A stretch of 64,000 nt of DNA from an uncultured Nitrospirota bacterium (GTDB lineage: Bacteria > CG2-30-53-67), in the NCBI GenBank assembly GCA_945786985.1, contig CALZGC010000039.1, positions 495 through 64,494 of the forward strand. The letters run 5' to 3'. The position numbers and the translations under genes were made by a program. The notes below the pieces were generated by a model. The model ran no database searches, had not been told where the DNA came from, and worked only from the letters and a program-made list of their open reading frames with translations. This document shows positions 1-64,000 of the stretch, in pieces (positions within the stretch are counted from its first letter, which is position 1; each line of letters begins with the position of its first letter).

Positions 1-204
1 TCCGGCGGTTGAGCCGAGGGTGCAAATCAGCGCATAGAAGAGCGCCTGCTCCGGTGCATTGAGGACCATCACGATCAGGAGCAGATCCGGCGGGATGGGG
101 AAGAAGGATGACTCCGCGAAGGCGAGCGCAAAGAGTGCCACGACCGCATTGTCGGACTGGGCCCACGAAACTGTCCAGGCCTTCAGGTCATGAATCCATT
201 CCAC
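1..204 (-). CDS. DedA/YqaA-family (VTT-domain) inner-membrane protein, 5' part only; gene runs off the left edge
   Basis: Minus-strand translation PVEWIHDLKAWTVSWAQSDNAVVALFALAFAESSFFPIPPDLLLIVMVLNAPEQALFYAL matches the conserved DedA/SNARE-associated N-terminal region. Candidate GTG start near 204 overlaps the pcm 3' end. Confidence 0.5.
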   Translation of the reverse strand, partial: MEWIHDLKAWTVSWAQSDNAVVALFALAFAESSFFPIPPDLLLIVMVLNAPEQALFYALICTLGSTAG

Positions 205-883
205 CGGTTTCCCCCTCCCGGGCGGGGCTCTTCTTCTCCCAGCCGAACCGGCCGATGAGCGGCACGAACTGGCAGGCCGCCAGGTCGACGCGGTCGACCC
301 CCGAGGGGCGCCGTATGACCTTAACCAGCCGCTGCGAGCGACTGTCCCCGAGGGGGATCACCATCCGCCCCCCTACCCGGAGTTGCGCTATCAGGTAGTC
401 CGGCACACGGGGCGACATGGCCGAGACCACAATCGCTTCGAAGGGCCCCTGCTCGGGCCACCCGTAGGTGCCGTCACCAATCCGGAGCGCCACGTTGCTC
501 AACCCCAGGCGATCCAATCTTCGCCAGGCGAGTTTGGAGAGCGGTGCGACCCGCTCCATGCTGAAGACGCGCTGTGCGAGATGCGCCAGCAGAGCGGTTT
601 GATAACCTGAACCGCCGCCGATCTCCAGCACACGGTCTTTTTCAGACAATTCAAGAACCTGCAGAATGGCCGCCAGCGTGGACGGCTGGGAAATGGTCTG
701 GCCGAAACCAATGGGAAGGGATGTATCCTCGTAGGCCCGGGACTGGAACGCCTCCTCCACAAAGAGGTGCCTCGGCACCGCGGCAAAGGCCGCCAGTATT
801 CTCACGTCCCGAACCCCCGCCTTCGGGAGAATCCTTTCCACCAGTTTCTTCCGGGCTATTTCGGGGTGGCTGTACTGCACCAT
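188..883 (-). CDS. pcm: protein-L-isoaspartate O-methyltransferase
   Basis: 231-aa ORF with SAM-MTase motif VLEIGGGSGYQTALLA and the PCMT signature GQTISQPSTLAAILQVLEL. Conserved pcm–surE pairing. Confidence 0.93.
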   Translation of the reverse strand: MVQYSHPEIARKKLVERILPKAGVRDVRILAAFAAVPRHLFVEEAFQSRAYEDTSLPIGFGQTISQPSTLAAILQVLELSEKDRVLEIGGGSGYQTALLAHLAQRVFSMERVAPLSKLAWRRLDRLGLSNVALRIGDGTYGWPEQGPFEAIVVSAMSPRVPDYLIAQLRVGGRMVIPLGDSRSQRLVKVIRRPSGVDRVDLAACQFVPLIGRFGWEKKSPAREGETGGMDS

Positions 884-1006
884 GATTCTGAAGGCACCGC
901 CCTTTCATCCCTCGTTGTCGCACCCATCCTCCCAACCGGGACCGGGAGGCGGGCATTACGGCGGAGGCAGCCGGCCACCCAGACCGCGCGCCCCACCTGC
1001 CGCGGG

Positions 1007-1750
1007 TCATCCCGACAAGATGTCGGTAATCTCCTGCAACACGCCGTGATGGGTCATGTCGAGATGCAGCGGGGTGACCGAGACATAGCCCTGCTCAATG
1101 GCGTCGTAGTCGGTATCGACCTGGCTCTCCGGCACCACTTCTTCGCCGCCGATCCAGTAATAGGGGCGCCCTCGCGGGTCCGTCTTGGCCACGACGGGAT
1201 CTTTGAAAGTACGCCGTCCCATGCGGGTGACCCGCACGCCCCGTATCCGCTCGGCCGGCATATTGGGGACGTTCACATTCAAAAGCGTATCGGGGGGCAA
1301 CCCGTGGTTCGCGACCCGGGCTGTCAGATCGACCACCCGCTCGGCAGCTTCAGCGAAGCGCATGTTGCTGTTTCCCACAAGGGAAACAGCGATGGAAGGA
1401 ATTCCCAGGAGGGCCCCCTCCATGGCAGCCGAGACCGTTCCCGAATAGGTGATGTTGTCGCCCAGGTTACCCCCGCGGTTGATCCCGGAGACGACGAGGG
1501 TCGGTTTTTCTTTCAGGATGCTGTGCACCGCGAGCGTCACACAATCGGTGGGGGTCCCGTTGACACTGTACACATCGGTGTCGAGGCTCTCGACGCGCAG
1601 CGGTTTGTGCAGGGTCAAGGCGTGCCCCACCGCGCTCCGTTCCCGATCGGGCGCCACCACCACCACACGGCCGAGGGTTCCGAGGGTCCGGGCCAGCGCC
1701 TGAATGCCATGGGCCGTCACCCCGTCATCGTTGGAAACAAGGATGAGCAA
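1007..1750 (-). CDS. surE: 5'/3'-nucleotidase SurE
   Basis: LLILVSNDDGVTAHGIQALA...GTPTDCV motifs. Start set at TTG 1750 preceded by GAAGGAG; the longer track ORF (to 1930) would read through a tRNA gene. Confidence 0.88.
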   Translation of the reverse strand: MLILVSNDDGVTAHGIQALARTLGTLGRVVVVAPDRERSAVGHALTLHKPLRVESLDTDVYSVNGTPTDCVTLAVHSILKEKPTLVVSGINRGGNLGDNITYSGTVSAAMEGALLGIPSIAVSLVGNSNMRFAEAAERVVDLTARVANHGLPPDTLLNVNVPNMPAERIRGVRVTRMGRRTFKDPVVAKTDPRGRPYYWIGGEEVVPESQVDTDYDAIEQGYVSVTPLHLDMTHHGVLQEITDILSG

Positions 1751-1790
1751 CTGCGTTCTCCTTCGGACTCCCGTCCCCCCGCCAGCACAA

Positions 1791-1814
1791 ATAAAAAAAG
1801 CCCCGAAAGGGCTC
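1791..1814 (-). terminator. Rho-independent terminator after tRNA-Pro
   Basis: Minus-strand hairpin AGCCC-UUUCG-GGGCU followed by TTTTTTTAT. Confidence 0.5.
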
Positions 1815-1885
1815 GGCAGAATCTGTTCCGCTTTACAAGTGAGAGCACCGATGGACGGGACGGGTTGGCGGGCTTTCCAAAAAAC

Positions 1886-1962
<77 letters not shown>

Positions 1963-2148
1963 CCAAAACATTCCAGCCACGCGGCCCCTGAAATATCGGG
2001 CCCGTCGCCTTTGGATCTTAATGAGTCCCCTGTTTGATGTCAAGGCTTTTCTCCCTTGATTGCCCCGGGCGTTTCTGATATGGTACGCGCTTCATCCTAT
2101 TGGATTTCCCTGTCTCGACACCGGATCATCGCAGCAGAGGGATGCCCC

Positions 2149-2871
2149 ATGATTCACCTGCTCGTCTCGCTCTCCCTGGGAACAGCCGTCTTCTTCGGCC
2201 TCTATTTCGTGACGCACTGGGGGTTCGCCCTGGCGGGCGCGCTCGTGACCATCATGGTCGCGAACTATTTCCTCGGACGGCGCGTGAACAAAGCCATCAC
2301 GGCACTCATGGAGCAGGTGGCCGTTGACATCAAGACCGGGAAACTGGACCGCGCCATCCACTCTCTGGAAGGCGGGTTGAAATACAGCCGGTACCAGTTC
2401 TTTATCAAATCCCAACTTATGGCACAGATCGGCGTCATTCACTACATCAAGAAGGACTTCAACGCGGCCTTTTCGTTCCTGCAGCAGGGCTTTGCCCGGC
2501 ACTGGGTCGCCCAGGGGATGCTGGGCGCCATTTACATGCGTCGGAAGGACCGGGAGAACATGGTGAAAACGTTCAACCGCGCGGTGCGATACAACCGCAA
2601 GGAAGGGCTGCTCTGGAACCTCTATGCCTACTGCCAGCTCCGGCTGGGTGAGCGCGACGCGGCCATTCAGACCCTGGTGCGGGCCTCCAAGAAACTGCCC
2701 AGCGATGAAAAAATCCGAAACAACCTGATTAATCTTCAGAACAACCGGAAAATCAAAATGAAGCACTACGGTGAGATGTGGCTGCAGTTTCACCTCGAGA
2801 AAATGCCCGGGGGCGTTGGCCGCCGCCCGCCCTTCCCCGCCTCCCAGCGGAAACGGATTATCCGCCGCTGA
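2149..2871 (+). CDS. membrane-anchored TPR-like repeat protein (hypothetical)
   Basis: Two N-terminal hydrophobic helices (HLLVSLSLGTAVFFGLYFV, ALAGALVTIMVANYF) followed by TPR-like helical repeats. Start chosen at ATG 2149 after a GAGGGA RBS. Confidence 0.55.
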   Translation: MIHLLVSLSLGTAVFFGLYFVTHWGFALAGALVTIMVANYFLGRRVNKAITALMEQVAVDIKTGKLDRAIHSLEGGLKYSRYQFFIKSQLMAQIGVIHYIKKDFNAAFSFLQQGFARHWVAQGMLGAIYMRRKDRENMVKTFNRAVRYNRKEGLLWNLYAYCQLRLGERDAAIQTLVRASKKLPSDEKIRNNLINLQNNRKIKMKHYGEMWLQFHLEKMPGGVGRRPPFPASQRKRIIRR

Positions 2872-2877
2872 CAGCCG

Positions 2878-4656
2878 TCACGCCTCTGTGCCTGCATTGC
2901 CGTTCTCCGCTCCCTCCCACATCAAGGCTTCAGGAAAACGCGCGCGCATATAGGCCTTCGTATACTCCTCGATTTCCCGCGCGGTGGAGAGCTGCAGGAT
3001 CTGACGGGCCAGCCGTTTGGACTCCTCCACCGTTACTTCTCGCAGGACCCTTTTGACCCGGGGCACGGAAACAGGGTTCATACTGAAGTCCCTCAGGCCC
3101 AATCCCAGAAGGGCCGCCGCATACAGAGGCTCTCCCGCCACCTCCCCGCACATGGCGGCCGGAATGTCGGCAGCCTCCGCACCAGTCATGACGTTTCGAA
3201 TCATCCGCATGATGGCCGGATGGAGGGGCTCATAGAGATAGGCCACATCCTCGTTCACTCGATCGATGGCCAGTGCATACTGGATCAGATCGTTGGTACC
3301 GATACTCAGAAAATCGGATTCCGCGGCGATCATGTCCACCACAATTGCGGCCGACGGGACTTCAATCATGGAGCCCAGGGGGATGTTCTCCTGAAATGGC
3401 ACCCCCTCTTTGCGAAGCTCGTCACACACGCGGTAGAACATCTCCTTGGCCAGGCGCAGCTCCCGAAGGCCTGAGATCATGGGAAACATGATTTTGAGAT
3501 TCCCGTACACACCGGCCCGGGCCAGCGCCCGCAGCTGCGTCCTGAACATTTTCGGATGGTGCAGACACAACCGAATGGCTCGCAGCCCCATGGACGGATT
3601 GCTTTCACCCGAATAGGGGATATGACCAATGAGCTTGTCGCCTCCGAGATCGAGCGTCCGGATCGTCACCGGTTCCGGGTGGACCATCTCGATGACGCTC
3701 TTGTAAGCCTCGAGCTGTTCCGCTTCACTGGGAAGCTCCCGCCGCTTCAGATAAAGAAACTCCGTCCTGAAGAGCCCGACTCCATCGGCGCCGTGCTCCA
3801 GCACACCGCAGACATCGTCGGGGGTCTCGATGTTCGCCGACAGACGGAGCTTGCAACCATCCTTTGTTTCGGCCGGGAGCAAGGCCAGCTTATGAAGCTC
3901 CCGCTCGAAATAGATGAAACGCCTCTGTTTTTCCAGATAGCGGTTGAAGGTCTGGCTGTCCGGATGAACGATCACGATCCCACTGTCTCCGTCCAGAATC
4001 AGAGGATCCCCCGTCCGCACACGGGCGGTGATATGGCGCATGCCCACCACCGCAGGGATCTCCAGGGACCGGGCCATGATGACGGTGTGGCTCGTCTTGC
4101 CGCCCAGATCGGTGGCAAATCCCTTGACGTGCTGTCGGTCCATCTGGATCGTGTCGGCGGGCGTCAGATCGTGGGCCACCACAATGACATCCTCTTTCAG
4201 ATCGGCCAGAGTGACCTGTTCGTGTCCCGCGAGGTTACGCAAAATCCGCTCCGCCACATGGACGACATCCGCTTGGCGCTCCTTGAGATAATCGTCCTCG
4301 ATGGCATTGAAGATCGCTATGAACTTGTCCAGAACTTTCTTCAGGGCACCCTCCGCCATGATCCGCTCGTCCCGGATCACCCGTCGCGTCCCTTCGGTCA
4401 GCATGTCGTCTTTCAGCATCAGGATATGGCTGTCGAGAATGTAGCTGTGGGACTCGCCGATCCGATCACTGAACTGCTTTTTGACCGTTTCGAGCTGCTC
4501 GACGGAGCTGGCCAGGGCCTGATCAAAACGGAGAATTTCCGACGCCACGCTCTCTGCAGGGATCGTACGGGTCTGTACATCAACCCGTTCACGATTGAGC
4601 AGCCAGGCCTTGCCAATGACGATGCCCGGAGACGCCCCCATACCCTGTAGTCTCAT
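2878..4656 (-). CDS. ptsI: phosphoenolpyruvate–protein phosphotransferase (PTS Enzyme I)
   Basis: 592 aa with HPr-binding N-domain, phospho-His region GGKTSHTVIMARSLEIPAVVG and PEP-utilising C-domain GTNDLIQYALAIDR. Confidence 0.95.
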   Translation of the reverse strand: MRLQGMGASPGIVIGKAWLLNRERVDVQTRTIPAESVASEILRFDQALASSVEQLETVKKQFSDRIGESHSYILDSHILMLKDDMLTEGTRRVIRDERIMAEGALKKVLDKFIAIFNAIEDDYLKERQADVVHVAERILRNLAGHEQVTLADLKEDVIVVAHDLTPADTIQMDRQHVKGFATDLGGKTSHTVIMARSLEIPAVVGMRHITARVRTGDPLILDGDSGIVIVHPDSQTFNRYLEKQRRFIYFERELHKLALLPAETKDGCKLRLSANIETPDDVCGVLEHGADGVGLFRTEFLYLKRRELPSEAEQLEAYKSVIEMVHPEPVTIRTLDLGGDKLIGHIPYSGESNPSMGLRAIRLCLHHPKMFRTQLRALARAGVYGNLKIMFPMISGLRELRLAKEMFYRVCDELRKEGVPFQENIPLGSMIEVPSAAIVVDMIAAESDFLSIGTNDLIQYALAIDRVNEDVAYLYEPLHPAIMRMIRNVMTGAEAADIPAAMCGEVAGEPLYAAALLGLGLRDFSMNPVSVPRVKRVLREVTVEESKRLARQILQLSTAREIEEYTKAYMRARFPEALMWEGAENGNAGTEA

Positions 4657-4923
4657 TCACTCTTCTCCGAAATTGTCGTTCACCAGTTCGCTCAAGCTCT
4701 GAAGGGCCTGACTCTCGTCAGGCCCTTCGGCCTGAATGATCAACGTGGTGCCCTTGGCCGCAGCGAGCATCATGATTCCCATGATGCTCTTGCCATTCAC
4801 TTCGAGCTGTTCCCGTTTTATGAGGATCTCCGATGCGAAGTTGTTGGCCATTTTGACAAACATGGCTGCGGAACGGGCGTGCATCCCCAGCTTGTTTTGA
4901 ATGACCACTTCTACTTCCTGCAT
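4657..4923 (-). CDS. ptsH: phosphocarrier protein HPr
   Basis: MQEVEVVIQNKLGMHARSAAMFVKMA... with His15 context and the regulatory Ser (GKSIMGIMML). Sits immediately upstream of ptsI. Confidence 0.9.
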   Translation of the reverse strand: MQEVEVVIQNKLGMHARSAAMFVKMANNFASEILIKREQLEVNGKSIMGIMMLAAAKGTTLIIQAEGPDESQALQSLSELVNDNFGEE

Positions 4924-4973
4924 GCTTCGGATCACCACTTTCCGTCCGGATGGACACCAGAACATCTTCCAAT

Positions 4974-5744
4974 TTAAAAAGAGAACCACCCTGTTTGTGC
5001 CAGAAGCTGCGATACCAGCAGCAGGGCCGCCGCCTGGAGCACAAGTGGCACCCCCTTGCGCTCAGCCTTCCAGAGCAGATACACCAGCATCACGAGCAAA
5101 CCGAATAGACCGGCAAAAAAAACCGGCACCTCCGGTCTAACCTGGAGGGCCCACAGCGGAAGCAGGGCGCCGACCATGAAGAGTGTCAGGCCATTCATGC
5201 GATAGATTTTCCGCTGCAGATTGATGGTCTTCAGATACTGAATCAAATCCGCCCCGAAGGCGTAGCCGTTTCGGACACCCGCTACCCGAAGCCACAAGAC
5301 AACGCCGTTGTAGCAGATCAGATAGACCAGGGGCGCCACCGATTCGCTGACGACCGCCAGCATCACCGCCATCAGACCGAGCAGCGGTCTCACACCTCCC
5401 CATACGAAGGAATCCCCCAGGGCGCCAAAGGCTCCCGTCAGACTGCTCTTGAAATTCTCCACATCCTCCACCGATCCCTGCCCCGAAACCAGCCCTTCTT
5501 CCAGACGAAGAACACCTCCGAGGATCATGCCGGCCATATAGGGATTGGTGTTGAACGACTTAAGATGGCGCGCCGCCACGTCCGGGACCGGGGCCGTTTG
5601 CGCTTCATCCTGCTTCAAGAGCGGCATCAGCGCATACCCGAAACCAACACCCTGAAAGTTTTCGTAGTTCCAGGCCGACTGAATGAACAAGCCTCTGCCC
5701 ACAGCCCGCATGAGCGTTCGAAATGGCAGTGCTTTTCTTTCCAT
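4974..5744 (-). CDS. PTS mannose/fructose/sorbose-family IID component
   Basis: IID signature (NYENFQGVGFGYALMPLL) with multi-TM C-terminus. Start uncertain (several in-frame Met). Confidence 0.85.
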   Translation of the reverse strand: MERKALPFRTLMRAVGRGLFIQSAWNYENFQGVGFGYALMPLLKQDEAQTAPVPDVAARHLKSFNTNPYMAGMILGGVLRLEEGLVSGQGSVEDVENFKSSLTGAFGALGDSFVWGGVRPLLGLMAVMLAVVSESVAPLVYLICYNGVVLWLRVAGVRNGYAFGADLIQYLKTINLQRKIYRMNGLTLFMVGALLPLWALQVRPEVPVFFAGLFGLLVMLVYLLWKAERKGVPLVLQAAALLLVSQLLAQTGWFSF

Positions 5745-5750
5745 AACATG

Positions 5751-6521
5751 CTAAACGGACCGGAGCCGTTCCTCCACAAACACGGCGGGGACGGCCGCCA
5801 TCAACAGCGCAGCCAAGGGGACCGTGCCGTCCAGACCAAACCCCAGAAAGACGCCCACCGACACTGCGGCACCTGCGATGGCAAACAGACGGCCCCGGGG
5901 ATGGGACTTGCGCGTCAACAGCGACGCCACCCCCATGGCCGGAATCAGAAAGAAGAAAAGGCGCAAGCCCGGCAGCAACCCATGGGAAAGCAGGCCGTAG
6001 GCGGACCGCAGCGCCCCTGCAGACAGCCACAGAACAGCCAGCGTCACGCAGAAATAATAGAGATAAAAAACACCCACCCCCATCCAGACGGCACGGGCGA
6101 CGCTCCGACCGAAGCTCCCTTCGGCACGGGCCACGTCTATGAGAAAAGCGTTCTGCTGCCGCACCCACCGATCGAGCACGGCCGCAGGCGACATGAGAAG
6201 CCCCACCCACAGGAAAACCCAGGCAATCCAGGCCACGTCCGGCGCGCCACGGCCCGGAGATGCGCCGAGTGCCAGGGCCGCGGTCAGAATCGCCGCAAGC
6301 GTCGCGTCTTTCGGAACATGCCCCCCCACCGGCAGACCCCGCAGCCAGAAAAGCTCCAGCACAGCCCCGATCAGCAGGCCGGTATGAAAATCTCCCATCA
6401 CCAGACCGACGATCGGCGCCGCAACGATGGGCTGGGATATCATGAATTGGCCAAAGGCCAGCCGGTCCAGCCCGATGAGGCCTGCCAGCAGTGCCACCTG
6501 CAAGACTTCCAAGAACGGCAT
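5751..6521 (-). CDS. PTS mannose-family IIC component
   Basis: 256-aa polytopic membrane protein with IIC-Man type sequence, directly between IIB and IID. Confidence 0.85.
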   Translation of the reverse strand: MPFLEVLQVALLAGLIGLDRLAFGQFMISQPIVAAPIVGLVMGDFHTGLLIGAVLELFWLRGLPVGGHVPKDATLAAILTAALALGASPGRGAPDVAWIAWVFLWVGLLMSPAAVLDRWVRQQNAFLIDVARAEGSFGRSVARAVWMGVGVFYLYYFCVTLAVLWLSAGALRSAYGLLSHGLLPGLRLFFFLIPAMGVASLLTRKSHPRGRLFAIAGAAVSVGVFLGFGLDGTVPLAALLMAAVPAVFVEERLRSV

Positions 6522-6542
6522 GGTCAGCCCCTCTGTCGGACG

Positions 6543-7046
6543 TTACCTCTGCCCATGGTCAGGAGAGTGCGGCGGTATTAGTGTGCGGATGTCCACGGGC
6601 GATTCCGCCGGTACCGGTTGCACTTCGATTTTCACCCCCTGCCCCAAAAGGAGTCGAAGGTATCGGAGGTCTCCCTCCGATGCGTTCACACCGCGTCCCA
6701 GAAACGTGGTGGGTCCCTCGGAATGGAGACCGCCGAGATTAAGGGACCCGAGCGAGAGACCCAAGCCCATCGCCGTCAGTACGGCGCCGGGGCCCCGGAA
6801 AAGCAGAATCCCCCTCTGGGCAGCGTACGCCCCCGCGCACCACCGCTGCACCGCCTCCCGGATCGGTACGATTTCGGTCCGAATTCCATAGGGTACAACC
6901 ATCTCCATCACGCTGCACTGAAACTCGTTGGCTGCGGTCGCATCGTCTGCCACCACCACCACGTTGGGACGCAGATGATGAAACCACCCCTCCACCACCT
7001 GCCCGTGAATCAGACGATCATCAATCCGAAACAGAACAATTCCCAT
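6543..7046 (-). CDS. PTS mannose-family IIB component
   Basis: N-terminal MGIVLFRIDDRLIHGQVV is the EIIB-sorbose/mannose phospho-His signature. Confidence 0.9.
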   Translation of the reverse strand: MGIVLFRIDDRLIHGQVVEGWFHHLRPNVVVVADDATAANEFQCSVMEMVVPYGIRTEIVPIREAVQRWCAGAYAAQRGILLFRGPGAVLTAMGLGLSLGSLNLGGLHSEGPTTFLGRGVNASEGDLRYLRLLLGQGVKIEVQPVPAESPVDIRTLIPPHSPDHGQR

Positions 7047-7182
7047 CCGGTTGCACCCTGGGGCGATGACCCCTCTGTAGATCCTCTCGATATGTGCGGC
7101 GCCGCGGCATCATGGTCTCGCTGAAGACGGCTGCCGGAGCAGTTGACCCGAAACGGCTTGCCTCTCCCCGGACGGCAGACCC

Positions 7183-7599
7183 TTACGGGACTTGCCCCTG
7201 CTGCTCCTTGAGCAGGGCACTGGCCACAATGATCCCCCGTTTTCCATAGGCTGCCAGCTGCCCGCACAGCTCGGCAGGCGACGTGCCCTCCCGGGCCGAA
7301 AGCCCCTTGATCAACATGGGCAGGTTGACACCGGTCATCACCTCCACACCGGGGCGGTCCAAAAAAGAGAGGCTGATGTTCGAGGGTGTTCCACCGAACA
7401 TGTCCGCGAGGATGACAACACCGCCCCCGCCATCCGCCTCCTGTATGGCTGCATCAATCTCGGCCCGTGCCGCTTCAGCTGTTTTGGTAAAATCGACGGA
7501 GACTGACCGAAGCCCCTTCTGCGGACCGAGAATGCCCTCGACGCTGGCGCACAACTCCCGCCCTACCTCCGCATGTGTGACAATGACAAACCCTACCAT
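7183..7599 (-). CDS. PTS mannose-family IIA component
   Basis: MVGFVIVTHAEVGRELCASVEGILG (EIIA-Man fold, His10). Start taken at the internal Met; the upstream G/P-rich extension in the track ORF is unlikely to be coding. Confidence 0.8.
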   Translation of the reverse strand: MVGFVIVTHAEVGRELCASVEGILGPQKGLRSVSVDFTKTAEAARAEIDAAIQEADGGGGVVILADMFGGTPSNISLSFLDRPGVEVMTGVNLPMLIKGLSAREGTSPAELCGQLAAYGKRGIIVASALLKEQQGQVP

Positions 7600-7646
7600 T
7601 TCCTGTAAGCTCCTTTCCTCGAACCGTATCGGACGGCGGGCCGACG

Positions 7647-8516
7647 TCAGCCGCGCGAGATGTCCCGGTAACGGATGGACGTTTGGTAACCCTGGGCTTC
7701 CAGGTGTTCCTGCACCAGGTCGGCAATAACCACCGATCGGTGCCGTCCGCCCGTGCACCCGAATCCGAGGGTGAAATAGGACTTCCCTTCCCGAATATAT
7801 CGCGGTACGAGATAATCAAGCAAGGCATGCAGACGTTTCAGATATTCCCGGGTTTCGTCCCGCTCCGCGACATATTTGATCACCTCCGGAGATCTTCCGG
7901 TTTGCTCCCGCAGCTGATCCACGAAATAGGGGTTCTTCAAAAACCGCACATCGAGAATCATGTCGGACTCGGAGACGATCCCGTATTTGAACCCGAAGGC
8001 CACCAAAAGAATGGCCATCTTACTTCCGCTGACTGTGCGGGCGAAGTGTTTTTTCAGAACTTCTCGCAGATCATGAACGGAAAAATCGGACGTATCCAGA
8101 ATGATGTCCGCGTCTTCTTTCATCCCGGCCAGCATTTCGCGCTCCTGGGCAAGCCCCTCCTGCACGGACGCTTTGGCCAGCGGGTGCTTTCTGCGCGTTT
8201 CATTGAACCGCCGGATGAGCACAGCATCCGACGCTTCCAGAAAGAGCACCGTCAACGCAATGCCGCGATTCCTGATGACATCAAAGACCTCACTGTAGCT
8301 TTGAAGAAATTTCTTCTCCCGAATATCGACCCCCAGAGCCACCCGGTCGATTTCATTTCCGGGCTGCTCACAGAGCATGAGGAACTTGGGAATCAGATCG
8401 GTGGGCAGATTGTCCACACAAAAAAAACCCATGTCCTCAAAGTGACGGGCGGCCGTGCTCTTTCCGGAACCCGAGATTCCGGTGATGATCACTACACTAA
8501 GTTCCTGATTCATCAC
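7647..8516 (-). CDS. rapZ: RNase adaptor protein RapZ (YhbJ)
   Basis: P-loop ITGISGSGKST, full-length RapZ/YhbJ similarity, canonical position after ptsN/hprK. Confidence 0.93.
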   Translation of the reverse strand: MMNQELSVVIITGISGSGKSTAARHFEDMGFFCVDNLPTDLIPKFLMLCEQPGNEIDRVALGVDIREKKFLQSYSEVFDVIRNRGIALTVLFLEASDAVLIRRFNETRRKHPLAKASVQEGLAQEREMLAGMKEDADIILDTSDFSVHDLREVLKKHFARTVSGSKMAILLVAFGFKYGIVSESDMILDVRFLKNPYFVDQLREQTGRSPEVIKYVAERDETREYLKRLHALLDYLVPRYIREGKSYFTLGFGCTGGRHRSVVIADLVQEHLEAQGYQTSIRYRDISRG

Positions 8517-9447
8517 GATTCCGATCTATCTCCTCCATAAGTCTTTTCTCGAAACGGCGCGCCGCAAAATGACCCGTCGACTTCAGCAGGTGGTTCCGTG
8601 CAGCGACCTCGATGATCAGCGCCATGTTGCGCCCAGGAGTCACCGGCATTCGAAGGAATGGCTTCCGCACATCCATGATAGTGAATGTCTGCTCCTCCAA
8701 ACCGAGTCGGTCGACGCTCTCCGAAGACGACCACTCGACAAGTTCGACAATCAGGTCAATCTCCCTGCGCTTCTGGATGCAAGAAACGCCATAGAGGTCC
8801 TGGATATTGATTACCCCCAGCCCCCGGATTTCCATGTGCTGGCGCGTCAGGTCGGGACTGCTGCCAATGAGCGTGTCTGGGCTCTTCTTCTTGATGCCCA
8901 CCACATCATCCGCCACCAGTCTGTGACCCCGATCAATGAGATCCAGGGCTGCTTCACTCTTGCCGATGCCGCTCTTGCCCAGGATCAGAATGCCCACCCC
9001 GTAGACGTCGACCATAACTCCTGAGCGTGTCAGGCGGTGCGCGAGGGCATCTTCCAGATAGGCAGTGACCCATTTGATGGTGCGTGAGCTGAAATGGGGC
9101 GTGCGCAGGAGCGGAATGCGCTTGGCGTCACAGACCCGGACCAGTTCATCGGGGATCTCCAGGCCTTTGGTGACGATGAGACAGGGCACACCGCTTTCGC
9201 CGAAGGCCTCCAGCCTTCGAAGCCGCTCCTGCGGGTTCAGGGTCAGAAGATAGTTGATCTCGGTCTCACCGAGAAACTGAATCTTCGCCGCATCGATGTG
9301 ATCGACGTAGCCGGTCAGAGCCAGGCTGGATTTTTGGATACGGGGCTTGCCAATCTGATTCGCCAGCCCCCCCTGCCCTCCAACCAGTTCCACCTGAAGC
9401 CTCTGCTGAGCGGCGTGGAAGAGCTCTTCGACTGATACGTCCCTCAT
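8497..9447 (-). CDS. hprK: HPr kinase/phosphorylase
   Basis: Walker A GKSGIGKSE and the HprK C-terminal domain (LIGSSPDLTRQHMEIRGLGVINI). 20-nt overlap with rapZ. Confidence 0.93.
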   Translation of the reverse strand: MRDVSVEELFHAAQQRLQVELVGGQGGLANQIGKPRIQKSSLALTGYVDHIDAAKIQFLGETEINYLLTLNPQERLRRLEAFGESGVPCLIVTKGLEIPDELVRVCDAKRIPLLRTPHFSSRTIKWVTAYLEDALAHRLTRSGVMVDVYGVGILILGKSGIGKSEAALDLIDRGHRLVADDVVGIKKKSPDTLIGSSPDLTRQHMEIRGLGVINIQDLYGVSCIQKRREIDLIVELVEWSSSESVDRLGLEEQTFTIMDVRKPFLRMPVTPGRNMALIIEVAARNHLLKSTGHFAARRFEKRLMEEIDRNRDESGT

Positions 9448-9635
9448 AAAGAACCCCGCAGAGTAAACACTGCCCGATGAAGCAGGCCTGTTCGTGTCGA
9501 CCGCGCTGTGGCGGTCCCGGTTTCAATAAGGAGGCATCCTGGGATGGAAAGAGACTCTCGAGACGGCGGCCGGCATGCCCATCGCCCGCGCACGGCGGCC
9601 TCACCGTCAAAGAAGCCATACCCGGAGGACAGGTT

Positions 9636-10103
9636 TCAAGGGCCGTACTGCTCATCCTCTTTGCAGATCTCGTTGTAGATCTCTTCGGCCGCCTCTTGTT
9701 GCTGAAGGCGTTCCCGGAAACTCCGATTTTTCAAGATTCTCGAGATTCTTGCGAGAGCTTTCAAATGGTCCCCGGGGGAGTCCTCGGGTGCGATGAGAAC
9801 AAAGAAGATGTGCACCGGCTTTCCATCCATGGCATCAAAGTCGATCCCCGATCGCGACAGACCGAAAGAAAGAATCAAGTTATTGAGGCTCTTGAGCTTT
9901 CCGTGGGGTATGGCAATCCCATCACCGATGCCGGTGCTCCCGAGAGCTTCCCGGGCAAGTATCACTTCCAGAAACTCATGGCTGTCCCGAATCTTGCTGT
10001 TCCTGTGAAGAAGTGCTGAGAACTCATTGAGCACTTCCCGCTTGTTCTGGCCCTTCAGGTCGTGTAACACCAATTTGGGATCGAGAATATCCGTTAGCCT
10101 CAT
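9636..10103 (-). CDS. ptsN: PTS IIA-Ntr (nitrogen regulatory EIIA)
   Basis: EIIA-fructose/Ntr fold with phospho-His context GIAIPHGKL. Start set at MRLTDIL (the track ORF has an Arg/Gly-rich spurious extension). Confidence 0.88.
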   Translation of the reverse strand: MRLTDILDPKLVLHDLKGQNKREVLNEFSALLHRNSKIRDSHEFLEVILAREALGSTGIGDGIAIPHGKLKSLNNLILSFGLSRSGIDFDAMDGKPVHIFFVLIAPEDSPGDHLKALARISRILKNRSFRERLQQQEAAEEIYNEICKEDEQYGP

Positions 10104-10241
10104 GGGTTGCCTCTTTCTATGGTCTGCCTCCGTTCCACCCCACCGCTGGATGGCGCCCCTGCACCCAGGTCCCCGGTCTCTGCACCGGGCGCCATGGGCC
10201 GCACCGGGCCCCACTTCTGTGACCGTTTTTTGATTACCTGA

Positions 10242-10802
10242 TCATTCATGGACCGGCTCAATCAACCCCAGGTTGCCGTCCTTTCTCCGGTACAGGACAT
10301 TCACCTGCTCCGTTCTCGAATCTGTGTAGACGATGAAATCCTTATCCAGAAGCGCCATTTGCATGGCGGCTTCATCCACGGACATCGGTTTGGCGGCATA
10401 CTCGCGAGAGCGAATAATGCGAGGCGTGGCGCTCTCCTGACCGTCGCTCTCACTGACCCAGCGGGCACCGTCCTCCCCCATCCCGGTATCCGTGTTCAGG
10501 CCGGTCTTGCCCTTGCCGCTCCAGTGCTTGGCCTTGAATTTCCTGTACTGCTGTCCAATCCCCTCGATGGCCCGATCCACCGATTGATACATGTCTTTGG
10601 TCTCTTCGGAAACTTTGAAAATATGCCCGCCCACATTGCAAGACACTTCGGCTTTGTGCCGGTACTTCTCGACACAAAGCGTGACATGAACCTCCGTCTC
10701 CTTTTGGAAGTGACGCCGCAGTTTCTGCAGCTCCTTCTCCACATGCCCCCGAAGCCCGTCGGTCAGTTCCATATGCCGCGCCGTAATATGCACCTGCATC
10801 AT
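10242..10802 (-). CDS. hpf: ribosome hibernation promoting factor (long form, sigma-54 modulation protein)
   Basis: MQVHITARHMELTDGLRGHVEKEL... N-domain plus C-terminal dimerisation extension. Immediately downstream of rpoN. Confidence 0.9.
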   Translation of the reverse strand: MMQVHITARHMELTDGLRGHVEKELQKLRRHFQKETEVHVTLCVEKYRHKAEVSCNVGGHIFKVSEETKDMYQSVDRAIEGIGQQYRKFKAKHWSGKGKTGLNTDTGMGEDGARWVSESDGQESATPRIIRSREYAAKPMSVDEAAMQMALLDKDFIVYTDSRTEQVNVLYRRKDGNLGLIEPVHE

Positions 10803-11053
10803 TGGTCGCCCTCAAGCAAGAATGTCATCTCATCTCCGCTGCACCGGTTCACGGTTGCCGGGAGGGAGCGCGCCCGACAGATCTCTCTTCGAGCAACGCC
10901 GAGTGCGTGCAGCCGGGCGATGCACACAAATTCCTTGCCGGGTAGGTCTTGAACGGACAGGGCTGGCCGTAGAGTGTCAAGCATGGGTCCATTCGGCTCA
11001 GTGCAGGCCGACACTCCCTTTTTCATCTCGGGTTGCGGAGGGTTGATCGTCCG

Positions 11054-12478
11054 TCAGCGGCTCATGCGCTTTCGCTCAGTGGTAGAAAGGATATTCTGTT
11101 CGATTCGGTACTTGGTGACCGTCCGCCTCGCAATTGCAATCCCCTGGCCGTTGAGGATCTCCACGATCTTCTGGTCACTATAGGGCCTCTGGTGATCTTC
11201 CCCCATGATAATCTTGCGGATCCTTTCCTGCACGCTGATCGATGAAACGCTCCCATCGGCGCAACGAAGACCGCTGCAGAAAAAGTATTTCAGTTCAAAA
11301 ATGCCGTGGGGAGTATGGACATATTTGTTCGTCGTCACCCGACTGATAGTGGACTCATGCATTTCGATGTCTTCCGCCACATCCCGAAGGACCATCGGCT
11401 TCAGGCAGGACGCCCCCTTTTCAAAGAACTCCCGCTGAAACTTCAGAATACTTTCCATGGTCCGGTAGATGGTCTTCTGGCGCTGCTCAATGCTGCGGAT
11501 CAACCAGAGGGCCGACTTGAATTTGCTCTCCACATATTCCACCGTCTGTGAACTCAGCTGCTGCCGTTCCTTCAGCATCCTCCGGTAGAAGGACGACACC
11601 TTCAGCCGAGGCATCCCGTCATCATTGAGCAGAATGACCAAATCCTTGCCATCCCGCACCACGTATATATCGGGGACGATATAAACCGGATCCTCGCCAC
11701 CGAAAGACCGGCCCGGTTTCGGCTCAAGGTTCTCGATTACTTTGGCCGCCATCGCCACGTCATCCACCGTGACGCCGAGCTTCTTGGCTATGGCCGTATG
11801 ATCTTTTTTCTGCAGCAGCGGGAGATAGTCCTGAATGATGGCCACCACCAGATGGTTGTCTGCATCCAGCTGCTCAGCCTGAAGAATCAGGCACTCCTTC
11901 AGATCGCTTGCCGCCACCCCGGGGGGATCGAAATTCTGGACCAGCTTGAGCGCCTCGGCAACCTGATCGCCCGGGCGGCTCGTCATTTCCGACAGTTCAT
12001 TGACAGACACGCGCAAATAGCCATCGTTATCCAGGTTTCCGATGACATGCTCCGCGATCGAGCGGATCTGATCATCGCTCCTGGAAAGACTCAGCTGCCA
12101 AATCAGATGGTCGCTGAGTGTGCCCTTTCGGGACAGGGTATTTTCATAGGACGGCATTTCGCCGTTGTCGGCATAAGGTTCGTAGGCCGAATAGCCCGAA
12201 TCCATGGAATCATTCAGGTAACTGCGCCAGTCAAACTCCTCTTCCTGCTTTTTGGCGGTCTCTTCCGGGCCGTTCTCATCGTCGCCCAGGATCTGTTTCT
12301 CCTCTGCGGAGGCCTCCTGCAATTCCTCCTCCAGGACGGGATTCTCCACCAGTTCCTGGTGAATGCTCTGAATCAGTTCCAGTTTCGACAGCTGGAGCAG
12401 CTTGATCGCCTGCTGCAACTGGGGCGTCATGACGAGCTTCTGGCTCAGTTTCAGATTAAGTCGAGTATCCAGCTGCAT
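11054..12478 (-). CDS. rpoN: RNA polymerase sigma-54 factor
   Basis: N-terminal LKLSQKLVMTPQLQQAIKLLQL activator-interacting region, core-binding domain, and C-terminal RpoN box ARRTVTKYR. Confidence 0.95.
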   Translation of the reverse strand: MQLDTRLNLKLSQKLVMTPQLQQAIKLLQLSKLELIQSIHQELVENPVLEEELQEASAEEKQILGDDENGPEETAKKQEEEFDWRSYLNDSMDSGYSAYEPYADNGEMPSYENTLSRKGTLSDHLIWQLSLSRSDDQIRSIAEHVIGNLDNDGYLRVSVNELSEMTSRPGDQVAEALKLVQNFDPPGVAASDLKECLILQAEQLDADNHLVVAIIQDYLPLLQKKDHTAIAKKLGVTVDDVAMAAKVIENLEPKPGRSFGGEDPVYIVPDIYVVRDGKDLVILLNDDGMPRLKVSSFYRRMLKERQQLSSQTVEYVESKFKSALWLIRSIEQRQKTIYRTMESILKFQREFFEKGASCLKPMVLRDVAEDIEMHESTISRVTTNKYVHTPHGIFELKYFFCSGLRCADGSVSSISVQERIRKIIMGEDHQRPYSDQKIVEILNGQGIAIARRTVTKYRIEQNILSTTERKRMSR

Positions 12479-12528
12479 TGTGGCCCTCACACGTGACGGC
12501 GCAACCTGCCCGATTCAGCAGGTGAAAG

Positions 12529-13281
12529 CTACGCAATTTCGAAATTCCTGCCCAGATAATGATGCCGGACCACCGGATCACGAATCACCTCATCCGGCGC
12601 TCCACTGGCCTGGATTTGACCTTTAATCATTATATACAAGCGATCCGCAATTTTCAACATTTCTCTAGCGTTATGGTCGGTGATCAACACACCGATCCCC
12701 CGCTTCTTCAGTTCTTGGATCATCCCTTCTATATCACTGACGGCGATCGGGTCAATCCCGGCAAAGGGCTCGTCGAGCAGAATGAAAGCCGGGGCGATCA
12801 CGAGGGCCCGGGCAATCTCGACTCTTCGCCTTTCACCTCCCGAGAGGGTGTACGCTTTCTGGGTTCGCAAATGCGCAATCCCAAAATCCTGCAGCAGCGA
12901 CTCCCGCCTTTCGCTCTTCTCAACGGCGGAGAGGGGAAGATTCTCCAGAACGGCACTCAGATTCTGTTCCACCGTCAATTTCTGAAAAACAGACGCCTCC
13001 TGCGGCAGATAGCTAACGCCTTGACGGGCCCGCCGAACCATGGGTTCTTCGGTGATGGATTTTTCCCCCAGGTAAACCTCTCCCTGGTCTGCGCGAATGA
13101 GCCCGACCACCATATAAAAAGTCGTGGTCTTGCCAGCACCGTTGGGCCCGAGCAGCCCCACGACTTCTCCGGGATCCACATAAAGGCTCACATCTCGTAC
13201 CGCCTCCGCGCCATTGTACCGTTTGACGAGACCGACAGCCTTCAAGGCGCTCCGGCTGGGCACAGCAACATTTTCATTCAC
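12529..13281 (-). CDS. lptB: LPS export ABC transporter ATP-binding protein LptB
   Basis: Walker [13 protein letters not shown] signature [15 protein letters not shown], Walker B ILLDEP. Conserved lptB–rpoN adjacency. Confidence 0.95.
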
Positions 13282-13927
13282 TTGGATTCACCGACGGGTC
13301 GCCCTTGCCATCCTCAGGATAAAAGAGAAATCGGGGCCTCTCGACCGTGTCCCCCTCCACCTCGGTCCTGTCCTCGTCCAGATAGACCCGGATGATTGAT
13401 CCCGAAATAGTATTGTTTCCCTCGGAGATCTTCGCGTGACCGCTCAGAATCAGCAGTTCCCCGGCTTCCAGATACTCCGCCCGGTCGGCCATGGAAAGGC
13501 GGCTACCGCGGACCACCCGCACGTTGCCGATGGCCACAATCCGATCGACGTCCTCTCCGCCCTTCTTCGGATAGGTCTCCACTCGGTCCGCATAGAGGAT
13601 CGTGTCGCCCCGCACGACTTTGACACGGTCCATAAAGGTGATCACGCCCCCTTTCAGGTCCCCTTCCATCCGGTCGGAAGTAATCGTAATGGGCAGGTCC
13701 TTGACCACGCCCGAATCTTGCCCCCATCCGGGACCTGTGCCGAGGAATGCAACGGCCAGCACCCCGAGAGTCCACAGGAGGCGGCGCCACTTGCCTGAGC
13801 GCCCGAGCCAGTCCCTTCGCTGCCGAAAAGAAGGAGCCGGCGGCACCGCCCGGCGGCGGTTGTGGGACGCCTTTTGCTCTCGCGAGCAGCTTTCCTCACG
13901 CGCCTCGATCAACGCAACCCCTCTCAT
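13274..13927 (-). CDS. lptA: LPS transport periplasmic protein LptA (OstA-like)
   Basis: OstA-like beta-jellyroll repeats ([25 protein letters not shown]...[19 protein letters not shown]). Start chosen at MRGVALIE; ATGA overlap with upstream lptC. Confidence 0.8.
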
Positions 13928-14622
13928 CCTTTGTTCCCGGTCGGCGTGCGCACCGGCGTGATGACTGTCCGGACGCTTCCCGTCACTTCCAGCGTCTGCA
14001 GATCCGTGCGAAAGACCATGCGGTCTCCCCATAGAACGTAACCGGCATTCACCAACCGAACCGGCTCTTCCGACACCACCCGCTGTTCGGGCTCCTCCCA
14101 CGTCAGGCGAGCCGCGTAAAGCGTGTATCCCGAGTCGGTCTCCACCTCAACGTCCCCGCTGAGCTCGACTCGCCTTTCATCCTCGTAGTAATCACCGACA
14201 CGGCCAGCGAGATGTACCCAGCCCCCCGCTTTCGGTAAATATTCAACCCGGACCTGCTCCATATGGACCCTGGCTTCCCCCAGGAACCTCTCCGCCCGTT
14301 CGGCCCAGATTTCCCACTTGCGTTTTCCCTCTTCGCGCTCGGTGAAATGAAACTGCTCGATGGCAATTTCGGCATCCGAGTCGATATGGCTCGGATTCAC
14401 GGCCACATCCCGGCCAATCCCACCACCCCGCATCATCAGAATATAGGCAGCCAAGGAGACGACGGCCAGCGCCGTCACAAAGATCAGTGTATTGAAATGT
14501 CGTCTTAACAGGATCTGCAAACCGGGCCTCAAGTGGGCGGGAGTATAACATAACCGTCGTGCCCCCTCAACCGCCATCTCCCACTCCTCAAACCCAAACC
14601 GCACAGAGGCCTGGCCCGGCAA
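13924..14622 (-). CDS. lptC: LPS export system protein LptC (probable)
   Basis: Single N-terminal TM anchor (LIFVTALAVVSLAAYILMM) plus a beta-rich periplasmic domain. Position upstream of lptA–lptB. Start uncertain. Confidence 0.6.
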   Translation of the reverse strand: MPGQASVRFGFEEWEMAVEGARRLCYTPAHLRPGLQILLRRHFNTLIFVTALAVVSLAAYILMMRGGGIGRDVAVNPSHIDSDAEIAIEQFHFTEREEGKRKWEIWAERAERFLGEARVHMEQVRVEYLPKAGGWVHLAGRVGDYYEDERRVELSGDVEVETDSGYTLYAARLTWEEPEQRVVSEEPVRLVNAGYVLWGDRMVFRTDLQTLEVTGSVRTVITPVRTPTGNKG

Positions 14623-15258
14623 TCAGGGATAGGAAGACAGTAAGCGGTTGATTTTATTAATACTTGCCGCCATCTCCTTGCCGCTGACAGGCTGTGACAC
14701 ATGAAATCGTCCCGACGTGTCGAGATCCATGATTCCGGCCGCCAAAACCATGCGGACAGCCCGGTAATAACGATGGCCCTGCGGAAGATCGGTCGGTGCC
14801 CGCCCGGAAGAAGGTCGTTCCTCACGGTTGACGTTCATCCGCTCCAGGATCCCGGTCAGCACCTCTGCGGCTTCGCCCCTGGTAATCGGCCGGTCCGGCT
14901 CGAACCGATGGTTCGCGGGCACCGAGATGAGCTGGCGCTGAACAGCCGACAGAATCTCCCGGCGGGCCCAGTGCTCAGCAATGTCTACCACTACCGGGAA
15001 ATCTTCGGAGACCGGCATCCCGCCGATGGGAAGTTCCCTCACGAGCAGAACCGCCAACCCGGAGCGCGTCAACTCACGAATCTCCGAAACCGGTGGCAGT
15101 TCTTCCGGCCAGCGCTCCGGAATGGAAACCTGGGCCGGCCGGGGCAGCACCTCCGGCGGCGGCACCGAAACGGGGCGCATGCAAGCTGCAAGCATCATCA
15201 GGGCCCAGAGGCAGGATAGCCCGGATATTGCATGAGTGCATCTATTACGAGGCCGCAT
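14623..15258 (-). CDS. lipoprotein with SLH-like repeats (hypothetical)
   Basis: Lipobox LMMLAAC; two segments resembling S-layer-homology motifs (FEPDRPITRGEAAEVL, FHVSQPVSGKEMAASI). Its start codon and signal-peptide n-region are encoded inside repeat copy A. Confidence 0.5.
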   Translation of the reverse strand: MRPRNRCTHAISGLSCLWALMMLAACMRPVSVPPPEVLPRPAQVSIPERWPEELPPVSEIRELTRSGLAVLLVRELPIGGMPVSEDFPVVVDIAEHWARREILSAVQRQLISVPANHRFEPDRPITRGEAAEVLTGILERMNVNREERPSSGRAPTDLPQGHRYYRAVRMVLAAGIMDLDTSGRFHVSQPVSGKEMAASINKINRLLSSYP

Positions 15259-15313
15259 ACGGCAGCTTCTACGATCTCTCATCACGATCCCTTATAGAAT
15301 ATCCGGACTAGTC
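15217..15313. repeat. MITE-like dispersed inverted-repeat element, copy A (~97 bp)
   Basis: TAGCCCGGATATTGCATGAGTGCATCTATTACGAGGC...CTCTCATCACGATC...ATATCCGGACTAG. Its 5' 27-mer matches copy B at 25/27; the ends are mutually inverted. Confidence 0.6.
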
Positions 15314-15423
15314 CGAGATATCCACAGTGCTTCTGCAAATCGCGTCTTCCCATGGGGACACAATTGGTTGGCGTAACGCAACCCGGAGCGGCAGCAGAAT
15401 TCTATCGGGATGCCGGCAACAAG

Positions 15424-17019
15424 TCAAGAAAAGCGCTTGGCCGTGACGGAAGGGAATTGGGATGCATCGGTGTGCGGCAAAAACATGGCGGCATTTAGCA
15501 GGGGCATGAAATCGCCGTCGACGTTCAGCTCCACGTAGGTCACACGCCGGCTGATCTCTTCGAGTTCCCGTCGTTTTGCATTTGAGAGCAGACAGAGACA
15601 GGCGCCCACGCCGGCACTGTTATGGAGCGCGCGGTAACGAGCCAGGGGAATATCGGGAACCATCCCGATGCTTATGGCCTTTTCAGGGTCGATATAGGCA
15701 CCGAACGTTCCCGCGACGAAAAAATACTCCAGATCGTGGAAGGAAAGCCCCGCCTGGCGCGTCATGACAGTCAGCGCCGTGTACATGGCAGCCTTGGTGC
15801 GAAGCAGATTATCCAGATCGAGCTGGGTCAAGTCGATGGGCGTCCCGGTGCCGCTCTGATCCGCAGGGACCAGCCGATACGCCGTGTGGCCATCCCGTTC
15901 CACAACGCCTTGCGCCCCGATGACAATCTTTCCCCGTTCATCAATCACACCGCTCAGGAAGAGCTCGGCCATCAGATCGATGAGGCCCGATCCGCAGATC
16001 CCTCTGGGGGGGATACGCCCGATGGTGGACCAGGTGGGCCGGAGAGTCTTGCGGTCCATCCGCACCTGATCGATGGCCCCTGGCGCCGCCCGCATCCCGC
16101 AGCCAACGACTCCGCCCTCCAGGGCCGGACCGGCGGCGCCGGCCGCCACCGTCAGCCAGTGCCGATTCCCGAGAACGATCTCGGCATTGGTCCCCACATC
16201 CACGAGCACCGAGAACTTCTCGGCGCGGTGCATCTGCGACACCAGAATGCCGGCCAGCGCGTCCCCGCCGGCGTAACTGCCCACACTGGGAAGGGCATAG
16301 AACACTGCATTTTCATGGACCTCCAAATCGAAATCGCGGGCGGGACAAATCTGCAGGCGATTGACGACGGGACTGTAGGGCTCCCGGCAGAGACGGTGGG
16401 TAGAAAACCCGCAGAAGAGATGCACCATGGTCGTATTCCCGGCCGCGGCCACTGCGTAGACGTGCCGCCGGTCGATACCATTCTTCTGCAGCAGCTTTGC
16501 AAGGGCCCCGTTGATCGCCTGAATCAACACGGTCTGAAGCTCAGCCGCTCCCTCCTCTCTCTCACAATAGTGTATACGGCTCAGGATATCCTCCCCGAAG
16601 CGAACCTGGGGATTCTCGGCGGTCGACTCATCGAGAACGACTCCCCGGTGCAAGTCGAGGAGGTAGAAGACCAGATTGGTCGAACCGAGATCGACGGCCA
16701 GGGCAAAGTTCATCCCGACTTGGTTGCCGGCAGCCGCATCAATCACTTCCGTGCTGCTCTCCTTCACGGCCAGAGTCACTGTCAGCGGGCCGCGGCTTTC
16801 ATAAAGGACCTCCGACAAGTGCCGCACCATGCCCAAGGGCACAGAGGGGTTACGGACATCTGATTGCTTTTCGAGGAGATCCAGCACCCGATCAACGTCG
16901 CCCCGGTTGTCACGAAGACTGGGCAGCGGAACCTCCAGGAAGACCTTGCGCACCAGAGGATCCAACGCATCCCGTGCCAGGAGTTGTCTTGAGTCTTTCG
17001 GGTCAGAGAAGGTCACCAC
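15424..17019 (-). CDS. ASKHA-domain protein (DUF4445, RACo C-terminal-like ATPase without ferredoxin domain)
   Basis: 531 aa with acetate/sugar-kinase fold phosphate motifs (AVDLGSTNLVFYL, VDVGTNAEIVLG, CGSGLIDL) typical of the corrinoid-activase C-terminal domain family. Confidence 0.7.
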   Translation of the reverse strand: MVTFSDPKDSRQLLARDALDPLVRKVFLEVPLPSLRDNRGDVDRVLDLLEKQSDVRNPSVPLGMVRHLSEVLYESRGPLTVTLAVKESSTEVIDAAAGNQVGMNFALAVDLGSTNLVFYLLDLHRGVVLDESTAENPQVRFGEDILSRIHYCEREEGAAELQTVLIQAINGALAKLLQKNGIDRRHVYAVAAAGNTTMVHLFCGFSTHRLCREPYSPVVNRLQICPARDFDLEVHENAVFYALPSVGSYAGGDALAGILVSQMHRAEKFSVLVDVGTNAEIVLGNRHWLTVAAGAAGPALEGGVVGCGMRAAPGAIDQVRMDRKTLRPTWSTIGRIPPRGICGSGLIDLMAELFLSGVIDERGKIVIGAQGVVERDGHTAYRLVPADQSGTGTPIDLTQLDLDNLLRTKAAMYTALTVMTRQAGLSFHDLEYFFVAGTFGAYIDPEKAISIGMVPDIPLARYRALHNSAGVGACLCLLSNAKRRELEEISRRVTYVELNVDGDFMPLLNAAMFLPHTDASQFPSVTAKRFS

Positions 17020-18960
17020 TTATCCTGAGAGGCTCGCATCGTACACCACCGCCCCCATCTCCGATACGTCGTAACCACCGAGTGCCAGAATCATCTCTTT
17101 GAATTCCGGATCGTCCCGCAGAATCCCGAGCAGGCGCTGCATGGCCTCCGTCTCCAGGAAGTCCGACGGAATGGCAAAGTCAAACCGTTCGCGGGCCACG
17201 GGGATAAAGTCCAGAGAGAGCGCCCGGGCCGCCGCCAGAATTCCGACCCCCGCGTCTGCCGTCCCACCGGCCACGGCGGATGCCACCCCCATGTGGGTAT
17301 ACTCCTCCCGTTCGTAACCGCGGATGGCCTCGGGAAGGAACCCCAGTTTTCGCAGGCTTCCCTCGGTCAGCAGTCGGGTGCCGGAGCCCTTCTGGCGGTT
17401 GATAAAGACCAGATCGTCCCGGGCGAGATCCTGGAGTCCCTTGATCCCCTTCGGATTCCCCCGGGGAACCAGCAAGCCCTGCTCCCGGTACACGAGATTG
17501 ACCAACACCATCGGTCGGTCCGGCAGGAGACGCCGCAGAAAGGGTGCGTTGTATTCACCGCTCTCCTCGTCGAGCAGATGGGTACCCGCCAAATGCGCTT
17601 CCCCCCGCTTGATGGCCAGCAGGCCACCCAGACTCCCCACATGGGAGGAGGAGAAGGAGAGCCTCGGATGGCGTTTCTTCAGAACATTCGCCAGGATGTC
17701 CAGGGTGTTGTCGTGACTGCCGATGCAAACCACCGTCTCGGCCAGTTCCGATGTAGACCGGAGCAGCTCGACCCGGACCTCCTCCCCGGCGGCGATCCCC
17801 TCGCTGAGCGCCGGAATGCGGACGATACCGCCCGCCCGCACCAAGGACATGAGCTTCCCGGCCCCCCGGGAGACCGGTGTGGCCACGGTCCGGGGTCCCA
17901 CAACCCCGACCGTGACGCGCACAAACTCTTCCTGTCCGACCGCGGAGCTGATCTGTCGCGACAGAACAGCGGGCACCGTCTGAGGCTCGGGCACGGGACG
18001 CCCTTGACAGGCGAAGAGCAGGGGCTTCACAAAGAGCGACAAGGTCAACACGGCCGAAATGGGATAGCCTGGAATGCCGACTACCGGTTTGTGGTCCACC
18101 ACTCCGAGAATGACCGGTTTTCCGGGCTTGATGCTCACACCCTGTACGAAGACCTCCCCCAGTTCCCGCATAGCGTGAATCGTAAAGTCCTCGCGCCCCG
18201 CCGAAGAGCCGGCGTTGACCACAACCATGTCGGCGCTCTCGAGGGCGGCCTGAATGCCGGCCCGGACGGCTTCCAGCGTATCCGGAACAACATCGTGGCG
18301 CACAGCCCGTCCGCCCCACTCCTGGATGAGTCCGCAGAGAATTCTCGAGTTGAATTCGATGATCTGCCCCTGCTTCGGCGTACATCCGGGCTGGACCAAC
18401 TCGCTGCCGGTGGGAAGCACCCCCACAACGGGAAGCCGGCGTACCTGAAGCTCCGTCAAACCACCGGCCAGGATGGCCCCCAAGTCCACCGGACGAATCT
18501 CATGATTCTCCGGAAGGATCAGCTCCGTGGCCACCAGATCCTCCCCCATGGTCCGTACATGCTTGTAGGGGGTCACCGGAGCGATGATCTCGATTTCGTC
18601 CCGGCCGCAGCAGTCCACCTCCTCGATCATGATGACCGCGTCCATCCCATCGGGGAGGGGATCGCCCGTGTCCACGTAGACGGCCTCCCTGCCGATCCGC
18701 AGACGCTTCGGCCGCGTTTCCGAGGCCCCGACGGTATCCACAAACCGCACGGCCACGCCATCCATCGCAGCCGCGTGATAGCTCGGTGAGGAAAGCCGCG
18801 CCGTCACGGCCTGCGCGGTGATGCGACGCAGGGCGTCGTCCACAGGAATCACTTCGCCCGGTAGCGGCTGCCAAACCCCGTGCCGGGTCAGCACCTCTGT
18901 CCATTTCGCGAGGGCTTCGGACAGGGGCGTGCTTTTCGGGTAAACCTCACGTTTCACCAC
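17020..18960 (-). CDS. moeA: molybdopterin molybdotransferase MoeA fused to a C-terminal periplasmic-binding-protein-like domain
   Basis: N-terminal MoeA domains (AMDGVAV...GDPLPDGMDAVIMIEE...GSSAGREDF...IPGYPISA), then a ~240-aa extension (CIGSHDNTLDILA...GGLLAIKRGEAHLAGTHL) resembling a type-2 PBP/molybdate-binding fold. Confidence 0.85.
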   Translation of the reverse strand: MVKREVYPKSTPLSEALAKWTEVLTRHGVWQPLPGEVIPVDDALRRITAQAVTARLSSPSYHAAAMDGVAVRFVDTVGASETRPKRLRIGREAVYVDTGDPLPDGMDAVIMIEEVDCCGRDEIEIIAPVTPYKHVRTMGEDLVATELILPENHEIRPVDLGAILAGGLTELQVRRLPVVGVLPTGSELVQPGCTPKQGQIIEFNSRILCGLIQEWGGRAVRHDVVPDTLEAVRAGIQAALESADMVVVNAGSSAGREDFTIHAMRELGEVFVQGVSIKPGKPVILGVVDHKPVVGIPGYPISAVLTLSLFVKPLLFACQGRPVPEPQTVPAVLSRQISSAVGQEEFVRVTVGVVGPRTVATPVSRGAGKLMSLVRAGGIVRIPALSEGIAAGEEVRVELLRSTSELAETVVCIGSHDNTLDILANVLKKRHPRLSFSSSHVGSLGGLLAIKRGEAHLAGTHLLDEESGEYNAPFLRRLLPDRPMVLVNLVYREQGLLVPRGNPKGIKGLQDLARDDLVFINRQKGSGTRLLTEGSLRKLGFLPEAIRGYEREEYTHMGVASAVAGGTADAGVGILAAARALSLDFIPVARERFDFAIPSDFLETEAMQRLLGILRDDPEFKEMILALGGYDVSEMGAVVYDASLSG

Positions 18961-18974
18961 GCCTGCCTCCTGCG

Positions 18975-20267
18975 TCAGTCAAAAAGAGCCACCTCCACCT
19001 CCTCTCCCCTCTCCAGGCCGATCCTCTCCTCCGGGATGATCACGGTCCCATGGGCATCGACGAGGGTACGAATCAGGCCCGATTTGCCGAGAATGGGCCG
19101 CGCCCGAATCTGCTCCTCCTCGATCTCGATGGCCACCCGGATATAGTCCTCTCGCCCGGCCACGGAAGAGACGGACCGTGACATTCTGGCCCGAATGACC
19201 GGCCGTCGGAGCGAAGACCAGGGCACCTCCCGAAGGCCCGACAGCAAGCGGAGGACGGGCCTCACAAAGAGGTCAAACCCGATCACAATGGCCGCCGGAT
19301 GTCCGGGCAGGCCGAAAACAGGGGTCTTGCGGACCACGGCACAGATGGTCGGTTTGCCCGGCTTCACCGCCACCCCGTGAACAACGATCCCCGGCCCTCC
19401 CAGCCGTGAAACCACTTCGGCCGTCAGATCTCGTGTGCCGGCGGAGCTTCCGCCGGACAGCACGACCACCTCACACTCCGCCAACGCCCGCAACACGCTC
19501 TCCGTCAGGGCCGCCAGATCATCGGGCACGATGGCATACCGGTCCGGAACCCCGCCCGCCTGTTCGATCAAAGCCGACAGATGATAGCTGTTGATGTCCC
19601 GCACCTGTCCGGGACCGGCCACCTGATGGGGGGGGACGATTTCACTGCCCGTCGGAATGACGGCAACCCGGGGGCGCCTGTAGACGGGCACCCGGGTCAC
19701 ACCCAGGCCGCAGAGCACGCCGATGTCCTGGGGTCGCAGGCGGTGCCCCGCCTGCAGAACGACCTCCCCCTCTTGCACATCGTCGCCGGCCTGAATCACG
19801 TTTTCTCCCGGCGCCACCGATCGGGTGACCTCGATCATCCGATCGTCCACCGGAGCGGTCTGCTCGAACATGACCACGGCATCAGCGCCTTCCGGCAGCA
19901 TCCCCCCCGTGGCGATCTTCATCGCATCCTGGACCCGAACCACGCCGGATGCAGGCACGCCCATCGGAACTTCTCCTGCCATGTTGAGATAGGCAGGCAG
20001 AGCCTCCGTCGCGCCAAAGGTATCCTGCGCCCTTACCGCGTAACCGTCCATGGTGGACCTTGAAAAGACCGGCAGGTCTTCGCTCGACACAATCGGCTGA
20101 CTGATGACCCGGCCCAATGCGCAGACCACGTCGACCCTCTCCTCCCTAAGCTCGAGCACGCCGAGGTGGGAAAAAAAAGTCTCCCGCGCACGCCGACGGG
20201 GCGCCAGTTCGCACCGTCCCAGCATATCTTTCGGCCCCTGGGGCTTCTTTCTGGAAGGATCATCCAT
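18975..20267 (-). CDS. moeA: molybdopterin molybdotransferase MoeA (second paralogue)
   Basis: SRSTMDGYAVRA, GGMLPEGADAVVMFE, LSGGSSAGTRDLT, GLPGHPAAI, and a C-terminal beta-barrel domain. Start uncertain (MDDPS at 20267 or MLGRC at 20225). Confidence 0.88.
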   Translation of the reverse strand: MDDPSRKKPQGPKDMLGRCELAPRRRARETFFSHLGVLELREERVDVVCALGRVISQPIVSSEDLPVFSRSTMDGYAVRAQDTFGATEALPAYLNMAGEVPMGVPASGVVRVQDAMKIATGGMLPEGADAVVMFEQTAPVDDRMIEVTRSVAPGENVIQAGDDVQEGEVVLQAGHRLRPQDIGVLCGLGVTRVPVYRRPRVAVIPTGSEIVPPHQVAGPGQVRDINSYHLSALIEQAGGVPDRYAIVPDDLAALTESVLRALAECEVVVLSGGSSAGTRDLTAEVVSRLGGPGIVVHGVAVKPGKPTICAVVRKTPVFGLPGHPAAIVIGFDLFVRPVLRLLSGLREVPWSSLRRPVIRARMSRSVSSVAGREDYIRVAIEIEEEQIRARPILGKSGLIRTLVDAHGTVIIPEERIGLERGEEVEVALFD

Positions 20268-20448
20268 TGCGCCGCTCTCTCGCTTAAACGTCCGGCGCGC
20301 CCGTTCCCCTGAACCCCGGGCCCGGGCGAAGCCTTTGAAACCTAACAAAAAAATCGGGCAGAAAAATTTATATCACAGCCGGCGGAAGAATGGCAATGGA
20401 ATCTTCATCCTAAAGCCCGAATGACCACCTCTGCCCCCAAAATCAGAC

Positions 20449-20487
20449 AAAAAAAGCCGCCACCTTGAGAAATCAAGGCAGCGGCGG
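20449..20487 (-). terminator. Rho-independent terminator downstream of the tetrahaem cytochrome gene
   Basis: Minus-strand stem-loop GCCGCTGCCTTGA-TTTC-TCAAGGTGGCGGC followed by TTTTTTTG. Confidence 0.65.
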
Positions 20488-20514
20488 GTATCAACTGAAA
20501 AACGTGCCTGCGCG

Positions 20515-21039
20515 CTAGTGGGCTTTCTTCAGCGGGACGTGCTCGTGGATTCCCTGCTTCAGGCGCTCCTCGAAATTGAACTCCTTATAGAAGGGGCTCT
20601 TCTCGTTGTGGCATTTGCGGCAGGCGGCCTCATCGGGGAGGATCAGTCCCTTCGCAATCACTTCCTCCCGTTTGTAATCCCGGTTGGTCATCATGACCTT
20701 CATGTAGTCCGACCCGGCACCGTGACAAGCTTCACACTGCACGTTCGGCATGTCCGCGCTGCCGTTGACCGTGTGGCAGGGCAGACAGGTCGCATCCCCC
20801 GTGTAGTCTTTGTTCGGATCGAGCCCGGCAGCCGTCTTGGCCTCGGCCCGGACCCCCGGCTTGAGGTGTTCAAAGACCTTGGCCATTTTGGTGGTCTTCC
20901 AGCTCTTAAACTGTTTCATGTGGCACATCTTGCACTTCTTTACGCCTACATAATCGGCTGCCTGCACTGGGCTCACCCCCAACAGGACAAAAAACAAGAC
21001 TCCCATGAAAATCATTCCGTGTTTGAACATACCCCGCAC
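20515..21039 (-). CDS. tetrahaem c-type cytochrome (periplasmic)
   Basis: Signal peptide MIFMGVLFFVLLGVSPVQA; four CxxCH motifs (CKMCH, CLPCH, CEACH, CRKCH). Confidence 0.85.
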   Translation of the reverse strand: MRGMFKHGMIFMGVLFFVLLGVSPVQAADYVGVKKCKMCHMKQFKSWKTTKMAKVFEHLKPGVRAEAKTAAGLDPNKDYTGDATCLPCHTVNGSADMPNVQCEACHGAGSDYMKVMMTNRDYKREEVIAKGLILPDEAACRKCHNEKSPFYKEFNFEERLKQGIHEHVPLKKAH

Positions 21040-21386
21040 CTCCTGTTGTAATTGTGAAAACGGTTAATAAAGACGCAGCATCACCTTATAACTCTTCCGA
21101 CGACGGGCTGTCAAATATATTCAGATTTTTTTCTCGGATAGGTCTGCTGGCTGAGAACCCGTCCACCTTACCCACCACCTTTTTTCCTCCCTCTTTTCAA
21201 AGGGTTAAGCAGTTCTTACAATCCATGCGCCAACACGTCAAGATACGCTTGATTCGAAAGGCTTGTATTTCCTCCATGCCTCGGCTATGATCGCTTCGGC
21301 GCAGCCCCGGCTGTGCGGCACCGTTGCGCCTACAAATAGTGCCGGTTCCGATCAAATCCGCCGGAAACATGCTGCCGGAGACCCTG

Positions 21387-22235
21387 ATGAAACAGCGCCC
21401 GTTAGTCAGCGTGATCATTCCCACCTTCAACCGCTTTGCCATGCTCTGCGAGGCCATCGACTCCGTTCTGGCCCAGACCTTTTCCAACTTCGAACTCATC
21501 GTCGTCGACGACGGCTCCTATGACGAAACCGGCTCGACCCCGGACCGATACGGACCGTCCGTCAAGTATATTTTCCAAAAAAATCAAGGGGTTAGCGCGT
21601 CAAGAAACCGGGGGATTCGCCACGCCAAGGGGGATTTCATCTGTTTTCTGGACTCCGATGACCTCTGGTTGCCCCGGAAGCTCGCGGTTCAATATGCCAA
21701 AATGATCGAGAACCCTGCGGAGTCGATCTCTTACACGGAGGAGATCTGGTACCGTCGGGGGGTCCGGGTGAATCCGAAGAGAAAGCATGCCAAACACGGG
21801 GGGCGGATTTTCACACAGTGTCTGCCGCTCTGCATCATCAGCCCCTCCTCCGTCATGATCCGAAGAAGCCTCTTTCGAGTCGTGGGGCTCTTTGACGAAG
21901 GGCTCCCTGCGTGCGAGGATTACGACCTCTGGCTGCGAATTGCGAAGAATTTCCCGATACGGCTAATCCAGGAACCCCTGATTATCAAACGAAACGGCCA
22001 CCCCGGACAACTCTCGGCCAGTGACTGGGGCTTCGATCGCTACCGCGTGCAAAGCATTGTACAGCTTCTGGCCTCCGGCACGCTGAGCCCGGATCAGGCG
22101 GAAACCGCAGTCGTCGTACTGACACAGAAGTGCCGCATCCTCTGCAAGGGATTTCTGAAACGCGGGAAGACCGAAGAGGCAACGGCTTACGCAAAATTGC
22201 TGCAACAGTGTGCAGGTGCAATATTCCCTTCATAA
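21387..22235 (+). CDS. family-2 glycosyltransferase
   Basis: VSVIIPTFNR...IVVDDGS...CFLDSDD (GT-A fold with DxD). Start set at MKQRPL. Confidence 0.85.
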   Translation: MKQRPLVSVIIPTFNRFAMLCEAIDSVLAQTFSNFELIVVDDGSYDETGSTPDRYGPSVKYIFQKNQGVSASRNRGIRHAKGDFICFLDSDDLWLPRKLAVQYAKMIENPAESISYTEEIWYRRGVRVNPKRKHAKHGGRIFTQCLPLCIISPSSVMIRRSLFRVVGLFDEGLPACEDYDLWLRIAKNFPIRLIQEPLIIKRNGHPGQLSASDWGFDRYRVQSIVQLLASGTLSPDQAETAVVVLTQKCRILCKGFLKRGKTEEATAYAKLLQQCAGAIFPS

Positions 22236-22328
22236 ATCCGTACCCCCTGCCCCATTGGCCACTGGAGGTCCCCCCGCTTCGCCCGGCTCGATTAGCAAAC
22301 CGCCGAACAGAACCTGAGGGCCGCAAGG

Positions 22329-22344
22329 TGTGTCAAATAACACA
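22329..22344. promoter_or_regulatory. CRP/FNR-like palindrome TGTGT-N6-ACACA upstream of the haem-sensor kinase gene
   Basis: TGTGTCAAATAACACA, about 95 nt upstream of the ATG at 22437. Confidence 0.2.
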
Positions 22345-22436
22345 TTTTTCTTGCTTTCAGAACATCGCCGTGATATTTTTAGTGGATAGTGTATTGATCA
22401 GGGCACACACCTCTACTATATAAGAAGCGTTCATTC

Positions 22437-23948
22437 ATGGGTTTGCTTCAACATGCGAATTTGAGTCTTAAATTCCGATTTGTCTGTTTTGTCGTCCTGT
22501 TGCTGACACTCACCATCGGTGTTTTCTCCTACTATCTTCTGAAGATTCAGCGCAACCAGCTCATGGATGTCACCCGGGAGAAGCTGCGCGACGTTGCCGA
22601 CACCATCGAGAAGTCCATCCAGACGTCCATGGAGGTCGGCCGCAGTCAGGACGTCAAGCGGATCATCGAAACGGTGGGTTCCCTGCCCGATCTGAAGCAG
22701 GTGCGGATCTTCTCAAAACGGGGCGTCATTCTGATCTCCAACGATCCGGAAGAGGTGGGTGCGACGATCGACAAAGAAGAGATGGAGTTGTTCCGCCAGC
22801 AGAAGTTCTCCACGGTCTACGATATCAAACTGCTCGAGCAGCCGGTGTTCAGGATTGTCCGACCTATCATGAACGAGCCCCGCTGCTATCGTTGCCACGG
22901 TGCCAACCCCAACCAGATTAACGGTGTTCTCGAAGTGGACGTCTCCATGCAGAAGGTTCACGAACGGATGGCATCGGTGAGACGATTCATGACCACCTCA
23001 ACCCTGGTCACACTCGCCGTGCTGATGGTCTCCCTTCTGTTCCTGGTCTCTCACCTGGTCAACCGGCCCATCCAGAGCCTGATCACGACCATGCGAAAAG
23101 CAGAGCGGGGGGACATCACCGCTCGGGTGATTCCCGACGACACCCTTGAATTTGGAGAGCTGGGGCGCAATTTCAATTCCATGATCACCAAACTTCAGAA
23201 GGCACAACACGACCTGGAAGAGATGCACGACCAGCAGATGGAGCGGGTCGATCGCTTCGCTACGATCGGGGAGCTGGCGGCGGGCATCGCCCATGAAATC
23301 AAGAATCCCATCGCCGGTATCGGTGGCGCCATCCAGATCCTCATGGAGGACTTTCCGCGCAACGATCACCGACGGGAGATCTTTGAGGAAATTCTGAAGC
23401 AGATCGACCGAATCGATCAGGACATCAAAGACCTGTTGAGCTACGCGCGAACGGCCAAGCCGACCCTCGAAGAACACGATATCAACAAAGTGATTCAGCA
23501 GGCCCTGTTCCTCATCCGTGACCGGGCGGCGCAACAGCGGGTGGAGGTACTCACCGAATTGAGTGAGAAGCTCCCCTCCATCGAGATCGATGAAAAACAG
23601 ATCCAGCAGGTGCTCGTGAACCTCGGCTTGAACGCCATTCAAGCGATGCCGAACGGCGGCGTGCTGAAAATAACCTCCGCCGTTGACGATAGCTCACAGG
23701 ATCCAGAATTCGCGGCGATTCGCGTGGAAGACACGGGGCGTGGGATTTCTCCGAAAAACATTTCGAAGATCTTTACACCCTTCTTTACCACCCGTCACAC
23801 CGGTACCGGCCTGGGGCTGCCCATCAGCCAGAAAATTATTAACCATCACCACGGCACCATCGAAGTCAAGAGCCAGCCCGGCGACGGCACCTGCTTCACG
23901 CTGAGACTGCCGCTGACACGGGCCGGTTTCATGGCACGAGGAGAATAG
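22437..23948 (+). CDS. sensor histidine kinase (two TM helices, periplasmic domain with one CxxCH motif, HAMP, HisKA, HATPase)
   Basis: TM1 FVCFVVLLLTLTIGVFSYYLL; periplasmic segment ending PRCYRCHGANP; TM2; HAMP; H-box IAHEIKNPIAGI; ATPase G-boxes (VEDTGRGI, GTGLGLPIS). Confidence 0.9.
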   Translation: MGLLQHANLSLKFRFVCFVVLLLTLTIGVFSYYLLKIQRNQLMDVTREKLRDVADTIEKSIQTSMEVGRSQDVKRIIETVGSLPDLKQVRIFSKRGVILISNDPEEVGATIDKEEMELFRQQKFSTVYDIKLLEQPVFRIVRPIMNEPRCYRCHGANPNQINGVLEVDVSMQKVHERMASVRRFMTTSTLVTLAVLMVSLLFLVSHLVNRPIQSLITTMRKAERGDITARVIPDDTLEFGELGRNFNSMITKLQKAQHDLEEMHDQQMERVDRFATIGELAAGIAHEIKNPIAGIGGAIQILMEDFPRNDHRREIFEEILKQIDRIDQDIKDLLSYARTAKPTLEEHDINKVIQQALFLIRDRAAQQRVEVLTELSEKLPSIEIDEKQIQQVLVNLGLNAIQAMPNGGVLKITSAVDDSSQDPEFAAIRVEDTGRGISPKNISKIFTPFFTTRHTGTGLGLPISQKIINHHHGTIEVKSQPGDGTCFTLRLPLTRAGFMARGE

Positions 23949-23951
23949 CGG

Positions 23952-24305
23952 ATGCATTCCGAGAGAAGAAGCTCTCCTCGGGTTCCCGTCTCGGTCACCG
24001 TCACCTACCGGGTGGACGGCCACGAGAGAGAGGGAACCTACCGGGTGGAATCGGTGAATGTAAGCGAGGGCGGTGTTTTCGTTGCCACCGACGTGCCCCT
24101 GGGACTCGGGACGGAGGTACATCTGGAGTTTCACCTTCCGAATCAGAGTGAGTCCATTCAGGCTTCCGGAAGGATCGTCTGGTACGGCCGGGCGGAAACA
24201 GCCGGAGGGGGGATGGTCCTGGGGAAAGGCATTCAGTTCACAGATTGTACGGAGCGGTGCCGTCAGCACCTGGCAACCTATGTGGCTCAATACCAAAGGT
24301 CGTAG
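23952..24305 (+). CDS. PilZ-domain protein (c-di-GMP receptor candidate)
   Basis: RxxxR (RRSSPR) and N/DxSxxG (NVSEGG) PilZ motifs. Starts 4 nt after the kinase stop. Confidence 0.8.
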   Translation: MHSERRSSPRVPVSVTVTYRVDGHEREGTYRVESVNVSEGGVFVATDVPLGLGTEVHLEFHLPNQSESIQASGRIVWYGRAETAGGGMVLGKGIQFTDCTERCRQHLATYVAQYQRS

Positions 24306-25986
24306 AAGAAGACCGTTTTGCCCCGCAAGACGCGCGCGCGCGCCGGGTGGAGCGCTGTTACTCCTGACCGCCTTGGCAATCCTGCATGTCGGCTGCGGCA
24401 ATCCGCCGGTGAGTCTCCCGAATGGCAAGGAGGCCATCACCATCGGCGGTTCTGCCTCGCCCGCGCCCATCGTCAAGGCGCTGGTACGGGCGTACGGGCA
24501 GAAGCACCCCGGCGACAAGATTCAGTTTCTGCCAGATGTCCATTCGACCGGGGGCATTCTGGGGGTGGCGGACGGCACGCTCGATATGGGTTTTGTGTCA
24601 CGGGCGCTCACCCCGGAAGAGGACAGATATGCGCTGCTCCGGTACCCCTTTGCCCTGGACATTGTGGTGTTCGCGACCCATCCGGGTGTGCAGGTGGCCG
24701 AACTCTCCACACGTGAAGTGCTGGACATCTATTCGGGAAAAATCTCTAACTGGAAAGAACTGGGCGGTCCCGATCTGGCCGTTGTGGTATTGGACCGGCC
24801 GGAACATTCCTCGGCGAAGCAGGCGCTGCGCCAGTCGCTGTTCGGCGAAGACTTTTCCTGCCGGCCGGACGCCCTGGTACTGGAGCGCGTCAATCAGATG
24901 GACGACGCCCTCCAGACCATAACCGGCAGTATTGGCTACACGTCCTACAGCAATCTCTTTGCACGCAAATTTGATATCCCCCTCCTACGGCTGGACGGCA
25001 CTCTGCCGACCGTTTGGAATCTCGAGCGGCGCATCAGTAAAACCTATCGACAGTACGCCTTCGTGATCAAGGGGCGCCCGGAGCACCTGGTCAAGCGCTT
25101 TCTCAAGTTCGTGTACAGCCAGACCGCACAGGAGATCATCCGAACCAACGGGTTGGTCCCCGAGCGGCGCAAAGTCACCATCGCCTTTGCTCCGGAAATC
25201 AACCTTATGGAGCAGGAAACCCGTTACATCCCGCTGTTCAACTATCTCCACCGGAAAAGCGGAATCTTCATCGATATGAAATACTCGGCCAGCTATTCCC
25301 ACCTCATCCAGGATCTTGTGGCAAAGAGGTTTGACGGGGCCCTGCTCGGAAGCTTCGCCTACGGCCTGATCAATGAACAGGCTCCCCTGGAAGTACTCGG
25401 GCGGCCCGTCATCAACGGCCAGAGCTTTTACACGGGCATTCTGTTCGTACGGAAAGATAGTGGGATCAGGAACCTGGAGGATCTGCGGGGGAAGACATTC
25501 AGTTTCGTCGACCGGGCCACCACGGCGGGCTATCTTTTCCCCCTGCTCTACTTCAAACAGCACGGCATCACCGCGCCGGAGGACTTTTTCGAGAAAACCC
25601 TTTTCTCGGGAAGTCACGATGCATCCATCATGGCGGTTCTGAACGGACAAGCCGACGCGGCAGCGGCTAAGGATCTCGTTGTCATGCGGGTGGGCGAAAA
25701 GGACGTCCGGGTGGCCCTCGAACTTCTCATGCTGGCTACGTCTCTGCCGGTACCGACCAACGGGCTCTGTGTCAACCAGAGCCTCGACTGGGATTTACAA
25801 GAAGATTTGCAGAAGGTGCTACTGGGAATGGAGGAGGATCCGGAGGGACGGCAAGTGTTGAAACGCTTCGGTGCCGAACGTTTCCTGCCCACGACGCACC
25901 GGGATTACCAGAACCTATATGTCATGCTGAAAGAACTCGGCATCGACCCTGCAACTTATTTAAGTAGGCATAAAGGCACCCCTTGA
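24280..25986 (+). CDS. fused periplasmic binding protein: PstS-like phosphate-binding domain plus PhnD/SsuA-like domain
   Basis: Lipoprotein signal LLLLTALAILHVGC. N-half IGGSASPAPIVKAL...GSIGYTSYS (PBP-like-2); C-half TTAGYLFPLLYF...LNGQADAAA (PhnD-like). The only in-frame start overlaps the PilZ 3' end. Confidence 0.75.
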   Translation: MWLNTKGRRRRPFCPARRARAPGGALLLLTALAILHVGCGNPPVSLPNGKEAITIGGSASPAPIVKALVRAYGQKHPGDKIQFLPDVHSTGGILGVADGTLDMGFVSRALTPEEDRYALLRYPFALDIVVFATHPGVQVAELSTREVLDIYSGKISNWKELGGPDLAVVVLDRPEHSSAKQALRQSLFGEDFSCRPDALVLERVNQMDDALQTITGSIGYTSYSNLFARKFDIPLLRLDGTLPTVWNLERRISKTYRQYAFVIKGRPEHLVKRFLKFVYSQTAQEIIRTNGLVPERRKVTIAFAPEINLMEQETRYIPLFNYLHRKSGIFIDMKYSASYSHLIQDLVAKRFDGALLGSFAYGLINEQAPLEVLGRPVINGQSFYTGILFVRKDSGIRNLEDLRGKTFSFVDRATTAGYLFPLLYFKQHGITAPEDFFEKTLFSGSHDASIMAVLNGQADAAAAKDLVVMRVGEKDVRVALELLMLATSLPVPTNGLCVNQSLDWDLQEDLQKVLLGMEEDPEGRQVLKRFGAERFLPTTHRDYQNLYVMLKELGIDPATYLSRHKGTP

Positions 25987-26004
25987 GCCGAGAGACAAGA
26001 ATCG

Positions 26005-27780
26005 ATGGGTCATCTTGACACACAGAAACCGGCCAGTCCCACGATGAGATTGCTCGAGCCCTGGCGCAAAGCCAGTCTTCGAACAAAGGTGTTGATTCCC
26101 TTCCTGGTCATCTTCGTTATTTCGATGCTTCTGGGCACCTATTACTTTCTTAACGTCGTGCTCCGGATGATCGAGTCCCGCATCGAGGAACAACTCCGAG
26201 GCAGTGCGACCCACATTACCCAGGAGCTTCTTCAACAGGAACAACGTATTCTGCACCATGCCCAGAACATGGTGGAAATCAAACTATTGGCCGATCAGAC
26301 ACCGGATACCAATCAGGCAAGATTGCTTCAGATACACGAACTGCAGGCCCTGCGCACCGGGAGCATCCGATTCCTAGGCGTTTACGGAAAGGATCTCTCG
26401 GCCGGGGATCCCCTGTATCCCCTTGTACAAAAAGGTCTGCGGGGGCTTCGTGTCACTGCCCTCATTCAAAGGGATGACCCGGCTGGCACCTCGTGGCATC
26501 TGGTGGGGGTGGCCCCGGTTCCCGCGCCAGCATGGACCGTCGAAGTAGTCCTGCTGGAAACGGTGCTGGATCGAAGCTTTCTCGAGGAGTTGGGAAAACG
26601 TTTCGGTGCAGACGTTGCCCTTTACGATCGTCAGGGCGACCCCATGGCGGAAACGGGATACCAGACGGACAATACGAAAGGTCCTGCTCTGCACGCGCGG
26701 GTACAAGCTGCAGCCGCGCTGCCGGCGGACACCCATCTGCTTGTGCCACAGATGCTGAACGTAGGCGGCACGCCCTACAAGGCAATGTTAGCACCCTTCA
26801 CCGTCAATTACGAACCGGCCGGCACCATCGCCGTCATGATACCGGTGCAGGGATTTCTCTCGACGCGAACACTGGTCGTCGGGCAGGCGGTGGCGTACGC
26901 ACTGATTATCATCATCGGCATGAGTCTGCTCTATCTCCTGATCGTGAGAGGGATCACGGTCCCGTTGAAAGCGCTGGAGAAGGGCGCTCAGCGGATGATG
27001 GCGGGCGCGCCGGTCGAGGGTATCGAGACCCCGTCTGGCGATGAAGTGGGGACCCTCACGCACACCTTCAACGAGATGTCCCGGTCCCTGCAGCACCGGG
27101 AAAAGCAACTGCGGGTGAAAGCCCGGGAGTTCGAGAACAAAACAGAGGAACTCAATGCCATACTGGAACACATGGCCGACAGCGTCGTGGTCCTGAACCG
27201 GGATTACCGGATCGAATACATGAACCGGGCCGCCGTGGACGCCTTCGACGAGAGGGTCGGTGAGAAATGCTACAAAGTCTTTTATGGCAAGGACGAACCC
27301 TGCCACCCCTGTTCCATTGATGAGATCTTGCGCAAGAAGCAGCCTGTCTTTCAGTACAGTTCCGCCGATCCCAGAGGTAAATATTATGAAGTCATCGCCC
27401 AGCCGCTGCACCAGGTAAACGGCGAAGACAAGGTCATTACGATCCGACGGGACATTACGCAGCAGCGGCTGCGCATTGCAGAGCAGAGAAAAATGGAGAA
27501 GAAGATTCAGCAAGAGCGCCTGGCCGCCATCCAGCAGGTGGTCGTGAGCATTAAACATACCGTCAACAATTCATTAACCGCCATCTTCGGGTCGCTGGAG
27601 CTTCTCAAACAAAAGGACTGTAAACTCTCCGAAAAGGACCGGGAAATCGTTGGCATTATCGAATCGGAGTCGGATAAAATCAAGAGCGTTGTCTCCAAGC
27701 TGTCGAATATCACGGACCCGGTGGTGACCCAGTACACGGAGGATGTGACCATGATCGACTTGGATGACCCGTCGGTCTGA
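26005..27780 (+). CDS. membrane sensor protein HAMP–PAS–HisKA, lacking an ATP-binding (HATPase) domain
   Basis: TM helix; large extracytoplasmic domain; TM2 (AYALIIIIGMSLLYLLIV); HAMP; PAS (contains CHPC); DHp-like helix (VVVSIKHTVNNSLTAI). The ORF ends ~60 aa later with no N/G1/F/G2 boxes. Confidence 0.75.
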   Translation: MGHLDTQKPASPTMRLLEPWRKASLRTKVLIPFLVIFVISMLLGTYYFLNVVLRMIESRIEEQLRGSATHITQELLQQEQRILHHAQNMVEIKLLADQTPDTNQARLLQIHELQALRTGSIRFLGVYGKDLSAGDPLYPLVQKGLRGLRVTALIQRDDPAGTSWHLVGVAPVPAPAWTVEVVLLETVLDRSFLEELGKRFGADVALYDRQGDPMAETGYQTDNTKGPALHARVQAAAALPADTHLLVPQMLNVGGTPYKAMLAPFTVNYEPAGTIAVMIPVQGFLSTRTLVVGQAVAYALIIIIGMSLLYLLIVRGITVPLKALEKGAQRMMAGAPVEGIETPSGDEVGTLTHTFNEMSRSLQHREKQLRVKAREFENKTEELNAILEHMADSVVVLNRDYRIEYMNRAAVDAFDERVGEKCYKVFYGKDEPCHPCSIDEILRKKQPVFQYSSADPRGKYYEVIAQPLHQVNGEDKVITIRRDITQQRLRIAEQRKMEKKIQQERLAAIQQVVVSIKHTVNNSLTAIFGSLELLKQKDCKLSEKDREIVGIIESESDKIKSVVSKLSNITDPVVTQYTEDVTMIDLDDPSV

Positions 27781-27867
27781 TCGAATCCCCCCACCTGTCG
27801 AGGGAGACAGCCAGTACCCTGTCCGGAACTGACGGTCTGAAGTCATTGCAATAAGGAGTTAACCGAT

Positions 27868-29238
27868 ATGGCAAAAGCAAGAATTCTTGTGGTGGACGAC
27901 GAAAAACTGATCCGCTGGTCTCTGAAGGAGAATCTGGAGAAGGAGAAATACGAAGTCTACACGGCCAGCACCGGCGAAGAAGCGCTGGAGCTGATCCATG
28001 AGGAATTGCCCGATCTGATTCTCCAGGACATCAAACTCCCCGGAGTCAGCGGCCTTGAGATTCTCGAAGAAGTGAAGAAACTGCGAGAGGAGTCCTTGGT
28101 CATCATGATGACGGCCTACGGGGACATCAACACCTCCGTCAAGGCCATGAAGCTCGGCGCCTACGACTTCGTCGAAAAACCTTTCGTTTTCGACAAATTA
28201 AAGCTCACCATCGCCAAGGCTCTCGAAACGGTCAATCTCAAGAAGGAGGTGCATGTTTTCAAGAGTCAGCAGAAGGCCCAGTTCCGCCTGGACAATGTGG
28301 TGGGCCAGTCAGACTCAATGAACCGCGTTTTCAAAATGGTGGAGAAACTCTCCCGTAGTGACGCCACGACGGTGCTCCTGCAGGGAGAGAGCGGAACGGG
28401 GAAGGATGTCATTGCAAAGGCCATTCATTATCAGAGCCGCCGGGCGGAGGCACCGTACATGGAGATCAACTGCACGTCCCTGCCCGACACGCTCATCGAA
28501 AGTGAGCTTTTCGGGCATGAAAAGGGCGCCTTCACGGACGCGAGAGCCATGAAGAAGGGGCTCTTCGAAATCACCGACGGGGGTACCATTCTCCTGGACG
28601 AAATCGGGGATATGCCCTTGAGCACGCAGTCCAAACTGCTTCGAGTCATCGAAAACAAAGCCTTTAAACGCCTCGGAGGCGTCAAGGATATCGTCGTCGA
28701 TGTAAGAATCATCGCCGCGACGAACAAGGACCTGAAGCAGGCGTCCGCAGGGGGCAGCTTTCGGGAGGATCTCTACTATCGACTGAAAGTATTCCCCATC
28801 TATCTACCTACCCTGCGGGACCGGTCGGAAGACATCCCCCTGCTGGTCCGGCACTTCGTCACTACCTTCAATCATGAATTCAAGAAGAACGTGCGCGGCA
28901 TTTCGCCGGAGGCCCAGGATATGATGATGGCCTACCACTGGCCGGGAAACGTCCGGGAGCTGAAGAATGTCATTGAACGGGCAATAATCCTCGAAAGCGA
29001 AGACGTTATTCTGCCCGAACATCTCCCCCTGGAAGTGGTCCGACCCGAGCCGGTCACGAATCCCCACGGCTCATCCATTCAGCTTCCCGCCGAAGGGGTT
29101 TCGCTGTCGGAAGTGGAGAGAGAGCTGATTGAGCAGGCCTTGGCCACATCGAAAGGCAACCAGGTCCATGCAGCCAAATTGCTTCGCATGAGTCGGGACA
29201 CCCTTCGCTATCGTATGAAGAAACACGATCTGCTCTGA
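27868..29238 (+). CDS. sigma-54-dependent response regulator (NtrC family: REC, AAA+, HTH)
   Basis: REC (VVDDEKLIRW...D at LILQD), Walker A GESGTGKD, GAFTDA sigma-54 contact motif, C-terminal Fis-type HTH. Confidence 0.93.
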   Translation: MAKARILVVDDEKLIRWSLKENLEKEKYEVYTASTGEEALELIHEELPDLILQDIKLPGVSGLEILEEVKKLREESLVIMMTAYGDINTSVKAMKLGAYDFVEKPFVFDKLKLTIAKALETVNLKKEVHVFKSQQKAQFRLDNVVGQSDSMNRVFKMVEKLSRSDATTVLLQGESGTGKDVIAKAIHYQSRRAEAPYMEINCTSLPDTLIESELFGHEKGAFTDARAMKKGLFEITDGGTILLDEIGDMPLSTQSKLLRVIENKAFKRLGGVKDIVVDVRIIAATNKDLKQASAGGSFREDLYYRLKVFPIYLPTLRDRSEDIPLLVRHFVTTFNHEFKKNVRGISPEAQDMMMAYHWPGNVRELKNVIERAIILESEDVILPEHLPLEVVRPEPVTNPHGSSIQLPAEGVSLSEVERELIEQALATSKGNQVHAAKLLRMSRDTLRYRMKKHDLL

Positions 29239-29545
29239 CCAGGCTGTAGGCAAATCCGGGGGCACAGCCAAATCCGGTGCCTGCGGCCGTAAGCCGGAAG
29301 ACGCACCCGGAATACAACAACCTCCCCCCAAGCCCTGCTGCCGCCAAATGCCGCAGGGCGTGTGCCATATGCCCACCCCCGTTCACGCCAGGCCTTTGGG
29401 AACCGCTGTGACCGACCCTCGCTACCAGCAGCGGCGCACAAAACATCCTCTCGTGCAGCATTTTTTCCTTGAAAAAACAAAGGATTGAATATAGACTGCT
29501 GCCAGTCGAATTGATCGGTCTACCATATTTGCGCGTCCTGGATCG

Positions 29546-29561
29546 TGGTACGGGAATTGCA
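29546..29561 (+). promoter_or_regulatory. sigma-54 (−24/−12) promoter for the regulator–cytochrome operon
   Basis: TGGTACGGGAATTGCA matches the TGGCAC-N5-TTGCW spacing exactly, ~58 nt upstream of ATG 29619. An A/T inverted repeat (TTTTTTCCTTGAAAAAA, ~29462) and direct repeats (GCAAATCCGG...CCAAATCCGG, ~29250–29283) lie further upstream. Confidence 0.6.
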
Positions 29562-29618
29562 CGTTAGCACCCTATTACTCTTGCCCCCGCAGACAGCTGT
29601 TACGAAAAGGACCCGCAC

Positions 29619-29996
29619 GTGCATAAAAACATCCTGGTCGTTGATGATGAGAAGCTTGTCCGGTGGACCATCCAGCAATCCATGGGGAAACAGAATGTCC
29701 GAGTGGTCTCCGCTGCAACCGGGGCGGAAGCCATGGAGAAGCTCCGGGAAGAACGTTTTGACATCATCATCACCGACTACGTCATGCCCGGGTTCAATGG
29801 CATTGAAGTGGCTCGCCGGGCCCGCCTGCTTCAGCCGGAGAGCAAGATTATCATGATTACAGCCCACGAAATGATTCTGGACCGGGATGAGGCGGACCGG
29901 GCGGGCGTGAGCAGTATCATCAACAAGCCGTTCATGATCAGTGAGGTCAGAAACATCATCTCGGATCTCCTGTCGGAACAGAGAGACTCTGCATAA
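29619..29996 (+). CDS. single-domain response regulator (CheY-like)
   Basis: VVDDEKLVRW...IIITDYVMPG...phospho-Asp pocket. Its stop overlaps the start of the next gene (TAATG). Confidence 0.88.
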   Translation: MHKNILVVDDEKLVRWTIQQSMGKQNVRVVSAATGAEAMEKLREERFDIIITDYVMPGFNGIEVARRARLLQPESKIIMITAHEMILDRDEADRAGVSSIINKPFMISEVRNIISDLLSEQRDSA

Positions 29997-31348
29997 TGAT
30001 TCCTACGCGTATACTTTGTATCACAGCACTCTTGCTATGTCTTTACACACAACTGACCCTGGCGCCGGTGGAAGGGGCCGACGCGCTACCTCATGCCGGC
30101 CTGGCCGACGCCGCACCGGAGGTCTGCTTCAAATGCCACAAGGATCTTGCCACGCCCCCCGAAGGAGGCGTCGTGCATGCAGCCTTCGGAATGGGAGACT
30201 GTTCCATCTGCCATCTGCTGGGAGCGGACAACCGGTTCCAACTCATAGACACCGGCGCCGGCCTCTGTTACATGTGTCACGATGCGAAAAACACCCAGGC
30301 CAAGGTCCACAGCCCCGTAGCCTCAGGGGACTGCATCTTGTGTCACAATCCGCACCAGTCCCCCAACCCGAAGATGCTCATGGACTATCCGGTGAACAAG
30401 CTTTGCTTCAACTGCCACGATGAAGCGATGGCAAAGCATGCCTACGTCCATGTTCCCGTCTCAGAAGGGGAATGCACGAGCTGCCACGACCCCCATCAAT
30501 CGCCGCACGACAAACAGCTTCGGGAAGAGGGAAACAACCTATGCCTCATGTGTCATGCGGACAAAGAAGAGGATCTGAAGACCAAGAAACACGTGCATGA
30601 GGCCGTCGAAATGGTGGGGTGCACGGGCTGCCACAGTCCGCATGCCTCGGACACCAAATACCAGCTGCTCAGCGCACCCCCTGACCTCTGCTACACCTGC
30701 CACTCCGACAAAGAGGGGCCGGTGAAAACGCCGCACGGCGCCATCGAGATGAAAGGGAGCTGCGTCAACTGTCATGACCCCCATGCCTCCGACCATGAAG
30801 CACAATTAAAGGCTGCGGAAAACAAAGACCTCTGTCTCAAGTGTCACGATCGCAGGCGGAAGACAAAAAGCGGCTATATCCTCAACATGAAGGCCCATCT
30901 GGAAAAGAACCCGGAGCACCACGGGCCCATATTAATGGGAGACTGCGCGTCCTGCCACAACCCGCACGGCTCCGACGAATGGCGGATGCTGAAAAAACCT
31001 TTTCCGGCGGAGTTTTACGTCCCCTTTAAGCTGGAACGCTATGGCCTCTGTTTCGAATGCCATGACGAATCACTGGTTCTGGACGAGAACACGACGGCCA
31101 ACGGGTTCAGAAATGGCGAGATGAACCTGCATTTTGTCCACGTGAGCGATCCCCGTAAGGGTAGACGGTGCGTCGTCTGCCACGACGCCCATGCAGCCCA
31201 AGGACCGAAACATGTTCGGGAGACCGCCAAATTCGGGTCATGGGACCTTCCCATACGCCTCGAACTCCTGGAAGACGGCGGACGCTGTGCCCCCGGATGT
31301 CATCTCCCCCGGGCATACAACCGTAGCAAACCGGTAAAAAACAGGTGA
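29996..31348 (+). CDS. multihaem c-type cytochrome (14 CxxCH plus a C-terminal CxxxCH)
   Basis: Signal peptide. Motifs CFKCH, CSICH, CYMCH, CILCH, CFNCH, CTSCH, CLMCH, CTGCH, CYTCH, CVNCH, CLKCH, CASCH, CFECH, CVVCH, CAPGCH. Recurrent CxxCHxPHxS spacing typical of doubled-CXXCH/c7-type polymers. Confidence 0.9.
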   Translation: MIPTRILCITALLLCLYTQLTLAPVEGADALPHAGLADAAPEVCFKCHKDLATPPEGGVVHAAFGMGDCSICHLLGADNRFQLIDTGAGLCYMCHDAKNTQAKVHSPVASGDCILCHNPHQSPNPKMLMDYPVNKLCFNCHDEAMAKHAYVHVPVSEGECTSCHDPHQSPHDKQLREEGNNLCLMCHADKEEDLKTKKHVHEAVEMVGCTGCHSPHASDTKYQLLSAPPDLCYTCHSDKEGPVKTPHGAIEMKGSCVNCHDPHASDHEAQLKAAENKDLCLKCHDRRRKTKSGYILNMKAHLEKNPEHHGPILMGDCASCHNPHGSDEWRMLKKPFPAEFYVPFKLERYGLCFECHDESLVLDENTTANGFRNGEMNLHFVHVSDPRKGRRCVVCHDAHAAQGPKHVRETAKFGSWDLPIRLELLEDGGRCAPGCHLPRAYNRSKPVKNR

Positions 31349-31519
31349 TTATGACAAAAACATGCTGTAAGATGGGCGAAATCGCTCACAAACTGCGGTA
31401 AAAAACTCATTTCCGCCAAGACGAATCCTTTGTATAATGACAACTAAAGGGGTGTTGAGCCAAGCTAACCAACTGAAAACAAAAGATTTAGCTAAAAGTC
31501 AACCCCTTGAAACCCTCGT

Positions 31520-31535
31520 TGGCACAGCTCTTGCT
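31520..31535 (+). promoter_or_regulatory. sigma-54 (−24/−12) promoter for the 4-haem cytochrome gene
   Basis: TGGCACAGCTCTTGCT, a perfect TGGCAC-N5-TTGC. Followed by a ~175-nt leader before ATG 31710. Confidence 0.65.
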
Positions 31536-31709
31536 TACGTTATATGGAGAGAAAACAAATTTAAGTGATTTTTGGATTACGATAATCGGTGCAAACCAAA
31601 GAAAAAAGGAGGTGAAGATTCAACCCAGGGAAGGGGACGCGGGGGTTGGTTCCCCAAAAAGATTTCAAAGTTCACCATAGGGTGATTTCACAATCTTAGA
31701 GGAAGGAAG

Positions 31710-32378
31710 GTGTACATCATGAAAAAAGTATCCGCTATCATCTTTGCCATCATTTTCGCAGCCATGACGGCGGGCGTTGCCGTCGCCGGCCCCGGACCTG
31801 GAACCGGGATTTCGGGATCCAAGCATGACCTCAGCGGCTTGGTCCCCGGAGAGGTCCAGCTCTGCATCTACTGCCATGCGCCCCACAACGGAACCGGAGC
31901 CGCAGGCGGCCTTCTCTGGAATCATTCGCCGTCGGCAGCAACCTACAATATGTATACCGAGGAGGCTGCGAGTGACCCCGCTTTCGCGAACTTCATCAAC
32001 GGCGCGCAGGATGCGGAGCCGACGGGCTCTGCAAAACTCTGCCTGAGCTGTCATGACGGCACGGTGGCCATCGACGCCTACGGTGGCGCTGCAGGGACGG
32101 TCAACATGACCGCCTTTCCCAACGCTAATCTGGGCCTCGACCTGTCGGACGACCACCCCATCTCCATCGTCTACGATGACGCGGCTGATCTCGGTCTGTT
32201 TCCGAAGGCCGCCGTCAACCTGGGTGCGGTGAATCTCACGGACATTCTCGAGAACGACAAAATCAACTGCGTGGCCTGCCACGATGTGCACAACTCTCCC
32301 GGAGAGACTGTGGACGCTCCCTTCGTCAGGGTGACCATGACCGGCAGTGCTCTCTGCCTGAGGTGCCACGACAAATAA
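31710..32378 (+). CDS. tetrahaem c-type cytochrome (doubled-CXXCH-type)
   Basis: Signal peptide. SKHDLS motif, then CIYCH, CLSCH, CVACH, CLRCH. Confidence 0.88.
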   Translation: MYIMKKVSAIIFAIIFAAMTAGVAVAGPGPGTGISGSKHDLSGLVPGEVQLCIYCHAPHNGTGAAGGLLWNHSPSAATYNMYTEEAASDPAFANFINGAQDAEPTGSAKLCLSCHDGTVAIDAYGGAAGTVNMTAFPNANLGLDLSDDHPISIVYDDAADLGLFPKAAVNLGAVNLTDILENDKINCVACHDVHNSPGETVDAPFVRVTMTGSALCLRCHDK

Positions 32379-32409
32379 GCCTTGGCATGATCCTCAACCG
32401 AATGCAGCA

Positions 32410-32442
32410 AAGCCCCTATGAGATTTCATAGGGGCTTTTTTG
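32410..32442 (+). terminator. Rho-independent terminator
   Basis: GCCCCTATGAGATTTCATAGGGGC hairpin followed by TTTTTT. Confidence 0.7.
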
Positions 32443-32610
32443 GGGCTCTCACCGAGGAAATCTTTGGCAAGCGTCCACTGCAAAGGGGGGTTTTTCGACG
32501 GCATCGGATGGACTGGGCACAGAATCGAGGCACCGCAGTCAGGGCAAAGGAATCTTTCGGCCCTCGAGTGTGGGGTGCGATAGCGTGTCAATTTTGCCTT
32601 AAATACTTTA

Positions 32611-32639
32611 TTGACACGTTTGAACCTGCATGATAAACT
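32611..32639 (+). promoter_or_regulatory. candidate sigma-70-type promoter for the NHL-lipoprotein operon
   Basis: TTGACA-N17-TAAACT, ~80 nt upstream of ATG 32716. Confidence 0.3.
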
Positions 32640-32715
32640 TGAATATATTCAAAAGGTTAGCTTGTCAGGAAAGTGCCCAGATCTTTCAGCATCATTCCAA
32701 TTGGAGACAGAGAAG

Positions 32716-35169
32716 ATGATGGCTTCGTATGCAAGGAACGCCGCGTGCCGACGAATCGTACTCACCAGCCTCCTTGGCTGCTGTATGTCGCTATTCCTGG
32801 GGATAGGCTGTGCCCCTGTGCAGAAGAAACTGGGCACCAGTTTCTACCCGCCGCCGCCGCAGCCGCCCAAGATACAGTTTCTCGCACGCGTCGCTTCATC
32901 CAAGGATGTGGTACCGACGAAGCGATTTCAGAGCTTTGTCATCGGTGAGGAGCCGCCCAACCGCTTCATCAAGCCCTACGGTGTGGAGGCGCAGAACGGC
33001 ATCATCTATGTCTGCGATATGCGGCGCGCCGCCGTCGCAGAGATCGATATCGTCGACCACAAGTTCCAGTGGCTGCGCAACGAAGGCGCCGGAAAACTTC
33101 GAAAGCCGATCAACCTCGCGGTCGACAAGGACGGGACGAAATATGTGGCCGATGTCGCCCTCGGCCAGGTCATGGTTTACGACAAAGCCAATCGCTTCAA
33201 GAAAGCCTTCGGCACGGAAGGTCAGTTCAAGCCGGTGGATGTGGCGGTCTTCGAGGAGAGGCTCTACGTTCTCGATATCCAAGACCATCAAGTGGAGATC
33301 CTGAACAAGAACACCGGCGCCGTTGTAGGAACCATCGGCAGCCCCGCCTTGGAGGAGGGGCAGCTCGCAAAGCCGTCAAACATCTATCTAGACAAGGACG
33401 GCAATATCTATGTCACGAACACGCTGAACTGCCGCATCGAGAAATATGATGATCAAGGCAATCACCTGCTCTCCGTGGGTGAGTGCGGGGATGCGATCGG
33501 CTCTTTCATCCGGCCCAAGGGCGTTGCCGTCGACGACAAAGGTTTCATCTATGTCGTCGATGCGGCCTTTGAAAACGTGCAGATCTTCTCGCCCCAGGGG
33601 GAAACCGCTCTTTTCTTCGGCGGTCCAGGCGATGCCTCTGTCCCGGGAGCGCTCTGGCTCCCGGCCTCCATGGATATTACTTATGACAAGAGTCTGATCG
33701 CCTCCCTGAATGAAGTCCGCAACCCGGATTTTGATATCGAGTATCTGATTCTCGTCATGAGTCAGTTCGGTCCCCCCTACCTGAACATTTATGGATTTGG
33801 TGAACCTCGGGCGGCGTCACCTCTGGCCAGAGGCGACGCGGACGCCTACGAGCCTGAAACGGGCAAGCTCGAATCCGCCTCCGTACCGAGGGAGGTGGTA
33901 CCGGAAGAACCGGTCACACGAGCAACGGAAGAGGAAGCGGCACCCGAAAAGCTGGAGCCGCCCCCAACGGCGCTCGACAAGCCGGAAGTTGCCGCCGTCT
34001 CCAGCCCGTCCGCAGTGGATCAGGCGCCGGCCGTTGAACCGACCCGGCCTCCGGAGCCGAACGAAACAGATAAAGAAGAGAAGGAACTCGTTTCACTGAT
34101 CGAACATTGGAGAAACTGCTGGGATACCCTGGACTTCAATTGTTACATTGATCATTACGGCAGCGAATTCAAACACGGCAAGATGGATCTCGCCGGGTGG
34201 CGAGCTTACAAACGCTCCATTTTCAGGGAAAAGAAGCCCGTCGAGGTACAACTGGAGGACATCCGGATCTCCGGATCGGGGTCGAACCGGCGGGCGCGCT
34301 TCATGCAGACCTTTCGCTCCGGTCGGCTCAGCGACTACGGAGAGAAGGCGCTGACCCTAAGCCGGGAAGGAAACACCTGGAAGATCATCGGAGAAGAGTG
34401 GACAGCCGCCGAAAAAGTCGCGAAGGCGACCGTACCCGAAGCCGGCGATGCAAACCGTTCTGAGATTCTGAGTTTCATCGAGGGGTGGAGAAACTGCTGG
34501 GAAAGCTTGGACTTCAATTGCTACATCGATCATTACGGCAGCGGATTCAAACACGGCAAGATGGATCTCGCCGAGTGGCGAACCCATAAACGCTCCGTTT
34601 TCAAGAAAAAGAAGCGCGTAGAGGTTCAACTGGAGGACATCCGGATCTCCGGATCGGGATCGAACCGGCGGGCGCGCTTCATGCAGACCTTTCGCTCCGG
34701 TCGGCTCAGCGACTACGGAGAGAAGTTACTGACCCTCCGTCGAGAAGGCGACGCTTGGAAGATCATCGCAGAGAAGTGGACAGCCGCGGAAAGAGTCGCG
34801 AAGCCGACCGTACCCGAAGCTGGCGATGCAGACAGTTCTGAGATTCTGAGCTTCATCGAGGGGTGGAAGAACTGCTGGGAGTCTCTTGATTTCGACTGCT
34901 ATATGGAATATTACGGACAGGGCTTTCGGCATCATAAGATGGGCCTGGCTGATTGGAAAGATCACCGGCGCGGCGTCTTCTCCCGACAGAAGAACGTCCG
35001 TCTCACGTTCGAGGACATGGAGATCTCCGGGTTCGGATCAGATCGCAACATCCGTTTCCTGCAGACCTTCCAATCGGGACGATACACCGATTTCGGTGAA
35101 AAAAGATTGACCCTTCGCAAGGAAGGAGAAATCTGGAAGATCATCCGGGAAGAATGGAAGGCCCGGTGA
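32716..35169 (+). CDS. NHL-repeat beta-propeller lipoprotein with a Pro/Glu-rich linker and three tandem copies of an uncharacterised ~126-aa domain
   Basis: Lipobox LFLGIGC. Six YVxD-type NHL blades (IIYVCD, KYVADV, LYVLD, IYVTN, IYVVDA...). Linker. Three repeats: ILSFIEGWRNCWESLDFNCYIDHYGSGFKHGKMDLAEW...SGRLSDYGEK...WKII. Confidence 0.85.
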   Translation: MMASYARNAACRRIVLTSLLGCCMSLFLGIGCAPVQKKLGTSFYPPPPQPPKIQFLARVASSKDVVPTKRFQSFVIGEEPPNRFIKPYGVEAQNGIIYVCDMRRAAVAEIDIVDHKFQWLRNEGAGKLRKPINLAVDKDGTKYVADVALGQVMVYDKANRFKKAFGTEGQFKPVDVAVFEERLYVLDIQDHQVEILNKNTGAVVGTIGSPALEEGQLAKPSNIYLDKDGNIYVTNTLNCRIEKYDDQGNHLLSVGECGDAIGSFIRPKGVAVDDKGFIYVVDAAFENVQIFSPQGETALFFGGPGDASVPGALWLPASMDITYDKSLIASLNEVRNPDFDIEYLILVMSQFGPPYLNIYGFGEPRAASPLARGDADAYEPETGKLESASVPREVVPEEPVTRATEEEAAPEKLEPPPTALDKPEVAAVSSPSAVDQAPAVEPTRPPEPNETDKEEKELVSLIEHWRNCWDTLDFNCYIDHYGSEFKHGKMDLAGWRAYKRSIFREKKPVEVQLEDIRISGSGSNRRARFMQTFRSGRLSDYGEKALTLSREGNTWKIIGEEWTAAEKVAKATVPEAGDANRSEILSFIEGWRNCWESLDFNCYIDHYGSGFKHGKMDLAEWRTHKRSVFKKKKRVEVQLEDIRISGSGSNRRARFMQTFRSGRLSDYGEKLLTLRREGDAWKIIAEKWTAAERVAKPTVPEAGDADSSEILSFIEGWKNCWESLDFDCYMEYYGQGFRHHKMGLADWKDHRRGVFSRQKNVRLTFEDMEISGFGSDRNIRFLQTFQSGRYTDFGEKRLTLRKEGEIWKIIREEWKAR
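34084..35166 (+). repeat. three tandem 378-bp coding repeats (about 98% DNA identity between copies 1 and 2)
   Basis: An approximately 100-bp stretch CTGGAGGACATCCGGATCTCCGGATCGGG(G/A)TCGAACCGGCGGGCGCGCTTCATGCAGACCTTTCGCTCCGGTCGGCTCAGCGACTACGGAGAGAAG recurs at ~34252 and ~34630 with a single internal mismatch (period 378). Confidence 0.9.
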
Positions 35170-35266
35170 GCACCCGTAGAAATACCACAAAACACAGTGC
35201 GAACGCCCCCGCAGGCCGACCCATACCGCCTGCGGCGGGTTAGTCCTCATGGGAGGATACCCAGGC

Positions 35267-36349
35267 ATGAACCGTTACACCCGCATGCTGCTCATCGGCA
35301 CAGCCATTCTGGCTGTCACCCTTGGGCAGGCCTGCCAGCAAACGACCAAGCACAAGATCCTCAGCACACTCTTTGATGGGGTGCCCCCTCTGGAGACGGG
35401 CACACAGGAAGAAAGCACCGCGTCCGCGGAAACAGGCGCTGAGAATGCCGATCTCCAAGGGGCGGCGGAAAGAACGTACCGGGCAAGAAGAGCCCAGACC
35501 GCCCGAGCCTCAGGAATGGTCAAACACCCCCCCTATGCGGCGAAGATGTGCGACGGCTGCCACCAGGTGCGTCAAACCGCATCAGTCGCGCCCATGGGTT
35601 TTTCCCTGCGGGCGGAGAAAGACAAACTGTGCAGCCTGTGTCATGAGGACATGTCGCAGGAGGCACTGCAGGGGCGCTACCGGTGGATCCACGGTCCGGT
35701 TCAGTACGGCGCGTGTCTTGAGTGTCATAACCCCCACGAATCCCCCTTTCCCTTCATGCGGAAACAACCGACGGTCCGCAAACTTTGCCTCAATTGCCAC
35801 GACGAAGGGTGGTTCCGGGCTTCCGAGATTCATAGCGGCTTCGACGAAACCGAATGCACAGACTGCCACAACCCTCACGGCAGTCAGTTTCGCTATATGT
35901 TGACTTTCAGCGATGAAGGCACCGTTGAAGCAGCCGCAAAGACCGCTGCGCCTGCCAGCAGGAAACGTGAACAGGTGGCATCTTCTGCTCCGGCTGTGTC
36001 GGAACCCGATCGCGAATCACTCCTCGCCTTCCTGCGGCACTGGGAGCAATGTTGGGAGACCCTAGACCTAGAGTGCTATCTCGGCTTTTACGCACCGGAT
36101 TTCCGCCAAGGTGCCCGGGACCTGGAAGCGTGGAAGGCCTACCGGACGTCCGTCTTTGAAAAGAGCCGAAAAATAGACCTGACACTGGAGCGCATGGATG
36201 TCCAAAGTCTTGGAGAGACCTTTCAGATCACAGCCTTGCAGCGCTATCGGTCCGATCGGCACGAGGATGTGGGTACCAAGAAGCTTCGGGTGCGCCGAGA
36301 GGCAGACAGCTGGCAGATTATGCGGGAGACCTGGACCCCGAACAATTAG
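35267..36349 (+). CDS. pentahaem c-type cytochrome lipoprotein with a C-terminal copy of the same ~115-aa uncharacterised domain
   Basis: Signal/lipobox AVTLGQAC. CDGCH, CSLCH, CLECH, CLNCH, CTDCH. C-terminus LLAFLRHWEQCWETLDLECYLGFYAPDFRQG...WQIMRETW is homologous to the NHL-protein repeats. Confidence 0.88.
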   Translation: MNRYTRMLLIGTAILAVTLGQACQQTTKHKILSTLFDGVPPLETGTQEESTASAETGAENADLQGAAERTYRARRAQTARASGMVKHPPYAAKMCDGCHQVRQTASVAPMGFSLRAEKDKLCSLCHEDMSQEALQGRYRWIHGPVQYGACLECHNPHESPFPFMRKQPTVRKLCLNCHDEGWFRASEIHSGFDETECTDCHNPHGSQFRYMLTFSDEGTVEAAAKTAAPASRKREQVASSAPAVSEPDRESLLAFLRHWEQCWETLDLECYLGFYAPDFRQGARDLEAWKAYRTSVFEKSRKIDLTLERMDVQSLGETFQITALQRYRSDRHEDVGTKKLRVRREADSWQIMRETWTPNN

Positions 36350-36391
36350 CCCGGAAATGTCGTCAACGAGCTTTTTGAGCCAGGGCTTTTC

Positions 36392-38434
36392 GTGAAGAGA
36401 AAGACAATAAGACGGATGAAACGTCAAATGGCCGAAGGGCTCCTCGCATGCGTGATGTTCGCATTTTGCGTTCTATCCGCCTATGGTTCCGCCGGTGCCC
36501 AGGAAACGAGTCCCTTCCGCATTACCGGAACCCGAGGGTTTGTCGGCTTCGGATGGGAGCGCGAGGATGAGACACGGCAGGAAAGCCGCGGTCTTGGTGA
36601 CGAAATTGAGGATGTGGACAGCGAGATCTTTGAAGAGATCGGTCTCGGTGTCGACGGATTTGTCTACCATCCGCTGCTCTTAGACTTCCGGGCCGATGTG
36701 GATGCGGTCTTCAAACAGGTCGACTTCAGCACAAACACCAGAGCCATTCCGGACCAGGATGAGAATTATCTCAACTACGACATCTTTGCGAGAATCCTCA
36801 AAGAGCACCGGCTCTCTTTCTGGCTGAGCTCCAACCAGCAGCGCCAGGATATCAACACACCCTTCTTTGACACAAGCCGTATTACCACCACGCAGCACAG
36901 CGCCGGCTTCACCTACCTGCATCCGGTCATTCCGGTCTGGTCCGGCTACTCCCATGAGACCTCCGATGGCGAAGGGAGCGTACAACGGGATGAACAGCGG
37001 GACAAACTCTATGTCGAGGCCAAGAATGAGGGTCCGCTGGGCGACAGCCTGCTCCGGTATGAAAAGGAGGAGCGCGCCGACGATTTCAGCGATGTCGATT
37101 TGAAGATCGACGCCCTGGACTTCACCAACATCTTCCCCTTCGGCGTCGACGACCGCCATGCGCTTCGCAGCCAGTTGCGCTACCAGGACCAGCGGGGCAC
37201 GAGCCCCATTGAAACCACTTTCATCGATGAAAGTCTGGACTTTCGCCACAGCCAGCGGTTGCGAACTTATGCAGGCTTTTCCTATTACGATTCGGATTTC
37301 GATGTTCAGACCACCAACCAGACACGCTACCGCGCCGGCTTGGAGCATCATCTCTACGACAGCCTGGTCACCACCCTGGAAGGGCGCGTCGAGAATTACG
37401 AAATCGATGAAGGCTTCAACGACAGCTACGCAGGAGATCTCGGCCTCAATTACCGGAAAAGGCTGCCCCTCGGTTCGCTGGATCTGCGGTACCGCGGCGT
37501 CATCCGGCGGGAGGACGAAGACTTCTCCGGTAATGTGACCAGCGTTTTCCTCGAGAGTCACACCTTCGGTGAGCTCATTTTCGACGAGATCGTTCTAAAC
37601 CGGGATTTCGCGGTGTCGGACTCCATAGAGCTCGTCGACGCGAGCGGCGTCCCCCTCGTCGATCCCGGCCTCAACCCCGTCACCGAGGGAATCCACTATC
37701 AGATTATAGTCGTGGGAAAGGTGACGCGAATCAGGCTCATTCCGCCGGCGGGCAGCTTTCTTTCCGGTGCGGATGTCTTCGTCAATTACGATTCCGTACC
37801 ACAACCGCCCATCGAGTTTACCTCCTATGAGCAGTTCTACGGGGCCACACTCAATCTCAAAGATATCTGGAGGGTCTACTACGCGGGCGCACGAATCAAC
37901 CAGGTATTGCGAGACGGTGTTGATTTCGGCAACCGGCTGGATGACATCCGGGACCGTACCTATGGCCTTGAAGCCAACTACGGCTTTTCAAGTAGCAAAG
38001 CGGAGAGAAAAGAGCACCACTCCAAAAGGAATCCCTTTGAGACGGACTTCCTTTCCCAGGAGTTTCAAATCCACCTGTGGAACAACGCGGACCTCTTCTT
38101 GACCGGTATTTACTCGGACACGGTCACCTTCGAAGACGTCGATCGCACGATCGATCGCGTTGCCTCGGCGCGGCTCGCCGTCTTTCTTTCGAAGCTTCGG
38201 TGGGCTCAATGGGATATTGAAACGACGTATGCGAACCGCGATCTCATTAATGAAGACCAGGAGAGCGTGAAGCTTCGCACCGAATTTTTCTGGCGGTACA
38301 AACGGATCGATTTCACCGTCACTTACGAGTATTGGAACCTTGACCGGGAAGTATTCGGAGACGAAGACAGCCACTACTTCTTTGTCCGTTTGAGAAGATT
38401 TTTCGGAACACAAGACCGGAGGGCACGGCGATGA
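36392..38434 (+). CDS. large outer-membrane beta-barrel protein (candidate porin of a porin–cytochrome conduit)
   Basis: Signal peptide (LLACVMFAFCVLSAYGSAGAQE). 680 aa of alternating aromatic/polar beta-strand patterns, rich in Y/F/W/D/R, with an aromatic C-terminal region (FTVTYEYWNL...HYFFVRLRRFF). Similar in size to MtrB-class 26-strand barrels. Stop overlaps the next gene's start (ATGA). Confidence 0.55.
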   Translation: MKRKTIRRMKRQMAEGLLACVMFAFCVLSAYGSAGAQETSPFRITGTRGFVGFGWEREDETRQESRGLGDEIEDVDSEIFEEIGLGVDGFVYHPLLLDFRADVDAVFKQVDFSTNTRAIPDQDENYLNYDIFARILKEHRLSFWLSSNQQRQDINTPFFDTSRITTTQHSAGFTYLHPVIPVWSGYSHETSDGEGSVQRDEQRDKLYVEAKNEGPLGDSLLRYEKEERADDFSDVDLKIDALDFTNIFPFGVDDRHALRSQLRYQDQRGTSPIETTFIDESLDFRHSQRLRTYAGFSYYDSDFDVQTTNQTRYRAGLEHHLYDSLVTTLEGRVENYEIDEGFNDSYAGDLGLNYRKRLPLGSLDLRYRGVIRREDEDFSGNVTSVFLESHTFGELIFDEIVLNRDFAVSDSIELVDASGVPLVDPGLNPVTEGIHYQIIVVGKVTRIRLIPPAGSFLSGADVFVNYDSVPQPPIEFTSYEQFYGATLNLKDIWRVYYAGARINQVLRDGVDFGNRLDDIRDRTYGLEANYGFSSSKAERKEHHSKRNPFETDFLSQEFQIHLWNNADLFLTGIYSDTVTFEDVDRTIDRVASARLAVFLSKLRWAQWDIETTYANRDLINEDQESVKLRTEFFWRYKRIDFTVTYEYWNLDREVFGDEDSHYFFVRLRRFFGTQDRRARR

Positions 38435-39618
38435 CGGCAGAGGACCAGATCACGACGCATAGAGTTCCAAGCGGAAACCGGATCGGATTGACGGTGCTGC
38501 TCACGCTTTCCCTGACTGCCTGCGCCGGCCAGGTGCAGATGCCAACCGAACCGACTCCGCCGGCACCGTTGACTCGCGTGTGGCCGGCACCGCCGGAGCG
38601 GCCCCGAATCACGCTGGTCCGGGAGATTCAGCTTCCGAGAGATATCCGGCAAAAACCGAGCGCCTGGCGGAAGATCGTGGAGTTCATCGCCGGGAAGGAA
38701 CCGCAGCCGACCTTGGTCCGCCCATACGGCGTCACTGTAGATCCTGGCGAACGCCTTCTGGTCGCCGACACCGGAGCCCAGCGTGTCCATATCTTTGATC
38801 TGAATTCAGGACTGTACGAGAAGCTTCCTCACCCCAAGGACGATCTGCGCCTCCTCTCACCCATTGATGTACAGGTGGACGGTTCCGGCCGCATCTATGT
38901 TTCCGACTCGGAGGCCCGCAAAGTCCACATCTTCAATGCCGAGGGGAGGCTGGAGAAAAGCCTGGCAGGTTTTGAACGTCCCACCGGACTGGCCGTCAAC
39001 AAAAGCCTGGGGCAGCTCTTGGTGGTCGACACCAAAGCGCAACAGATTCATGTTTTCAGCACCGCCGGCGAGCGCCTCTTCTCCTTCGGACGCCGCGGGG
39101 GAGGCAACGGAGAGTTCAATTTCCCGACGAACATCTGTCTCGATCGCCGGGGAAACATCTATATAACCGATTCGATGAATTTTCGTGTACAGGTCTTCGA
39201 TCCGAAAGGAAACTTCTTGAGTCGTTTCGGCAAGGCCGGCGACGGACCCGGACGGTTCTCAAAACCGCGAGGCATAGCCGTCGACAGCGACGGGCACATA
39301 TACGTCTCCGACGCGTCCTTCGACAACATCCAGATCTTCAACATCCAGGGGCAGATCCTGCTCTATTTCGGAGCCCCCGGCGTCTCGCCGGGAGAGTTCT
39401 ATATGCCCGCGGGAATCACCATCGATGCAAGCAACCGGATCTTCGTCGCGGACTCCTACAACCACCGAATCCAGGTCTTTCAGTATCTCAAGCCAGACCT
39501 GGAATCGGAAAAGAGCAGCTCCGGATCGAAAAGATCGTCCGAAGATCAGACAGCGCCGTCTCTCAGGTCCAATACACAACTTGACGTTTCCGCTCGAACG
39601 GGTTGGATCGGGCGGTAG
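38431..39618 (+). CDS. NHL-repeat beta-propeller lipoprotein
   Basis: Lipobox LSLTAC. Six NHL blades (LLVADTG, IYVSDSE, LLVVDTK, IYITDSMNFRVQVF, IYVSDASFDNIQIF, IFVADSYNHRIQVF). Confidence 0.88.
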   Translation: MTAEDQITTHRVPSGNRIGLTVLLTLSLTACAGQVQMPTEPTPPAPLTRVWPAPPERPRITLVREIQLPRDIRQKPSAWRKIVEFIAGKEPQPTLVRPYGVTVDPGERLLVADTGAQRVHIFDLNSGLYEKLPHPKDDLRLLSPIDVQVDGSGRIYVSDSEARKVHIFNAEGRLEKSLAGFERPTGLAVNKSLGQLLVVDTKAQQIHVFSTAGERLFSFGRRGGGNGEFNFPTNICLDRRGNIYITDSMNFRVQVFDPKGNFLSRFGKAGDGPGRFSKPRGIAVDSDGHIYVSDASFDNIQIFNIQGQILLYFGAPGVSPGEFYMPAGITIDASNRIFVADSYNHRIQVFQYLKPDLESEKSSSGSKRSSEDQTAPSLRSNTQLDVSARTGWIGR

Positions 39619-39656
39619 GGACGGACGACTCCCTTTTGCACAGTGGAGGAATCAAC

Positions 39657-41402
39657 ATGAAAAGGCTCACAGAAAGAAAGAGCGGAGGCAATCCCTTCAA
39701 TAGACGCTTCCTTTGCGTCGCGGCCCTTGTGCTGCTTGCCTTTGCCAGCAGCGCCGCGGCCCTCATGAGCGTCGTGGACTCCAAACACAATCTCTCCATC
39801 AGCGGTCCCGGCACCATGAAAGCCACGGCGGAATCGGAGATCTGCATTTTCTGCCATACCCCTCACGGCGCGGAGCCGGGGGGTGTTCTCTGGAACCGTG
39901 CGGACCCCGCAGGCCCCTACCAGACTTACGACAGTACCACCATACAGACCTTTGTCGGCCAGCCGACGAAAGCCTCCCGGAAGTGCCTGAGTTGTCATGA
40001 CGGCACCATCGCGCTCGGGCAGGTCTCCAGCCGGCCCGCACAAATACCGATGAGCCAGCAGTTTCTCAACACCGGTCCCGCATTCCTGGACACCGATCTG
40101 AGGGACGATCATCCCATTTCACTCAACTACGGCAGTGCCCCGACGCCCGAGTACAAGAATCCGGCCACCCTGACAGGCCCCGTGAAGCTCGACAAAGACG
40201 ATGATCTGCAGTGTACGGCGTGCCACGATCCGCACGATGATACGTTGGGCGATTTTCTGACCGACACCACCTTCCAATCCGCTCTCTGCCTGAACTGCCA
40301 CCAGCCGACGGGCTGGACCACTGGCACGCACCGAAACTCCGCGGCTGGCTGGAACGGCAGCCCTCCGGACCCATGGCCCCATACAGACTACACGTCGGTG
40401 GCGGAGAACGCCTGCGAAAACTGCCATCGCCCCCACAGTGCGGGACGGGATCCACACATTCTCAACGAATTCCTCGAAGAGGACAACTGCTACCCCTGCC
40501 ACAACGGCAACCTGGTGGGGGCCATCAATAATTTCGACATCCAGAGCGAATTCGTCAAACCCTCGAATCATCCCATCGGCAGCACCGTGGGCACCCACGA
40601 GCCGACCGAGGACTATCTGACCATGGCGCGCCACGTGGAATGCGCCGACTGTCACAACCCCCATCAGGCCAATGACACCCCGGCCAACGCCCCCCTGGTC
40701 AGCGGCGCGTTGCTGGGTGTCAAGGGGGTCGATGCCGCAGGCGGCGTAGTCGACCCGTCGATCAACGAATACGAGATCTGCTTCAACTGCCACGCCGACA
40801 GCGCCCCGGGGCCGATCCCTATACCGCGCCAGATTCCCGAAGTGAACAAGCGACAACAGTTTGCCCTGAGCAATCCGTCCTATCACCCCGTGGAGGGGCC
40901 CGGCAAGAATGCCAACGTCCCGAGCCTCGCCGGCATGACACTCAACGGCGTACCTCTCACCACCGGCACCGTGATCTACTGCACCGACTGCCACAACAAC
41001 AACAACGGCCCCGGCGCCGGCGGCGGCGGCCCCAATGGCCCCCACGGCTCGACCTATGACTACCTGCTGGAAAGGCGCAATGAGACGGCCGACTTCACCC
41101 CCGAGAGTTCCACGAACTACGCCCTCTGCTACAAGTGCCATAACCGGAACAGTATCCTGAACGACGACAGTTTCGATGAGCACGACAAGCACATCCGTGG
41201 CGAAGATGCTCCCTGTTCGGTCTGTCACGACCCCCACGGCGTCGACGGCACCGCCTCGAACAATACGCATTTGATCAACTTCGACACCTCTGTCGTCTTC
41301 CCCAGCGGTGGACAGCTATGGTTTCGAGACGACGGAGTTTTTGGGGGAACATGCCGCCTCGTCTGCCATGGCGAGGATCACAATCCGTTCAACTACCCAT
41401 AA
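39657..41402 (+). CDS. multihaem c-type cytochrome (11 CxxCH plus a C-terminal CxxxCH)
   Basis: Signal peptide. SKHNLS motif. CIFCH, CLSCH, CTACH, CLNCH, CENCH, CYPCH, CADCH, CFNCH, CTDCH, CYKCH, CSVCH, CRLVCH. Confidence 0.9.
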   Translation: MKRLTERKSGGNPFNRRFLCVAALVLLAFASSAAALMSVVDSKHNLSISGPGTMKATAESEICIFCHTPHGAEPGGVLWNRADPAGPYQTYDSTTIQTFVGQPTKASRKCLSCHDGTIALGQVSSRPAQIPMSQQFLNTGPAFLDTDLRDDHPISLNYGSAPTPEYKNPATLTGPVKLDKDDDLQCTACHDPHDDTLGDFLTDTTFQSALCLNCHQPTGWTTGTHRNSAAGWNGSPPDPWPHTDYTSVAENACENCHRPHSAGRDPHILNEFLEEDNCYPCHNGNLVGAINNFDIQSEFVKPSNHPIGSTVGTHEPTEDYLTMARHVECADCHNPHQANDTPANAPLVSGALLGVKGVDAAGGVVDPSINEYEICFNCHADSAPGPIPIPRQIPEVNKRQQFALSNPSYHPVEGPGKNANVPSLAGMTLNGVPLTTGTVIYCTDCHNNNNGPGAGGGGPNGPHGSTYDYLLERRNETADFTPESSTNYALCYKCHNRNSILNDDSFDEHDKHIRGEDAPCSVCHDPHGVDGTASNNTHLINFDTSVVFPSGGQLWFRDDGVFGGTCRLVCHGEDHNPFNYP

Positions 41403-41415
41403 GCGAGGTTCGGCT

Positions 41416-42387
41416 TTGAAAAACCTTTTTCTATTGCTCTTTTTCGGACTGATCGTTGCGTCGGGCGCCGGTGCATCCGATCTCTCCGCCAAGGCTGTGA
41501 TGGCCACGGTCAACGGCGTTGCCATCACACGCAGCCTGGTCGAGGCCGAGGTGCGCCGCCTGGTCCCGAGGACCCTTTTTCACCAGAGCATCGATGCCGA
41601 GAAACTCGCCGCCTTTCGCAAGGACGCGCTCGAGAGCCTGATTGACAAGGAACTCCGGGTCCAGGAGGCAGCGCGTCTCGGACTCACGGTCGACAAGCGT
41701 GCCGTTGGGACGGAACTCAAGAAGGTGATCGAACGCTATTCGAACAAGAGGGAATTCGAAAAGCGACTCAAAGCGGCGGGCTATTCCACCCGGGATGCCA
41801 AAGAGGAAATTGAAAGACGGCTGCTGGCCGATCTCGTTTTTCAACGGGAAGTCGTCGCGCGCGTCAAGGTCAGCGACCAGGAGGCCCGAAGCTATTATGA
41901 AGCCAATCAGGAGAAGTTCGTGGAGCCTCGCCGCTTCAACCTGAGCCACATCCTGGTGAAAGTGCCTCCCCTGGCGAACGATTTCGAAGAAAAAGCGCTG
42001 GAGAAGAAGACCAAGGAGATCGCCAGACAAATCCGGGCAGGACTCACCTTTGACGAGGCCGTGCGCAAGTACGCGGAAGGAGACGACCAGGACGACGGCG
42101 GTGACATGGGCTGGGTTCACGAGGGGCGGCTCGTGCCGGAAATCGAGCAGGAAATCGCCAAATTGACGCCCGGTGAGATTGCCGGCCCCTTCCGAACCTT
42201 TCGGGGCTTCAGGATCTTCCGCGTGGACGAAGTCCGCACCGAGAGACAGGTCCCCTTCCCTGAGATCCGGGACAAGCTCCTGGCCGACCTCACCGAGAAA
42301 GCCATTCAGGAAAGAGAAACCGTCTGGAAGGCAGGACTAAGAGAGAAGGCTGAAATCGTTCGCCACGAACTTCCGGCCGGAAACTAG
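41416..42387 (+). CDS. SurA/PrsA-like peptidyl-prolyl cis-trans isomerase (SurA N-domain plus one PpiC/parvulin domain)
   Basis: TTG start 7 nt after a GAGGT RBS, giving signal peptide LKNLFLLLFFGLIVASGAGA. Parvulin motif FNLSHILVKV...GGDMGWV. Confidence 0.8.
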   Translation: MKNLFLLLFFGLIVASGAGASDLSAKAVMATVNGVAITRSLVEAEVRRLVPRTLFHQSIDAEKLAAFRKDALESLIDKELRVQEAARLGLTVDKRAVGTELKKVIERYSNKREFEKRLKAAGYSTRDAKEEIERRLLADLVFQREVVARVKVSDQEARSYYEANQEKFVEPRRFNLSHILVKVPPLANDFEEKALEKKTKEIARQIRAGLTFDEAVRKYAEGDDQDDGGDMGWVHEGRLVPEIEQEIAKLTPGEIAGPFRTFRGFRIFRVDEVRTERQVPFPEIRDKLLADLTEKAIQERETVWKAGLREKAEIVRHELPAGN

Positions 42388-42438
42388 CCTGGGTATCGCC
42401 TTAGAAGTGTTCGCCCCGTCTCTGCGCTTACCGCGAAT

Positions 42439-42477
42439 CTCGTAATAGATTGACTCATGCAATAGACGGGCTAGTAC
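42439..42477. repeat. MITE-like element, copy C (solo terminal inverted repeat, opposite orientation)
   Basis: CGTAATAGATTGACTCATGCAATAGACGGGCTAGTAC is the reverse-complement of the ATTGCATGAGTNAATCTATTACG terminus (22/23) and matches the flanking CCCGG-CTAG motif of copy B's 3' end. Confidence 0.5.
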
Positions 42478-43001
42478 TTGTCTGTATGGCAGGCAATGCA
42501 AAGCTCCGTGGAGGAGTGCCCCACGGTCAGTTCCCTCGAGGCGGTGCACTCTGCAGCGGGATCCAGCGCCATGGCCGCCGTCTGCATCCCGGTCGACAGA
42601 TCACTCTTAAGTCTGTGACAGGAAACGCAGCTCACCTTCCCATCAACCAGACGGATATTCTTGTCCAGCAGCAGCCTCGGCCGATACCCCCTTGGGTCCC
42701 GCATGGCATAGTGATCATAGGACATGCCCACCGGATGATTGACCGTCCGGGATCCGCTTATCTGGAAAGGGGCGTCGGCATCTTTCAATGAGATACTTGT
42801 TGCTGTGGCCCCATTGTGGCATCCCAGGCAGTCACTCGCCGTACTGTCAGGAGGTACTGCAGCCGCACTGACGGCGAAGGCTTGCACATCGGCACCGAAC
42901 ACGAAGTTCCTGAACATCTCAGAGAGGCTTCCCGCCACCGCTGTGCGCGGTGCAACACAAATCAGAGAAAAGACCATCAGGAGTGTACAAAACCTCTGCA
43001 T
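42471..43001 (-). CDS. trihaem c-type cytochrome
   Basis: Signal peptide MQRFCTLLMVFSLICVAPRTAVAG. CLGCH, CVSCH, CIACH. Confidence 0.8.
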   Translation of the reverse strand: MQRFCTLLMVFSLICVAPRTAVAGSLSEMFRNFVFGADVQAFAVSAAAVPPDSTASDCLGCHNGATATSISLKDADAPFQISGSRTVNHPVGMSYDHYAMRDPRGYRPRLLLDKNIRLVDGKVSCVSCHRLKSDLSTGMQTAAMALDPAAECTASRELTVGHSSTELCIACHTDKY

Positions 43002-43490
43002 AGCCAACCCTCCTCCTGTCATGCCCGAGGGGCAATTACCACACGGTATCGGTTCTAAAAGAATGGATTGAAAAAGAGGATGGGCCGCCGACGTCAGAGA
43101 GCCTGCCTGAAGACCCATACGTTCATCCGTCTCTTCGGCAGCCCCTCTACCATCACCTTGCGGCCCCAGGCAGGTGGCTTTGCGTCCGATCCCTTTCGGG
43201 AAAGGTTGCCTTTGTCACAAAACTAATCAGTACATCGGGAGAAAGGCAAAATACTTTAGAATAAACTGGTTCCCCCGATGGGTCTGGCCGGCTTGCGAAC
43301 GTATTCGGTGGCAAACCTGACCTCTCCACGAAGCCTTTCTAATGTTCTTACCACTGAATCCTTTGGCCCGCAACCGATGGGCGGACAAGATCTGCACCAT
43401 GGCGTCCGGCATGGCCGCCGACCTTTTCGCACGGGCCAGTGTGGGAAAAACATTGTGTTTCTATCATAACCTAAGAACTTGTTTATGCGG

Positions 43491-43521
43491 AAAAAAAAGG
43501 CCGCCGGGGAGTCCGGCGGCC
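43491..43521 (-). terminator. Rho-independent terminator after the 10-haem giant cytochrome gene
   Basis: Minus-strand GGCCGCCGG-ACUCC-CCGGCGGCC followed by TTTTTTTT. Confidence 0.8.
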
Positions 43522-43552
43522 TTCTCACGATTGTCCGGCATCAGGTGGATAC

Positions 43553-45688
43553 TCAGGGTTGCGGTAACCATGAATTGTCATGCACGTGACAGTCGGTGCA
43601 ATCTTGACCATCAAAGTGGGCGGGCGCGTCCCCATTGTATCGATGGAAAAGGGTCTGGGTATGGCAGGTCTCACAGATATTCTCATTGAAGGGCGGCCCA
43701 TCGGCAAAAGAGCCCTCTCCTTCCCGACTCGTGAAAACAATCAGACTGCCGTCGATGACACTCTGGTCCGTGGTCTCTCGCACCGCCTTAATGTTGTCCC
43801 CGACCTCGAACATAGGGTTGTGACAATCGACACACCCAACCTCGTAGTTGTATTTCCCGGTGCCACTGACAGCGCTGGTGTGGGGCTTTCGTGTCCCGTG
43901 GCACTTCATGCACTCTTCACTCGGGATCTTGGCAGAAAAAATGAGATTGTCACTTACATCCTCCACGTGACAGAACCCGCAGTTGCTATTGAAAAAGTTT
44001 GTGTTGTGCGGCGGCTGTGCCTGTCCCGCCGTAGGCAGAAATCCATCACGATGGAGGTGACACTGGGTGCACTGCTGGCCATCGAAGTGCGACTGACCGC
44101 CCGGTGCGGTGCCGTCGCTCTGATGATGATTGGTCCGGGTGTGGCAGGTCTCGCAGATGTTCTCCTCATGGGGCGGACCGTCCGCAAAGGAGCCTATCCC
44201 CGTGGGGGCCGTAAACTGCACAAAGTTCTGTATGGACGCGCCCGTGGCCTCGTTGTCAAAACAGATCGTCCGCCGGACATACTGCCCATAGGTGGTTCCA
44301 AACTTATTGTTCTGCTCCTGGGTGTGCGGATTGTGGCAGGTCACACAGTCGGCGCCCCAGTTCCCGTATTTGCTCCCCACGACGTCGGTCCCGTGGGTCC
44401 GAACGTTGGGGGCCGAGCCGAATCCGAACGGATAGGACTCGGGATACTGGACCTTGAATATCCCGTTGAGTGGATCCGAGGTATCTTCCGGGTCCGCGTG
44501 GCACCGCTGGCACTGATACCGCAAATCGTTGAAGAAATCATTTAGATCGTGGCATTTCCCGCAGAAGAGTTCAGTGTTGTCGGGGTGCACAGAGCCATCC
44601 GGGTTGAGCAGCAGCCCGAAATGGGGCGTATCCCGGGGCGTGGTCACGGTCTCGCAGCTCGGCCCACCGCAGTCGTCAACATCCGTCTCGTCAGCCAAGT
44701 TGTCACAGTCGTTGTCGATCCCGTCGTCACAGACCTCCAGAAAGCCGGGGCTGCGGTTGGGGTCGGCGTCGTCACAGTCTGGTGCGCACTTGGCCGCCCC
44801 GTCGCCATCGGCGTCGACATCCGTTGAGAAGTCGGCCCGACCGTCACAGTTGCTGTCCTTGCCGTCACAGATTTTTGGGGCACCGGGAAAGACCTGGGGG
44901 TCCGTGTCATCACAGTCGACGGGACCGCAGACACCGCCCAACGTGGAAAAACCGTCCCCGTCGGTGTCGGCCCCGGCGCAGGCCTCGCAATCGGGGTCGG
45001 AGATACAGGTTGCGTCATCACAGTCGATCGACCCGTCGCAGTTATTGTCGATACCGTCCGTACAGAACTCCGCGGCCGCTGGATTCACAGCAGCATTGGT
45101 ATCGTCACAGTCGGTACCGCCGCAGAAAGAAGCCGTATCACCGTCGCCGTCGGCGTCGGGGCAGATACATCCGGCTTCGTCCGTTGTGCCATCACAGTTG
45201 TTATCCTTGCCGTCGCCGCAGAGCTCGCTGGCCCCCGGATTCACCGTGGCACTGAAGTCATCGCAATCACCCGGCGTGTCGCAAATCTTAAATCCGTCTC
45301 CGTCGCTATCGCGCTCCTCCGCGGGCATGCCGGACGTACAATCGTTGTCCTTGCCGTCACAGATTTCGGAATTCCCGGGAAAGCGGGCCGGATCGCTGTC
45401 ATCGCAGTCGCCCGCGCACCGCGGCACACCGTCGCCGTCAGCGTCGACGTCGGTGCCGAAAGTCCGACCGTCGCAATTGGTGTCTCTCCCGTCGCAGATC
45501 TCGGGCACCCCTGGTCGAATATCGGGATCCGTATCGTCACAGTCGGGGCCCACACAGTCAATACCGCTCCCGTATCCGTCCCCGTCATTGTCCACGCATT
45601 GGGCCTGAACGTTGGAGCTGCCCAGGATCAACAGAACTCCCAGCAAGACAGATAAGAACATCCCCATCGGGCACTTCTTGGAAATCAT
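43553..45688 (-). CDS. secreted 10-haem c-type cytochrome with N-terminal Myxococcus-type putative metal-binding motif repeats (Asp/Cys-rich, Ca-binding-like)
   Basis: Signal peptide. More than five DADGDG...DCDD...PG..E.CDG.DN.CDG repeats. Then CGKCH, CQRCH, CVTCH, CETCH, CTQCH, CGFCH, CMKCH, CVDCH, CETCH, CTDCH. Confidence 0.88.
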   Translation of the reverse strand: MISKKCPMGMFLSVLLGVLLILGSSNVQAQCVDNDGDGYGSGIDCVGPDCDDTDPDIRPGVPEICDGRDTNCDGRTFGTDVDADGDGVPRCAGDCDDSDPARFPGNSEICDGKDNDCTSGMPAEERDSDGDGFKICDTPGDCDDFSATVNPGASELCGDGKDNNCDGTTDEAGCICPDADGDGDTASFCGGTDCDDTNAAVNPAAAEFCTDGIDNNCDGSIDCDDATCISDPDCEACAGADTDGDGFSTLGGVCGPVDCDDTDPQVFPGAPKICDGKDSNCDGRADFSTDVDADGDGAAKCAPDCDDADPNRSPGFLEVCDDGIDNDCDNLADETDVDDCGGPSCETVTTPRDTPHFGLLLNPDGSVHPDNTELFCGKCHDLNDFFNDLRYQCQRCHADPEDTSDPLNGIFKVQYPESYPFGFGSAPNVRTHGTDVVGSKYGNWGADCVTCHNPHTQEQNNKFGTTYGQYVRRTICFDNEATGASIQNFVQFTAPTGIGSFADGPPHEENICETCHTRTNHHQSDGTAPGGQSHFDGQQCTQCHLHRDGFLPTAGQAQPPHNTNFFNSNCGFCHVEDVSDNLIFSAKIPSEECMKCHGTRKPHTSAVSGTGKYNYEVGCVDCHNPMFEVGDNIKAVRETTDQSVIDGSLIVFTSREGEGSFADGPPFNENICETCHTQTLFHRYNGDAPAHFDGQDCTDCHVHDNSWLPQP

Positions 45689-45757
45689 GGCTCGGCCTCC
45701 ATTCCAAACGGCGGGTGATCATTTTGTAGATCAAATGGCTCCCTTAGGAAGGTATTG

Positions 45758-45786
45758 AATATAACACAGAATGAAAGTTTTTTCAA
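45758..45786 (-). promoter_or_regulatory. candidate sigma-70 promoter with extended −10 for the 43553..45688 cytochrome
   Basis: Minus strand TTGAAA-N17-TGTTATATT, ~65 nt upstream of the start codon. Confidence 0.4.
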
Positions 45787-45915
45787 AAGATTCTGAAGAA
45801 ATCTCGCCAAGGAAATGCGAAAATTAAGACGTTTCGTTAGGCGTTCAGACGCTCAGAGGAAATAAGAGCGAAAAGTCAAACTTACAGAAGACAAAAATGG
45901 CAGCAGGATGGAGGC

Positions 45916-46103
45916 CCTTAACCCGGAGATTGCATGAGTAAATCTATTACGAGGCTGGATAGTCTGCCACATGCGGCGTTACAGAAGATCTTCTGACTTC
46001 AATATGTTTACAGCCAGAAGATCTTTTGCGCCCTGCCTGTAGCGCATCCAAAACCTCTGGGGCCTCTCATGACGATCAACTCATGCAATATCCGGGCTAA
46101 GTG
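45916..46103. repeat. MITE-like element, copy B (full length ~188 bp, ~27-bp terminal inverted repeats)
   Basis: 5' CCTTAACCCGGAGATTGCATGAGTAAATCTATTACGAGGC ... 3' CAACTCATGCAATATCCGGGCTAAGTG. The termini are reverse-complements of each other. Confidence 0.6.
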
Positions 46104-46202
46104 CCCAAACAATAAACCGCGCTACTCTGTGATCGAAGCGTTGTGCACCGACAGAGGAGGATCAACCAAATCGAAACCACTGACTGTCACCAATTCATGA
46201 TG

Positions 46203-46233
46203 CAAAATCCCGGGCCACAAGGCGTGGCCCGGG
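46203..46233 (-). terminator. candidate Rho-independent terminator
   Basis: Minus-strand perfect 10-bp stem CCCGGGCCAC-GCCUU-GUGGCCCGGG followed by AUUUUG. Confidence 0.45.
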
Positions 46234-46263
46234 ATCTTCAGTATAACCGCTGCGCTTCAAGTT

Positions 46264-46524
46264 TTAAAACGAGCTTGCTCCATGTCCGTGGCAGTTTCCG
46301 GCCATACAACCGGTACTTTTGTTACCTCCCATTTGATCGGGATGGCAGGTTGAGCAGAAAGACCGGCCGTTTGTCGTTGCGTCACTGTTACTCTGTGAGA
46401 CATCAAGGACCCTGACGAGATCGGGGTCTTCACCTGGAATCGACCAATCCGGCGTGAGCGGCGTCGATCCGTTTTTGGAGTAGATAATCGGCTTCAAATT
46501 GGCCAGGTTTGTGTAAACCATACC
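46264..46524 (-). CDS. small Cys/His-rich ORF (86 aa) with strong RBS; possibly the C-terminal remnant of a cytochrome gene
   Basis: GGAGGTG-N6-ATG. MVYTNLANLKPIIY...SFCSTCHPDQMGGNKSTGCMAGNCHGHGASSF. No signal peptide. The C-terminal G.C...CHG resembles the C-termini of the 14- and 12-haem cytochromes. Confidence 0.3.
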   Translation of the reverse strand, partial: GMVYTNLANLKPIIYSKNGSTPLTPDWSIPGEDPDLVRVLDVSQSNSDATTNGRSFCSTCHPDQMGGNKSTGCMAGNCHGHGASSF

Positions 46525-46562
46525 ATTCACCTCCGCCCGTGTCCGGCATTGTGGCAGTCGCT

Positions 46563-47122
46563 TCACGCAAGGACATCACCCTGTTGGTATCCGCTCCCGG
46601 GCTGCAGACTGACCTGCCGACTCGCATCAGCTGGACCGTGCTGGTCGCCTTTGCCGTCGGTCCAAGCCGTGCAGATATCTGTGAGCGCCTGCGTTGGCGG
46701 CGTGACACTTGCCGGGTATGAGTTGTCATGACAATCGAGGCAGAACTCCGTCATGCTCGCCGGCACCCGACCGTCGTCCGGGTCGGGATCGGCCAAAAAG
46801 ATCCACCGCATGCGGACTGTGGCAATCGGTACACTCGATCTTCGCTCCGCTGCAGACCATATCCGCATAAGAGACATCGTGATGGGTATTCCGATCCGCT
46901 CCGGAGCGGGATACCATGGTTTCTGTGCCGGCAAAGAGGAACTGAATGTCCTGAGCCGGCGCGCCATCATGGCACCCAAAAGAGAGCTCTTCTTCTCCGT
47001 TGGCAACGGGTGCACCCGCCACCGTCCCCGAGAGGAAGGGCGGGTGCTATCGGTTCCGCCGTGACAGTACGGGCAGTTCCCTTCCAGGGCTTCCAACCGA
47101 CGGTGGTGCTCGGTCAGTGCCT
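46563..47122 (-). pseudogene. 5'-truncated, frameshifted remnant of a tetrahaem (31710-type) cytochrome paralogue
   Basis: Haem-motif segments in the same order as the 4-haem protein are split over two frames: NCPYCHGG (frame A), LSFGCHDG with the first Cys lost and ECTDCHSPHA (frame B), EFCLDCHD (frame A). There is no signal peptide and no room for one before the upstream gene's stop at 47123. Confidence 0.45.
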
Positions 47123-49891
47123 CTACTGCTCGTGGCACGTGGTGCAGTCGCGGAAGTCCTCGAGAATGTACGCCCCCAGGTCAGGATCCCACACGAAACT
47201 GTGGCAGTTCAGGCAGTCGTAGGTGGCATCCGGCACTCCGTCGCCGTTCGCATCAGGTTTCGGCACGATACTGTCCGGTATGATTGGCGTTCCCACGCGC
47301 TGGTGGTGCAGGTTGGGTATCGACGCACTGGTGAGGAGAAAGCCCTCCGAATGAGGATGACAGGTTGTACAAGTATTGCCGTCTAAGTGACTCTGCCCAC
47401 CGGGCGCCGTCCCATCTGACTGATGGTGGTTCGTGGCGCTGTGGCAGGTTTCACAGACATTCTCCTCGTGAGGCGGTCCGTCCGCAAAGGACCCCGGCCC
47501 GGAACGTGCCGTGAAGTCAATAACGCTGCCCGGAATGACGCTTCCCGGAACCGTCGATCTGACCAGTTTCAAGTTCGTCTGTTCAAACATCGGGTTATGG
47601 CAGTCGACACACTGGTTGGTATAGCTATAAGTGCCCGACCCGTTCACATCGCTGTGCGTCAGGACATTCGGCGCCGCCGGGAAGCCGTCTTTGAGGACGC
47701 CCGTTGGCGCATGACACTGCTCGCACTTGGAATCGGGAATGGGAGAACTGAAATCTGAAGTGCTGACGTGACAGTAATCACAGTTGTTCAGAAACTCCTG
47801 CGTGTCGTGCGGGGCCGCCGGTGTACCTCCTGTCGGTGCGAACCCATCGGCATGGGAATGACAGGCGGTGCAGGCAAGTCCGTTATTGTGATCCTGCCCA
47901 CCCGGTGCCGTCCCATCGCTCTGTTGGTGGTTGGTACGGGTATGGCAGGTATTGCAAATGTTCTCATCGTAAGGCGCGCCATCGGCAAAGGAGCCCGGCC
48001 CTGTGGGCGCGGTGAACTCCACAAAATTCTCCACCGACCCGCCCGTCGTCTGATTATCGAAACAGATGGTCCGTTTGATCAGCTTGCCGTAGGTGGTGCC
48101 GAACTTGTTGTTCTGCTCCTGGGTATGGGGGTTATGGCAGTTCACGCAGTCCGCCCCCCAGGTGCCATATTTGTTCCCGAGGATCCCCGATGAGTGGGTC
48201 ACGACATTCGCAGCCGAGCCGAACCCGAACGGATAAGCATCGGGGTACTGGGCTTTGAGGACACCGTTGAGCGGATCGGAGGTATCGTTCGGATCGGCGT
48301 GACACCGCTGGCACTGATAGCGGGTGTCATCGAGAAAATTGGTCAGATTGTGGCACTTGCCGCAGAACAGCGCATTGTTGTCCGGATGAATCGTGCCGTC
48401 CGGATTGAGAAGCTGACCCAGATGGGGCTCATCCCTCGGCGTGGTCACTGTACCACAGGTCGGAGGACCGCAGTCTTCTAAATCCGCCGCATCGGTCAGG
48501 TTGTCGCAATCGTTGTCGATCCCGTCGGTGCAGACTTCCAGATTGTCAGGATAGCGCTTCGGATTATTGTCATCACAGTCGGAGGCGCAGCGGGCCACCC
48601 CGTCGCCGTCTGCATCGACATCGGAGGAGAAATCGAGCCGGCTGTCACAATTGTTGTCTTTACCATCGCAGATGCGAAGCGCACCGGGGTAGACAGTCGG
48701 ATCGGTGTCGTCACAATCTCCGGCAGCCACGGCCACTCCGTCACCATCATTGTCACCTGCGACCGCGACGCAACTACTGTCCGCTGCATCGGTCATGCCG
48801 TCAAAGTCATTGTTGCAACCGTCACTGCAGGTCGGACTCCCCACCGGCCCTTCCAGCCCGATGAGGGAAGCGCCCACACAGTCACCGTTGGAGCAGGTGT
48901 CGCCGCTCGTACACGGGTCGCTGTCGTCGCACGCGCCGATGGCAAAGGTACAGTCGTTGTTGCAGCAAAGACCGCCGTCGCACTGCTCATCGGCCTCCAC
49001 GATGCCGTTGCCGCAAACGCCGACCGCATCACACCTGTCCGTAGCTTCGTTACAAGTCGTGCCGCCGGTACAGGGGTCGCCGGCAGAAACACAGGCGCCC
49101 GAGCCGTTGCAGCTCTCCGTGCCGTCACAGAAAACTCCGTTGGAACTGCAGGCCGTAGCGGTGCTCGAAAAAGTGCAGTCCGGATCGCAGCACTCGCCGC
49201 CATCACACTGCTCGCCGGTCTCCACGGTCCCGTTGCCACAAACGGCGCCCGTATCGCAGGTATCGGTCGATTCGATACAGTTCGTCCCGCCCGGACAGGG
49301 GTTGCCGGCGGAAACACAGCCGCCCGAGCCGTTGCAGCTCTCCGCGCCGTCACAGAAAAGACCGTTGTCCGTGCAGGCCATGCTGGGCATGGCAAAGGTA
49401 CAGTTGCTATTACAGCAAACGCCCCCATCACACTGCTCGCCACTCTCGACAATCCCGTTTCCGCACACCGGACCGCCGCCACCGACGCAGCCCCCCAGAT
49501 CCGCTGTGTCGACCCGGCGGTCGCAATCGTTGTCTTGGCCGTCGTCGCAGATCTCCTGATTGCCGGGAAAGTTTGACGCGTCGTTGTCATCGCAGTCCCC
49601 CCCACATCGCGGCACGCCGTCGCCGTCGGCATCCACATCGGTGCGGAAATCAAGGCGACCGTCGCAGTTAGTGTCGAGGCCGTCGCAGATACGGATCGCA
49701 CCCGGAAAGACGTTGGCGTTTGTGTCGTCGCAATCGACACCCGGGTTGGGACAGTCCGCTGCTCCGGCAACCCCGTAATCGTCGCCGTCAGCATCCACGC
49801 AGGCCGTCGCCGTGGGACTCGCCAGCGCAACGACCAGAAAACTAAAGAAAAAAACCGATAGGAAGGTTTTTAACGACCGTGTCTCTCTCAT
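47123..49891 (-). CDS. secreted 12-haem c-type cytochrome with putative metal-binding motif repeats and three Myxococcus cysteine-rich repeats (CGNGxVExGEQCDGG)
   Basis: Start MRETRSL after a GGAGGGG RBS; signal peptide. DADGDG/DCDD repeats at both ends of the N-region. Three ~75-aa CGNG...EQCDGG repeats. Twelve CxxCH. About 75% identical to the 43553 paralogue across the haem region. Confidence 0.88.
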   Translation of the reverse strand: MRETRSLKTFLSVFFFSFLVVALASPTATACVDADGDDYGVAGAADCPNPGVDCDDTNANVFPGAIRICDGLDTNCDGRLDFRTDVDADGDGVPRCGGDCDDNDASNFPGNQEICDDGQDNDCDRRVDTADLGGCVGGGGPVCGNGIVESGEQCDGGVCCNSNCTFAMPSMACTDNGLFCDGAESCNGSGGCVSAGNPCPGGTNCIESTDTCDTGAVCGNGTVETGEQCDGGECCDPDCTFSSTATACSSNGVFCDGTESCNGSGACVSAGDPCTGGTTCNEATDRCDAVGVCGNGIVEADEQCDGGLCCNNDCTFAIGACDDSDPCTSGDTCSNGDCVGASLIGLEGPVGSPTCSDGCNNDFDGMTDAADSSCVAVAGDNDGDGVAVAAGDCDDTDPTVYPGALRICDGKDNNCDSRLDFSSDVDADGDGVARCASDCDDNNPKRYPDNLEVCTDGIDNDCDNLTDAADLEDCGPPTCGTVTTPRDEPHLGQLLNPDGTIHPDNNALFCGKCHNLTNFLDDTRYQCQRCHADPNDTSDPLNGVLKAQYPDAYPFGFGSAANVVTHSSGILGNKYGTWGADCVNCHNPHTQEQNNKFGTTYGKLIKRTICFDNQTTGGSVENFVEFTAPTGPGSFADGAPYDENICNTCHTRTNHQQSDGTAPGGQDHNNGLACTACHSHADGFAPTGGTPAAPHDTQEFLNNCDYCHVSTSDFSSPIPDSKCEQCHAPTGVLKDGFPAAPNVLTHSDVNGSGTYSYTNQCVDCHNPMFEQTNLKLVRSTVPGSVIPGSVIDFTARSGPGSFADGPPHEENVCETCHSATNHHQSDGTAPGGQSHLDGNTCTTCHPHSEGFLLTSASIPNLHHQRVGTPIIPDSIVPKPDANGDGVPDATYDCLNCHSFVWDPDLGAYILEDFRDCTTCHEQ
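48860..49466 (-). repeat. tandem ~225-bp coding repeats (Myxococcus cysteine-rich repeat units) inside the giant cytochrome gene
   Basis: Near-identical DNA at ~49060–49150 and ~49290–49380 (…GCCGTTGCAGCTCTCCG(T/C)GCCGTCACAGAAAA…). The antisense ORF 48705..49559 displays the periodicity. Confidence 0.7.
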
Positions 49892-49980
49892 GGCCCCTCC
49901 AGAGATTAAGATGATGTGATGAATGCCTCGTATCCTCATATTTTCGAGCCGTTTCAGAAGCCAAACAAGCCAAAAAATAC

Positions 49981-49996
49981 GCAATATGCATGCCAC
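49981..49996 (-). promoter_or_regulatory. sigma-54 (−24/−12) promoter for the 12-haem giant cytochrome
   Basis: Minus strand TGGCATGCATATTGC (TGGCA-N6-TTGC, canonical spacing), ~75 nt upstream of the start at 49891. Confidence 0.55.
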
Positions 49997-50438
49997 AGGA
50001 TGACAATCCGACCTATCGCTTTTCGTGAATATTTCCATATAGTTACCTGCGGACGCGTCCGCTATTGTCGGGAGGAGTCTCTATCTTCACGCTAAATGAC
50101 TCAATAAAAGGGTTTAATAACATATTTTAGACGATTATTGGGTTAATTGAGTGTAACTAACGCGCAATTATATCATAATAGACGTATAAATGAAGTCTGT
50201 GTGCTATGCACGACTTTTATTTGCTCCAGATAACCGAATAGAAGAAGCAACGGCAGCGAACTGGCCATTCTTCCGTCTCGGAGTGCACCGTGACAGCCGA
50301 CACGTCTTCCCGGTCAGGGCTCAGGGTCGCCAGGGCCGTTCCAGCCTATCTGAAGGAGCGGAAAATAAATGTGCCTACAAAATTTCGCTTTGCAATGGGC
50401 GGTCTCCGGTCTATACTGCGTATTTTTGGGAGACCTTC

Positions 50439-51809
50439 ATGCGATTCACGGCTCTGGGCGGTTGCAGCGAAGTAGGGGCCAATGCCTACCACCTTGAAAT
50501 CGATGGTACGGGGATTCTGCTGGACGCAGGCATCCATCCGAAGAAATACGGCTTGGAGAGCCTCCCCCTGATCGAGGTGGTGCGGCGCAAGGAAATCGAT
50601 GCCGTCCTGATCAGCCATTGTCACATTGATCATCTGGGAGCCCTGCCAGTCATCTTGAAATACTTCCCCACCCCCCGGGTCTTCATGACGCAGCCCTCAC
50701 TCCCCATCGCCATGCGCATGCTTCACAACACCGTCACCGTGATGGGGCGGCTGAGAGAAGAGAAGGGCATCGAAGAGTATCCCTTTTACACACACGAGGA
50801 TATCGATCTGGTCGCCCCGCTGTTTCAGCCGATGGACTACGACACCCCCTTTCTGATCCCTGCGAATTATGGAAGCCGCACGTCCCATGTCGAGGTGGAG
50901 TTTCTGGATGCGGGCCACATTCTGGGTTCCTCCGGCATTATGATCCGCAGCGACGAAGGGAAAGTCTTTTACACCGGCGACACGTGCCGTCACGACCAAA
51001 CGGTCATCAAGGGAGCCATGTATCCCGAGGAGCAGGTGGAGACGCTGATTCTTGAGAATACCCTCTGCGCCAGTGTGGATGCCGAACGCAAGCGGCGGGG
51101 AAGTGAAATTCTGCGCCTCGCAGCCGAGATCCAGAAGGTGGCCGCCCGTGGTGGGTCCGTTCTGATCCCGACCTTTGCATTGGGGAGAACCCAGGAGATT
51201 CTGGCGATCCTGGATCAGCTTAAGACGCGCAACCGAATTCCTGACATTCCGATTCTCGTGGGCGGTATGGGGCGGGTCTTTTCCAAGATTTATGACCGCT
51301 TCTCACTTCAGACACGACGCAAGGATCCGGAACTGCTCTTCAAGGAGATCGCAACAAAGAAGATCGGCCCCAAGACGCAGCTGACAGAGAAGCTCGTGAA
51401 AGACCCCAGTATCGTGGTCGCTACCTCCGGCATGTTGAGCGAGAAAACGCCGGCCAACCGCCTGGCACAGGCCATGCTCGAAGACCCCAAGCATGGCATC
51501 TTCTTCGTGGGATACCTGGATGAGGATACTCCCGGTGCCCGGCTGTTAAATGCCACACCGGGAGAAGACGTTGTACTGGACAGCGGGGAGCCGCCGCGAA
51601 TCAGGAACTGTGACGTGCAGTCCTTCCGTTTCTCTGCTCACTCCCACCGGGGCGAGATCCTGCAACTCATCGAGAGTCTGAACCCGCGGAAGGTCATTCT
51701 CGTTCACGGCGACGCCGGGGCCATCGGCTGGACCGCCGAAACAATCCGGCAGAACTACCCCGGCATGGAGGTCATCGTCCCCAAGGCGGGTGTGGAGGTG
51801 ACCCTTTGA
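50439..51809 (+). CDS. MBL-fold metallo-hydrolase, beta-CASP RNA-metabolising family
   Basis: HCHIDHLGALP (HxHxDH), beta-CASP motifs (DAGHILGSS, ...HGD). 457 aa from MRFTALGG. Confidence 0.88.
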   Translation: MRFTALGGCSEVGANAYHLEIDGTGILLDAGIHPKKYGLESLPLIEVVRRKEIDAVLISHCHIDHLGALPVILKYFPTPRVFMTQPSLPIAMRMLHNTVTVMGRLREEKGIEEYPFYTHEDIDLVAPLFQPMDYDTPFLIPANYGSRTSHVEVEFLDAGHILGSSGIMIRSDEGKVFYTGDTCRHDQTVIKGAMYPEEQVETLILENTLCASVDAERKRRGSEILRLAAEIQKVAARGGSVLIPTFALGRTQEILAILDQLKTRNRIPDIPILVGGMGRVFSKIYDRFSLQTRRKDPELLFKEIATKKIGPKTQLTEKLVKDPSIVVATSGMLSEKTPANRLAQAMLEDPKHGIFFVGYLDEDTPGARLLNATPGEDVVLDSGEPPRIRNCDVQSFRFSAHSHRGEILQLIESLNPRKVILVHGDAGAIGWTAETIRQNYPGMEVIVPKAGVEVTL

Positions 51810-51850
51810 TGCCGGGACCGGCGGAAGACGCAGGGTCTCTGGACCCCGGT

Positions 51851-52831
51851 CTAGAGCCAGTGGTTCCTCCCCTTCATGGCCTGAAGCGCTGCGCCGGCGG
51901 CCCCGATAACCCCGGCATCATCACCAAGCTTCGCCCGTACGATCTTCGCCCGGATTCTGGGCACCTTGAAAGCCCGAACGGTCACCTCCTCTTTGACTAT
52001 GGGAATGAAATCCCGCCAGGCTGCCGTCACTCCGCCGCTGAGAACAATGATCTGCGGATTGAATGTATTGACCATGTTGGCAATGCCGATCCCAAGGTAT
52101 CGCCCCATCTGGTGAATCACCCGAAGACAGACCAGGTCTCCGGCTTTGGCAGCCCTGAAAACGTCACGCGCGCTGAAAACATCTTCGCGCCCCTGAAAGC
52201 TTGTCTTCAGGATTGAGTCCTCCCGGATGAGACGCCGTTTGACCTCCCGGACGATCCCCGTGGCGGAGGCGTAGACTTCCAGACATCCGGTGTTTCCACA
52301 CTTACACTGCGGACCATCGGGATTGACCGTCGTATGGCCGAGCTCGGCCGCCATGCCGTCTTCGCCGTGCCAGACCCGGCCATTGAGAATAATCCCGCCG
52401 CCTACCCCTGTTCCTAGTGTCAGACAGATCAGGCTGTCGGCCCCCTTGCCGGCACCGACCCACTTCTCGCCGTAGGCCGCAGCATTGGCATCGTTTTCCA
52501 CTACCACCGGCAGTGAGATTCTCCTGCGGACAATAGCTTTCAACGGTACCTCCACCCAGTCCGGAAGATTCGGTGAGGAAACGATGACCCCGCGCCGGAC
52601 ATAGATCACGCCCGGCGCACCGATGCCCACGGCCTGCGGGCGGCGGCCCGCTTCTCTCTCCCGCTGCACCGAACGCTCGAGCATCTGAAGGAGTTTCTCG
52701 ATGACCAGATCCTTGCCCGCTTCCGGATCGGTGGATTGTTTGGTCCGGTGCAACACGGAGCCCTGCATGGAGATCGCGGCAACCCGGATGTTCGTTCCCC
52801 CCAGGTCCACGCCGATGATTGATTTTTTCAT
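51851..52831 (-). CDS. glk: ROK-family glucokinase
   Basis: IGVDLGGTNIRVA, ENDANAAAYGE, and the ROK zinc motif CKCGNTGCLE. Confidence 0.88.
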   Translation of the reverse strand: MKKSIIGVDLGGTNIRVAAISMQGSVLHRTKQSTDPEAGKDLVIEKLLQMLERSVQREREAGRRPQAVGIGAPGVIYVRRGVIVSSPNLPDWVEVPLKAIVRRRISLPVVVENDANAAAYGEKWVGAGKGADSLICLTLGTGVGGGIILNGRVWHGEDGMAAELGHTTVNPDGPQCKCGNTGCLEVYASATGIVREVKRRLIREDSILKTSFQGREDVFSARDVFRAAKAGDLVCLRVIHQMGRYLGIGIANMVNTFNPQIIVLSGGVTAAWRDFIPIVKEEVTVRAFKVPRIRAKIVRAKLGDDAGVIGAAGAALQAMKGRNHWL

Positions 52832-52856
52832 GGAATCTCGTTAAAGAGCGGCGGGC

Positions 52857-55055
52857 TCAAACGCTCCACATGATCGCCTCAAAATGCTCGGACGGAACGT
52901 GAAAGGAAAGGGGGGATCCCAAGGGCCACTTTTCGAGCTCCATCCCCTTTCGTTCGACCCGCACGAAGAAGCTGACCCGGTCCCCCACCGACACATTCAG
53001 CTGGGCAAAAGGGATCGCCACTTCCATGATCCTCTCCCAGGCCACATCCGACAGGGCTGCCTCGGCTTCGCCGTTTCGGGAAAGGGTGCCCCGAATCCCC
53101 TCCTTCTCGAACCAGAGGCGCACGCGAACCCCTGCAGGCTCCACAAAGTGGAGGTCAAAACTGAGCTTGCGCATCTCCTTGGGCTCCATCCGCCCAGTCT
53201 GGTCCAGTCGGACAAAAAGGGTTTCCAGGCCAAACCCGTAGTAGATGCGGCGGATGATAGCATCGGCCTGATGCATGGTGCCACCCACCGTGCTCACATC
53301 GTAGAGCGCAGCGGAAATCCACTCGTAATAACTGGTGACCAGCCCGTCCACCGTCGGCTGGATGAAGGCCGTGATCTCCGAGGTGACCGCGGGCCCCTTT
53401 TCCCGGATGATCGGTATGAACAGCTTGTCCGGCGGCGTCTCACCGAGAAGGGTATAGACGTTGGCCAGATGCTTGCGGTACAGCTCATCGAAATCCTTGT
53501 CGTTCTGGGAAGAGTGATCGTCCCCGTACCACCAGTTCCAGTCGCTCCCTTCGGCAATATAGATCTCGCGCCAGGCCTTTTCCAGTTTCCCGGGATCCAG
53601 CTTGTCTGCCCTGTCCCGTTGCGCGCGCACCAGAAACTCACGGGTCTCATAGAGATAGTCCCATGCCTTGTTGTCCTCCTCATGACCGATCCAGACGCGG
53701 AAGTTGTGATTGATCCAGGACCCCGAGTGAAGCCGCGGCAGCGTCCTTTTCGGCGGGAACCGCTCGAGATAATCTCCGACGGTCGTCGTCTTGATCAGGG
53801 GGTCCTGACTCAGACGGGTGTAGAACTCGGTGAAAAAGTCCCACCCATCGTTCCGGTAGTGCTCCCACGCATTTTCGCCGTCCAGTATCACGGTGACGAG
53901 GGGCGCCTCCTGAAGGTCGATGGTGGCATTGCGTATCTGATGGATGTGATGCAGAAAGTCCATGGCGGCATCGCGGGGGTCCCAGCGGGAGTAAACGAAT
54001 CCGATGAGATCGGACAGGCCGTGATCCCGGAAAACAATATCCAGGGAGCTCCCCTGCGCTTCCACCCGGTAGGGTTGGTAGAGAAAGTCCTTTTTCTCCT
54101 TTTTCTCTCTGGCCAGGCCCGGAAGGAGGGAACAGATCAGGATCTCCTCGTCCGTCGCTATCCAGCGGATCCCCGTGTCGGCGACAATGGGGATGATTTC
54201 TTCCGACACGGAGCCCTCGGAGGGCCACATGCCGAGAGGCTTTCGCCCGAAGAGCTTCTCGTGATAGGCCACGGCCATGTCCACCTGCCGGCGGGCGTCT
54301 TCGGGATGAATGAACTGATGTCGGGGCAGATGAATCTGCGGACAGGCATCCCGGGCGCGGTCGGTATTGCAGACGAGCGGCAGAATGGGATGATAAAAGG
54401 GCGTGGTCGAGATCTCGATCTGACCCGTTTCGGACAGTGCCCTGTATTCGGGTACGATCGACCGCATCACCTCAATCTGCTTCTGCAGCAACCGCCCCTT
54501 CTCCTCCTCGGTAAATCCTTCCCCCTTCGCCAGCAATCCCTGCAGGAACGGATCGGTTCGCTTGAACAGCGGGTCGAACCAGGTCAGATTGAAATAAACC
54601 TGCAAATCGAGGAAATCCTGGGTGCTGAAGATCTTCCGGACCCGCTCCAGGTGCTTTTCGCCTGCCTGGAAGCCTCGCTTCTTCAGCAGATGCCAGTACC
54701 GCGGGTAGGGCTTCACCATGTTCTCCCACTCTGCGAAGAAAAAGCTCTGCAGCACAGCGATCTGTTCCTGCTTGTTCAGCTCCACCGCCGGTTTCAGCGA
54801 AAGGTCCATAAAGAGATCTTTGGCCTGGTTGTCGGTGTAATCGAGAATCTGCTCGAGCAGGCAGGGCACCAGGTTGAAGTTCTGCCGGATAGAAGGATAT
54901 TCCCGCAGGATCGCCACCATGTCATAGTAATCCTTGATGCCGTGCATCCGCACCCAGGGCAGACGGTACTCCCCTTTCACCAGGTCCTTGTAATAGGGCT
55001 GGTGCATATGCCAGACGATCGACAAATAGATGGGATTATTCGATTTCGACATCAC
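52857..55055 (-). CDS. glycoside hydrolase family 57 protein (alpha-glucan-active; branching-enzyme/amylopullulanase-like with a C-terminal extension)
   Basis: N-terminal GH57 catalytic domain (IVWHMHQPYY...WVRMHGIKDYYDM...). 732 aa. Confidence 0.88.
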   Translation of the reverse strand: MMSKSNNPIYLSIVWHMHQPYYKDLVKGEYRLPWVRMHGIKDYYDMVAILREYPSIRQNFNLVPCLLEQILDYTDNQAKDLFMDLSLKPAVELNKQEQIAVLQSFFFAEWENMVKPYPRYWHLLKKRGFQAGEKHLERVRKIFSTQDFLDLQVYFNLTWFDPLFKRTDPFLQGLLAKGEGFTEEEKGRLLQKQIEVMRSIVPEYRALSETGQIEISTTPFYHPILPLVCNTDRARDACPQIHLPRHQFIHPEDARRQVDMAVAYHEKLFGRKPLGMWPSEGSVSEEIIPIVADTGIRWIATDEEILICSLLPGLAREKKEKKDFLYQPYRVEAQGSSLDIVFRDHGLSDLIGFVYSRWDPRDAAMDFLHHIHQIRNATIDLQEAPLVTVILDGENAWEHYRNDGWDFFTEFYTRLSQDPLIKTTTVGDYLERFPPKRTLPRLHSGSWINHNFRVWIGHEEDNKAWDYLYETREFLVRAQRDRADKLDPGKLEKAWREIYIAEGSDWNWWYGDDHSSQNDKDFDELYRKHLANVYTLLGETPPDKLFIPIIREKGPAVTSEITAFIQPTVDGLVTSYYEWISAALYDVSTVGGTMHQADAIIRRIYYGFGLETLFVRLDQTGRMEPKEMRKLSFDLHFVEPAGVRVRLWFEKEGIRGTLSRNGEAEAALSDVAWERIMEVAIPFAQLNVSVGDRVSFFVRVERKGMELEKWPLGSPLSFHVPSEHFEAIMWSV

Positions 55056-55112
55056 GCGATCCCCCGAAGCGGGACCGATCCGACAGGCCGGTGGCCGGTC
55101 ACGGCAAGCGCG

Positions 55113-55487
55113 TCACCGCGCGTCCACTGCGGACCCGTCGGCCGGACGGATCTCCCTTGGATCGAAAAGATAGACCACTTCGTTTTCTTTGACAAGGCCC
55201 AGTTCTTCACGGGAGATACGCTCCACCGTAAAGGGGTCCTCCCGCGCGGCCAGGATTTCCTCCCGCAGCACGCGATTTTCTTCGGTCAGCCGGTCGTTCG
55301 TCCGCACCCAGCGCTCCCGTTCCCCCTCCATTCGTTGCAAATGCAAAAGGCTCTTGTCCCCCAGCAACGAGGTAAACAAAAAGAAAACAGCCGAAAGGAA
55401 AAACACCAGACCCAACGCGGCCCTCGTATTGCGACTCCCGGAGGACGGCTCTCCCTTCTTCTCTTTTGAAGAACGGCCCCGTTTCAT
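55113..55487 (-). CDS. ftsB: septum-formation initiator FtsB/DivIC-like protein
   Basis: Basic N-terminus, single TM (ALGLVFFLSAVFFLFTSLL), coiled coil LQRMEGERERWVRTNDRLTEENRVLREEI. Confidence 0.55.
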   Translation of the reverse strand: MKRGRSSKEKKGEPSSGSRNTRAALGLVFFLSAVFFLFTSLLGDKSLLHLQRMEGERERWVRTNDRLTEENRVLREEILAAREDPFTVERISREELGLVKENEVVYLFDPREIRPADGSAVDAR

Positions 55488-55701
55488 ACGCTGCCCGTCC
55501 GATCGTTTTGCCGTACAACCAAGCAAGCGCCCCGATGGCGGGAAGACCGGCGTCCCGGCGTCGGCGTCGTGCACCGACAGGCCTGCCGAAAAATGAGCGA
55601 CCGCAACTCTCTATCCTCCTGTCATCGCTACAATATTCTGAAAAACTCATGGTAGCACAACGGCATCGGGATGCCAATGAATTTTGCCGAACCACCACCG
55701 C

Positions 55702-56466
55702 TCACCCGTTTGGCAAGAGGTCCGATTCGGGGCGCACAGAGCGCTTCCGGCTCGCCGCCCACATCATCTGTCGACAGATGCCTCTGAAAATGCGGACTTC
55801 CCTTTCGTCCAGACAGGACCGTCCGAAGACCCTTCGGAGGTCCCGCATGATATGGGCGGGATTCTCTCCGTTTAGAAAGCCGACGGATCTGAGGGCCTCC
55901 TCGAAATGGCAGTACATGGCTTCCAGAGTGCGGGTGTCCGAGCGCGGCCTGTCGGCGGACTCTCCCCCTTGAAGGGTCGCCAGGAAAACCTCATAGGCGA
56001 TGACCATAACCGCCTGTGAGAGGTTGAGCGAGTGGCACGCAGCGCTGCCCGGAATGGAGACAAATTCCTGGCAAAGATCGAGCTCACGGTTGGACAGGCC
56101 GCAGTCCTCCCGCCCGAAGAGCAGCGCAATGCGATCTGCCCTATGTATGGACAGCAGCCGTTCGGCCAGTTGGCGCGGTGGCTGAGCCTCGAATCGGAAG
56201 CGTTCGCGATCGGGAGGCACGGTACCGACGACCAGATGGCAATCGGCCAGCGCGGAGGCCAGTTCGTCAAAGATTTCCGCCGCCGCTAGGATGTCCCGGC
56301 CCCGCACTGCCATCCAGCGCGCCATGTCTGCATAATAGTCGCACGGCGAGACCAGCCGGAGCTTGCTGAGGCCCATATTCATCATAGCCCGCGCCACGGA
56401 CCCCACATTGCCGGGGTGTTGGGGACGATGAAGCACTACGGTGATCCGATCCAAGTGTTCCTGCAT
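55702..56466 (-). CDS. SpoU/TrmJ-family RNA 2'-O-methyltransferase
   Basis: SPOUT motifs (VVLHRPQHPGNVGSVARAMMNMG; LLFGREDCGLSNRELDLC; ACHSLNLSQAVMVIAYE). Confidence 0.85.
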   Translation of the reverse strand: MQEHLDRITVVLHRPQHPGNVGSVARAMMNMGLSKLRLVSPCDYYADMARWMAVRGRDILAAAEIFDELASALADCHLVVGTVPPDRERFRFEAQPPRQLAERLLSIHRADRIALLFGREDCGLSNRELDLCQEFVSIPGSAACHSLNLSQAVMVIAYEVFLATLQGGESADRPRSDTRTLEAMYCHFEEALRSVGFLNGENPAHIMRDLRRVFGRSCLDEREVRIFRGICRQMMWAASRKRSVRPESDLLPNG

Positions 56467-56577
56467 GGCGCCTCCGGAATCATCCCATGATAACCTACGG
56501 AGCCCATTTGTCAATGCCGGAAAGCGGCGCTTTCCGTCTCGACCTCAACCACCGGACGGGTGCCGATGACGTGCAGT

Positions 56578-57738
56578 TCATTCGCGTGTTCGAGGCGGCA
56601 GCCGGTCGATCCGAAAACGCTGCAGGAGCGCCGGGAATTGTGCGGTGTGGAGGGGATGGTTGGCCGTACCGAAAAGATGGGTGGTGCAGGTACAGTCCGA
56701 TGCGCCGAAGCGCGGGATGGACCAGTCGGCCATCTCCCGGACGGCCGCGGCCATCTCGCACTCGATGGGGGTCGCCGTCCGAACGGGAAAGGCGGCAATG
56801 AAATCGGCAGCCTCCCGAAGATAATCAATGTGCCAGAAGAACCGCTTGCGCCGGTGCCGATGGCGCCGGATCCGCTGCGAGAGGTTTCGCATGCCCGACC
56901 CGACGTAGAGGTAGTAACCCCGGGGAAAGCGGACATCGCCCAGCTTACCGATGCGAAGGCGGCGCGCCCGCCCGAGGCGAAGAAGAAGAATATAACACCC
57001 CCGGTCCGGCGATTCCTGCTCGAAGAGGTTCCAGGGGATCTCCAGAGAGTGCACCTTGCTTTGCAGCGTGATATTCTGCCGCCACCCCACCCCCACAGCG
57101 CGGATGAAAAGTTCGTCGCGCAAGGTATGGAGCGTTCGGGAAAAGTCTGGATCGGTGTGATAATCAGGCAGAAAGAAGCGAACCGACGCCGAATGGACGA
57201 TGAAGAGCACCCCCGCCCGAAGCCCACCGCGTGAAAGACGGGCGAGCTCTTCCAGATGACGCCGCCCCCGCGCCGTCACCGCATCGGGAAACATGGCGAT
57301 CCTCTTTCCAAAAAGGGTGCAGGATTTGACTTCCAGGAGCATTTGTCCCTCGCGGCCCTCCAGCAGAAAATCGAACCGGCTCTTGCCAATGCTCACTTCC
57401 GGTCGGACCACGCGATACGGCTCCAATCCGGGGATTTCCTTGCGCGCCAGCAGATCCGCCGCCACCCGGTTGGTCAGGTGGGTATGGAGAAAAACGGGCC
57501 GGCCCCCTTTGTCCACAGCGATCGCGGTGTAGCGCGTCTTTCGCAACGCCGACGCCGCCGCCTTCGCCAGATAGAGTCTCCGCCCCGGGATCAGAAGTTC
57601 CAGGAGTTTTCCCGAATTGGGAAGATGGGCCTGTATCGCTCGCCCATTGACATCGCAGACCACCGCAAAGCGGTTGAGGCGACGCCTGAAAACCCCGGAG
57701 TGGATGGTCTCAAACCAGGAATCCCTGTCCGCAGCCAT
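56578..57738 (-). CDS. sfsA: SfsA-family nuclease fused to a C-terminal DUF123 (GIY-YIG-like) domain
   Basis: N-terminal SfsA OB plus PD-(D/E)xK (FVHTHLTN...DFLLEG...EVKS). C-terminal GCYILLLRLGRARRLRIGKLGDVRFPRGYYLYVGSGMRNLSQRIRRH. Confidence 0.75.
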   Translation of the reverse strand: MAADRDSWFETIHSGVFRRRLNRFAVVCDVNGRAIQAHLPNSGKLLELLIPGRRLYLAKAAASALRKTRYTAIAVDKGGRPVFLHTHLTNRVAADLLARKEIPGLEPYRVVRPEVSIGKSRFDFLLEGREGQMLLEVKSCTLFGKRIAMFPDAVTARGRRHLEELARLSRGGLRAGVLFIVHSASVRFFLPDYHTDPDFSRTLHTLRDELFIRAVGVGWRQNITLQSKVHSLEIPWNLFEQESPDRGCYILLLRLGRARRLRIGKLGDVRFPRGYYLYVGSGMRNLSQRIRRHRHRRKRFFWHIDYLREAADFIAAFPVRTATPIECEMAAAVREMADWSIPRFGASDCTCTTHLFGTANHPLHTAQFPALLQRFRIDRLPPRTRE

Positions 57739-57846
57739 GCATGCATCTCCTGTCGGCGGCCCATGCCGGGTCGTTCTGTCCGGAGGTTGCTTTTACCGAA
57801 CGGCCTATAGTATATAAGAAGCGGAACCTATCACAAGGAGGAAACG

Positions 57847-58914
57847 GTGGGCCTTTTTCCACGGAAAACCCGATTGACCCAGCTCTCCCACGGCGCCGGT
57901 TGAGCCTGCAAACTGAGTCCTTCGGACCTGTCCCAGGTGCTGGGGCAGCTGCCTGTCATCGAGGATCCCGATCTGCTGATCGGAAGTAACACGGTCGACG
58001 ACTCCGCTGTCTACCGGATCAACGACCGCCAGGCGCTCGTGCAGACTGTCGATTTCTTTCCGCCGGTGGTGGACGACCCCTTCCGGTACGGGGAAATTGC
58101 GGCCGCCAACTCGTTGTCCGACATCTATGCCATGGGGTGTGAGCCCCTGATCGCGCTGAACATTGTCGCCTTTCCCAAAGACCTGCCCCTGGAGATTCTC
58201 GCCAAAATCCTGGAGGGGGGCGCCTCCAAGACCCGGGAGGCGGGCATTCCCATTGTCGGCGGGCATTCCGTGGACGACCGGGAACCCAAATACGGACTGG
58301 TGGTCACGGCCATCGCCGACATTGGCGAGGTGGTGTCCAATGCGGGGGCCCGGGTCGGCGATGAACTGGTGCTGACCAAGCCCTTGGGGAGCGGCATTTT
58401 GATCTCCGCTATCAAACGGGACCGCCTCGACACTGCCGGAATCGAGAAGGTTTCGACCCTGATGGCCACCCTGAACCGGGACGCGGCCGCGGCCATGAAG
58501 ACGGTATCGGCCCACGCCTGCACAGACATCACCGGCTTCGGCCTCCTGGGTCATCTGCGTGAAATGACGAGCGCCTCCGGCGTCGGCGCCGAAGTCTATC
58601 TCGATCAGGTCCCCATAGTGGAGGAGGTCTGGTCGCTGGCCACAGCGGGGAACATCCCCGGCGGCACCCGAGCCAATCTCGCTTTTCTTGCCGAGACGAT
58701 CCGGTGGGACCCCGCCCTCACCGAAAAGCAGAAACTCGTGCTCTGCGACGCGCAGACCTCGGGCGGCCTGCTCATCGCCGTGCATCCCAGCGAAACGGAC
58801 CGACTCATCGCGGCCCTTCAGGAGAGGCGCACCCACGCTGCCCACCGGATCGGCCGAATTGTTGAAGATCCCTCCGGCGCCATCCGCGTGCTGCCGTCAA
58901 CCTCCGGCACTTGA
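57847..58914 (+). CDS. selD: selenide, water dikinase SelD — selenoprotein with in-frame UGA (Sec) at 57901–57903
   Basis: GTG start after AGGAGG. RLTQLSHGAG-U-ACKLSP aligns with E. coli RLTQYSHGAGCGCKISP (Sec replaces the catalytic Cys17). The rest is full-length SelD (AIR-synthase-like fold). The track ORF begins only after the UGA. Confidence 0.9.
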
Positions 58915-58930
58915 GCCCGCCTGATCGGAA

Positions 58931-60175
58931 TCACGCGCCCGGAGCACTTCGCAGAACCAGCACGGCGTTGGCCCCCCCGAAAGCAAAGGAGGCGCTGAGA
59001 ACGGTGTCGACCCTCGCCGTCAGGGCCTCTTCCCGGACGAAATGGAGCGGACAGTCCGGATCGGGGCGATCCAGATTGAGCACAGGCGGCACCCGATTCT
59101 CCCGAGCCGATCGCACCGACACGATAGCCTCCAGGGCGCCGCTGGCCCCCAACAGATGCCCCGTCATCGATTTAATTGCGCACACAGGGATTTCCGAAGC
59201 CCTGGCGCCCAGTACCTTCTGCAGCGCAAGGGCCTCGATCCGATCATTGAGGCGGGTGCCTGTCCCGTGGGCATTGATCAGGTCGATCTCGTCCGGCCCC
59301 ACGCCGGCATCACGAAGAGCCGCGCCGATGGCCTGCGCCATCCCCACACCCCCGGGGTCGGGCGCGGTGACGTGATGCGCGTCGGTGGAAAGGCCCATCC
59401 CCAGCACCTCCCCCAGAATCGCCGCGCCCCGGGCCTTTGCATGCTCGAAACTCTCGAGAACCAGAATCCCGGCGCCCTCACTGACGACGAAACCGTCCCG
59501 GCCCGTGTCGAAGGGACGGCAGGCTCTTTCGGGTGCGCCGTTTCTGCGCGACAGAGCCCGCGCCCGGCTGAAGCCTCCGATCACCAGGGGGGTGATGGGC
59601 GCCTCCGCGCCGCCCGTGATCACGAGGTCTGAGTCGCCCGATCGAATGATCCGCACGGCCTCCGCCACCGCATGGGCCCCCGAGGCGCAGGCCGTAGAGA
59701 CGGCCATGGAAGGGCCGCGGATACCGTACTGCATGCAGATCAGGGCCGGGGCCTGATTGATCAGCGATGAGACGGTAAGAAAGGGGGAAAGCGCGCGATA
59801 GCCCGACTCGGCATAGTCCGCGCCGTTTGCCTCCAGGGTGGAGATGCCCCCCCGGCTGGTTCCAACGACGACGCCGGCCCGCTCGGGCCGCCATGGGGAT
59901 CGATCGAGTCCGGCCTGCCGATAGGCTTCGTCGCATGCCGCGAGGGCGTAGAGAACAAACGGGTCGAGACGGCGCGACGCCTTTCGCCGCAGGCCCGGTA
60001 CGGGGCCGCACTGCTTGACCTCACCGGCAATGCGACAGGGCAGTCCCGAGGCATCAAAGCGGGTGATCCGACCGATCCCGGAGCGGCCCTTTACCAGGGC
60101 GGTCCAGGTCTCCTCGACACTGTTTCCGAGGGGACTCACGGCCCCCAGTCCGGTGACGGCGACGCGCGTTCTCAT
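58931..60175 (-). CDS. fabF: 3-oxoacyl-ACP synthase II
   Basis: VAVTGLGAVSPLG..., active-site ACASGAHAV, HGTGT, GHLLGASGA. Confidence 0.93.
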   Translation of the reverse strand: MRTRVAVTGLGAVSPLGNSVEETWTALVKGRSGIGRITRFDASGLPCRIAGEVKQCGPVPGLRRKASRRLDPFVLYALAACDEAYRQAGLDRSPWRPERAGVVVGTSRGGISTLEANGADYAESGYRALSPFLTVSSLINQAPALICMQYGIRGPSMAVSTACASGAHAVAEAVRIIRSGDSDLVITGGAEAPITPLVIGGFSRARALSRRNGAPERACRPFDTGRDGFVVSEGAGILVLESFEHAKARGAAILGEVLGMGLSTDAHHVTAPDPGGVGMAQAIGAALRDAGVGPDEIDLINAHGTGTRLNDRIEALALQKVLGARASEIPVCAIKSMTGHLLGASGALEAIVSVRSARENRVPPVLNLDRPDPDCPLHFVREEALTARVDTVLSASFAFGGANAVLVLRSAPGA

Positions 60176-60508
60176 CCCTGTTCCGCCCTGTTCAGCTAGA
60201 CTCCAAGGTACATTCGAAAACCCAAATTAGACCATCACCGCCCCTTCGTCAACATAATTATGGCCCATGGTTGACAAGGCTGGCTCGGCAACAGTCCTTT
60301 CAAAAACAATGCGTTGGAAGGCAGGGCCTCGTACCGGAGTTGGCAGTTACCTCCGGTTCGCGCTATAGTAGCAGATTGTACAGGACAGGCGGCGCCCCCG
60401 TTCATCCCATGGGCTGAACCACAGACACCAAGCGAACCGCCCGCCGTCTTTCGTAACTGTTTCGGACGGCGGAGCCTGCAGTCCGAAACTTCTGGAGGAA
60501 CAGACTTC

Positions 60509-61462
60509 ATGCAGAACGGACAGGTACTGATTCTCGGAGCGACAGGTTTTGTGGGAAAGCACCTTGTCAACGAGCTCAACGACAAGAAGATACCCGTGCG
60601 CGCCTTGGTTCGGGATCGCGCTAAGCTGGACGGGCTCTGGGCCGGGAGTCCCGGCGTTGAGCTGATCGAGGGAGACCTGCTGGACCCGGGCAGTCTGCAC
60701 GATGCACTCCAGGGTGTCGAAGTCGCTTATTATCTGGTCCACTCCATGGGCGGCACCAGCCTCTTCGGCAATCTCGAGTATGCCGAAAAGGACAAGCGGG
60801 CCGCCCGCAACTTCGCGGACGCGGCCGAGGCGGCCGGTCTGAAACGGGTCATCTACCTCGGCGCGCTGGGAGAAGCCGCGGAGGATCTCTCGGAGCACCT
60901 GCACAGCCGTGCGCAGGTCGCGCAAATCCTCACGTCGGCCAACGGCACGTCGGCCACCATCCTGCGGGCCGCCATCATCATCGGGGCCGGTGGAGCATCG
61001 TTCGAAATGCTCCGCTATCTGGTCGAAAGGCTGCCGGTCATGGGGTGCCCCCGCTGGATAGACACACGCATTCAACCCATCGCCATCCAGGACGTCCGGG
61101 CCTATCTTGCGGGCTGCCTCGCCCATCCGGAAACGGCCGGGCAGACCTACGATATTGGCGGACCGGAAGTCATGACCTACCGGGAGATGATGCAGGCCTA
61201 TGCCCAGGCCCGGGGCCTTTTGCCCCGACTGATCTTCCGGGTCCCTCTGTTAACGCCGCTCCTTTCCGCCTACTGGGTCGACCTGGTGACGCCCGTTCCC
61301 TCGGGCGTGGCCCACCCACTGATCGAGGGGATGAAGAACGAGGTCGTCTGCCGGGAGGACCGCATCCGAGACATCATCCCCATCGAACCGACTCCGTTCA
61401 GGGAGGCGGTCCGCATCGCCGTGGCGCAAGAAACCTCGGGCCCCGGCGTCAGGGGGTGTTGA
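60509..61462 (+). CDS. NAD(P)-binding NmrA/atypical-SDR-family protein
   Basis: VLILGATGFVGKHLV Rossmann motif. Start set at MQNGQVLI. Confidence 0.8.
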   Translation: MQNGQVLILGATGFVGKHLVNELNDKKIPVRALVRDRAKLDGLWAGSPGVELIEGDLLDPGSLHDALQGVEVAYYLVHSMGGTSLFGNLEYAEKDKRAARNFADAAEAAGLKRVIYLGALGEAAEDLSEHLHSRAQVAQILTSANGTSATILRAAIIIGAGGASFEMLRYLVERLPVMGCPRWIDTRIQPIAIQDVRAYLAGCLAHPETAGQTYDIGGPEVMTYREMMQAYAQARGLLPRLIFRVPLLTPLLSAYWVDLVTPVPSGVAHPLIEGMKNEVVCREDRIRDIIPIEPTPFREAVRIAVAQETSGPGVRGC

Positions 61463-61942
61463 ATGGAGGTCGCCGCTTCGGTTATCATCCATGCACCCCT
61501 GTCGATCGTCTGGCAGACTTTTACCGACGTCGCCTGCTGGCAGGACTGGAATGAAGTGATCGAGAACCGCACGGCCGCGCCGCAGAGTGCGCTTGCCGAA
61601 GGAAGCCGGATGCAGTTCTGCATTCGCCCCTTTGCCTTTCCCATTGCCTTTGAGCCCGAGGTCCAGGAGATCGTTCCCTATGAACGGGTCGTCTGGACCG
61701 GCGGCCGATACTGGATTCATGCCCGGCACGAGTTTCTTTTCGAGGAGCTGAACGGCGCCGTTCGGGTGACCAGCCGTGAAGTCTTCAACGGACTGCCCCT
61801 CGTCTTCGCCGGGTTCGTTTTTCCGAAGAGGCGGATCCGGAAAATGGTCGTCACCCTTTTGGACGAACTCAAGGGTGCCGCCGAAAGCCGCCTCCCCGCC
61901 AATAGGCGCGACGCCACCCCCGAGGAGGAGATCCTGCAATGA
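61463..61942 (+). CDS. SRPBCC (START/polyketide-cyclase-like) family protein
   Basis: 159 aa with the alpha/beta-grip pattern (SIVWQTFTDVACWQDWN...). ATGA-type coupling with flanking genes. Confidence 0.65.
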   Translation: MEVAASVIIHAPLSIVWQTFTDVACWQDWNEVIENRTAAPQSALAEGSRMQFCIRPFAFPIAFEPEVQEIVPYERVVWTGGRYWIHARHEFLFEELNGAVRVTSREVFNGLPLVFAGFVFPKRRIRKMVVTLLDELKGAAESRLPANRRDATPEEEILQ

Positions 61943-62889
61943 GCGAGCTAATCCGCGTCGGCATCAGCACTTGTCTGCTCGGCGAGCAGGTCCGTTATGA
62001 CGGCGGACACAAACTGGATCATTATCTGAAGGAGACGCTGGGCCGGTTCGTGGAGTGGGTGCCGGTCTGTCCGGAGGTGGAATACGGGCTGCCGACGCCG
62101 CGGGAGGCGATGCGCCTGGTGGGTGACCCGGAAAACCCCCGACTGGTCACCACGCGCACCGGGGTGGACCATACGGCGGGGATGCAGCGCTGGGCGCGCT
62201 CACGTGTCGACGCCCTGACCGGGGAGGATCTCTGCGGCTTTGTCTTCAAGAGCAAGTCGCCCAGTTCGGGGATGGCCCGGGTCAAAGTCTATCCCGAATC
62301 GGGCATCCCCGCCAACAGGGGGGTGGGGATCTTCGCCCGTGCCTTCATGGAGCGCTTCCCGCTGCTGCCCGTAGAAGAGGACGGACGCCTCCACGATCCG
62401 CGACTTCGGGAGAATTTCATCGAGCGCCTCTTCGTCTACCGCCGCTGGGCCGCATTTGTCAGAGACGACGGATCCCTGAAAGGTCTGATTGATTTTCATG
62501 CCGATCACAAACTGCTGATCATGTCACACAGCCCGAAACATCTGCGGGTGCTGGGAAAGCTGGTGGCCGACGGCAAGGGAATGCGCCGGACCAAGCTTCT
62601 CGAAACGTACACCCGGACGCTCATGGAGGGCCTGGGGCTTCTGGCGACCGTCCGCAAGAACACCAACGTGCTGCAGCACATGCTGGGCTACTTCAAGAAG
62701 GAGCTCTCACCCGACGAAAAGCAGGAACTTCTGGATGTGATTGAAGAGTATCACCGTAGCCTCGTGCCCCTGCTGGTGCCCGTGGTCCTCTTTCAGCACT
62801 ATGTCCGCAAGTACGACCAGCCTTATCTGAAACGGCAGCACTACCTCAATCCCCACGCCGCAGAGCTGATGCTCCGCAATCACGTGTGA
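61939..62889 (+). CDS. DUF523 (YbgA N-terminal-like) plus DUF1722 fusion protein
   Basis: IRVGISTCLLGEQVRYDGGHK...VPVCPEV (DUF523) and C-terminal DUF1722. Convergent with a photolyase gene, as with ybgA–phr in enterics. Confidence 0.75.
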   Translation: MSELIRVGISTCLLGEQVRYDGGHKLDHYLKETLGRFVEWVPVCPEVEYGLPTPREAMRLVGDPENPRLVTTRTGVDHTAGMQRWARSRVDALTGEDLCGFVFKSKSPSSGMARVKVYPESGIPANRGVGIFARAFMERFPLLPVEEDGRLHDPRLRENFIERLFVYRRWAAFVRDDGSLKGLIDFHADHKLLIMSHSPKHLRVLGKLVADGKGMRRTKLLETYTRTLMEGLGLLATVRKNTNVLQHMLGYFKKELSPDEKQELLDVIEEYHRSLVPLLVPVVLFQHYVRKYDQPYLKRQHYLNPHAAELMLRNHV

Positions 62890-62995
62890 ACGGCCCACTC
62901 AGAGACCTGCTGGAATCGGCCCACATGGATCTAGCGGGTCACCGCCACCAGGACGAGGGCCGACGTGGGCGAGCAGACAAAGTCCTTGAGATCGG

Positions 62996-63083
62996 ATATT
63001 GAATGAGTCAATCTATTGCAACGCCGGACTTGTCGCTGCGTAGCATTCTGCGAAGACGGATCGCCTGCCACATACGCCGTCAC
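62996..63083. repeat. MITE-like element, degenerate copy D
   Basis: ATATTGAATGAGTCAATCTATTGCAACGCC...TCGCCTGCCACATACGCCGTCAC parallels copy B (ATTGCATGAGTAAATCTATTACGAGGC...TAGTCTGCCACATGCGGCGTTAC). Confidence 0.4.
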
Positions 63084-64000
63084 TGAGACGCGATTCGCTT
63101 CACATACGTATCCATATCAAACTTCGACCGGCAGCCCCGGGCACTCATGTAGCGGATCTTTCCGAACACGGGCCGCCCGCCCCAGGCCCGATCGTGGACG
63201 CCGCCCACACTCCAGGCAATGCCCGTATAACCGTTGGGATCGCGCCCGTCGAGTTCGTACTTGTCATTCAAGTAGATGGCAAGTTTCATGGCGCGAGCCG
63301 GCGTTTCGGTCCATTCCAGGATCTTCTTGGCCCAGTACATCCGCATATAGCCGTGCATCTTGCCCCGTCGCACCATCTCCATTTGCGCCGCGTTCCAGAA
63401 GGGATCGTGCGTGTGCCCCTGCTCCAGGGCCTCTTTCGAATAGAGGTACTCCCGGGGGTCGCCCCGGTGGGCGTCCAGCGTTTTTCTGGCCCAGTCGGGA
63501 AAGCCCTCGACCGTATCGTAGGCCACGTTGTAATAGCAGAAATTGTCCGACAGCTCCCGCCGCACCACCAACTCCTCCAGAAAAGAATCCTGCGAAGGGG
63601 TGTCCCCCCCGACCGCTTCCACTTCCAGAGCCACCCGCTGTGCAGAGAGCTGGCCGAAGTGCAGATAGGGGGAGAGATGGGACTGCCCATCAAGGCTCGG
63701 ATCATTGCGATCCCGATCGTAGCGCGCAAGCTTCTTCGACAAGAAGCGGCGAAGGGACGCACGGGCCGCCTTTTCCCCGGGGCGGATCCAGTCGACTTCG
63801 CCGACGGAGCGATCCACCTGGAGGGACCGACGCACTTCTTCCCAGTCGATCTTTGCGGCTTTCTTCTTTGCAGTTACCGGATGTTTCCTGAGGGCCGGAA
63901 AGGGCTCCAGGAAGTCGGGAAGGGCGCGGTGTATCTTCGGGCGCAGCGTATACGCCCCATACTCCTGCTTCGGCGAAGCCACCCAGCAGGGCACAATGTT
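63080..64000 (-). CDS. phr: deoxyribodipyrimidine photolyase (FAD-binding C-terminal part; 5' end outside window)
   Basis: C-terminal photolyase FAD-domain motifs (...WNAAQMEMVRRGKMHGYMRMYWAKKIL..., RELSDNFCYYN). ORF open to the window edge. Confidence 0.8.
   Translation of the reverse strand, partial: NIVPCWVASPKQEYGAYTLRPKIHRALPDFLEPFPALRKHPVTAKKKAAKIDWEEVRRSLQVDRSVGEVDWIRPGEKAARASLRRFLSKKLARYDRDRNDPSLDGQSHLSPYLHFGQLSAQRVALEVEAVGGDTPSQDSFLEELVVRRELSDNFCYYNVAYDTVEGFPDWARKTLDAHRGDPREYLYSKEALEQGHTHDPFWNAAQMEMVRRGKMHGYMRMYWAKKILEWTETPARAMKLAIYLNDKYELDGRDPNGYTGIAWSVGGVHDRAWGGRPVFGKIRYMSARGCRSKFDMDTYVKRIASQ

Follow-up and report, generated by a model that had tools for sequence, protein, structure and literature searches.

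Background

Classical bacterial MITEs, such as Correia, Chunjie and QMITE1/2, are shorter than 500 bp, carry terminal inverted repeats (TIRs) of about 20-30 bp and flanking direct repeats, and occur in tens to hundreds of copies (PMC10969869). They exist in full-length, deleted and relic forms, lie mostly between genes, and give very stable hairpin transcripts. Some mobile palindromes instead sit within protein-coding genes, to which they add translated sequence; examples are RPEs (palindromic elements of Rickettsia) and intragenic copies of ERIC and BOX (PMC10969869). Among insertion sequences, IS5 inserts at YTAR with a 4-bp duplication, as measured in E. coli (PMC5009759), and IS701 also yields an exact, conserved 4-bp duplication (PMC2266710). 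In the literature on MITEs and IS families, we found no MITE family described from Nitrospirota.

Here, we analysed 64,000 nucleotides from an uncultured Nitrospirota bacterium (the window), in which an original prediction had placed one short terminus at four sites. We conclude with high confidence that these sites belong to a MITE family, probably mobilised in trans by IS5-like transposition, one copy of which most likely rescued an SLH lipoprotein gene by supplying a start codon.

Four window repeats belong to one MITE family

A pattern scan of the window with CCGGANATTGCATGAGTNAATCTATTACGAGG (at most 3 mismatches) matched 15221-15252(+), 42438-42469(-) and 45923-45954(+). A shorter core added 46074-46089(-), the second arm of the proposed 188-bp element, and 62998-63013(+), the degenerate copy. 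The terminus is thus present at all four sites, on the strands predicted, and had no match in 100 shuffled controls (chance expectation 0). A repeat scan of the window agreed (direct family D13; inverted pairs I1, I2, I3 and I5). With nhmmer profiles built on full-length relatives, we recovered copy B (E=9e-44), copy D (3e-7), copy C (4e-5) and both arms of copy A (left 3e-9, right 2e-6), and this search of the window gave no fifth copy. The copies and their flanks are as follows.

15220-15307 (+): copy A, short-subfamily MITE, 88 bp, inside the part of the SLH lipoprotein gene (- strand) that encodes the signal peptide
15216-15219 and 15308-15311 (+): copy A flanks, ATAG and CTAG
42388-42470 (-): copy C, old decayed short MITE, about 83 bp, one arm well preserved
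42384-42387 and 42471-42474: copy C flanks, CTAG and CTAG
45922-46096 (+): copy B, full-length MITE, 175 bp, nhmmer match over the whole 175-position model
45918-45921 and 46097-46100 (+): copy B flanks, TTAA and CTAA
62991 to about 63088 (+): copy D, truncated left-arm fragment, about 100 bp, by nhmmer; no right arm

These boundaries revise those first proposed. The inverted ends of the 188-bp element (45916-46103) are real, but the element is copy B with its 175 bp; likewise, the 97-bp element (15217-15313) exists as the 88 bp of copy A, and the degenerate copy (62996-63083) as the left-arm fragment D. The supposed solo end at 42439-42477 is instead the decayed short element C, bounded by CTAG on both sides.

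The family was surveyed by pattern scans over public genomes and metagenomes. It was found at 8 loci in two Nitrospirota MAGs (7 in CAYUBU01 and 1 in CAMYMF01) and at at least 120 metagenome loci; the CAJICE01 assembly supplies 43 of the 80 metagenome loci among the matches listed. The loci listed held 280 TIR matches, 111 paired elements and 107 unique complete copies, together with many relics, and the copies listed fell into size classes of about 175, 195, 88 and 210 bp. The consensus is 175 bp long with perfect TIRs of 18 bp (CCCGGATATTGCATGAGT), and is non-coding, with stops in all six frames and no open frame. Across 74 copies, most consensus positions are at least 90% conserved. The element is richer in A+T than its host (G+C 47% vs 59%), is palindromic over its entire length and folds into one long hairpin. 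Deletion derivatives (the 88-bp short form and left-arm-only forms) and nested variants are present. Some copies host a separate perfect hairpin module, nested within them.

Copy B shares 90% identity with the consensus and has one deletion (10 bp) and one insertion (9 bp) relative to it; its TIR pair corresponds to inverted pair I3. The GGCC/GGCA symmetry outside its flanks is not common to the family. Structure prediction, a check proposed at the outset, folded copy B as one hairpin with an energy of -89.8 kcal/mol (z=-10). In copy C, the preserved arm spans 42438-42473, while about 12/20 positions of the opposite arm CCTGGGTATCGCCTTAGAAG agree with the TIR. Its flanks contain the stops of two convergent genes, a SurA-like gene (+, TAG 42385-42387) and a small cytochrome gene (-, 42471-42473). 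Relics 42 nt shorter were found at the orthologous site in L135 and L136, indicating that the insertion is older than the divergence of these genomes. Copy D has a 34-nt left-arm insert CTTGTCACGGCGTAGCATTTTGCGAAGACGGATAAG and was aligned with ten copies of the same subtype; it sits between convergent genes for a 2-thiouracil desulfurase (ends 62889) and a photolyase (stop at 63080).

Taken together, these sequence comparisons support the view that one small non-coding MITE accounts for all four repeats, whether as copies or as relics. The sequence family is new, and the kind of element is already known. The window copies are an old, decaying set, in which B is near-intact, A is short, C is a relic and D is a fragment.

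Flanks and target duplication

YTAR tetranucleotides flank the copies on both sides, with oriented counts of 25 for TTAA/TTAA, 18 for CTAG/CTAG and 7 for CTAA/CTAA; these three make up 50/105 perfect duplications. The inverted arrangement CTAA/TTAG was absent among copies with scored flanks. In all TAA-flanked copies (32/32), the outer-left and inner-right bases are identical (T/T 25, C/C 7, mixed 0). These patterns support reading the YTAR flanks as direct 4-bp duplications of the target.

IS630 has a CTAG target and duplicates TA. It is conceivable, but unlikely, that the elements belong to the IS630/Tc1-mariner type of MITE, as do Correia, RUP and ERIC, with only the central TA duplicated. 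The element proper would then end R...Y (GCCCGG...CCGGGC), and the outer bases would reflect a CTAG/TTAA target preference. This would suit the central TA, which is nearly invariant on both sides (left 98-103/107, right 92-103/107). It would also allow for 11 independent copies with TTAG at the left arm and CTAG at the right arm and for three copies of the CTAG/CTAA class, which vary only at the outermost positions; the lengths of sites with and without the element do not discriminate between the models. However, the 32/32 match is predicted by a 4-bp duplication and not by free outer bases, the seven CTAA/CTAA copies would need non-complementary termini (A...C), and the outer target bases would have to depend on the terminus type. 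We favour the 4-bp duplication, while noting that the TTAG/CTAG class is not explained by a simple 4-bp duplication plus random mutation.

The window has no transposase gene, as had been noted. We also found none beside family copies in the fetched loci, solo ends included, and no autonomous element carrying the family ends in about 820 kb of these loci, so the proposed search for a cognate transposase elsewhere yielded no candidate, and the target duplication is the sole basis for both mobilisation in trans and the transposase family. Our best guess is an IS5-like partner, because IS5 shares YTAR insertion and the 4-bp direct duplication. The ends of E. coli IS5 are unlike the termini of the Nitrospirota element (CCCGG start; CCC...GGG). 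Relatives of IS701 or of IS1380, which has CC ends and 4-5-bp duplications, are possible partners as well; since both duplicate similar lengths, the target alone leaves the transposase family unfixed. In the proposed mechanism, a DDE transposase encoded elsewhere would bind both element ends, excise the element and reinsert it at YTAR (TTAA, CTAG, CTAA), where a staggered cut of 4 bp would produce the 4-bp direct duplication.

Mobility and gene avoidance

The window and L130 both carry an element at site A, which in L130 is a full-length copy in the same orientation; the orthologous loci L131, L132 and L133 are empty there. Two other L130 insertions are missing from the window, and dS between these genomes is only about 0.1. 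At one of them, flanked by CTAA, removal of the element and 4 bp leaves a site colinear with the outgroup L132. At the other, past the SLH stop, the flanks match poorly (CTAG/TTGG), and the empty counterpart, CCCTGATTG, is without TA. These filled and empty orthologous sites indicate that the family is mobile, and we infer that it is active at present. None of 95 excised sites had an ORF of at least 100 codons on each side, compared to 40% of random positions; insertions within genes are largely purged.

The further copies, perfect 18-bp TIRs, YTAR direct repeats and orthologous empty sites bear out the prediction of MITE-like, non-autonomous elements. Its second option was REP-like regulatory repeats; we considered REP/REPIN-like palindromes spread by RAYT (IS200-like Y1) and host-selected regulatory palindromes (terminators, protein-binding sites). 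The entire element is indeed a long hairpin, to which some copies add the nested hairpin module; convergent genes flank copies C and D, a setting in which a hairpin might work at 3' ends, and four fetched loci (L063, L067, L085, L115) hold a RAYT-like ORF. However, these ORFs are kilobases away from the nearest TIR, and the copies bear YTAR direct repeats, while no target duplications are known from REP/REPIN spread. Copies also differ in presence between genomes at dS of about 0.1 and occur in every gene context, even within a coding region. The adjoining 711-aa MopE/cytochrome gene has its predicted promoter at 45786-45758 (-), and copy B is outside this promoter, about 130 bp upstream; a whole-window Rfam scan matched none of the four sites to an RNA family. 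We consider a REP-like or regulatory origin very improbable and retain the MITE.

Copy A in the SLH lipoprotein gene

In copy A, the left arm shows no mismatch over 18 bp and the right arm shows 5; the internal junction of this copy, GAGGCCGCATACGGCAGCTTCTACGA, is identical in the unrelated locus L021. The following features describe the start of the SLH gene.

15399-15427 (-): predicted sigma-70-type SLH promoter, TTGACT, 17 nt, TAGAAT; scan 10/12
15353-15351 (-): ATG, severed ancestral SLH start, opens a 23-codon leader ORF
15285 (GTG), 15282 (ATG) and 15258 (ATG) (-): element-encoded SLH starts, from sequence and translation

In uninterrupted orthologues, the ATG aligned with 15353-15351 opens an intact signal peptide. 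Here, the leader ORF enters the MITE and ends at TGA 15284-15282, in a frame that differs from that of the SLH gene body, and ATG 15282 overlaps this stop as TGATG. The gene body extends down to 14623, and the deposited call starts at 15258 (P0001, 211 aa). At the level of sequence, this supports the prediction that copy A supplies the ATG and n-region of the lipoprotein, and extends it: the element inserted where the ancestral signal peptide was encoded and cut off the ancestral ATG.

By landing here, copy A split the original ATG from the gene body. Translation could then start at ATG 15282, by termination-reinitiation where the truncated leader ORF overlaps it as TGATG, or at ATG 15258, and an Arg-rich reading frame of the element would take the place of the n-region. 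The gene most likely survives via a start codon within the element, which is presumably used.

It is possible, if somewhat short of probable, that copy A merely inactivated the gene, that the in-element ATGs are fortuitous and that the ORF is intact only because little time has passed since insertion. SLH dN/dS is 0.59 between the two insertion-bearing genomes (17 non-synonymous, 10 synonymous) and about 0.18 elsewhere (0.17-0.20 in comparisons with empty-site orthologues), a rise of about 3-fold; four neighbouring genes gave 0.07-0.23. The excess had a Fisher p=0.005 vs the pooled neighbours and p=0.07 vs RACo alone. In addition, the ATG-bearing variant CCGCAT is normal for short-form copies (10/124 left arms), so selection at this site is not needed, and the element RNA is predicted to form a hairpin around the start codons (-38.5 kcal/mol).

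Against mere inactivation, the mature region (186 codons) has no stop or frameshift in either insertion-bearing genome, and dN/dS is still below 1. The leader ATG is conserved, and the promoter columns are invariant in the alignment of all five orthologous loci, filled and empty. The full-length copy of L130 owes the same ATG to a G-to-C change unique among full-length copies, and it has also lost its in-frame TGA. Furthermore, the new N-terminus MRPRNRCTHAISGLSCLWALMMLAAC has a length, a positive charge and a lipobox that match those of the ancestral MGRRHLQKHPGYLGRHCLWALILLAGC, and the old lipobox spacing is reproduced. Survival via an element-encoded start is therefore our preferred reading; given the raised dN/dS, the gene may nevertheless be decaying.

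Comparison with known systems

All the classical MITE traits listed above for Correia (Neisseria), Chunjie (Geobacter uraniireducens) and QMITE1/2 (Coxiella) are seen in the Nitrospirota family, which differs from them in its own sequence, its host phylum and its YTAR 4-bp target. With IS5 of E. coli, its family and derived MITEs, it shares the YTAR target and the 4-bp direct duplication (PMC5009759); both also have short TIRs and favour non-coding DNA. In contrast to IS5, no IS5-family or other transposase was found with the ends of the Nitrospirota element, and its recurrent TTAG/CTAG class is no known IS5 feature. PIF/Harbinger-Tourist/mPing is a eukaryotic parallel for IS5-type pairing.

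The element is ordinary in kind, except for copy A, which lies within the start of a lipoprotein gene and apparently gives it a start codon. In this it resembles RPEs and intragenic ERIC/BOX copies, as copy A is predicted to give the SLH lipoprotein its start codon and about 13-21 N-terminal residues. However, RPEs enter the gene body in frame and are read as internal peptides of the product, whereas copy A changes the frame and cuts off the original start, with a new start codon and signal-peptide n-region taking over from the old; and, unlike RPEs, most members of the Nitrospirota family avoid genes.

A family of palindromic elements at four sites

The original prediction placed a family of short inverted-repeat elements at four sites in the window, and this was borne out by a pattern scan with shuffled controls, a repeat search and a profile HMM. 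Scanning the window with the 32-nt terminus pattern (≤3 mismatches) gave matches at 15221-15252 (+), 42438-42469 (-) and 45923-45954 (+), and none were found across 100 dinucleotide-preserving shuffles. The 16-nt core additionally matched 46074-46089 (-), which is the other arm of the 188-bp copy B, and 62998-63013 (+), the degenerate copy D. The repeat search recovered the same direct family (D13) and the inverted pairs I1, I2, I3 and I5. A profile HMM, trained on full-length relatives of the element, picked up just these four sites in the window, with E-values of 9e-44 for copy B, 3e-9 and 2e-6 for the arms of copy A, 3e-7 for copy D and 4e-5 for copy C. In a whole-window scan against Rfam 15, nothing reached the gathering score on the four repeat sites, and the only families in the window were tRNA-Pro and the c-di-GMP-I riboswitch.

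Copies of the element in the window (flanks are the four bases left/right)
Copy A, 15220-15307: 88 bp, short subfamily, + strand flanks ATAG/CTAG
Copy B, 45922-46096: full length, 90% identical to the consensus, flanks TTAA/CTAA
Copy C, 42388-42470: decayed short element, flanks CTAG/CTAG
Copy D, 62991 to about 63088: left-arm fragment, subtype with a 34-nt insert

Aligning 74 full-length copies gave a consensus of 175 bp (CCCGGATATTGCATGAGTAAATCTATTACGAGGCCGGATAAGCTGCCACATGCGGCGTTGCAGAAAATTTCCTGACTTCGAAATATTTCAATATGTCTTCAGCCAGAAAATTTTCTGCGCCTTGCCTGTGGCGCTTCTACGGCCTCTCATGACGATCACTCATGCAATATCCGGG), with at least 90% conservation at most positions. Its ends are perfect 18-bp inverted repeats (CCCGGATATTGCATGAGT), so the expected terminal inverted repeats (TIRs) are present, and complementarity continues imperfectly inward of them. 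The arm pair of copy B (I3) covers 32 nt at 84% complementarity, the rest of the element is largely self-complementary, and structure prediction likewise folded copy B into a single hairpin (-89.8 kcal/mol, z = -10). The G+C content of the element is 47%, compared with 59% for the window. Stop codons occur in all six frames of the consensus, which leaves no coding capacity and speaks against a coding origin. Variants span 88 to about 350 bp.

Size classes of the element
About 170-179 bp: 54 copies
190-199 bp: 22 copies
80-89 bp: 10 copies
About 210 bp: 8 copies
About 350 bp: 3 copies

Copies in other genomes and metagenomes

In reverse complement, the window equals most of contig CAMYNS010000010.1 (GCA_947259695.1). 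The closest relatives of the window are Nitrospirota MAGs, and further copies were found in other Nitrospirota MAGs and in metagenomes. One exact-pattern scan of species-representative genomes identified 8 loci, 7 in the Nitrospirota MAG CAYUBU01 and 1 in CAMYMF01; these loci contain complete elements, about 175-220 bp long, that have the ends of the window family. One scan of metagenome contigs identified at least 120 loci; a single assembly, CAJICE01, accounted for 43 of the 80 metagenome loci among the matches listed. Family statistics were based on 129 loci (820 kb), which yielded 280 TIR matches and 111 paired elements, 107 of them unique once flanks were counted. The copies are dispersed and multiple, with four in the 64-kb window and seven loci in CAYUBU01. 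Several contigs in the data set terminate within a copy.

Two other repeats were observed in these contigs. A perfect 26-nt hairpin module (GGTGCCAGGCAGNNCTGCCTGGCACC) was found in 15 loci (L001 5933-5958; L003 588-613; L005 5063-5088 and 7019-7044; L006 2700-2725; and 10 more loci). In alignments it is nested within some copies of the element, at times twice, and it appears to be another palindromic repeat of smaller size; the window lacks it. The hairpin module GGTGCCAGGCAGGCCTGCCTGGCACC is present in relatives, and none was found in the window. On a contig classed as viral (L138 1-260, IMG/VR contig IMGVR_UViG_3300009537_000138), two tandem elements have the 18-bp ends of the family and a different core, and meet at a common TTAG junction (CTAA on the opposite strand). 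No transposase was found near these tandem elements or elsewhere in the viral-contig scan (L137, L138), and the match in L137 was dismissed as a chance match within a phage gene.

The elements are flanked by a four-base target duplication

We examined the four bases outside the CCCGG...CCGGG ends in 107 copies, and found YTAR on both sides. The second position was T in 98/107 and 103/107 copies, and the third was A in 103/107 and 92/107. Flank pairs were counted in 105 copies, all oriented to read left arm first.

Flank pairs of oriented copies (left/right)
TTAA/TTAA: 25 copies
CTAG/CTAG: 18 copies
TTAG/CTAG: 11 copies
CTAA/CTAA: 7 copies
CTAG/CTAA: 3 copies

The remaining pairs are scattered single changes. 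The proposed check for target-site duplications was therefore positive, with perfect 4-bp direct repeats in 50/105 oriented copies, including the seven asymmetric CTAA/CTAA pairs. The inverted arrangement CTAA/TTAG was absent among oriented copies; asymmetric tetramers were always direct. In TAA-flanked copies the outer-left and inner-right bases are always equal (32/32). This equality, together with the direct-only flanks, indicates a 4-bp staggered cut rather than a longer TIR or a TA-only duplication. An IS630/Tc1-mariner MITE of the Correia/RUP type, which duplicates TA only, is therefore unlikely, because the fourth base is co-duplicated in every one of these copies. A central TA alone leaves the flank correlations unaccounted for.

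The TTAG/CTAG class comprises 11 independent copies in which the difference is constant in position and side, and the asymmetric CTAA target shows a 7:1 bias toward one orientation (loci with either type include L005, L044, L055, L056, L076, L090, L099, L126 and others). Random mutation of a 4-bp duplication fails to explain either pattern. More speculatively, the TTAG/CTAG class may reflect hairpin-templated correction that extends the palindrome into the target duplication: the palindrome would extrude as a hairpin, the flanks would pair, and a G.T mispair would be corrected to G.C.

Filled and empty sites indicate mobility

Evidence for mobility comes from four comparisons of filled and empty orthologous sites. 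At site A the element is present in the window and in its close relative L130, between GGA|CTAG and CTA(T/A)|CCTGCC, and the site is uninterrupted in L131 (the CAMYMF01 contig), L132 and L133. Directly after the stop codon of the SLH lipoprotein gene, L130 carries a 131-bp copy with poorly matching flanks (CTAG/TTGG) that is missing from the window, L131 and L132. In the sigma-54/S30AE spacer, L130 carries a 184-bp copy (10306-10489) with perfect CTAA/CTAA flanks, and L130 becomes colinear with the outgroup L132 once the element and 4 bp are taken out. In this spacer (about 11044-11052) the window is free of elements; judged against the reconstructed empty site of L130 and against L132, it has an 11-nt deletion at the exact insertion point, which could be the footprint of an imprecise excision or a coincidence. 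At the 3' end of RACo, L131 carries an independent decayed copy (5753-5894, corresponding to about 15447 in the window) that is absent elsewhere. It precedes the RACo stop by 8 codons, altering the C-terminus (537 aa vs 531 aa). The RACo-SLH-LptC neighbourhood has received at least three separate insertions. Since dS between the window and L130 is only 0.07-0.13, copies were gained or lost recently.

Genes are avoided as insertion sites. Once the elements had been excised in silico, not one of the 95 sites had an ORF with at least 100 codons on each side, compared with 40% of random positions in the same loci; with at least 50 codons on each side, the values were 13/95 and 64%.

Copy A may provide a start codon for the SLH lipoprotein gene

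Copy A interrupts the signal-peptide coding region of the SLH gene, which lies on the minus strand. The unrelated locus L021 has the internal junction of copy A (GAGGCCGCATACGGCAGCTTCTACGA) as well, and five other short copies have one like it (GAGGCCGCATGTGGC...TTCTACGGCC). In empty-site orthologues the SLH gene opens with MGRRHLQKHPGYLGRHCLWALILLAGC|MRPVS..., a typical lipoprotein signal peptide. The predicted promoter, TTGACT-17-TAGAAT (window 15427-15399, -), is invariant, and the ancestral ATG (15353-15351) is retained in the window. Copy A splits the n-region from the h-region with a shift of frame, and the ORF read from the ancestral start is now 23 codons long and stops at a TGA within the element (15284-15282). 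This TGA overlaps an ATG at 15282-15280 (TGATG); that ATG, a second one at 15258 and the gene body all share one reading frame. In the deposited annotation the gene starts at 15258 (P0001), giving MRPRNRCTHAISGLSCLWALMMLAAC|MRPVS, which is unchanged in length and has a positively charged n-region followed by the original h-region and lipobox. These frames and the deposited start agree with the original prediction that copy A supplies the ATG and n-region of the lipoprotein, and copy A represents an insertion into the coding region, after which the gene may have come to use a start inside the element. Translation would begin at ATG 15282, with termination on the truncated ancestral leader ORF and reinitiation at the UGAUG overlap, or alternatively at ATG 15258.

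L130 carries a full-length copy (5805-5979) that matches copy A in site and orientation, and both of its TIRs have derived bases in common with copy A. This copy carries the ATG through a G-to-C change found in no other full-length copy, and it is open in the SLH frame throughout its length because TGC stands in place of the consensus in-frame TGA. In L130 the SLH gene was called from MMLGGC, leaving no signal peptide.

Whether the gene was rescued by the element-borne start is, in our judgement, a roughly balanced question, and exaptation of copy A, with the element giving a working start codon and a positively charged n-region, is a possible but tentative reading. Early pseudogenisation of the SLH gene is somewhat less likely than not. 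Two observations speak against a fully successful rescue. For the mature protein, dN/dS between the window and L130 is 0.59 (17 non-synonymous, 10 synonymous), whereas it is 0.17-0.20 when empty-site orthologues are involved and 0.07-0.23 for four neighbouring genes, again between the window and L130 (Fisher p=0.005 vs pooled neighbours, p=0.07 vs RACo alone). A hairpin of -38.5 kcal/mol formed by the element around the start codons is also possible. If rescue by the element-borne start is true, a selfish palindromic repeat rebuilt a secretion signal.

Copies B, C and D and the cytochrome region

Copy B is bracketed on one side by a hairpin resembling a terminator (about 46225-46265, -) and on the other by the promoter predicted for the 711-aa MopE/multihaem cytochrome gene (45786-45758, -). 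Because this sole good promoter match falls outside the element, we rejected copy B as the source of the cytochrome gene promoter. No empty orthologue of copy B was found; L135, the only orthologous locus, has an unalignable intergenic region, and a protein search with the 711-aa neighbour gave no relative above 66% identity. The GC-rich hairpin (CCCGGGCCAC...GTGGCCCGGG) is strong and followed by ATTTTG on the minus strand. It looks like the terminator of an upstream 191-aa cytochrome-like ORF; a simple scan made no call.

Copy C had been described as a solo end; it is a decayed short element. Its two CTAG flanks hold the stop codons of both convergent genes. Site C is old, since L135 and L136 carry orthologous relics at the same place, 42 nt shorter; the SurA-like proteins of these two contigs share about 80% identity with that of the window. 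Copy D sits between the convergent 2-thiouracil desulfurase and photolyase genes.

Other features were observed in the cytochrome region. A c-di-GMP-I riboswitch (Rfam RF01051, 59.8 bits; 43134-43220, -) lies within the MopE/cytochrome cluster and immediately precedes a small multihaem cytochrome gene, which spans either 42471-43118 or 42471-43001 (-). The 711-aa and 971-aa MopE/cytochrome genes (43650-45550 and 47340-49830) have many repeated modules in common (D2-D10, D12), which indicates paralogues built of repeated Cu-binding_MopE and haem-binding units. Three tandem 378-bp repeats at 34099-35154 (88% and 62% identity to the first), inside an 852-aa ORF (32611-35169), indicate a repeated protein domain.

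Search for an autonomous partner

No transposase was found in the window by Pfam scans and precomputed annotations covering essentially all large ORFs, in line with the original prediction. We searched all loci for a partner with an 18-mer (≤3 mismatches) and a 12-mer (≤2 mismatches) as queries. Among the 129 loci, no TIR pair 400-3500 bp apart enclosed a transposase-like ORF; the pairs at this spacing were merely juxtaposed independent copies. The ORFs inside 18 solo ends looked like ordinary housekeeping genes by inspection. Multi-copy ORFs among the loci were sensor kinases, response regulators and ABC ATPases, together with a RAYT-like ORF unlinked to TIRs. MAG assemblies often miss IS elements.

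The IS200/RAYT-like ORF (motif ...YVLMSNHIHLL...) begins at about 928 (+) in L063 and is common to L067, L085 and L115, and in all four contigs it lies kilobases from the MITE ends. The original prediction had offered REP-like repeats as an alternative. This was not sustained, as the direct target duplications and the distance of the RAYT-like ORFs from the TIRs argue strongly against RAYT-mobilised REP/REPINs, which are not known to leave target duplications and go with a single-copy RAYT gene that the repeats flank.

Since no partner was found, only a putative transposase family can be read from the target duplication. IS1380 elements have CC ends and duplications of 4-5 bp. An exact, conserved 4-bp duplication is made by IS701 as well (PMC2266710), and E. 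coli IS5 makes exactly this 4-bp YTAR duplication (PMC5009759). Our best guess is an IS5-like partner.

Significance and comparison with known systems

Prokaryotic MITEs are shorter than 500 bp and have TIRs, direct repeats, stable hairpin transcripts, and deleted and relic members (PMC10969869). The partner apart, all of these structural features were found here. Our literature searches returned no described Nitrospirota MITE family. Taken together, this is a genuine and apparently undescribed MITE family in uncultured Nitrospirota, for which consensus, ends, target and subfamilies are now defined. Its repeats break MAG assemblies and mislead gene callers, the SLH gene having been given three different starts in three assemblies. 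Copies can also mark strain-level differences: within 12 kb, a pair of genomes separated by a dS of about 0.1 shows two insertion differences. The SLH gene offers a compact natural case in which a mobile element has taken the place of a gene's start and signal-peptide n-region. Nothing here changes the understanding of how MITEs work.

The family resembles IS5 in its target choice (YTAR, 4 bp), and we do not claim derivation from IS5. Copy A is like the RPEs of Rickettsia in its coding-region position. However, RPEs add an internal in-frame peptide, whereas copy A replaces the start codon.

Follow-up and report, generated by a model that had tools for sequence, protein, structure and literature searches.

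A CA-less sensor in a conserved Nitrospirota signalling cassette is a candidate phosphatase opposing a haem-motif histidine kinase

The gene cassette at 22437-29238 of the window (the whole 64-kb stretch of DNA analysed here) raises the question of what a membrane sensor does with a histidine-bearing DHp domain and no catalytic ATPase (CA) domain. Pfam domain searches identified five genes, all on the + strand, encoding a sensor histidine kinase (HK1), a PilZ protein, a double binding lipoprotein, the CA-less sensor (P4), and an NtrC-type activator. Genes 1 and 2 lie 3 nt apart, genes 2 and 3 overlap, and spacers of 18 nt and 87 nt precede genes 4 and 5. A sequence-only reading had proposed five co-directional, tightly spaced genes running from a haem-motif kinase through PilZ, a double binding protein, and a HisKA sensor without a CA domain to an NtrC-type output, and the open reading frame positions and Pfam domains bear this anatomy out. 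Its claim that only the first kinase has a CA domain also held in a six-frame scan of the 64 kb, in which the sole CA domain was in gene 1, DHp domains were confined to genes 1 and 4, and receivers were confined to gene 5 and a 125-aa ORF at 29619-29996. Of the two response regulators it counted, the activator lies within the cassette and the other, at 29619-29996, outside it. A sixth element, consisting of a sigma-54-type promoter followed by genes for this single-domain receiver and a 14-haem cytochrome, lies just beyond the cassette. Five further loci (L001, L002, L003, L095, and L096) have the identical gene order at 49 to 84% identity, indicating that the cassette is more than chance; L096, a second and shorter stretch recovered together with L095, stops inside the fourth gene. 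We conclude that the cassette is a conserved Nitrospirota arrangement.

P4 (26005..27780, + strand, 591 aa) runs from a transmembrane (TM) segment through a dCache domain, a second TM segment, HAMP, PAS, and DHp to a conserved tail and stop. Pfam matched HAMP, PAS_4, and HisKA (residues 511 to 566), gave a weak match to dCache_3, and found no HATPase_c in the protein. Within the DHp, H518 in KHTVNN (nt 27553-27570) aligned to the phospho-His of ThkA (3A0R). The Pfam result and this alignment agree with the earlier description of P4 as HAMP, PAS (with CHPC), and a DHp with a candidate phospho-His and no CA. The PAS domain carries a Cys triad, C422/C433/C436 (nt 27268-27312), in which the string CHPC forms residues 433 to 436. 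The triad pattern C-x10-C-x2-C is conserved and its His is not; considering that CHPC belongs to this triad and that its His varies, we rejected it as a haem-c motif. The protein stops about 22 residues past the DHp, with the tail YTEDVTMIDLD at nt 27733-27765. An AF2 model of moderate confidence (pLDDT 67; from a 9-sequence alignment) predicts that the tail is disordered, and Foldseek searches with it matched the periplasmic domains of PctA and LuxQ (TMt about 0.6 for LuxQ). As modelled, the periplasmic domain of P4 thus resembles in fold the binding-protein-docking domain of LuxQ.

Nine orthologues of P4 (50 to 84% identity, 578 to 598 aa) are all without HATPase_c (9/9), and an exhaustive search found remoter relatives, at 27 to 41% identity, that likewise stop just past the DHp. 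Across 29 family members, the distance from the His to the C terminus is 71 to 96 residues. The family signature comprises the PAS Cys triad, an H-box of K-H-x-x-N-N, and a C-terminal Y-x5-MIDLD tail with invariant Y, M, and D. The phospho-His is invariant (29/29), H+4 is N in every member (29/29) and H+3 is N in 28/29, while the residues at H+1 are K, G, T, H, and R, with an acid (E) in a single member (1/29). The kinase activity of HisKA proteins, but not their phosphatase activity, requires the acid at H+1, whereas an N or T at H+4 is required for phosphatase activity only (Willett & Kirby 2012, PMC3510030). Judged by these residues, the H-box statistics of the family fit a putative phosphatase. 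A kinase at L094 aligns with P4 over its full length, including the Cys-PAS, and then runs into a CA domain (H-box AHDFNNVL); another, at L092, has the sensor and HAMP in common with P4 (E 6e-27; H-box AHEIKNPL). Each is encoded immediately 3' of the same type of double binding protein. We infer that P4 descends from binding-protein-coupled kinases and lost the ATPase domain together with the acid beside the His.

The first gene, HK1 (22437..23948, + strand, 503 aa), encodes a complete sensor histidine kinase (Pfam HAMP, HisKA, and HATPase_c) in the order TM, periplasmic sensor, TM, HAMP, HisKA, HATPase_c, with the H-box AHEIKNP at nt 23289-23309. It contains CYRCH (residues 150 to 154, nt 22884-22898), and the CxxCH of the sensor is kept in L002, L003, L083, and L095. 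The sensor aligned over 125 residues with GSU0935 (3B42), a Geobacter haem-c PAS domain (E 2.7e-5), and Pfam gave sub-threshold to borderline matches to Mcp40H-20_sensor and Tll0287-like. The nearest NCBIfam models to HK1 are AtoS/ZraS. The activator (27868..29238, + strand, 456 aa; Pfam Response_reg, Sigma54_activat, AAA_lid_14, and HTH_8) is an NtrC/AtoC-type sigma-54 activator with a receiver (Asp54), an AAA+ domain with a GAFTDA loop (nt 28525-28542), and HTH_8; it matched the NCBIfam models for AtoC (1.4e-142) and LuxO (9e-113). Among D. vulgaris EBPs, GAFTDA and GAYTDA are counted as functional variants (PMC4641369). Their nearest models (AtoS/ZraS for the kinase and AtoC/ZraR for the regulator) suggest that HK1 and the activator are direct partners, and since this ZraS/AtoS-like kinase is complete and has an H-box itself, it would need no intermediary to reach such a regulator.

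Scanning the + strand for -24/-12 elements yielded only two maximal-scoring sites, at 29546 and 31520, directly 3' of the activator gene. The first, TGGTACGGGAATTGCA (29546..29561, + strand), is of sigma-54 type and lies 57 nt 5' of the receiver gene; it has counterparts in L001 (6313) and L095 (TGGTCTGAATTTTGCA) and is degenerate in L002 and L003. The second, TGGCACAGCTCTTGCT (31520..31535, + strand), is a consensus element 5' of a 4-haem cytochrome gene at 31710-32378. It is the sole exact TGGCAC-N5-TTGC in the window and is kept in 4/4 loci covering the position, with counterparts in L002 (15532), L001 (8291), and L095 (10605). The proposal that the activator adjoins sigma-54 promoters of the cytochrome locus therefore stands, as putative sites immediately downstream; of the three promoters proposed, two correspond to these sites and a third was not identified.

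[quoted passage not shown] It is also present in L001, L002, L003, L095, and L087, and it is translationally coupled to the cytochrome gene 3' of it (29996..31348, + strand). That gene encodes a secreted multihaem protein of 450 aa (14 CxxCH by haem count; Pfam Paired_CXXCH_1), opens the putative regulated cluster as its first structural gene, and is syntenic in L001, L002, and L095. The remaining putative targets (31710..42387, + strand), characterised by domain content and haem counts, encode first a 4-haem cytochrome, an NHL/Cds6_C protein, and a 5-haem lipoprotein and later an NHL lipoprotein, an 11-haem cytochrome, and a SurA-like PPIase, along with a 680-aa secreted protein that has no Pfam match and is possibly an outer-membrane barrel. 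Position and the sigma-54 sites are what suggest that the cassette regulates this cluster.

Between the two sensors, the sequence-only reading had placed a PilZ domain and a PstS/PhnD-like binding protein, and Pfam recovered both. The stand-alone PilZ protein (23952..24305, + strand, 117 aa; Pfam PilZ 2.4e-18; TIGR02266) carries the c-di-GMP-binding motifs RSSPR (nt 23967-23981) and NVSEGG (nt 24057-24074). Orthologues were found in L001, L002, L003, L083, and L095, and at L082 a GGDEF gene takes its place beside the P4 family member. There is precedent for c-di-GMP tuning of the kinase/phosphatase balance in HapZ-SagS (PMC12564702) and CckA (PMC5026420). The lipoprotein (24280..25986, + strand; start codon uncertain, the ORF being open from 24073) has a lipobox, LHVGC (nt 24382-24396), and two fused solute-binding domains, one PstS-like (PBP_like_2, residues 51 to 281) and one PhnD/PtxB/ArrX/AioX-like (Phosphonate-bd, residues 301 to 543, 4e-60). 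Its PDB matches were PtxB (4e-27), PstS (3e-26), ArrX (4e-20), and AioX (5.5e-15), and the matches to ArrX and AioX, both signalling proteins, fall in its C-terminal half. In all contexts read, this fusion family is encoded immediately 5' of a membrane sensor.

To the opening question our tentative answer, with a probability of roughly 0.4, is that P4 is coupled to the binding protein, has no kinase activity, and counteracts the haem kinase as the phosphatase arm of the system. The direct observations are those of domain composition, conservation, gene synteny, and motif statistics, and from these we infer each step of phosphoryl flow. The cassette would form a branched two-component system in which two membrane sensors converge on one sigma-54 activator. 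HK1, through a c-type-haem PAS sensor of the GSU0935 kind, would autophosphorylate and then phosphorylate the activator, as its homologues suggest, and the phosphorylated activator would open the sigma-54 promoters ahead of the operon of receiver and cytochrome and of the cytochrome, NHL, and barrel genes that follow, as motifs and position suggest. P4 would be a dedicated, signal-gated phosphatase on the phospho-activator and the paralogous single receiver. The fused PstS/PhnD-like lipoprotein may dock on the LuxQ-like dCache domain of P4 and report a periplasmic oxyanion, and the Cys-triad PAS may report cytoplasmic redox or metal state. The PilZ protein would be a c-di-GMP-dependent adaptor for one of the two sensors, and the sigma-54-driven single receiver, with its activator-like alpha1, would compete for the same DHp surfaces and so provide feedback. 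If this is true, P4 is the "off" enzyme on the activator that switches on the neighbouring multihaem cytochrome cluster. The sole case known to us of a DHp phosphatase active without its CA domain is EnvZ domain A. His mutants of NtrB and EnvZ that retain phosphatase activity exist, so a pure phosphatase might not need its His; the invariance of the His (29/29) is explained as well or better by phosphotransfer.

Such phosphotransfer through P4, in trans or in a relay, was what the sequence-only reading had proposed. H518 would be phosphorylated either by the HK1 ATPase, in a complex of the two proteins, or by the receiver passing its phosphoryl group back, and P4 would then donate to the activator; as a His-Asp-His-Asp relay, the order would be HK1, receiver, P4, activator, with the sensory domains of P4 gating the flow. 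The alignment of H518 with the ThkA phospho-His is in keeping with this, as is the neighbourhood of the family. In all eight of the recovered cassettes or contexts that reach past the gene, a complete kinase and/or an NtrC-type activator adjoins the family member; the informative loci with a HAMP-HisKA-HATPase kinase and/or such an activator are the window, L001-L003, L095, L083, L082, L085/86, L087, and L089. A complete kinase is adjacent in all cases, and in the window clade, L087, and L089 the family member also has a single-domain receiver gene with it. Inter-kinase phosphorylation is known from EspC to EspA in Myxococcus, as are the Spo0B and ChpT relays. The split kinases CheA3/CheA4 likewise include a His-bearing protein without a catalytic domain that is phosphorylated by its partner (PMC3591291). 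However, the H+1 acid that HisKA kinases require to accept the phosphoryl group from ATP is absent in 28/29 members (PMC3510030), with H+4 Asn in all, and HK1 has an intact H-box itself and belongs to a kinase type that acts on NtrC-type regulators without an intermediary, so HK1/P4 is not a split kinase. Moreover, no receiver gene adjoins the family member at L082, L083, or L085, and in the window the receiver gene lies behind a sigma-54 promoter, which places it among the outputs and not among the earlier steps of a relay. The sequence therefore does not favour this route, which we consider unlikely.

More doubtful still is a non-catalytic role like that of RetS or DivL, in which P4 would bind HK1 by DHp-DHp contact or by the MIDLD tail, without phosphoryl chemistry on P4, and its inputs would allosterically block or stimulate the autokinase/phosphatase state of HK1. 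No partner other than a complete kinase is adjacent throughout, and L083 has a kinase-PilZ-P4 trio without an adjacent activator gene; this makes the kinase, not the regulator, the universal partner of the family, so a kinase-directed mechanism fits equally well. The conserved C-terminal motif, predicted to be disordered, looks like a docking peptide, and RetS and DivL structures were found among the DHp homologues of HK1. Against this, a strict His with N at H+3/H+4 across 27%-identity relatives would be unexpected if the H-box were chemically idle. DivL has its His replaced. The DHp of P4 is also only weakly similar to that of HK1 (29% over 56 residues), which gives no particular sign of heterodimer compatibility. 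Pseudokinase regulators are an established class (PMC9430884, PMC12963549).

An origin of P4 by truncation or frameshift of a kinase gene, through assembly error or as a pseudogene, with the cassette being an ordinary pair of two-component systems, is extremely improbable: the tail (...ITDPVVTQYTEDVTMIDLD) resembles a DHp-CA linker and first CA strand (compared with LLSYARTAKPTLEEHDINKV of HK1), but the 87 nt before the next gene leave no room 3' of P4, no CA-like sequence or second CA domain besides that of HK1 was found in any of the six frames of the 64 kb, and the end point and tail motif, including the invariant Y, M, and D, are shared by 29 proteins of distantly related lineages that were assembled independently. 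The CA domain hidden in another frame that the earlier reading had allowed for was thus not found, and the CA-less state, kept in 29 relatives, is not an artefact and is ancient.

A phosphatase arm coupled to a binding protein has a likeness in LuxP-LuxQ of Vibrio (acting through LuxU on LuxO), where the periplasmic tandem-PAS/dCache domain is the docking site of a binding protein; P4 is likened to LuxQ by its model, and at about 13 to 15% identity the likeness is one of fold only. Ligand binding switches LuxQ toward phosphatase activity, and LuxO is an NtrC-type sigma-54 activator, to whose model the cassette activator also matches (9e-113). In contrast to P4, which lacks both a CA domain and a receiver, LuxQ is a complete hybrid kinase (CA plus receiver) that uses the HPt protein LuxU. 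The AioXSR and ArrXSR three-component systems (periplasmic oxyanion-binding protein, sensor kinase, and sigma-54 activator) similarly combine a PhnD/PtxB-family binding protein with a sensor in the membrane and an activator of NtrC type (PMC5908839), without ABC transporter genes, and control a respiratory or redox enzyme cluster. Here, however, the binding protein is fused to a second, PstS-like domain and carries a lipid anchor, the adjoining sensor has no ATPase domain, and the cassette further includes a haem kinase as a separate protein, PilZ, and an additional receiver.

HisKA-only "incomplete HKs" (the "iHK" class of P2CS) are a recognised annotation class, and split or incomplete kinases such as CheA3/CheA4 of Rhodobacter sphaeroides, Hik36/Hik43, and HK1/HK2 of M. 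tuberculosis also place a CA-less, His-bearing transmitter beside a CA-bearing protein; in CheA3/CheA4, the CA-less partner doubles as a phosphatase (PMC3591291). In true split kinases, though, the ATPase-bearing partner lacks its own phospho-His, whereas the HK1 of the cassette is complete and P4 has its own full set of sensory domains, with an H-box and tail specific to the family. Like P4, Spo0B/ChpT and RetS/DivL have DHp-type four-helix bundles, do not autophosphorylate, and modulate or relay the signalling of true kinases. But Spo0B and ChpT are soluble, sensor-less, and keep a CA-like fold, unlike the full transmembrane sensor P4, and RetS and DivL retain a (degenerate) CA domain where P4 ends shortly past the DHp. 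The single-domain PilZ protein, with RxxxR and (D/N)xSxxG intact and its gene between two sensor genes, recalls HapZ, the PilZ adaptor on the histidine kinase SagS, although its interaction with either sensor is putative. Finally, the periplasmic domain of HK1 resembles the Geobacter c-type-haem PAS sensors (GSU0582/GSU0935; PDB 3B47/3B42) and Tll0287, the alignment with GSU0935 having CxxCH in register; the Geobacter domains sit on chemoreceptors, whereas the output of HK1, in which haem attachment is predicted, is a HisKA/HATPase kinase.

The five-gene structure that the sequence-only reading had proposed for 22437-29238 (+) proved correct in every structural detail in ORF, Pfam and NCBIfam scans: five co-directional ORFs follow one another, the second and third overlapping slightly and the remaining gaps being, in order, 3, 18 and 87 nt. 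The first gene (22437-23948, 503 aa) encodes a complete sensor kinase, here called HK1, in which two transmembrane (TM) segments surround a periplasmic domain with CYRCH and are followed by HAMP, HisKA (3e-14, with the canonical H-box AHEIKNP) and HATPase_c domains (Pfam); among named families, AtoS and ZraS come closest (NCBIfam). The CYRCH (residues 150-154) is the single CxxCH of HK1. It occupies a conserved position of the PAS-like periplasmic domain between the two TM segments, is kept in four orthologues and aligns in register with the CQSCH of 3B42, the Geobacter haem-c PAS sensor GSU0935 (E 2.7e-5). By sequence, the HK1 sensor belongs with the periplasmic c-type-haem PAS domains of the GSU0935 type, with a putative haem. 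The second gene (23952-24305) encodes a 117-aa PilZ protein, a putative c-di-GMP receptor, whose RSSPR and NVSEGG correspond to RxxxR and (D/N)xSxxG. All orthologues have RxxxR, and the Ser of (D/N)xSxxG is A or G in two related loci, L003 and L001.

The third gene (about 24280-25986) encodes a double binding protein, a lipoprotein with the lipobox LHVGC, a PstS-like PBP_like_2 domain and a PhnD-like Phosphonate-bd domain (4e-60, Pfam). Among PDB entries, the phosphite-binding protein PtxB was the best match (4e-27), with ArrX (4e-20) and AioX (5.5e-15) also matched; all three align with the C-terminal half. AioX binds an arsenic oxyanion via a Cys ligand. No transporter genes are present in the cassette, and the gene context is of the AioX/ArrX type, in which a sensor and a sigma-54 regulator accompany a PhnD/PtxB-fold protein in place of ABC transporter genes. 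ArrX and AioX themselves act in signalling, within three-component systems whose last component is a sigma-54 activator (PMC5908839).

The fourth gene (26005-27780) encodes a 591-aa sensor, here called P4, with TM segments, a weak dCache_3 match, HAMP, PAS_4 and HisKA domains and no HATPase_c. The HisKA match (residues 511-566, E 8.9e-7) exceeds the Pfam gathering score, and the candidate phospho-His, H518, aligns with the phospho-His (H-box) of ThkA (3A0R). From this His to the stop there are 73 residues, within which Pfam found no HATPase_c match. A catalytic ATPase (CA) domain hidden in another frame, a possibility raised by the sequence-only reading, is absent: a six-frame scan of the 64 kb using the HK1 catalytic domain found that of HK1 alone, and P4 is separated by 87 nt from the next ORF, which starts with an intact receiver. 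Nine P4 orthologues (50-84% identity) are 578-598 aa long and all are without HATPase_c. The loss of the ATPase domain in P4 is real, and without a CA domain the protein does not count as a kinase. An AlphaFold2 model (pLDDT 67, built on a 9-sequence alignment) predicts, in order, a TM segment, a tandem PAS-like periplasmic domain, a second TM segment, HAMP, PAS and a two-helix DHp, the phospho-His helix region (485-535, 543-568), beyond which a 22-residue tail is modelled with low confidence as disordered. A comparison of specificity residues in the DHp helices of HK1 and P4 gave 29% identity over 56 residues, with too few species available for covariation.

An exhaustive HMMER (phmmer) search of 1.84 billion representatives returned distant relatives of P4 (P0019, P0037, P0041, P0065, P0077 and P0156; 27-41% identity over PAS plus DHp) that likewise end just past DHp, and a profile search added soluble versions of about 236 aa. 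The His lies 71-96 residues from the C terminus in the 29 tabulated members. These distant CA-less members came from the phmmer search only; the patterns of a genome pattern scan caught mostly the PAS domain. Among its 80 loci, besides L002 and L003, all 24 with a match reaching the end of DHp have about 150 or more residues beyond it and were set aside as normal kinases.

A signature consisting of a PAS Cys triad, an H-box and a C-terminal motif is common to the 29 members. The triad, C-Y ... P-C-x-x-C, is invariant (C422, C433 and C436 in P4). The CHPC string picked out earlier in the PAS domain is present in P4, but its His varies (CDPC in P0005; CSPC, CRNC and CVHC elsewhere); the string is not CxxCH, was rejected as a haem motif and is better described as part of a C-x10-C-x2-C triad. 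The H-box consensus is (S/T/G)-(I/L)-K-H-x-(I/L/V)-N-N-x-L. The fourth residue after the His (H+4) is Asn in 29 of 29 members and the third in 28 of 29, while H+1 is K in 12, G in 11, T in 3, and H, R and E in 1 each. With T at this position, P4 has the N of the H-E/D-x-x-N/T motif at H+4 and lacks the acidic H+1. In four HisKA kinases, Willett and Kirby found that the H+1 acid is needed only for kinase activity and the H+4 N/T only for phosphatase activity (PMC3510030); read by this rule, the H+1/H+4 pattern suggests that the family is kinase-dead and phosphatase-competent. Members end in Y-x5-M-(I/L/V)-D-L-(D/E), followed by at most a short acidic/disordered extension. In P4 (residues 577-591, 27733-27777), the invariant Y-x5-MIDLD resembles the linker and first strand leading into a normal CA domain; it is retained although that domain is gone, and is disordered in the predicted structure. 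We found no description of the P4 family, its H-box or its tail, and no dedicated Pfam or NCBIfam model matched; in public records, members go by "hypothetical protein" or by generic names.

The PstS/PhnD fusion represents a wider binding-protein family (37-59% identity), and a sensor gene lies directly downstream of it in every context read. In two of these, L092 and L093, the downstream sensor is a complete kinase of 625 aa with the H-box AHEIKNPL, and its sensor-plus-HAMP region is homologous to that of P4 (24% identity, E 6e-27). A 695-aa complete kinase in L094 (Deferrisomatales) aligns with P4 from the first TM segment through Cys-PAS and DHp; its H-box region, AHDFNNVL, is followed by a CA domain. 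Because these complete kinases are homologous to P4, we regard P4 as derived, with loss of the CA domain, from kinases coupled to a binding protein. Most probably, the binding protein of the cassette is a co-sensor of P4. In a Foldseek comparison, the modelled periplasmic domain of P4 groups with dCache ligand-binding domains and with the periplasmic domain of LuxQ (TMt about 0.6), the latter being the textbook docking site of LuxP, a binding protein.

The full order of CxxCH kinase, PilZ, double binding protein, P4, activator, receiver and cytochromes recurs in L002 (84%) and L095 (49%, by binding protein). L001 (54%) has the 3' end of the kinase gene and everything after it as far as the cytochrome and NHL genes, L003 (51%) covers only part of the order and stops shortly past the receiver gene, and L096, a shorter second place returned with L095, holds the kinase, PilZ, binding protein and start of a P4-like gene. 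The named relatives are Nitrospirota MAGs. Among more distant members of the P4 family, the P4-like gene comes last after a kinase (CFRCH) and PilZ in L083; after a kinase, an activator, HemA and GGDEF in L082; after a kinase, a small bAvd-like insert and an activator in L085 and L086; and after a receiver and a kinase in L089, where a second kinase-activator pair is close by. In L087 it stands between the 3' end of an activator gene and a receiver. Three further loci (L084, L088 and L091) are short contigs and uninformative or nearly so. What these loci share around the P4 family is a complete kinase, an NtrC-type activator or both; a c-di-GMP element and a single receiver often accompany them. 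In L082 and L085, the kinase is homologous to HK1 in its cytoplasmic domain and has no haem motif. Several loci have a gene for a single receiver, and none is adjacent in L082, L083 or L085.

Several neighbouring genes were also recorded. The insert between the kinase and activator genes of L085 (2406-2777) and L086 (2284-2655) encodes a 123-aa member of the bAvd/23S-rRNA-IVP family, which is usually linked to diversity-generating retroelements. In L082 (5209-7802), HemA (glutamyl-tRNA reductase, the first haem-synthesis step) and a GGDEF cyclase are encoded between the activator and the CA-less protein, an order that hints at a module linked to haem supply and c-di-GMP. Upstream of the cassette in the window, 15424-20348 (-) encodes a RACo-like reductive activase, a MoeA-PBP_like fusion (646 aa) and a second, plain MoeA, and looks like a molybdenum-cofactor neighbourhood; in L089, a MoeA/MobB pair lies near the P4-family member. 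Two genes ahead of the cassette, and divergent from it, lies the gene for a small secreted 4-haem c554-type cytochrome (20515-21039, -).

The fifth gene (27868-29238) encodes a 456-aa activator with a receiver, a sigma-54 interaction domain and HTH_8, nearest to the named family AtoC. It has the features of an NtrC-type protein: a receiver with the phospho-Asp position, an AAA+ domain with a GAFTGA-type loop and a C-terminal HTH (Pfam). The sigma-54 contact loop (28525-28542) is not GAFTGA but GAFTDA or GAYTDA in the window, L001, L002, L003 and L095 (GAYTDA in two); the two loop forms are on record as compatible with activation in Desulfovibrio vulgaris (PMC4641369). Downstream, a gene with a GTG start encodes a 125-aa single-domain receiver (29619-29996; Pfam 6.4e-26); it overlaps the beginning of the next gene, which encodes a 14-haem cytochrome (29996-31348). 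The two receivers are 38% identical, with nearly the same alpha1 (DDEKLVRW in the single-domain receiver versus DDEKLIRW in the activator), and the L087 receiver has the same alpha1 feature. The main kinase-recognition surface of receivers is alpha1. Because it is nearly identical in the two, they probably share partners.

A sigma-54-type site, TGGTACGGGAATTGCA, lies at 29546, about 60 bases upstream of the receiver gene. A 4-haem cytochrome gene is preceded, at 31520, by a perfect TGGCAC-N5-TTGC that has no second exact copy in the window. In a weighted scan, no other + strand site of the window reached the maximal score of these two. The site at 29546 is present in the window, L001 and L095 and degenerate in L002 and L003, whereas the 31520-type site before the second cytochrome gene is kept in 4 of the 4 loci covering the region; because of the degeneracy of the receiver-proximal site, we weighted only the second as conserved. 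In L002, the closest relative (84%; 13482-14009), the degenerate element reads TGGTTCGAGAATCACC, the sequence flanking it is conserved and the second site, that of the 4-haem cytochrome gene, has stayed intact. A third sigma-54 promoter, part of the earlier proposal, was not identified; the next-best site, at 29798, falls inside the receiver gene and was not counted. An inverted-repeat search of the two promoter regions for shared activator-binding sites returned nothing shared or convincing.

The downstream cluster continues with the 4-haem cytochrome, an NHL/Cds6_C protein, a 5-haem lipoprotein, a 680-aa secreted protein, an NHL lipoprotein, an 11-haem cytochrome and a SurA-like chaperone. 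The 680-aa protein (36392-38434, +), encoded between the 5-haem lipoprotein and the NHL lipoprotein, has a signal peptide and no Pfam match; L001 has a 660-aa counterpart in the same place. It may form the outer-membrane barrel of a conduit of the porin-cytochrome type. The NHL beta-propeller protein (32611-35169, +) has three Cds6_C NTF2-like domains, and the 5-haem cytochrome (35249-36349, +) also ends in Cds6_C, an unusual domain pairing in a cytochrome cluster. Many alternating aromatic/polar residues occur in the 680-aa protein, with an aromatic-rich stretch (…FFVRLRRFF…) near its C terminus. Two large secreted proteins on the other strand have stretches matching the MopE-type putative copper-binding motif: that at 43553-45688 (-) has 6 such stretches and 10 CxxCH, and that at 47123-50038 (-) has 4 and 12.

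The reading that we favor, at a probability of roughly 40%, is that an HK1 kinase arm and a P4 phosphatase arm act on one sigma-54 activator. HK1, through its haem sensor, would directly phosphorylate the activator, and P4 would dephosphorylate the activator and the paralogous receiver, its activity being set by the binding protein via the dCache domain and by the Cys-triad PAS. PilZ may contribute c-di-GMP control, by analogy with HapZ-SagS and c-di-GMP-CckA, and the sigma-54-driven receiver would serve as a competing substrate and so provide feedback. Domain content, conservation, synteny and motif statistics come directly from the sequences; we infer all of these phosphoryl-flow steps and the link between the promoters and the regulator. 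The sequence-only reading had instead proposed trans-phosphorylation or a phosphorelay through P4. We consider phosphotransfer through H518 unlikely: the His is invariant in the P4 family and a single receiver is frequent beside it, but the acidic H+1 is missing, HK1 is complete and several loci have no receiver. It is quite improbable that P4 is a non-catalytic modulator of HK1 like the pseudokinase regulators RetS and DivL, which would bind its partner kinase directly through DHp. The conserved tail and the universal adjacency of a complete kinase speak for such a role (adjacency is not evidence of contact), and strict conservation of the H-box argues against it. That P4 is an artefact or a product of decay is effectively excluded, with the six-frame scan and the 87-nt gap ruling out a frameshift or a concealed CA domain.

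Beyond the two-arm reading, we suggest more tentatively that the family defined by the Cys-triad PAS, K-H-x-x-N-N and Y-x5-MIDLD comprises unrecognised ancient transmitters, whose ATPase domain was never present or was long lost, working with a complete kinase as signal-gated phosphatases or gated His phosphotransferases. The "on" and "off" activities of a two-component system would thereby sit on two separate sensors with different inputs. In this Nitrospirota lineage, periplasmic haem redox, periplasmic oxyanion, cytoplasmic redox/metal and c-di-GMP signals would then jointly set the expression of an extracellular-electron-transfer-like cytochrome cluster. Bifunctional histidine kinases normally hold kinase and phosphatase activities on one protein with one sensor. 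If the two-arm reading is true, these activities are naturally split between two independently regulated receptors, one of which, always partnered by a complete kinase, retains the DHp half alone and has lost the kinase residue while its phosphatase residue is invariant. Split-kinase modelling predicts ultrasensitive or bistable responses for such a design (PMC3591291). The cassette would also offer a defined, testable regulatory entry point into the multihaem cytochrome/NHL/barrel clusters of uncultivated Nitrospirota, and in annotation the K-H-x-x-N-N and terminal MIDLD signature separates such "incomplete kinases" from truncated genes.

The signalling design is not a new category of system; it is moderately surprising and testable, and "incomplete" HisKA-only proteins are already a recognised annotation class. 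P4 resembles split histidine kinases (CheA3/CheA4, HK1/HK2 type) in bearing a His without a catalytic domain. In those systems, however, the ATPase partner is without its own phospho-acceptor His, whereas HK1 of the cassette has both HisKA and HATPase_c; since it carries its own His, the HK1-P4 pair is not a split kinase. Spo0B and ChpT are soluble DHp-like dimers with a CA-like alpha/beta domain and no sensory input domains, and they take a phosphoryl group from one receiver and hand it to another. P4, in contrast, has two TM helices, dCache, HAMP, PAS and a 22-residue tail after DHp, and as a full transmembrane sensor without a CA-like fold it is not Spo0B- or ChpT-like. By analogy, the system may work like the binding-protein-coupled sensing of AioXSR and LuxPQ joined to a split kinase/phosphatase design.

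Follow-up and report, generated by a model that had tools for sequence, protein, structure and literature searches.

How bacteria that respire metals or electrodes gauge the potential of the acceptor to which they pass electrons, and how they choose between cytochrome pathways, is an open question. The locus described here, from an uncultured Nitrospirota bacterium, bears on it as a clean syntenic candidate, in which a sensor, a sigma-54 regulator, a promoter and a cytochrome operon lie close together; an equivalent arrangement is present in the cultivable Geopsychrobacter, where it can be tested. The proposed link to cytochrome control in this uncultured Nitrospirota bacterium is of modest interest. 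At the centre of the locus is a sensor histidine kinase with one CxxCH motif in its predicted periplasmic domain, which raises the question of whether this motif holds a haem c, what such a haem would sense, and which genes the kinase would control. We refer to the whole stretch of DNA that was analysed, 64 kb in length, as the window.

The kinase and its sensor domain

The kinase and its parts are placed in the window as follows:

22437–23948, + strand: sensor histidine kinase, open reading frame of 503 residues, with the predicted order TM1, periplasmic haem-c sCache sensor, TM2, HAMP, HisKA, HATPase_c
22473–22541, + strand: TM1, residues 13–35 approximately (hydropathy windows above 1.6; within a continuous helix, 11–66, of the AlphaFold2 model)
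22542–22991, + strand: periplasmic sensor domain of sCache_heme / Mcp40H-20_sensor type, residues 36–185 approximately
22629–22631, + strand: codon of Met65, candidate distal (sixth) haem ligand, aligned with Met60 of GSU0935
22884–22898, + strand: CxxCH motif C150-Y-R-C153-H154, TGCTATCGTTGCCAC, translated CYRCH, in the residue context NEPRCYRCHGANPNQ
22992–23060, + strand: TM2, residues 186–208 approximately, running into HAMP (hydropathy; continuous AlphaFold2 helix 172–223)
23292–23294, + strand: codon of His286, the phospho-acceptor in the H-box AHEIKNP, invariant among 103 homologues

This is a complete class I sensor histidine kinase, in which Pfam places HAMP at residues 203–254, HisKA at 278–338 and HATPase_c at 385–494. 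The N, G1 and G2 boxes are intact, with N395, N399, D432, G434, G436 and G456–G460 invariant across the 103 aligned homologues. Among NCBIfam models the best matches, all partial, are AtoS and ZraS. An identical kinase (100%) is called in GCA_947259695.1, whose contig CAMYNS010000010.1 the window matches, and the nearest relatives (64–88% identity) come from uncultured Nitrospirota MAGs. The protein has 13 histidines and four cysteines: C17 in TM1, C150 and C153 in the motif, and C486.

A 19-residue Kyte-Doolittle scan of the kinase found two hydrophobic segments only, at about residues 13–35 and 186–208. Since the basic residues around them (K12 and R14 before TM1; R210, R217, K218 and R221 after TM2) obey the positive-inside rule, residues 36–185, including the CxxCH motif, are predicted to be periplasmic, as attachment of haem c requires. 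Both AlphaFold models concur on this topology, with long helices at 11–66 and 172–223; the full-length AlphaFold2 model has a mean pLDDT of 85. The initial annotation had read a CxxCH motif at 22884–22898 of a histidine kinase and placed it in the periplasm between TM1 and TM2; the translation and the position within the open reading frame agree with the first statement, and the loop of about 150 residues, the hydropathy and the charge pattern with the second. As the window carries at least nine multihaem cytochrome c genes, the organism must be able to mature haem c in the periplasm.

To which family does this domain belong? A search of the PDB with the whole kinase returned matches to the kinase core only, and it was necessary to use the sensor alone or as a profile. 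The isolated sensor domain exceeds the curated Pfam cutoffs of two families, scoring 27.5 bits against PF21563 (Mcp40H-20_sensor; cutoff 27 bits) and 27.3 bits against PF11845 (Tll0287-like/DUF3365; cutoff 24.1 bits). Scanned within the full-length protein, the same domain scores 25.9 for PF21563, just under the cutoff, and 24.5 for PF11845, just over it. PF21563 matches 18 of 22 diverse homologues (best E = 2.9e-11), and its precomputed annotation is found on most of the best 120 full-length homologues. The PF11845 match spans only profile positions 71–114 of 144, that is, the motif region, and is found in 7 of the 22 homologues. With the single sensor sequence, the PDB search retrieved 3B42, the sensor of the Geobacter sulfurreducens chemoreceptor GSU0935, over nearly the whole domain (E = 3e-5). 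A family profile of the 22 sequences gave 3B42 at 3.7e-13 and 3B47, from GSU0582, at 3.9e-11; the match of this profile to Tll0287 (5B82) has E = 0.01 over 50 residues. The CYRCH of the kinase aligns onto the CQSCH of 3B42 and 3B47, and both of these sensors are described as carrying a covalently bound haem c (PMC8396549).

The AlphaFold model of the sensor shows an sCache (PDC/PAS-like) fold in which the CxxCH lies on a short helix, residues 148–154, between strands 137–145 and 161–170. This agrees with the description of the sCache_heme family, which was named and defined by Deshpande et al. in a 2026 preprint (PMC12889525) and covers PF21563 and the DUF3365/Tll0287-like family PF11845, and we count the agreement in favour of a haem-c sensor. 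Thus, on the grounds of sequence, the domain is assigned to a known periplasmic haem-c sensor family, sCache_heme; the kinase is a further member, the family itself having been described already. It had been proposed in the initial annotation that the domain was a haem-c sensor of the Tll0287-like/DUF3365 or Geobacter chemoreceptor kind, to be checked by a Pfam scan for DUF3365/Tll0287-like domains. The scan of the isolated domain, together with the matches to 3B42 and 3B47, bears this out. For annotation purposes the gene should be labelled as a haem-c (sCache_heme) sensor kinase.

C150 and C153 are predicted to be the thioether attachment sites of the haem, and His154 its proximal ligand. 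A search with the full-length protein found more than 3000 homologues, and in all of the best 120, themselves full-length (39–100% identity), a single CxxCH stands at the same aligned position, the middle residues of the motif varying freely (R, P, N, G, T, E, H, L, A, D, I, V, F, K, S, Q and Y). Of 235 aligned sensor domains, each of which spans the region in full, 235/235 have C153 and H154 and 234/235 have C150, and the motif is kept in homologues down to about 21% identity. Essentially all orthologues therefore conserve the motif, the loss of which from them would, according to the initial annotation, have spoken against a haem site. When searched exhaustively by HMMER, the N-terminal 215 residues retrieved 1514 representatives of 50%-identity clusters at E <= 1e-3; among the 150 matches listed there were 148 newly retrieved representatives, of which 141 have CxxCH. 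Six of the other seven are frameshifted or no more than short pieces of sequence; the last, P0136, reads CSSHH and may be either a real variant or an error. A word-indexed homologue search with the same 215 residues gave no match, which reflects the sensitivity of that method, as homologues do exist.

The distal side of the haem is the part of the prediction on which a switch would depend. Met65 is found in 102 of 103 close homologues and in 230 of the 235 wider ones, and is thus about as conserved as the residues of the CxxCH motif itself. It aligns with Met60 of GSU0935, which in 3B42 is chain residue 26; the offset of 34 is set by the motif histidine, His110 in the chain and His144 in the numbering of PMC8396549. 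Met60 is the distal axial ligand of a low-spin haem in GSU0935, bound when the haem is reduced and freed on oxidation (PMC8396549). We infer that Met65 plays the same part in the kinase, where together with His154 it would give His/Met ligation, not the Cys/His ligation of Tll0287. Ligation of the latter type was considered for the kinase and is excluded, as the only periplasmic cysteines are the two of the motif.

Gene neighbourhood and candidate targets

Around the kinase, the following features bear on its possible output:

11054–12490, − strand: rpoN (sigma-54); the overlapping L001 gene carries Sigma54_AID/CBD/DBD
20515–21039, − strand: tetrahaem c554-like cytochrome (Pfam Cytochrome_C554, 5.4e-15), divergent from the kinase
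21324–22235, + strand: GT2 glycosyltransferase
23952–24305, + strand: PilZ-domain protein (Pfam PilZ, 2.4e-18), starting 4 nt past the kinase stop codon
ending at 25986, + strand: double solute-binding protein
26005–27780, + strand: HAMP-PAS-HisKA protein without an ATPase domain
27868–29238, + strand: NtrC-family sigma-54-dependent response regulator (REC, AAA+ and HTH_8 by Pfam; GAFTDA motif in the translation)
29546–29561, + strand: sigma-54 -24/-12-like motif, TGGTACGGGAATTGCA, 58 nt before the operon formed by the next two genes
29619–29996, + strand: single-domain response regulator (Pfam Response_reg)
29996–31348, + strand: 12-haem cytochrome c (six Paired_CXXCH_1 Pfam matches)
31520–31535, + strand: second sigma-54-like motif, TGGCACAGCTCTTGCT, ahead of the run of cytochrome, NHL and cytochrome genes that follows
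31710–36349 and beyond, + strand: further multihaem cytochromes, NHL beta-propellers and a 680-residue protein without a Pfam match

The PilZ gene is probably co-transcribed with the kinase, and it occupies the same position in five related loci (L002, L005, L006, L008 and L009). The tetrahaem cytochrome gene also adjoins the kinase in L002 and in L005–L008; we speculate that its product may be a redox partner of the kinase.

The regulator at 27868–29238 is likely to be the cognate partner of the kinase. In six related loci (L002, L003, L004, L007, L008 and L010) the same regulator directly follows the kinase, or the kinase and PilZ. Against a simple pair stands the fact that in the window the PilZ gene, the double solute-binding protein and the HisKA-only sensor protein separate the two genes, and the wiring between kinase and regulator may be more complex. 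Because related loci have the kinase, or the kinase and PilZ, directly before the regulator, the solute-binding and HisKA-only genes seem to have been inserted into a kinase-(PilZ)-regulator unit that was ancestral. The kinase module adjoins cytochrome genes both in an unclassified MAG (L004) and in Geopsychrobacter electrodiphilus (L003), and in the latter the kinase and regulator are followed by an NHL/PEGA protein and very large cytochromes.

The two genes at 29619–31348 (+ strand) form the candidate target operon, and their order is conserved in related loci. Over the 64-kb window the promoter pattern TGGYAY-N5-TTGCW has two matches, where 0.19 would be expected; both are on the + strand and are those listed above. 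Four other loci (L002, L007, L008 and the Geopsychrobacter locus L003) have an equivalent motif in the intergenic region that follows the regulator gene. None was found in L006 or L004, and in L005, the closest relative, the -12 element is degenerate. The presence of rpoN in the window shows that the organism has the sigma factor that the regulator needs. Taken with the conserved neighbourhood, these motifs suggest that the kinase probably controls the neighbouring multihaem cytochrome genes.

Proposed mechanism and the nature of the signal

We consider it probable that the kinase is a redox-linked His/Met haem-c switch that acts through the sigma-54 regulator on the adjacent cytochrome and NHL operons, the favoured signal being the periplasmic redox potential. 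The single-Cache (PAS-like) periplasmic domain would covalently hold one haem c through Cys150 and Cys153, with His154 in the proximal position and, as an exchangeable ligand on the distal side, Met65 from the end of the N-terminal helix. By analogy with GSU0582 and GSU0935, for which a redox-linked on/off switch of the methionine is documented (PMC8396549), the reduced haem would favour a six-coordinate, low-spin His/Met state, and Met65 would be released on oxidation or through displacement by NO or CO. Its release could shift the N-terminal helix, which forms one unbroken helix with TM1 in the models, and TM2 and HAMP would carry the signal on to the HisKA/HATPase core. The outcome would be an altered phosphorylation of the response regulator, which would then switch on the sigma-54 promoters that precede the adjacent multihaem cytochrome and NHL operons of the extracellular electron transfer type.

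A more specific version of this proposal, which we put forward tentatively and would not call likely, is that the haem kinase, the PilZ protein and the sigma-54 regulator constitute a dedicated redox switch for a porin-cytochrome-like extracellular electron transfer cluster in uncultured Nitrospirota. The switched cluster would comprise the 12-haem cytochrome, the NHL propellers, the 680-residue protein, which could be an outer-membrane protein, and MopE-repeat cytochromes; the divergent tetrahaem cytochrome might relay electrons to the sensor haem. If this were true, no sensor that acts upstream of potential-dependent cytochrome switching would have been identified before this kinase; even in Geobacter this step is still missing.

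The main rival explanation accepts the same domain and the same haem, and proposes that the signal is a diatomic gas (NO, perhaps CO) by which Met65 or the proximal histidine is displaced; on this view the kinase would be a two-component sensor that responds to NO. Deshpande et al. argue that sCache_heme domains linked to signalling are NO sensors, not redox sensors, and their spectroscopy found mixed five- and six-coordinate NO complexes and no stable O2 complex (PMC12889525). Indeed, both GSU0582 and GSU0935 bind NO in either redox state, and CO when reduced, with displacement of Met60 (PMC8396549). The PilZ protein, a c-di-GMP receptor probably encoded in the same operon as the kinase, would also suit this explanation, as such proteins are a frequent theme in NO signalling. 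However, the conserved neighbours of the kinase are multihaem cytochromes of the extracellular electron transfer type and NHL proteins, and none of the genes of NO detoxification or denitrification (nor, hcp, hmp, nir) was seen among the annotated neighbours. The strong conservation of Met65 also points to a six-coordinate reduced state, as is expected of a redox switch. We therefore judge a gas signal to be unlikely, with the qualification that sensing of redox potential and sensing of gas are not mutually exclusive.

An explanation without haem would make the motif a thiol/disulfide redox switch, or a site for Zn or Cu, in an ordinary ligand-binding Cache domain. A CxxC pair is indeed able to form a redox-active disulfide in the periplasm. 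But the homology to 3B42 and 3B47 extends over the entire domain, beyond the motif, and a disulfide switch has no need of His154 (235/235) or Met65 (230/235). Moreover, CxxCH is at least 99% conserved throughout the family, and haem was incorporated in both of the proteins tested (PMC12889525). Such a role is very improbable, and we regard it as effectively excluded. So is a chance occurrence of the motif without function, a barely credible reading that has in its favour the shortness of the motif alone and that we reject on the strength of its conservation with variable middle residues (120/120 full-length homologues, 234–235/235 sensor domains) and of a shuffling test, in which 106 of 200,000 shuffled versions of the kinase sequence contained a CxxCH (about 5e-4, or 0.05%).

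Relation to known haem-c sensors and regulators

To our knowledge, functional characterisation has so far been reported for no histidine kinase with a haem-c sensor; the characterised members of the family that we know of are Tll0287, the sensor domains of the two chemoreceptors and two Pseudomonas proteins described in the preprint, none of which is a histidine kinase. The closest likeness is to the sensors of GSU0935 and GSU0582, which match that of the kinase over the whole domain and have their single CxxCH at the same position. They also share with it the P-x-x-N-E-x-R-C context before the motif, the distal methionine (Met60 there, Met65 here) and the placement of the sensor between TM1 and TM2, followed by HAMP.

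The sCache_heme family as defined in the preprint (PMC12889525) resembles the kinase in its sCache fold, in the short CxxCH helix inserted between two beta strands and in the fusion of the sensor with signalling modules of the TM-HAMP type. Its members are over-represented in Nitrospirota and Desulfobacterota, and the preprint expressly names histidine kinases among the architectures (PMC12889525). The kinase differs in that its PF11845 match is limited to the motif region, and whereas the preprint ascribes NO sensing to the members linked to signalling, the gene context of the kinase points to redox and cytochrome control.

From the regulatory point of view, the nearest parallel is BccR (GSU0598), a sigma-54 regulator of G. 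sulfurreducens that induces the cbcBA cytochrome operon as the redox potential falls (bioRxiv 10.1101/2021.04.15.440034). Likened by description, it shares the logic proposed for this locus, in which an NtrC-type sigma-54 regulator acts at a -24/-12 promoter on a cytochrome operon. The targets differ: cbcBA encodes a bc-type quinol oxidoreductase, whereas the candidate targets at this locus encode NHL proteins and multihaem c-type cytochromes. GSU0599 is listed as a haem-c two-component protein among the signal transducers with haem motifs (PMC8396549); it has two such motifs, whereas the kinase has one. Judging by their locus-tag numbers, GSU0598 and GSU0599 would be adjacent and may form a pair. 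A literature search for BccR together with a histidine kinase found no paper, and the cbcBA preprint (bioRxiv 10.1101/2021.04.15.440034) never mentions GSU0599. Other histidine kinases with haem motifs are listed in Geobacter genomes (PMC8396549), and in the literature searched the names of six of these occur in just two papers, that review being one.

The chemoreceptor DcrA of Desulfovibrio vulgaris resembles the kinase in being a transmembrane transducer that senses redox state or oxygen through a periplasmic c-type haem (PMC8396549), but its output is that of an MCP, and the likeness is drawn from its description alone. Tll0287 of Thermosynechococcus (5B82), in contrast, is a stand-alone, soluble protein with weak and partial sequence similarity to the kinase, and Tll0287 and the stand-alone members of sCache_heme have Cys/His ligation, unlike the kinase with its lack of periplasmic cysteines outside the motif. 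Of the 235 aligned sensor domains, five lack the methionine that aligns with Met65, and two of these have a cysteine in that column, which recalls the cysteine ligand of Tll0287.

Genes directly downstream of the haem kinase

Three genes on the same strand follow the gene for the haem kinase, the histidine kinase with a periplasmic CxxCH sensor domain:

23952-24305, + strand: PilZ-domain protein, starting 4 nt past the haem kinase stop codon
about 24280-25986, + strand: two fused periplasmic solute-binding domains, PBP_like_2 and Phosphonate-bd
26005-27780, + strand: membrane sensor of 591 aa

The PilZ gene is kept directly after the haem kinase in five related loci, and this conserved position, together with the 4-nt spacing, suggests that c-di-GMP is an input to, or an output from, the haem kinase two-component system. 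The PBP_like_2/Phosphonate-bd fusion gene, lying between the PilZ gene and the gene for the 591-aa sensor, is found in L005 (the locus of the closest relative) and L006, and is missing in L002, L007 and L008. It has the look of a second input module that was inserted here.

The 591-aa sensor consists of a weak dCache_3-like periplasmic region, HAMP, PAS_4 and HisKA, in that order; HATPase_c is absent, the protein ending about 25 residues past HisKA. Its counterpart in L005 is of equal length, so truncation is not the cause. This HisKA-only protein may be a phosphatase, or else a trans-phosphorylation substrate of the haem kinase. Its PAS region contains a C-x(11)-C-H-P-C motif (CYKVFYGKDEPCHPC), which could bind a metal or be redox-active.

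Variants of the haem kinase's CxxCH sensor domain occur in the homologues P0148, P0180, P0181, P0234 and P0248 and in several distant sensors. Some of these carry the domain in two or three tandem copies, and others have within it a second CxxCH plus a CxxxxCH variant (e.g. CYNSACH); they are reminiscent of GSU0591 and GSU0599, Geobacter proteins with two haems.

The putative sigma-54 promoter and the cytochrome cluster

Compared with the putative sigma-54 promoter at 29546-29561 (TGGTACGGGAATTGCA), L005 15125-15145 (TGGTTCGAGAATCACC) has a degenerate -12 element; apart from this, conservation of the surrounding sequence is good. The haem kinases of the two loci are 88% identical.

The genes at 29996-50038 form a large cluster of a kind typical for extracellular electron transfer. 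Their products include a 12-haem cytochrome, several cytochromes of the Paired_CXXCH type, two NHL beta-propeller proteins, cytochromes and NHL proteins with repeated Cds6_C NTF2-like domains, and a SurA-like chaperone, as well as the following:

36392-38434: 680-aa protein with no Pfam match, which could be an outer-membrane barrel
43553-45688, - strand: very large protein with MopE copper-binding repeats and cytochrome c7 domains
47123-50038, - strand: very large protein of the same composition

Genes upstream of the haem kinase

The minus-strand block at 15424-20348 encodes two MoeA paralogues, of which one carries a fused PBP_like domain, and beside them a RACo-like reductive activator with an ASKHA domain; in L002 this block likewise lies upstream of cytochrome and kinase genes. 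The region 2878-14622 (minus strand) is a classical rpoN neighbourhood comprising lptC, lptA, lptB, rpoN, hpf, hprK and rapZ, along with genes for mannose-type PTS IIB, IIC and IID components and PTS enzyme I.
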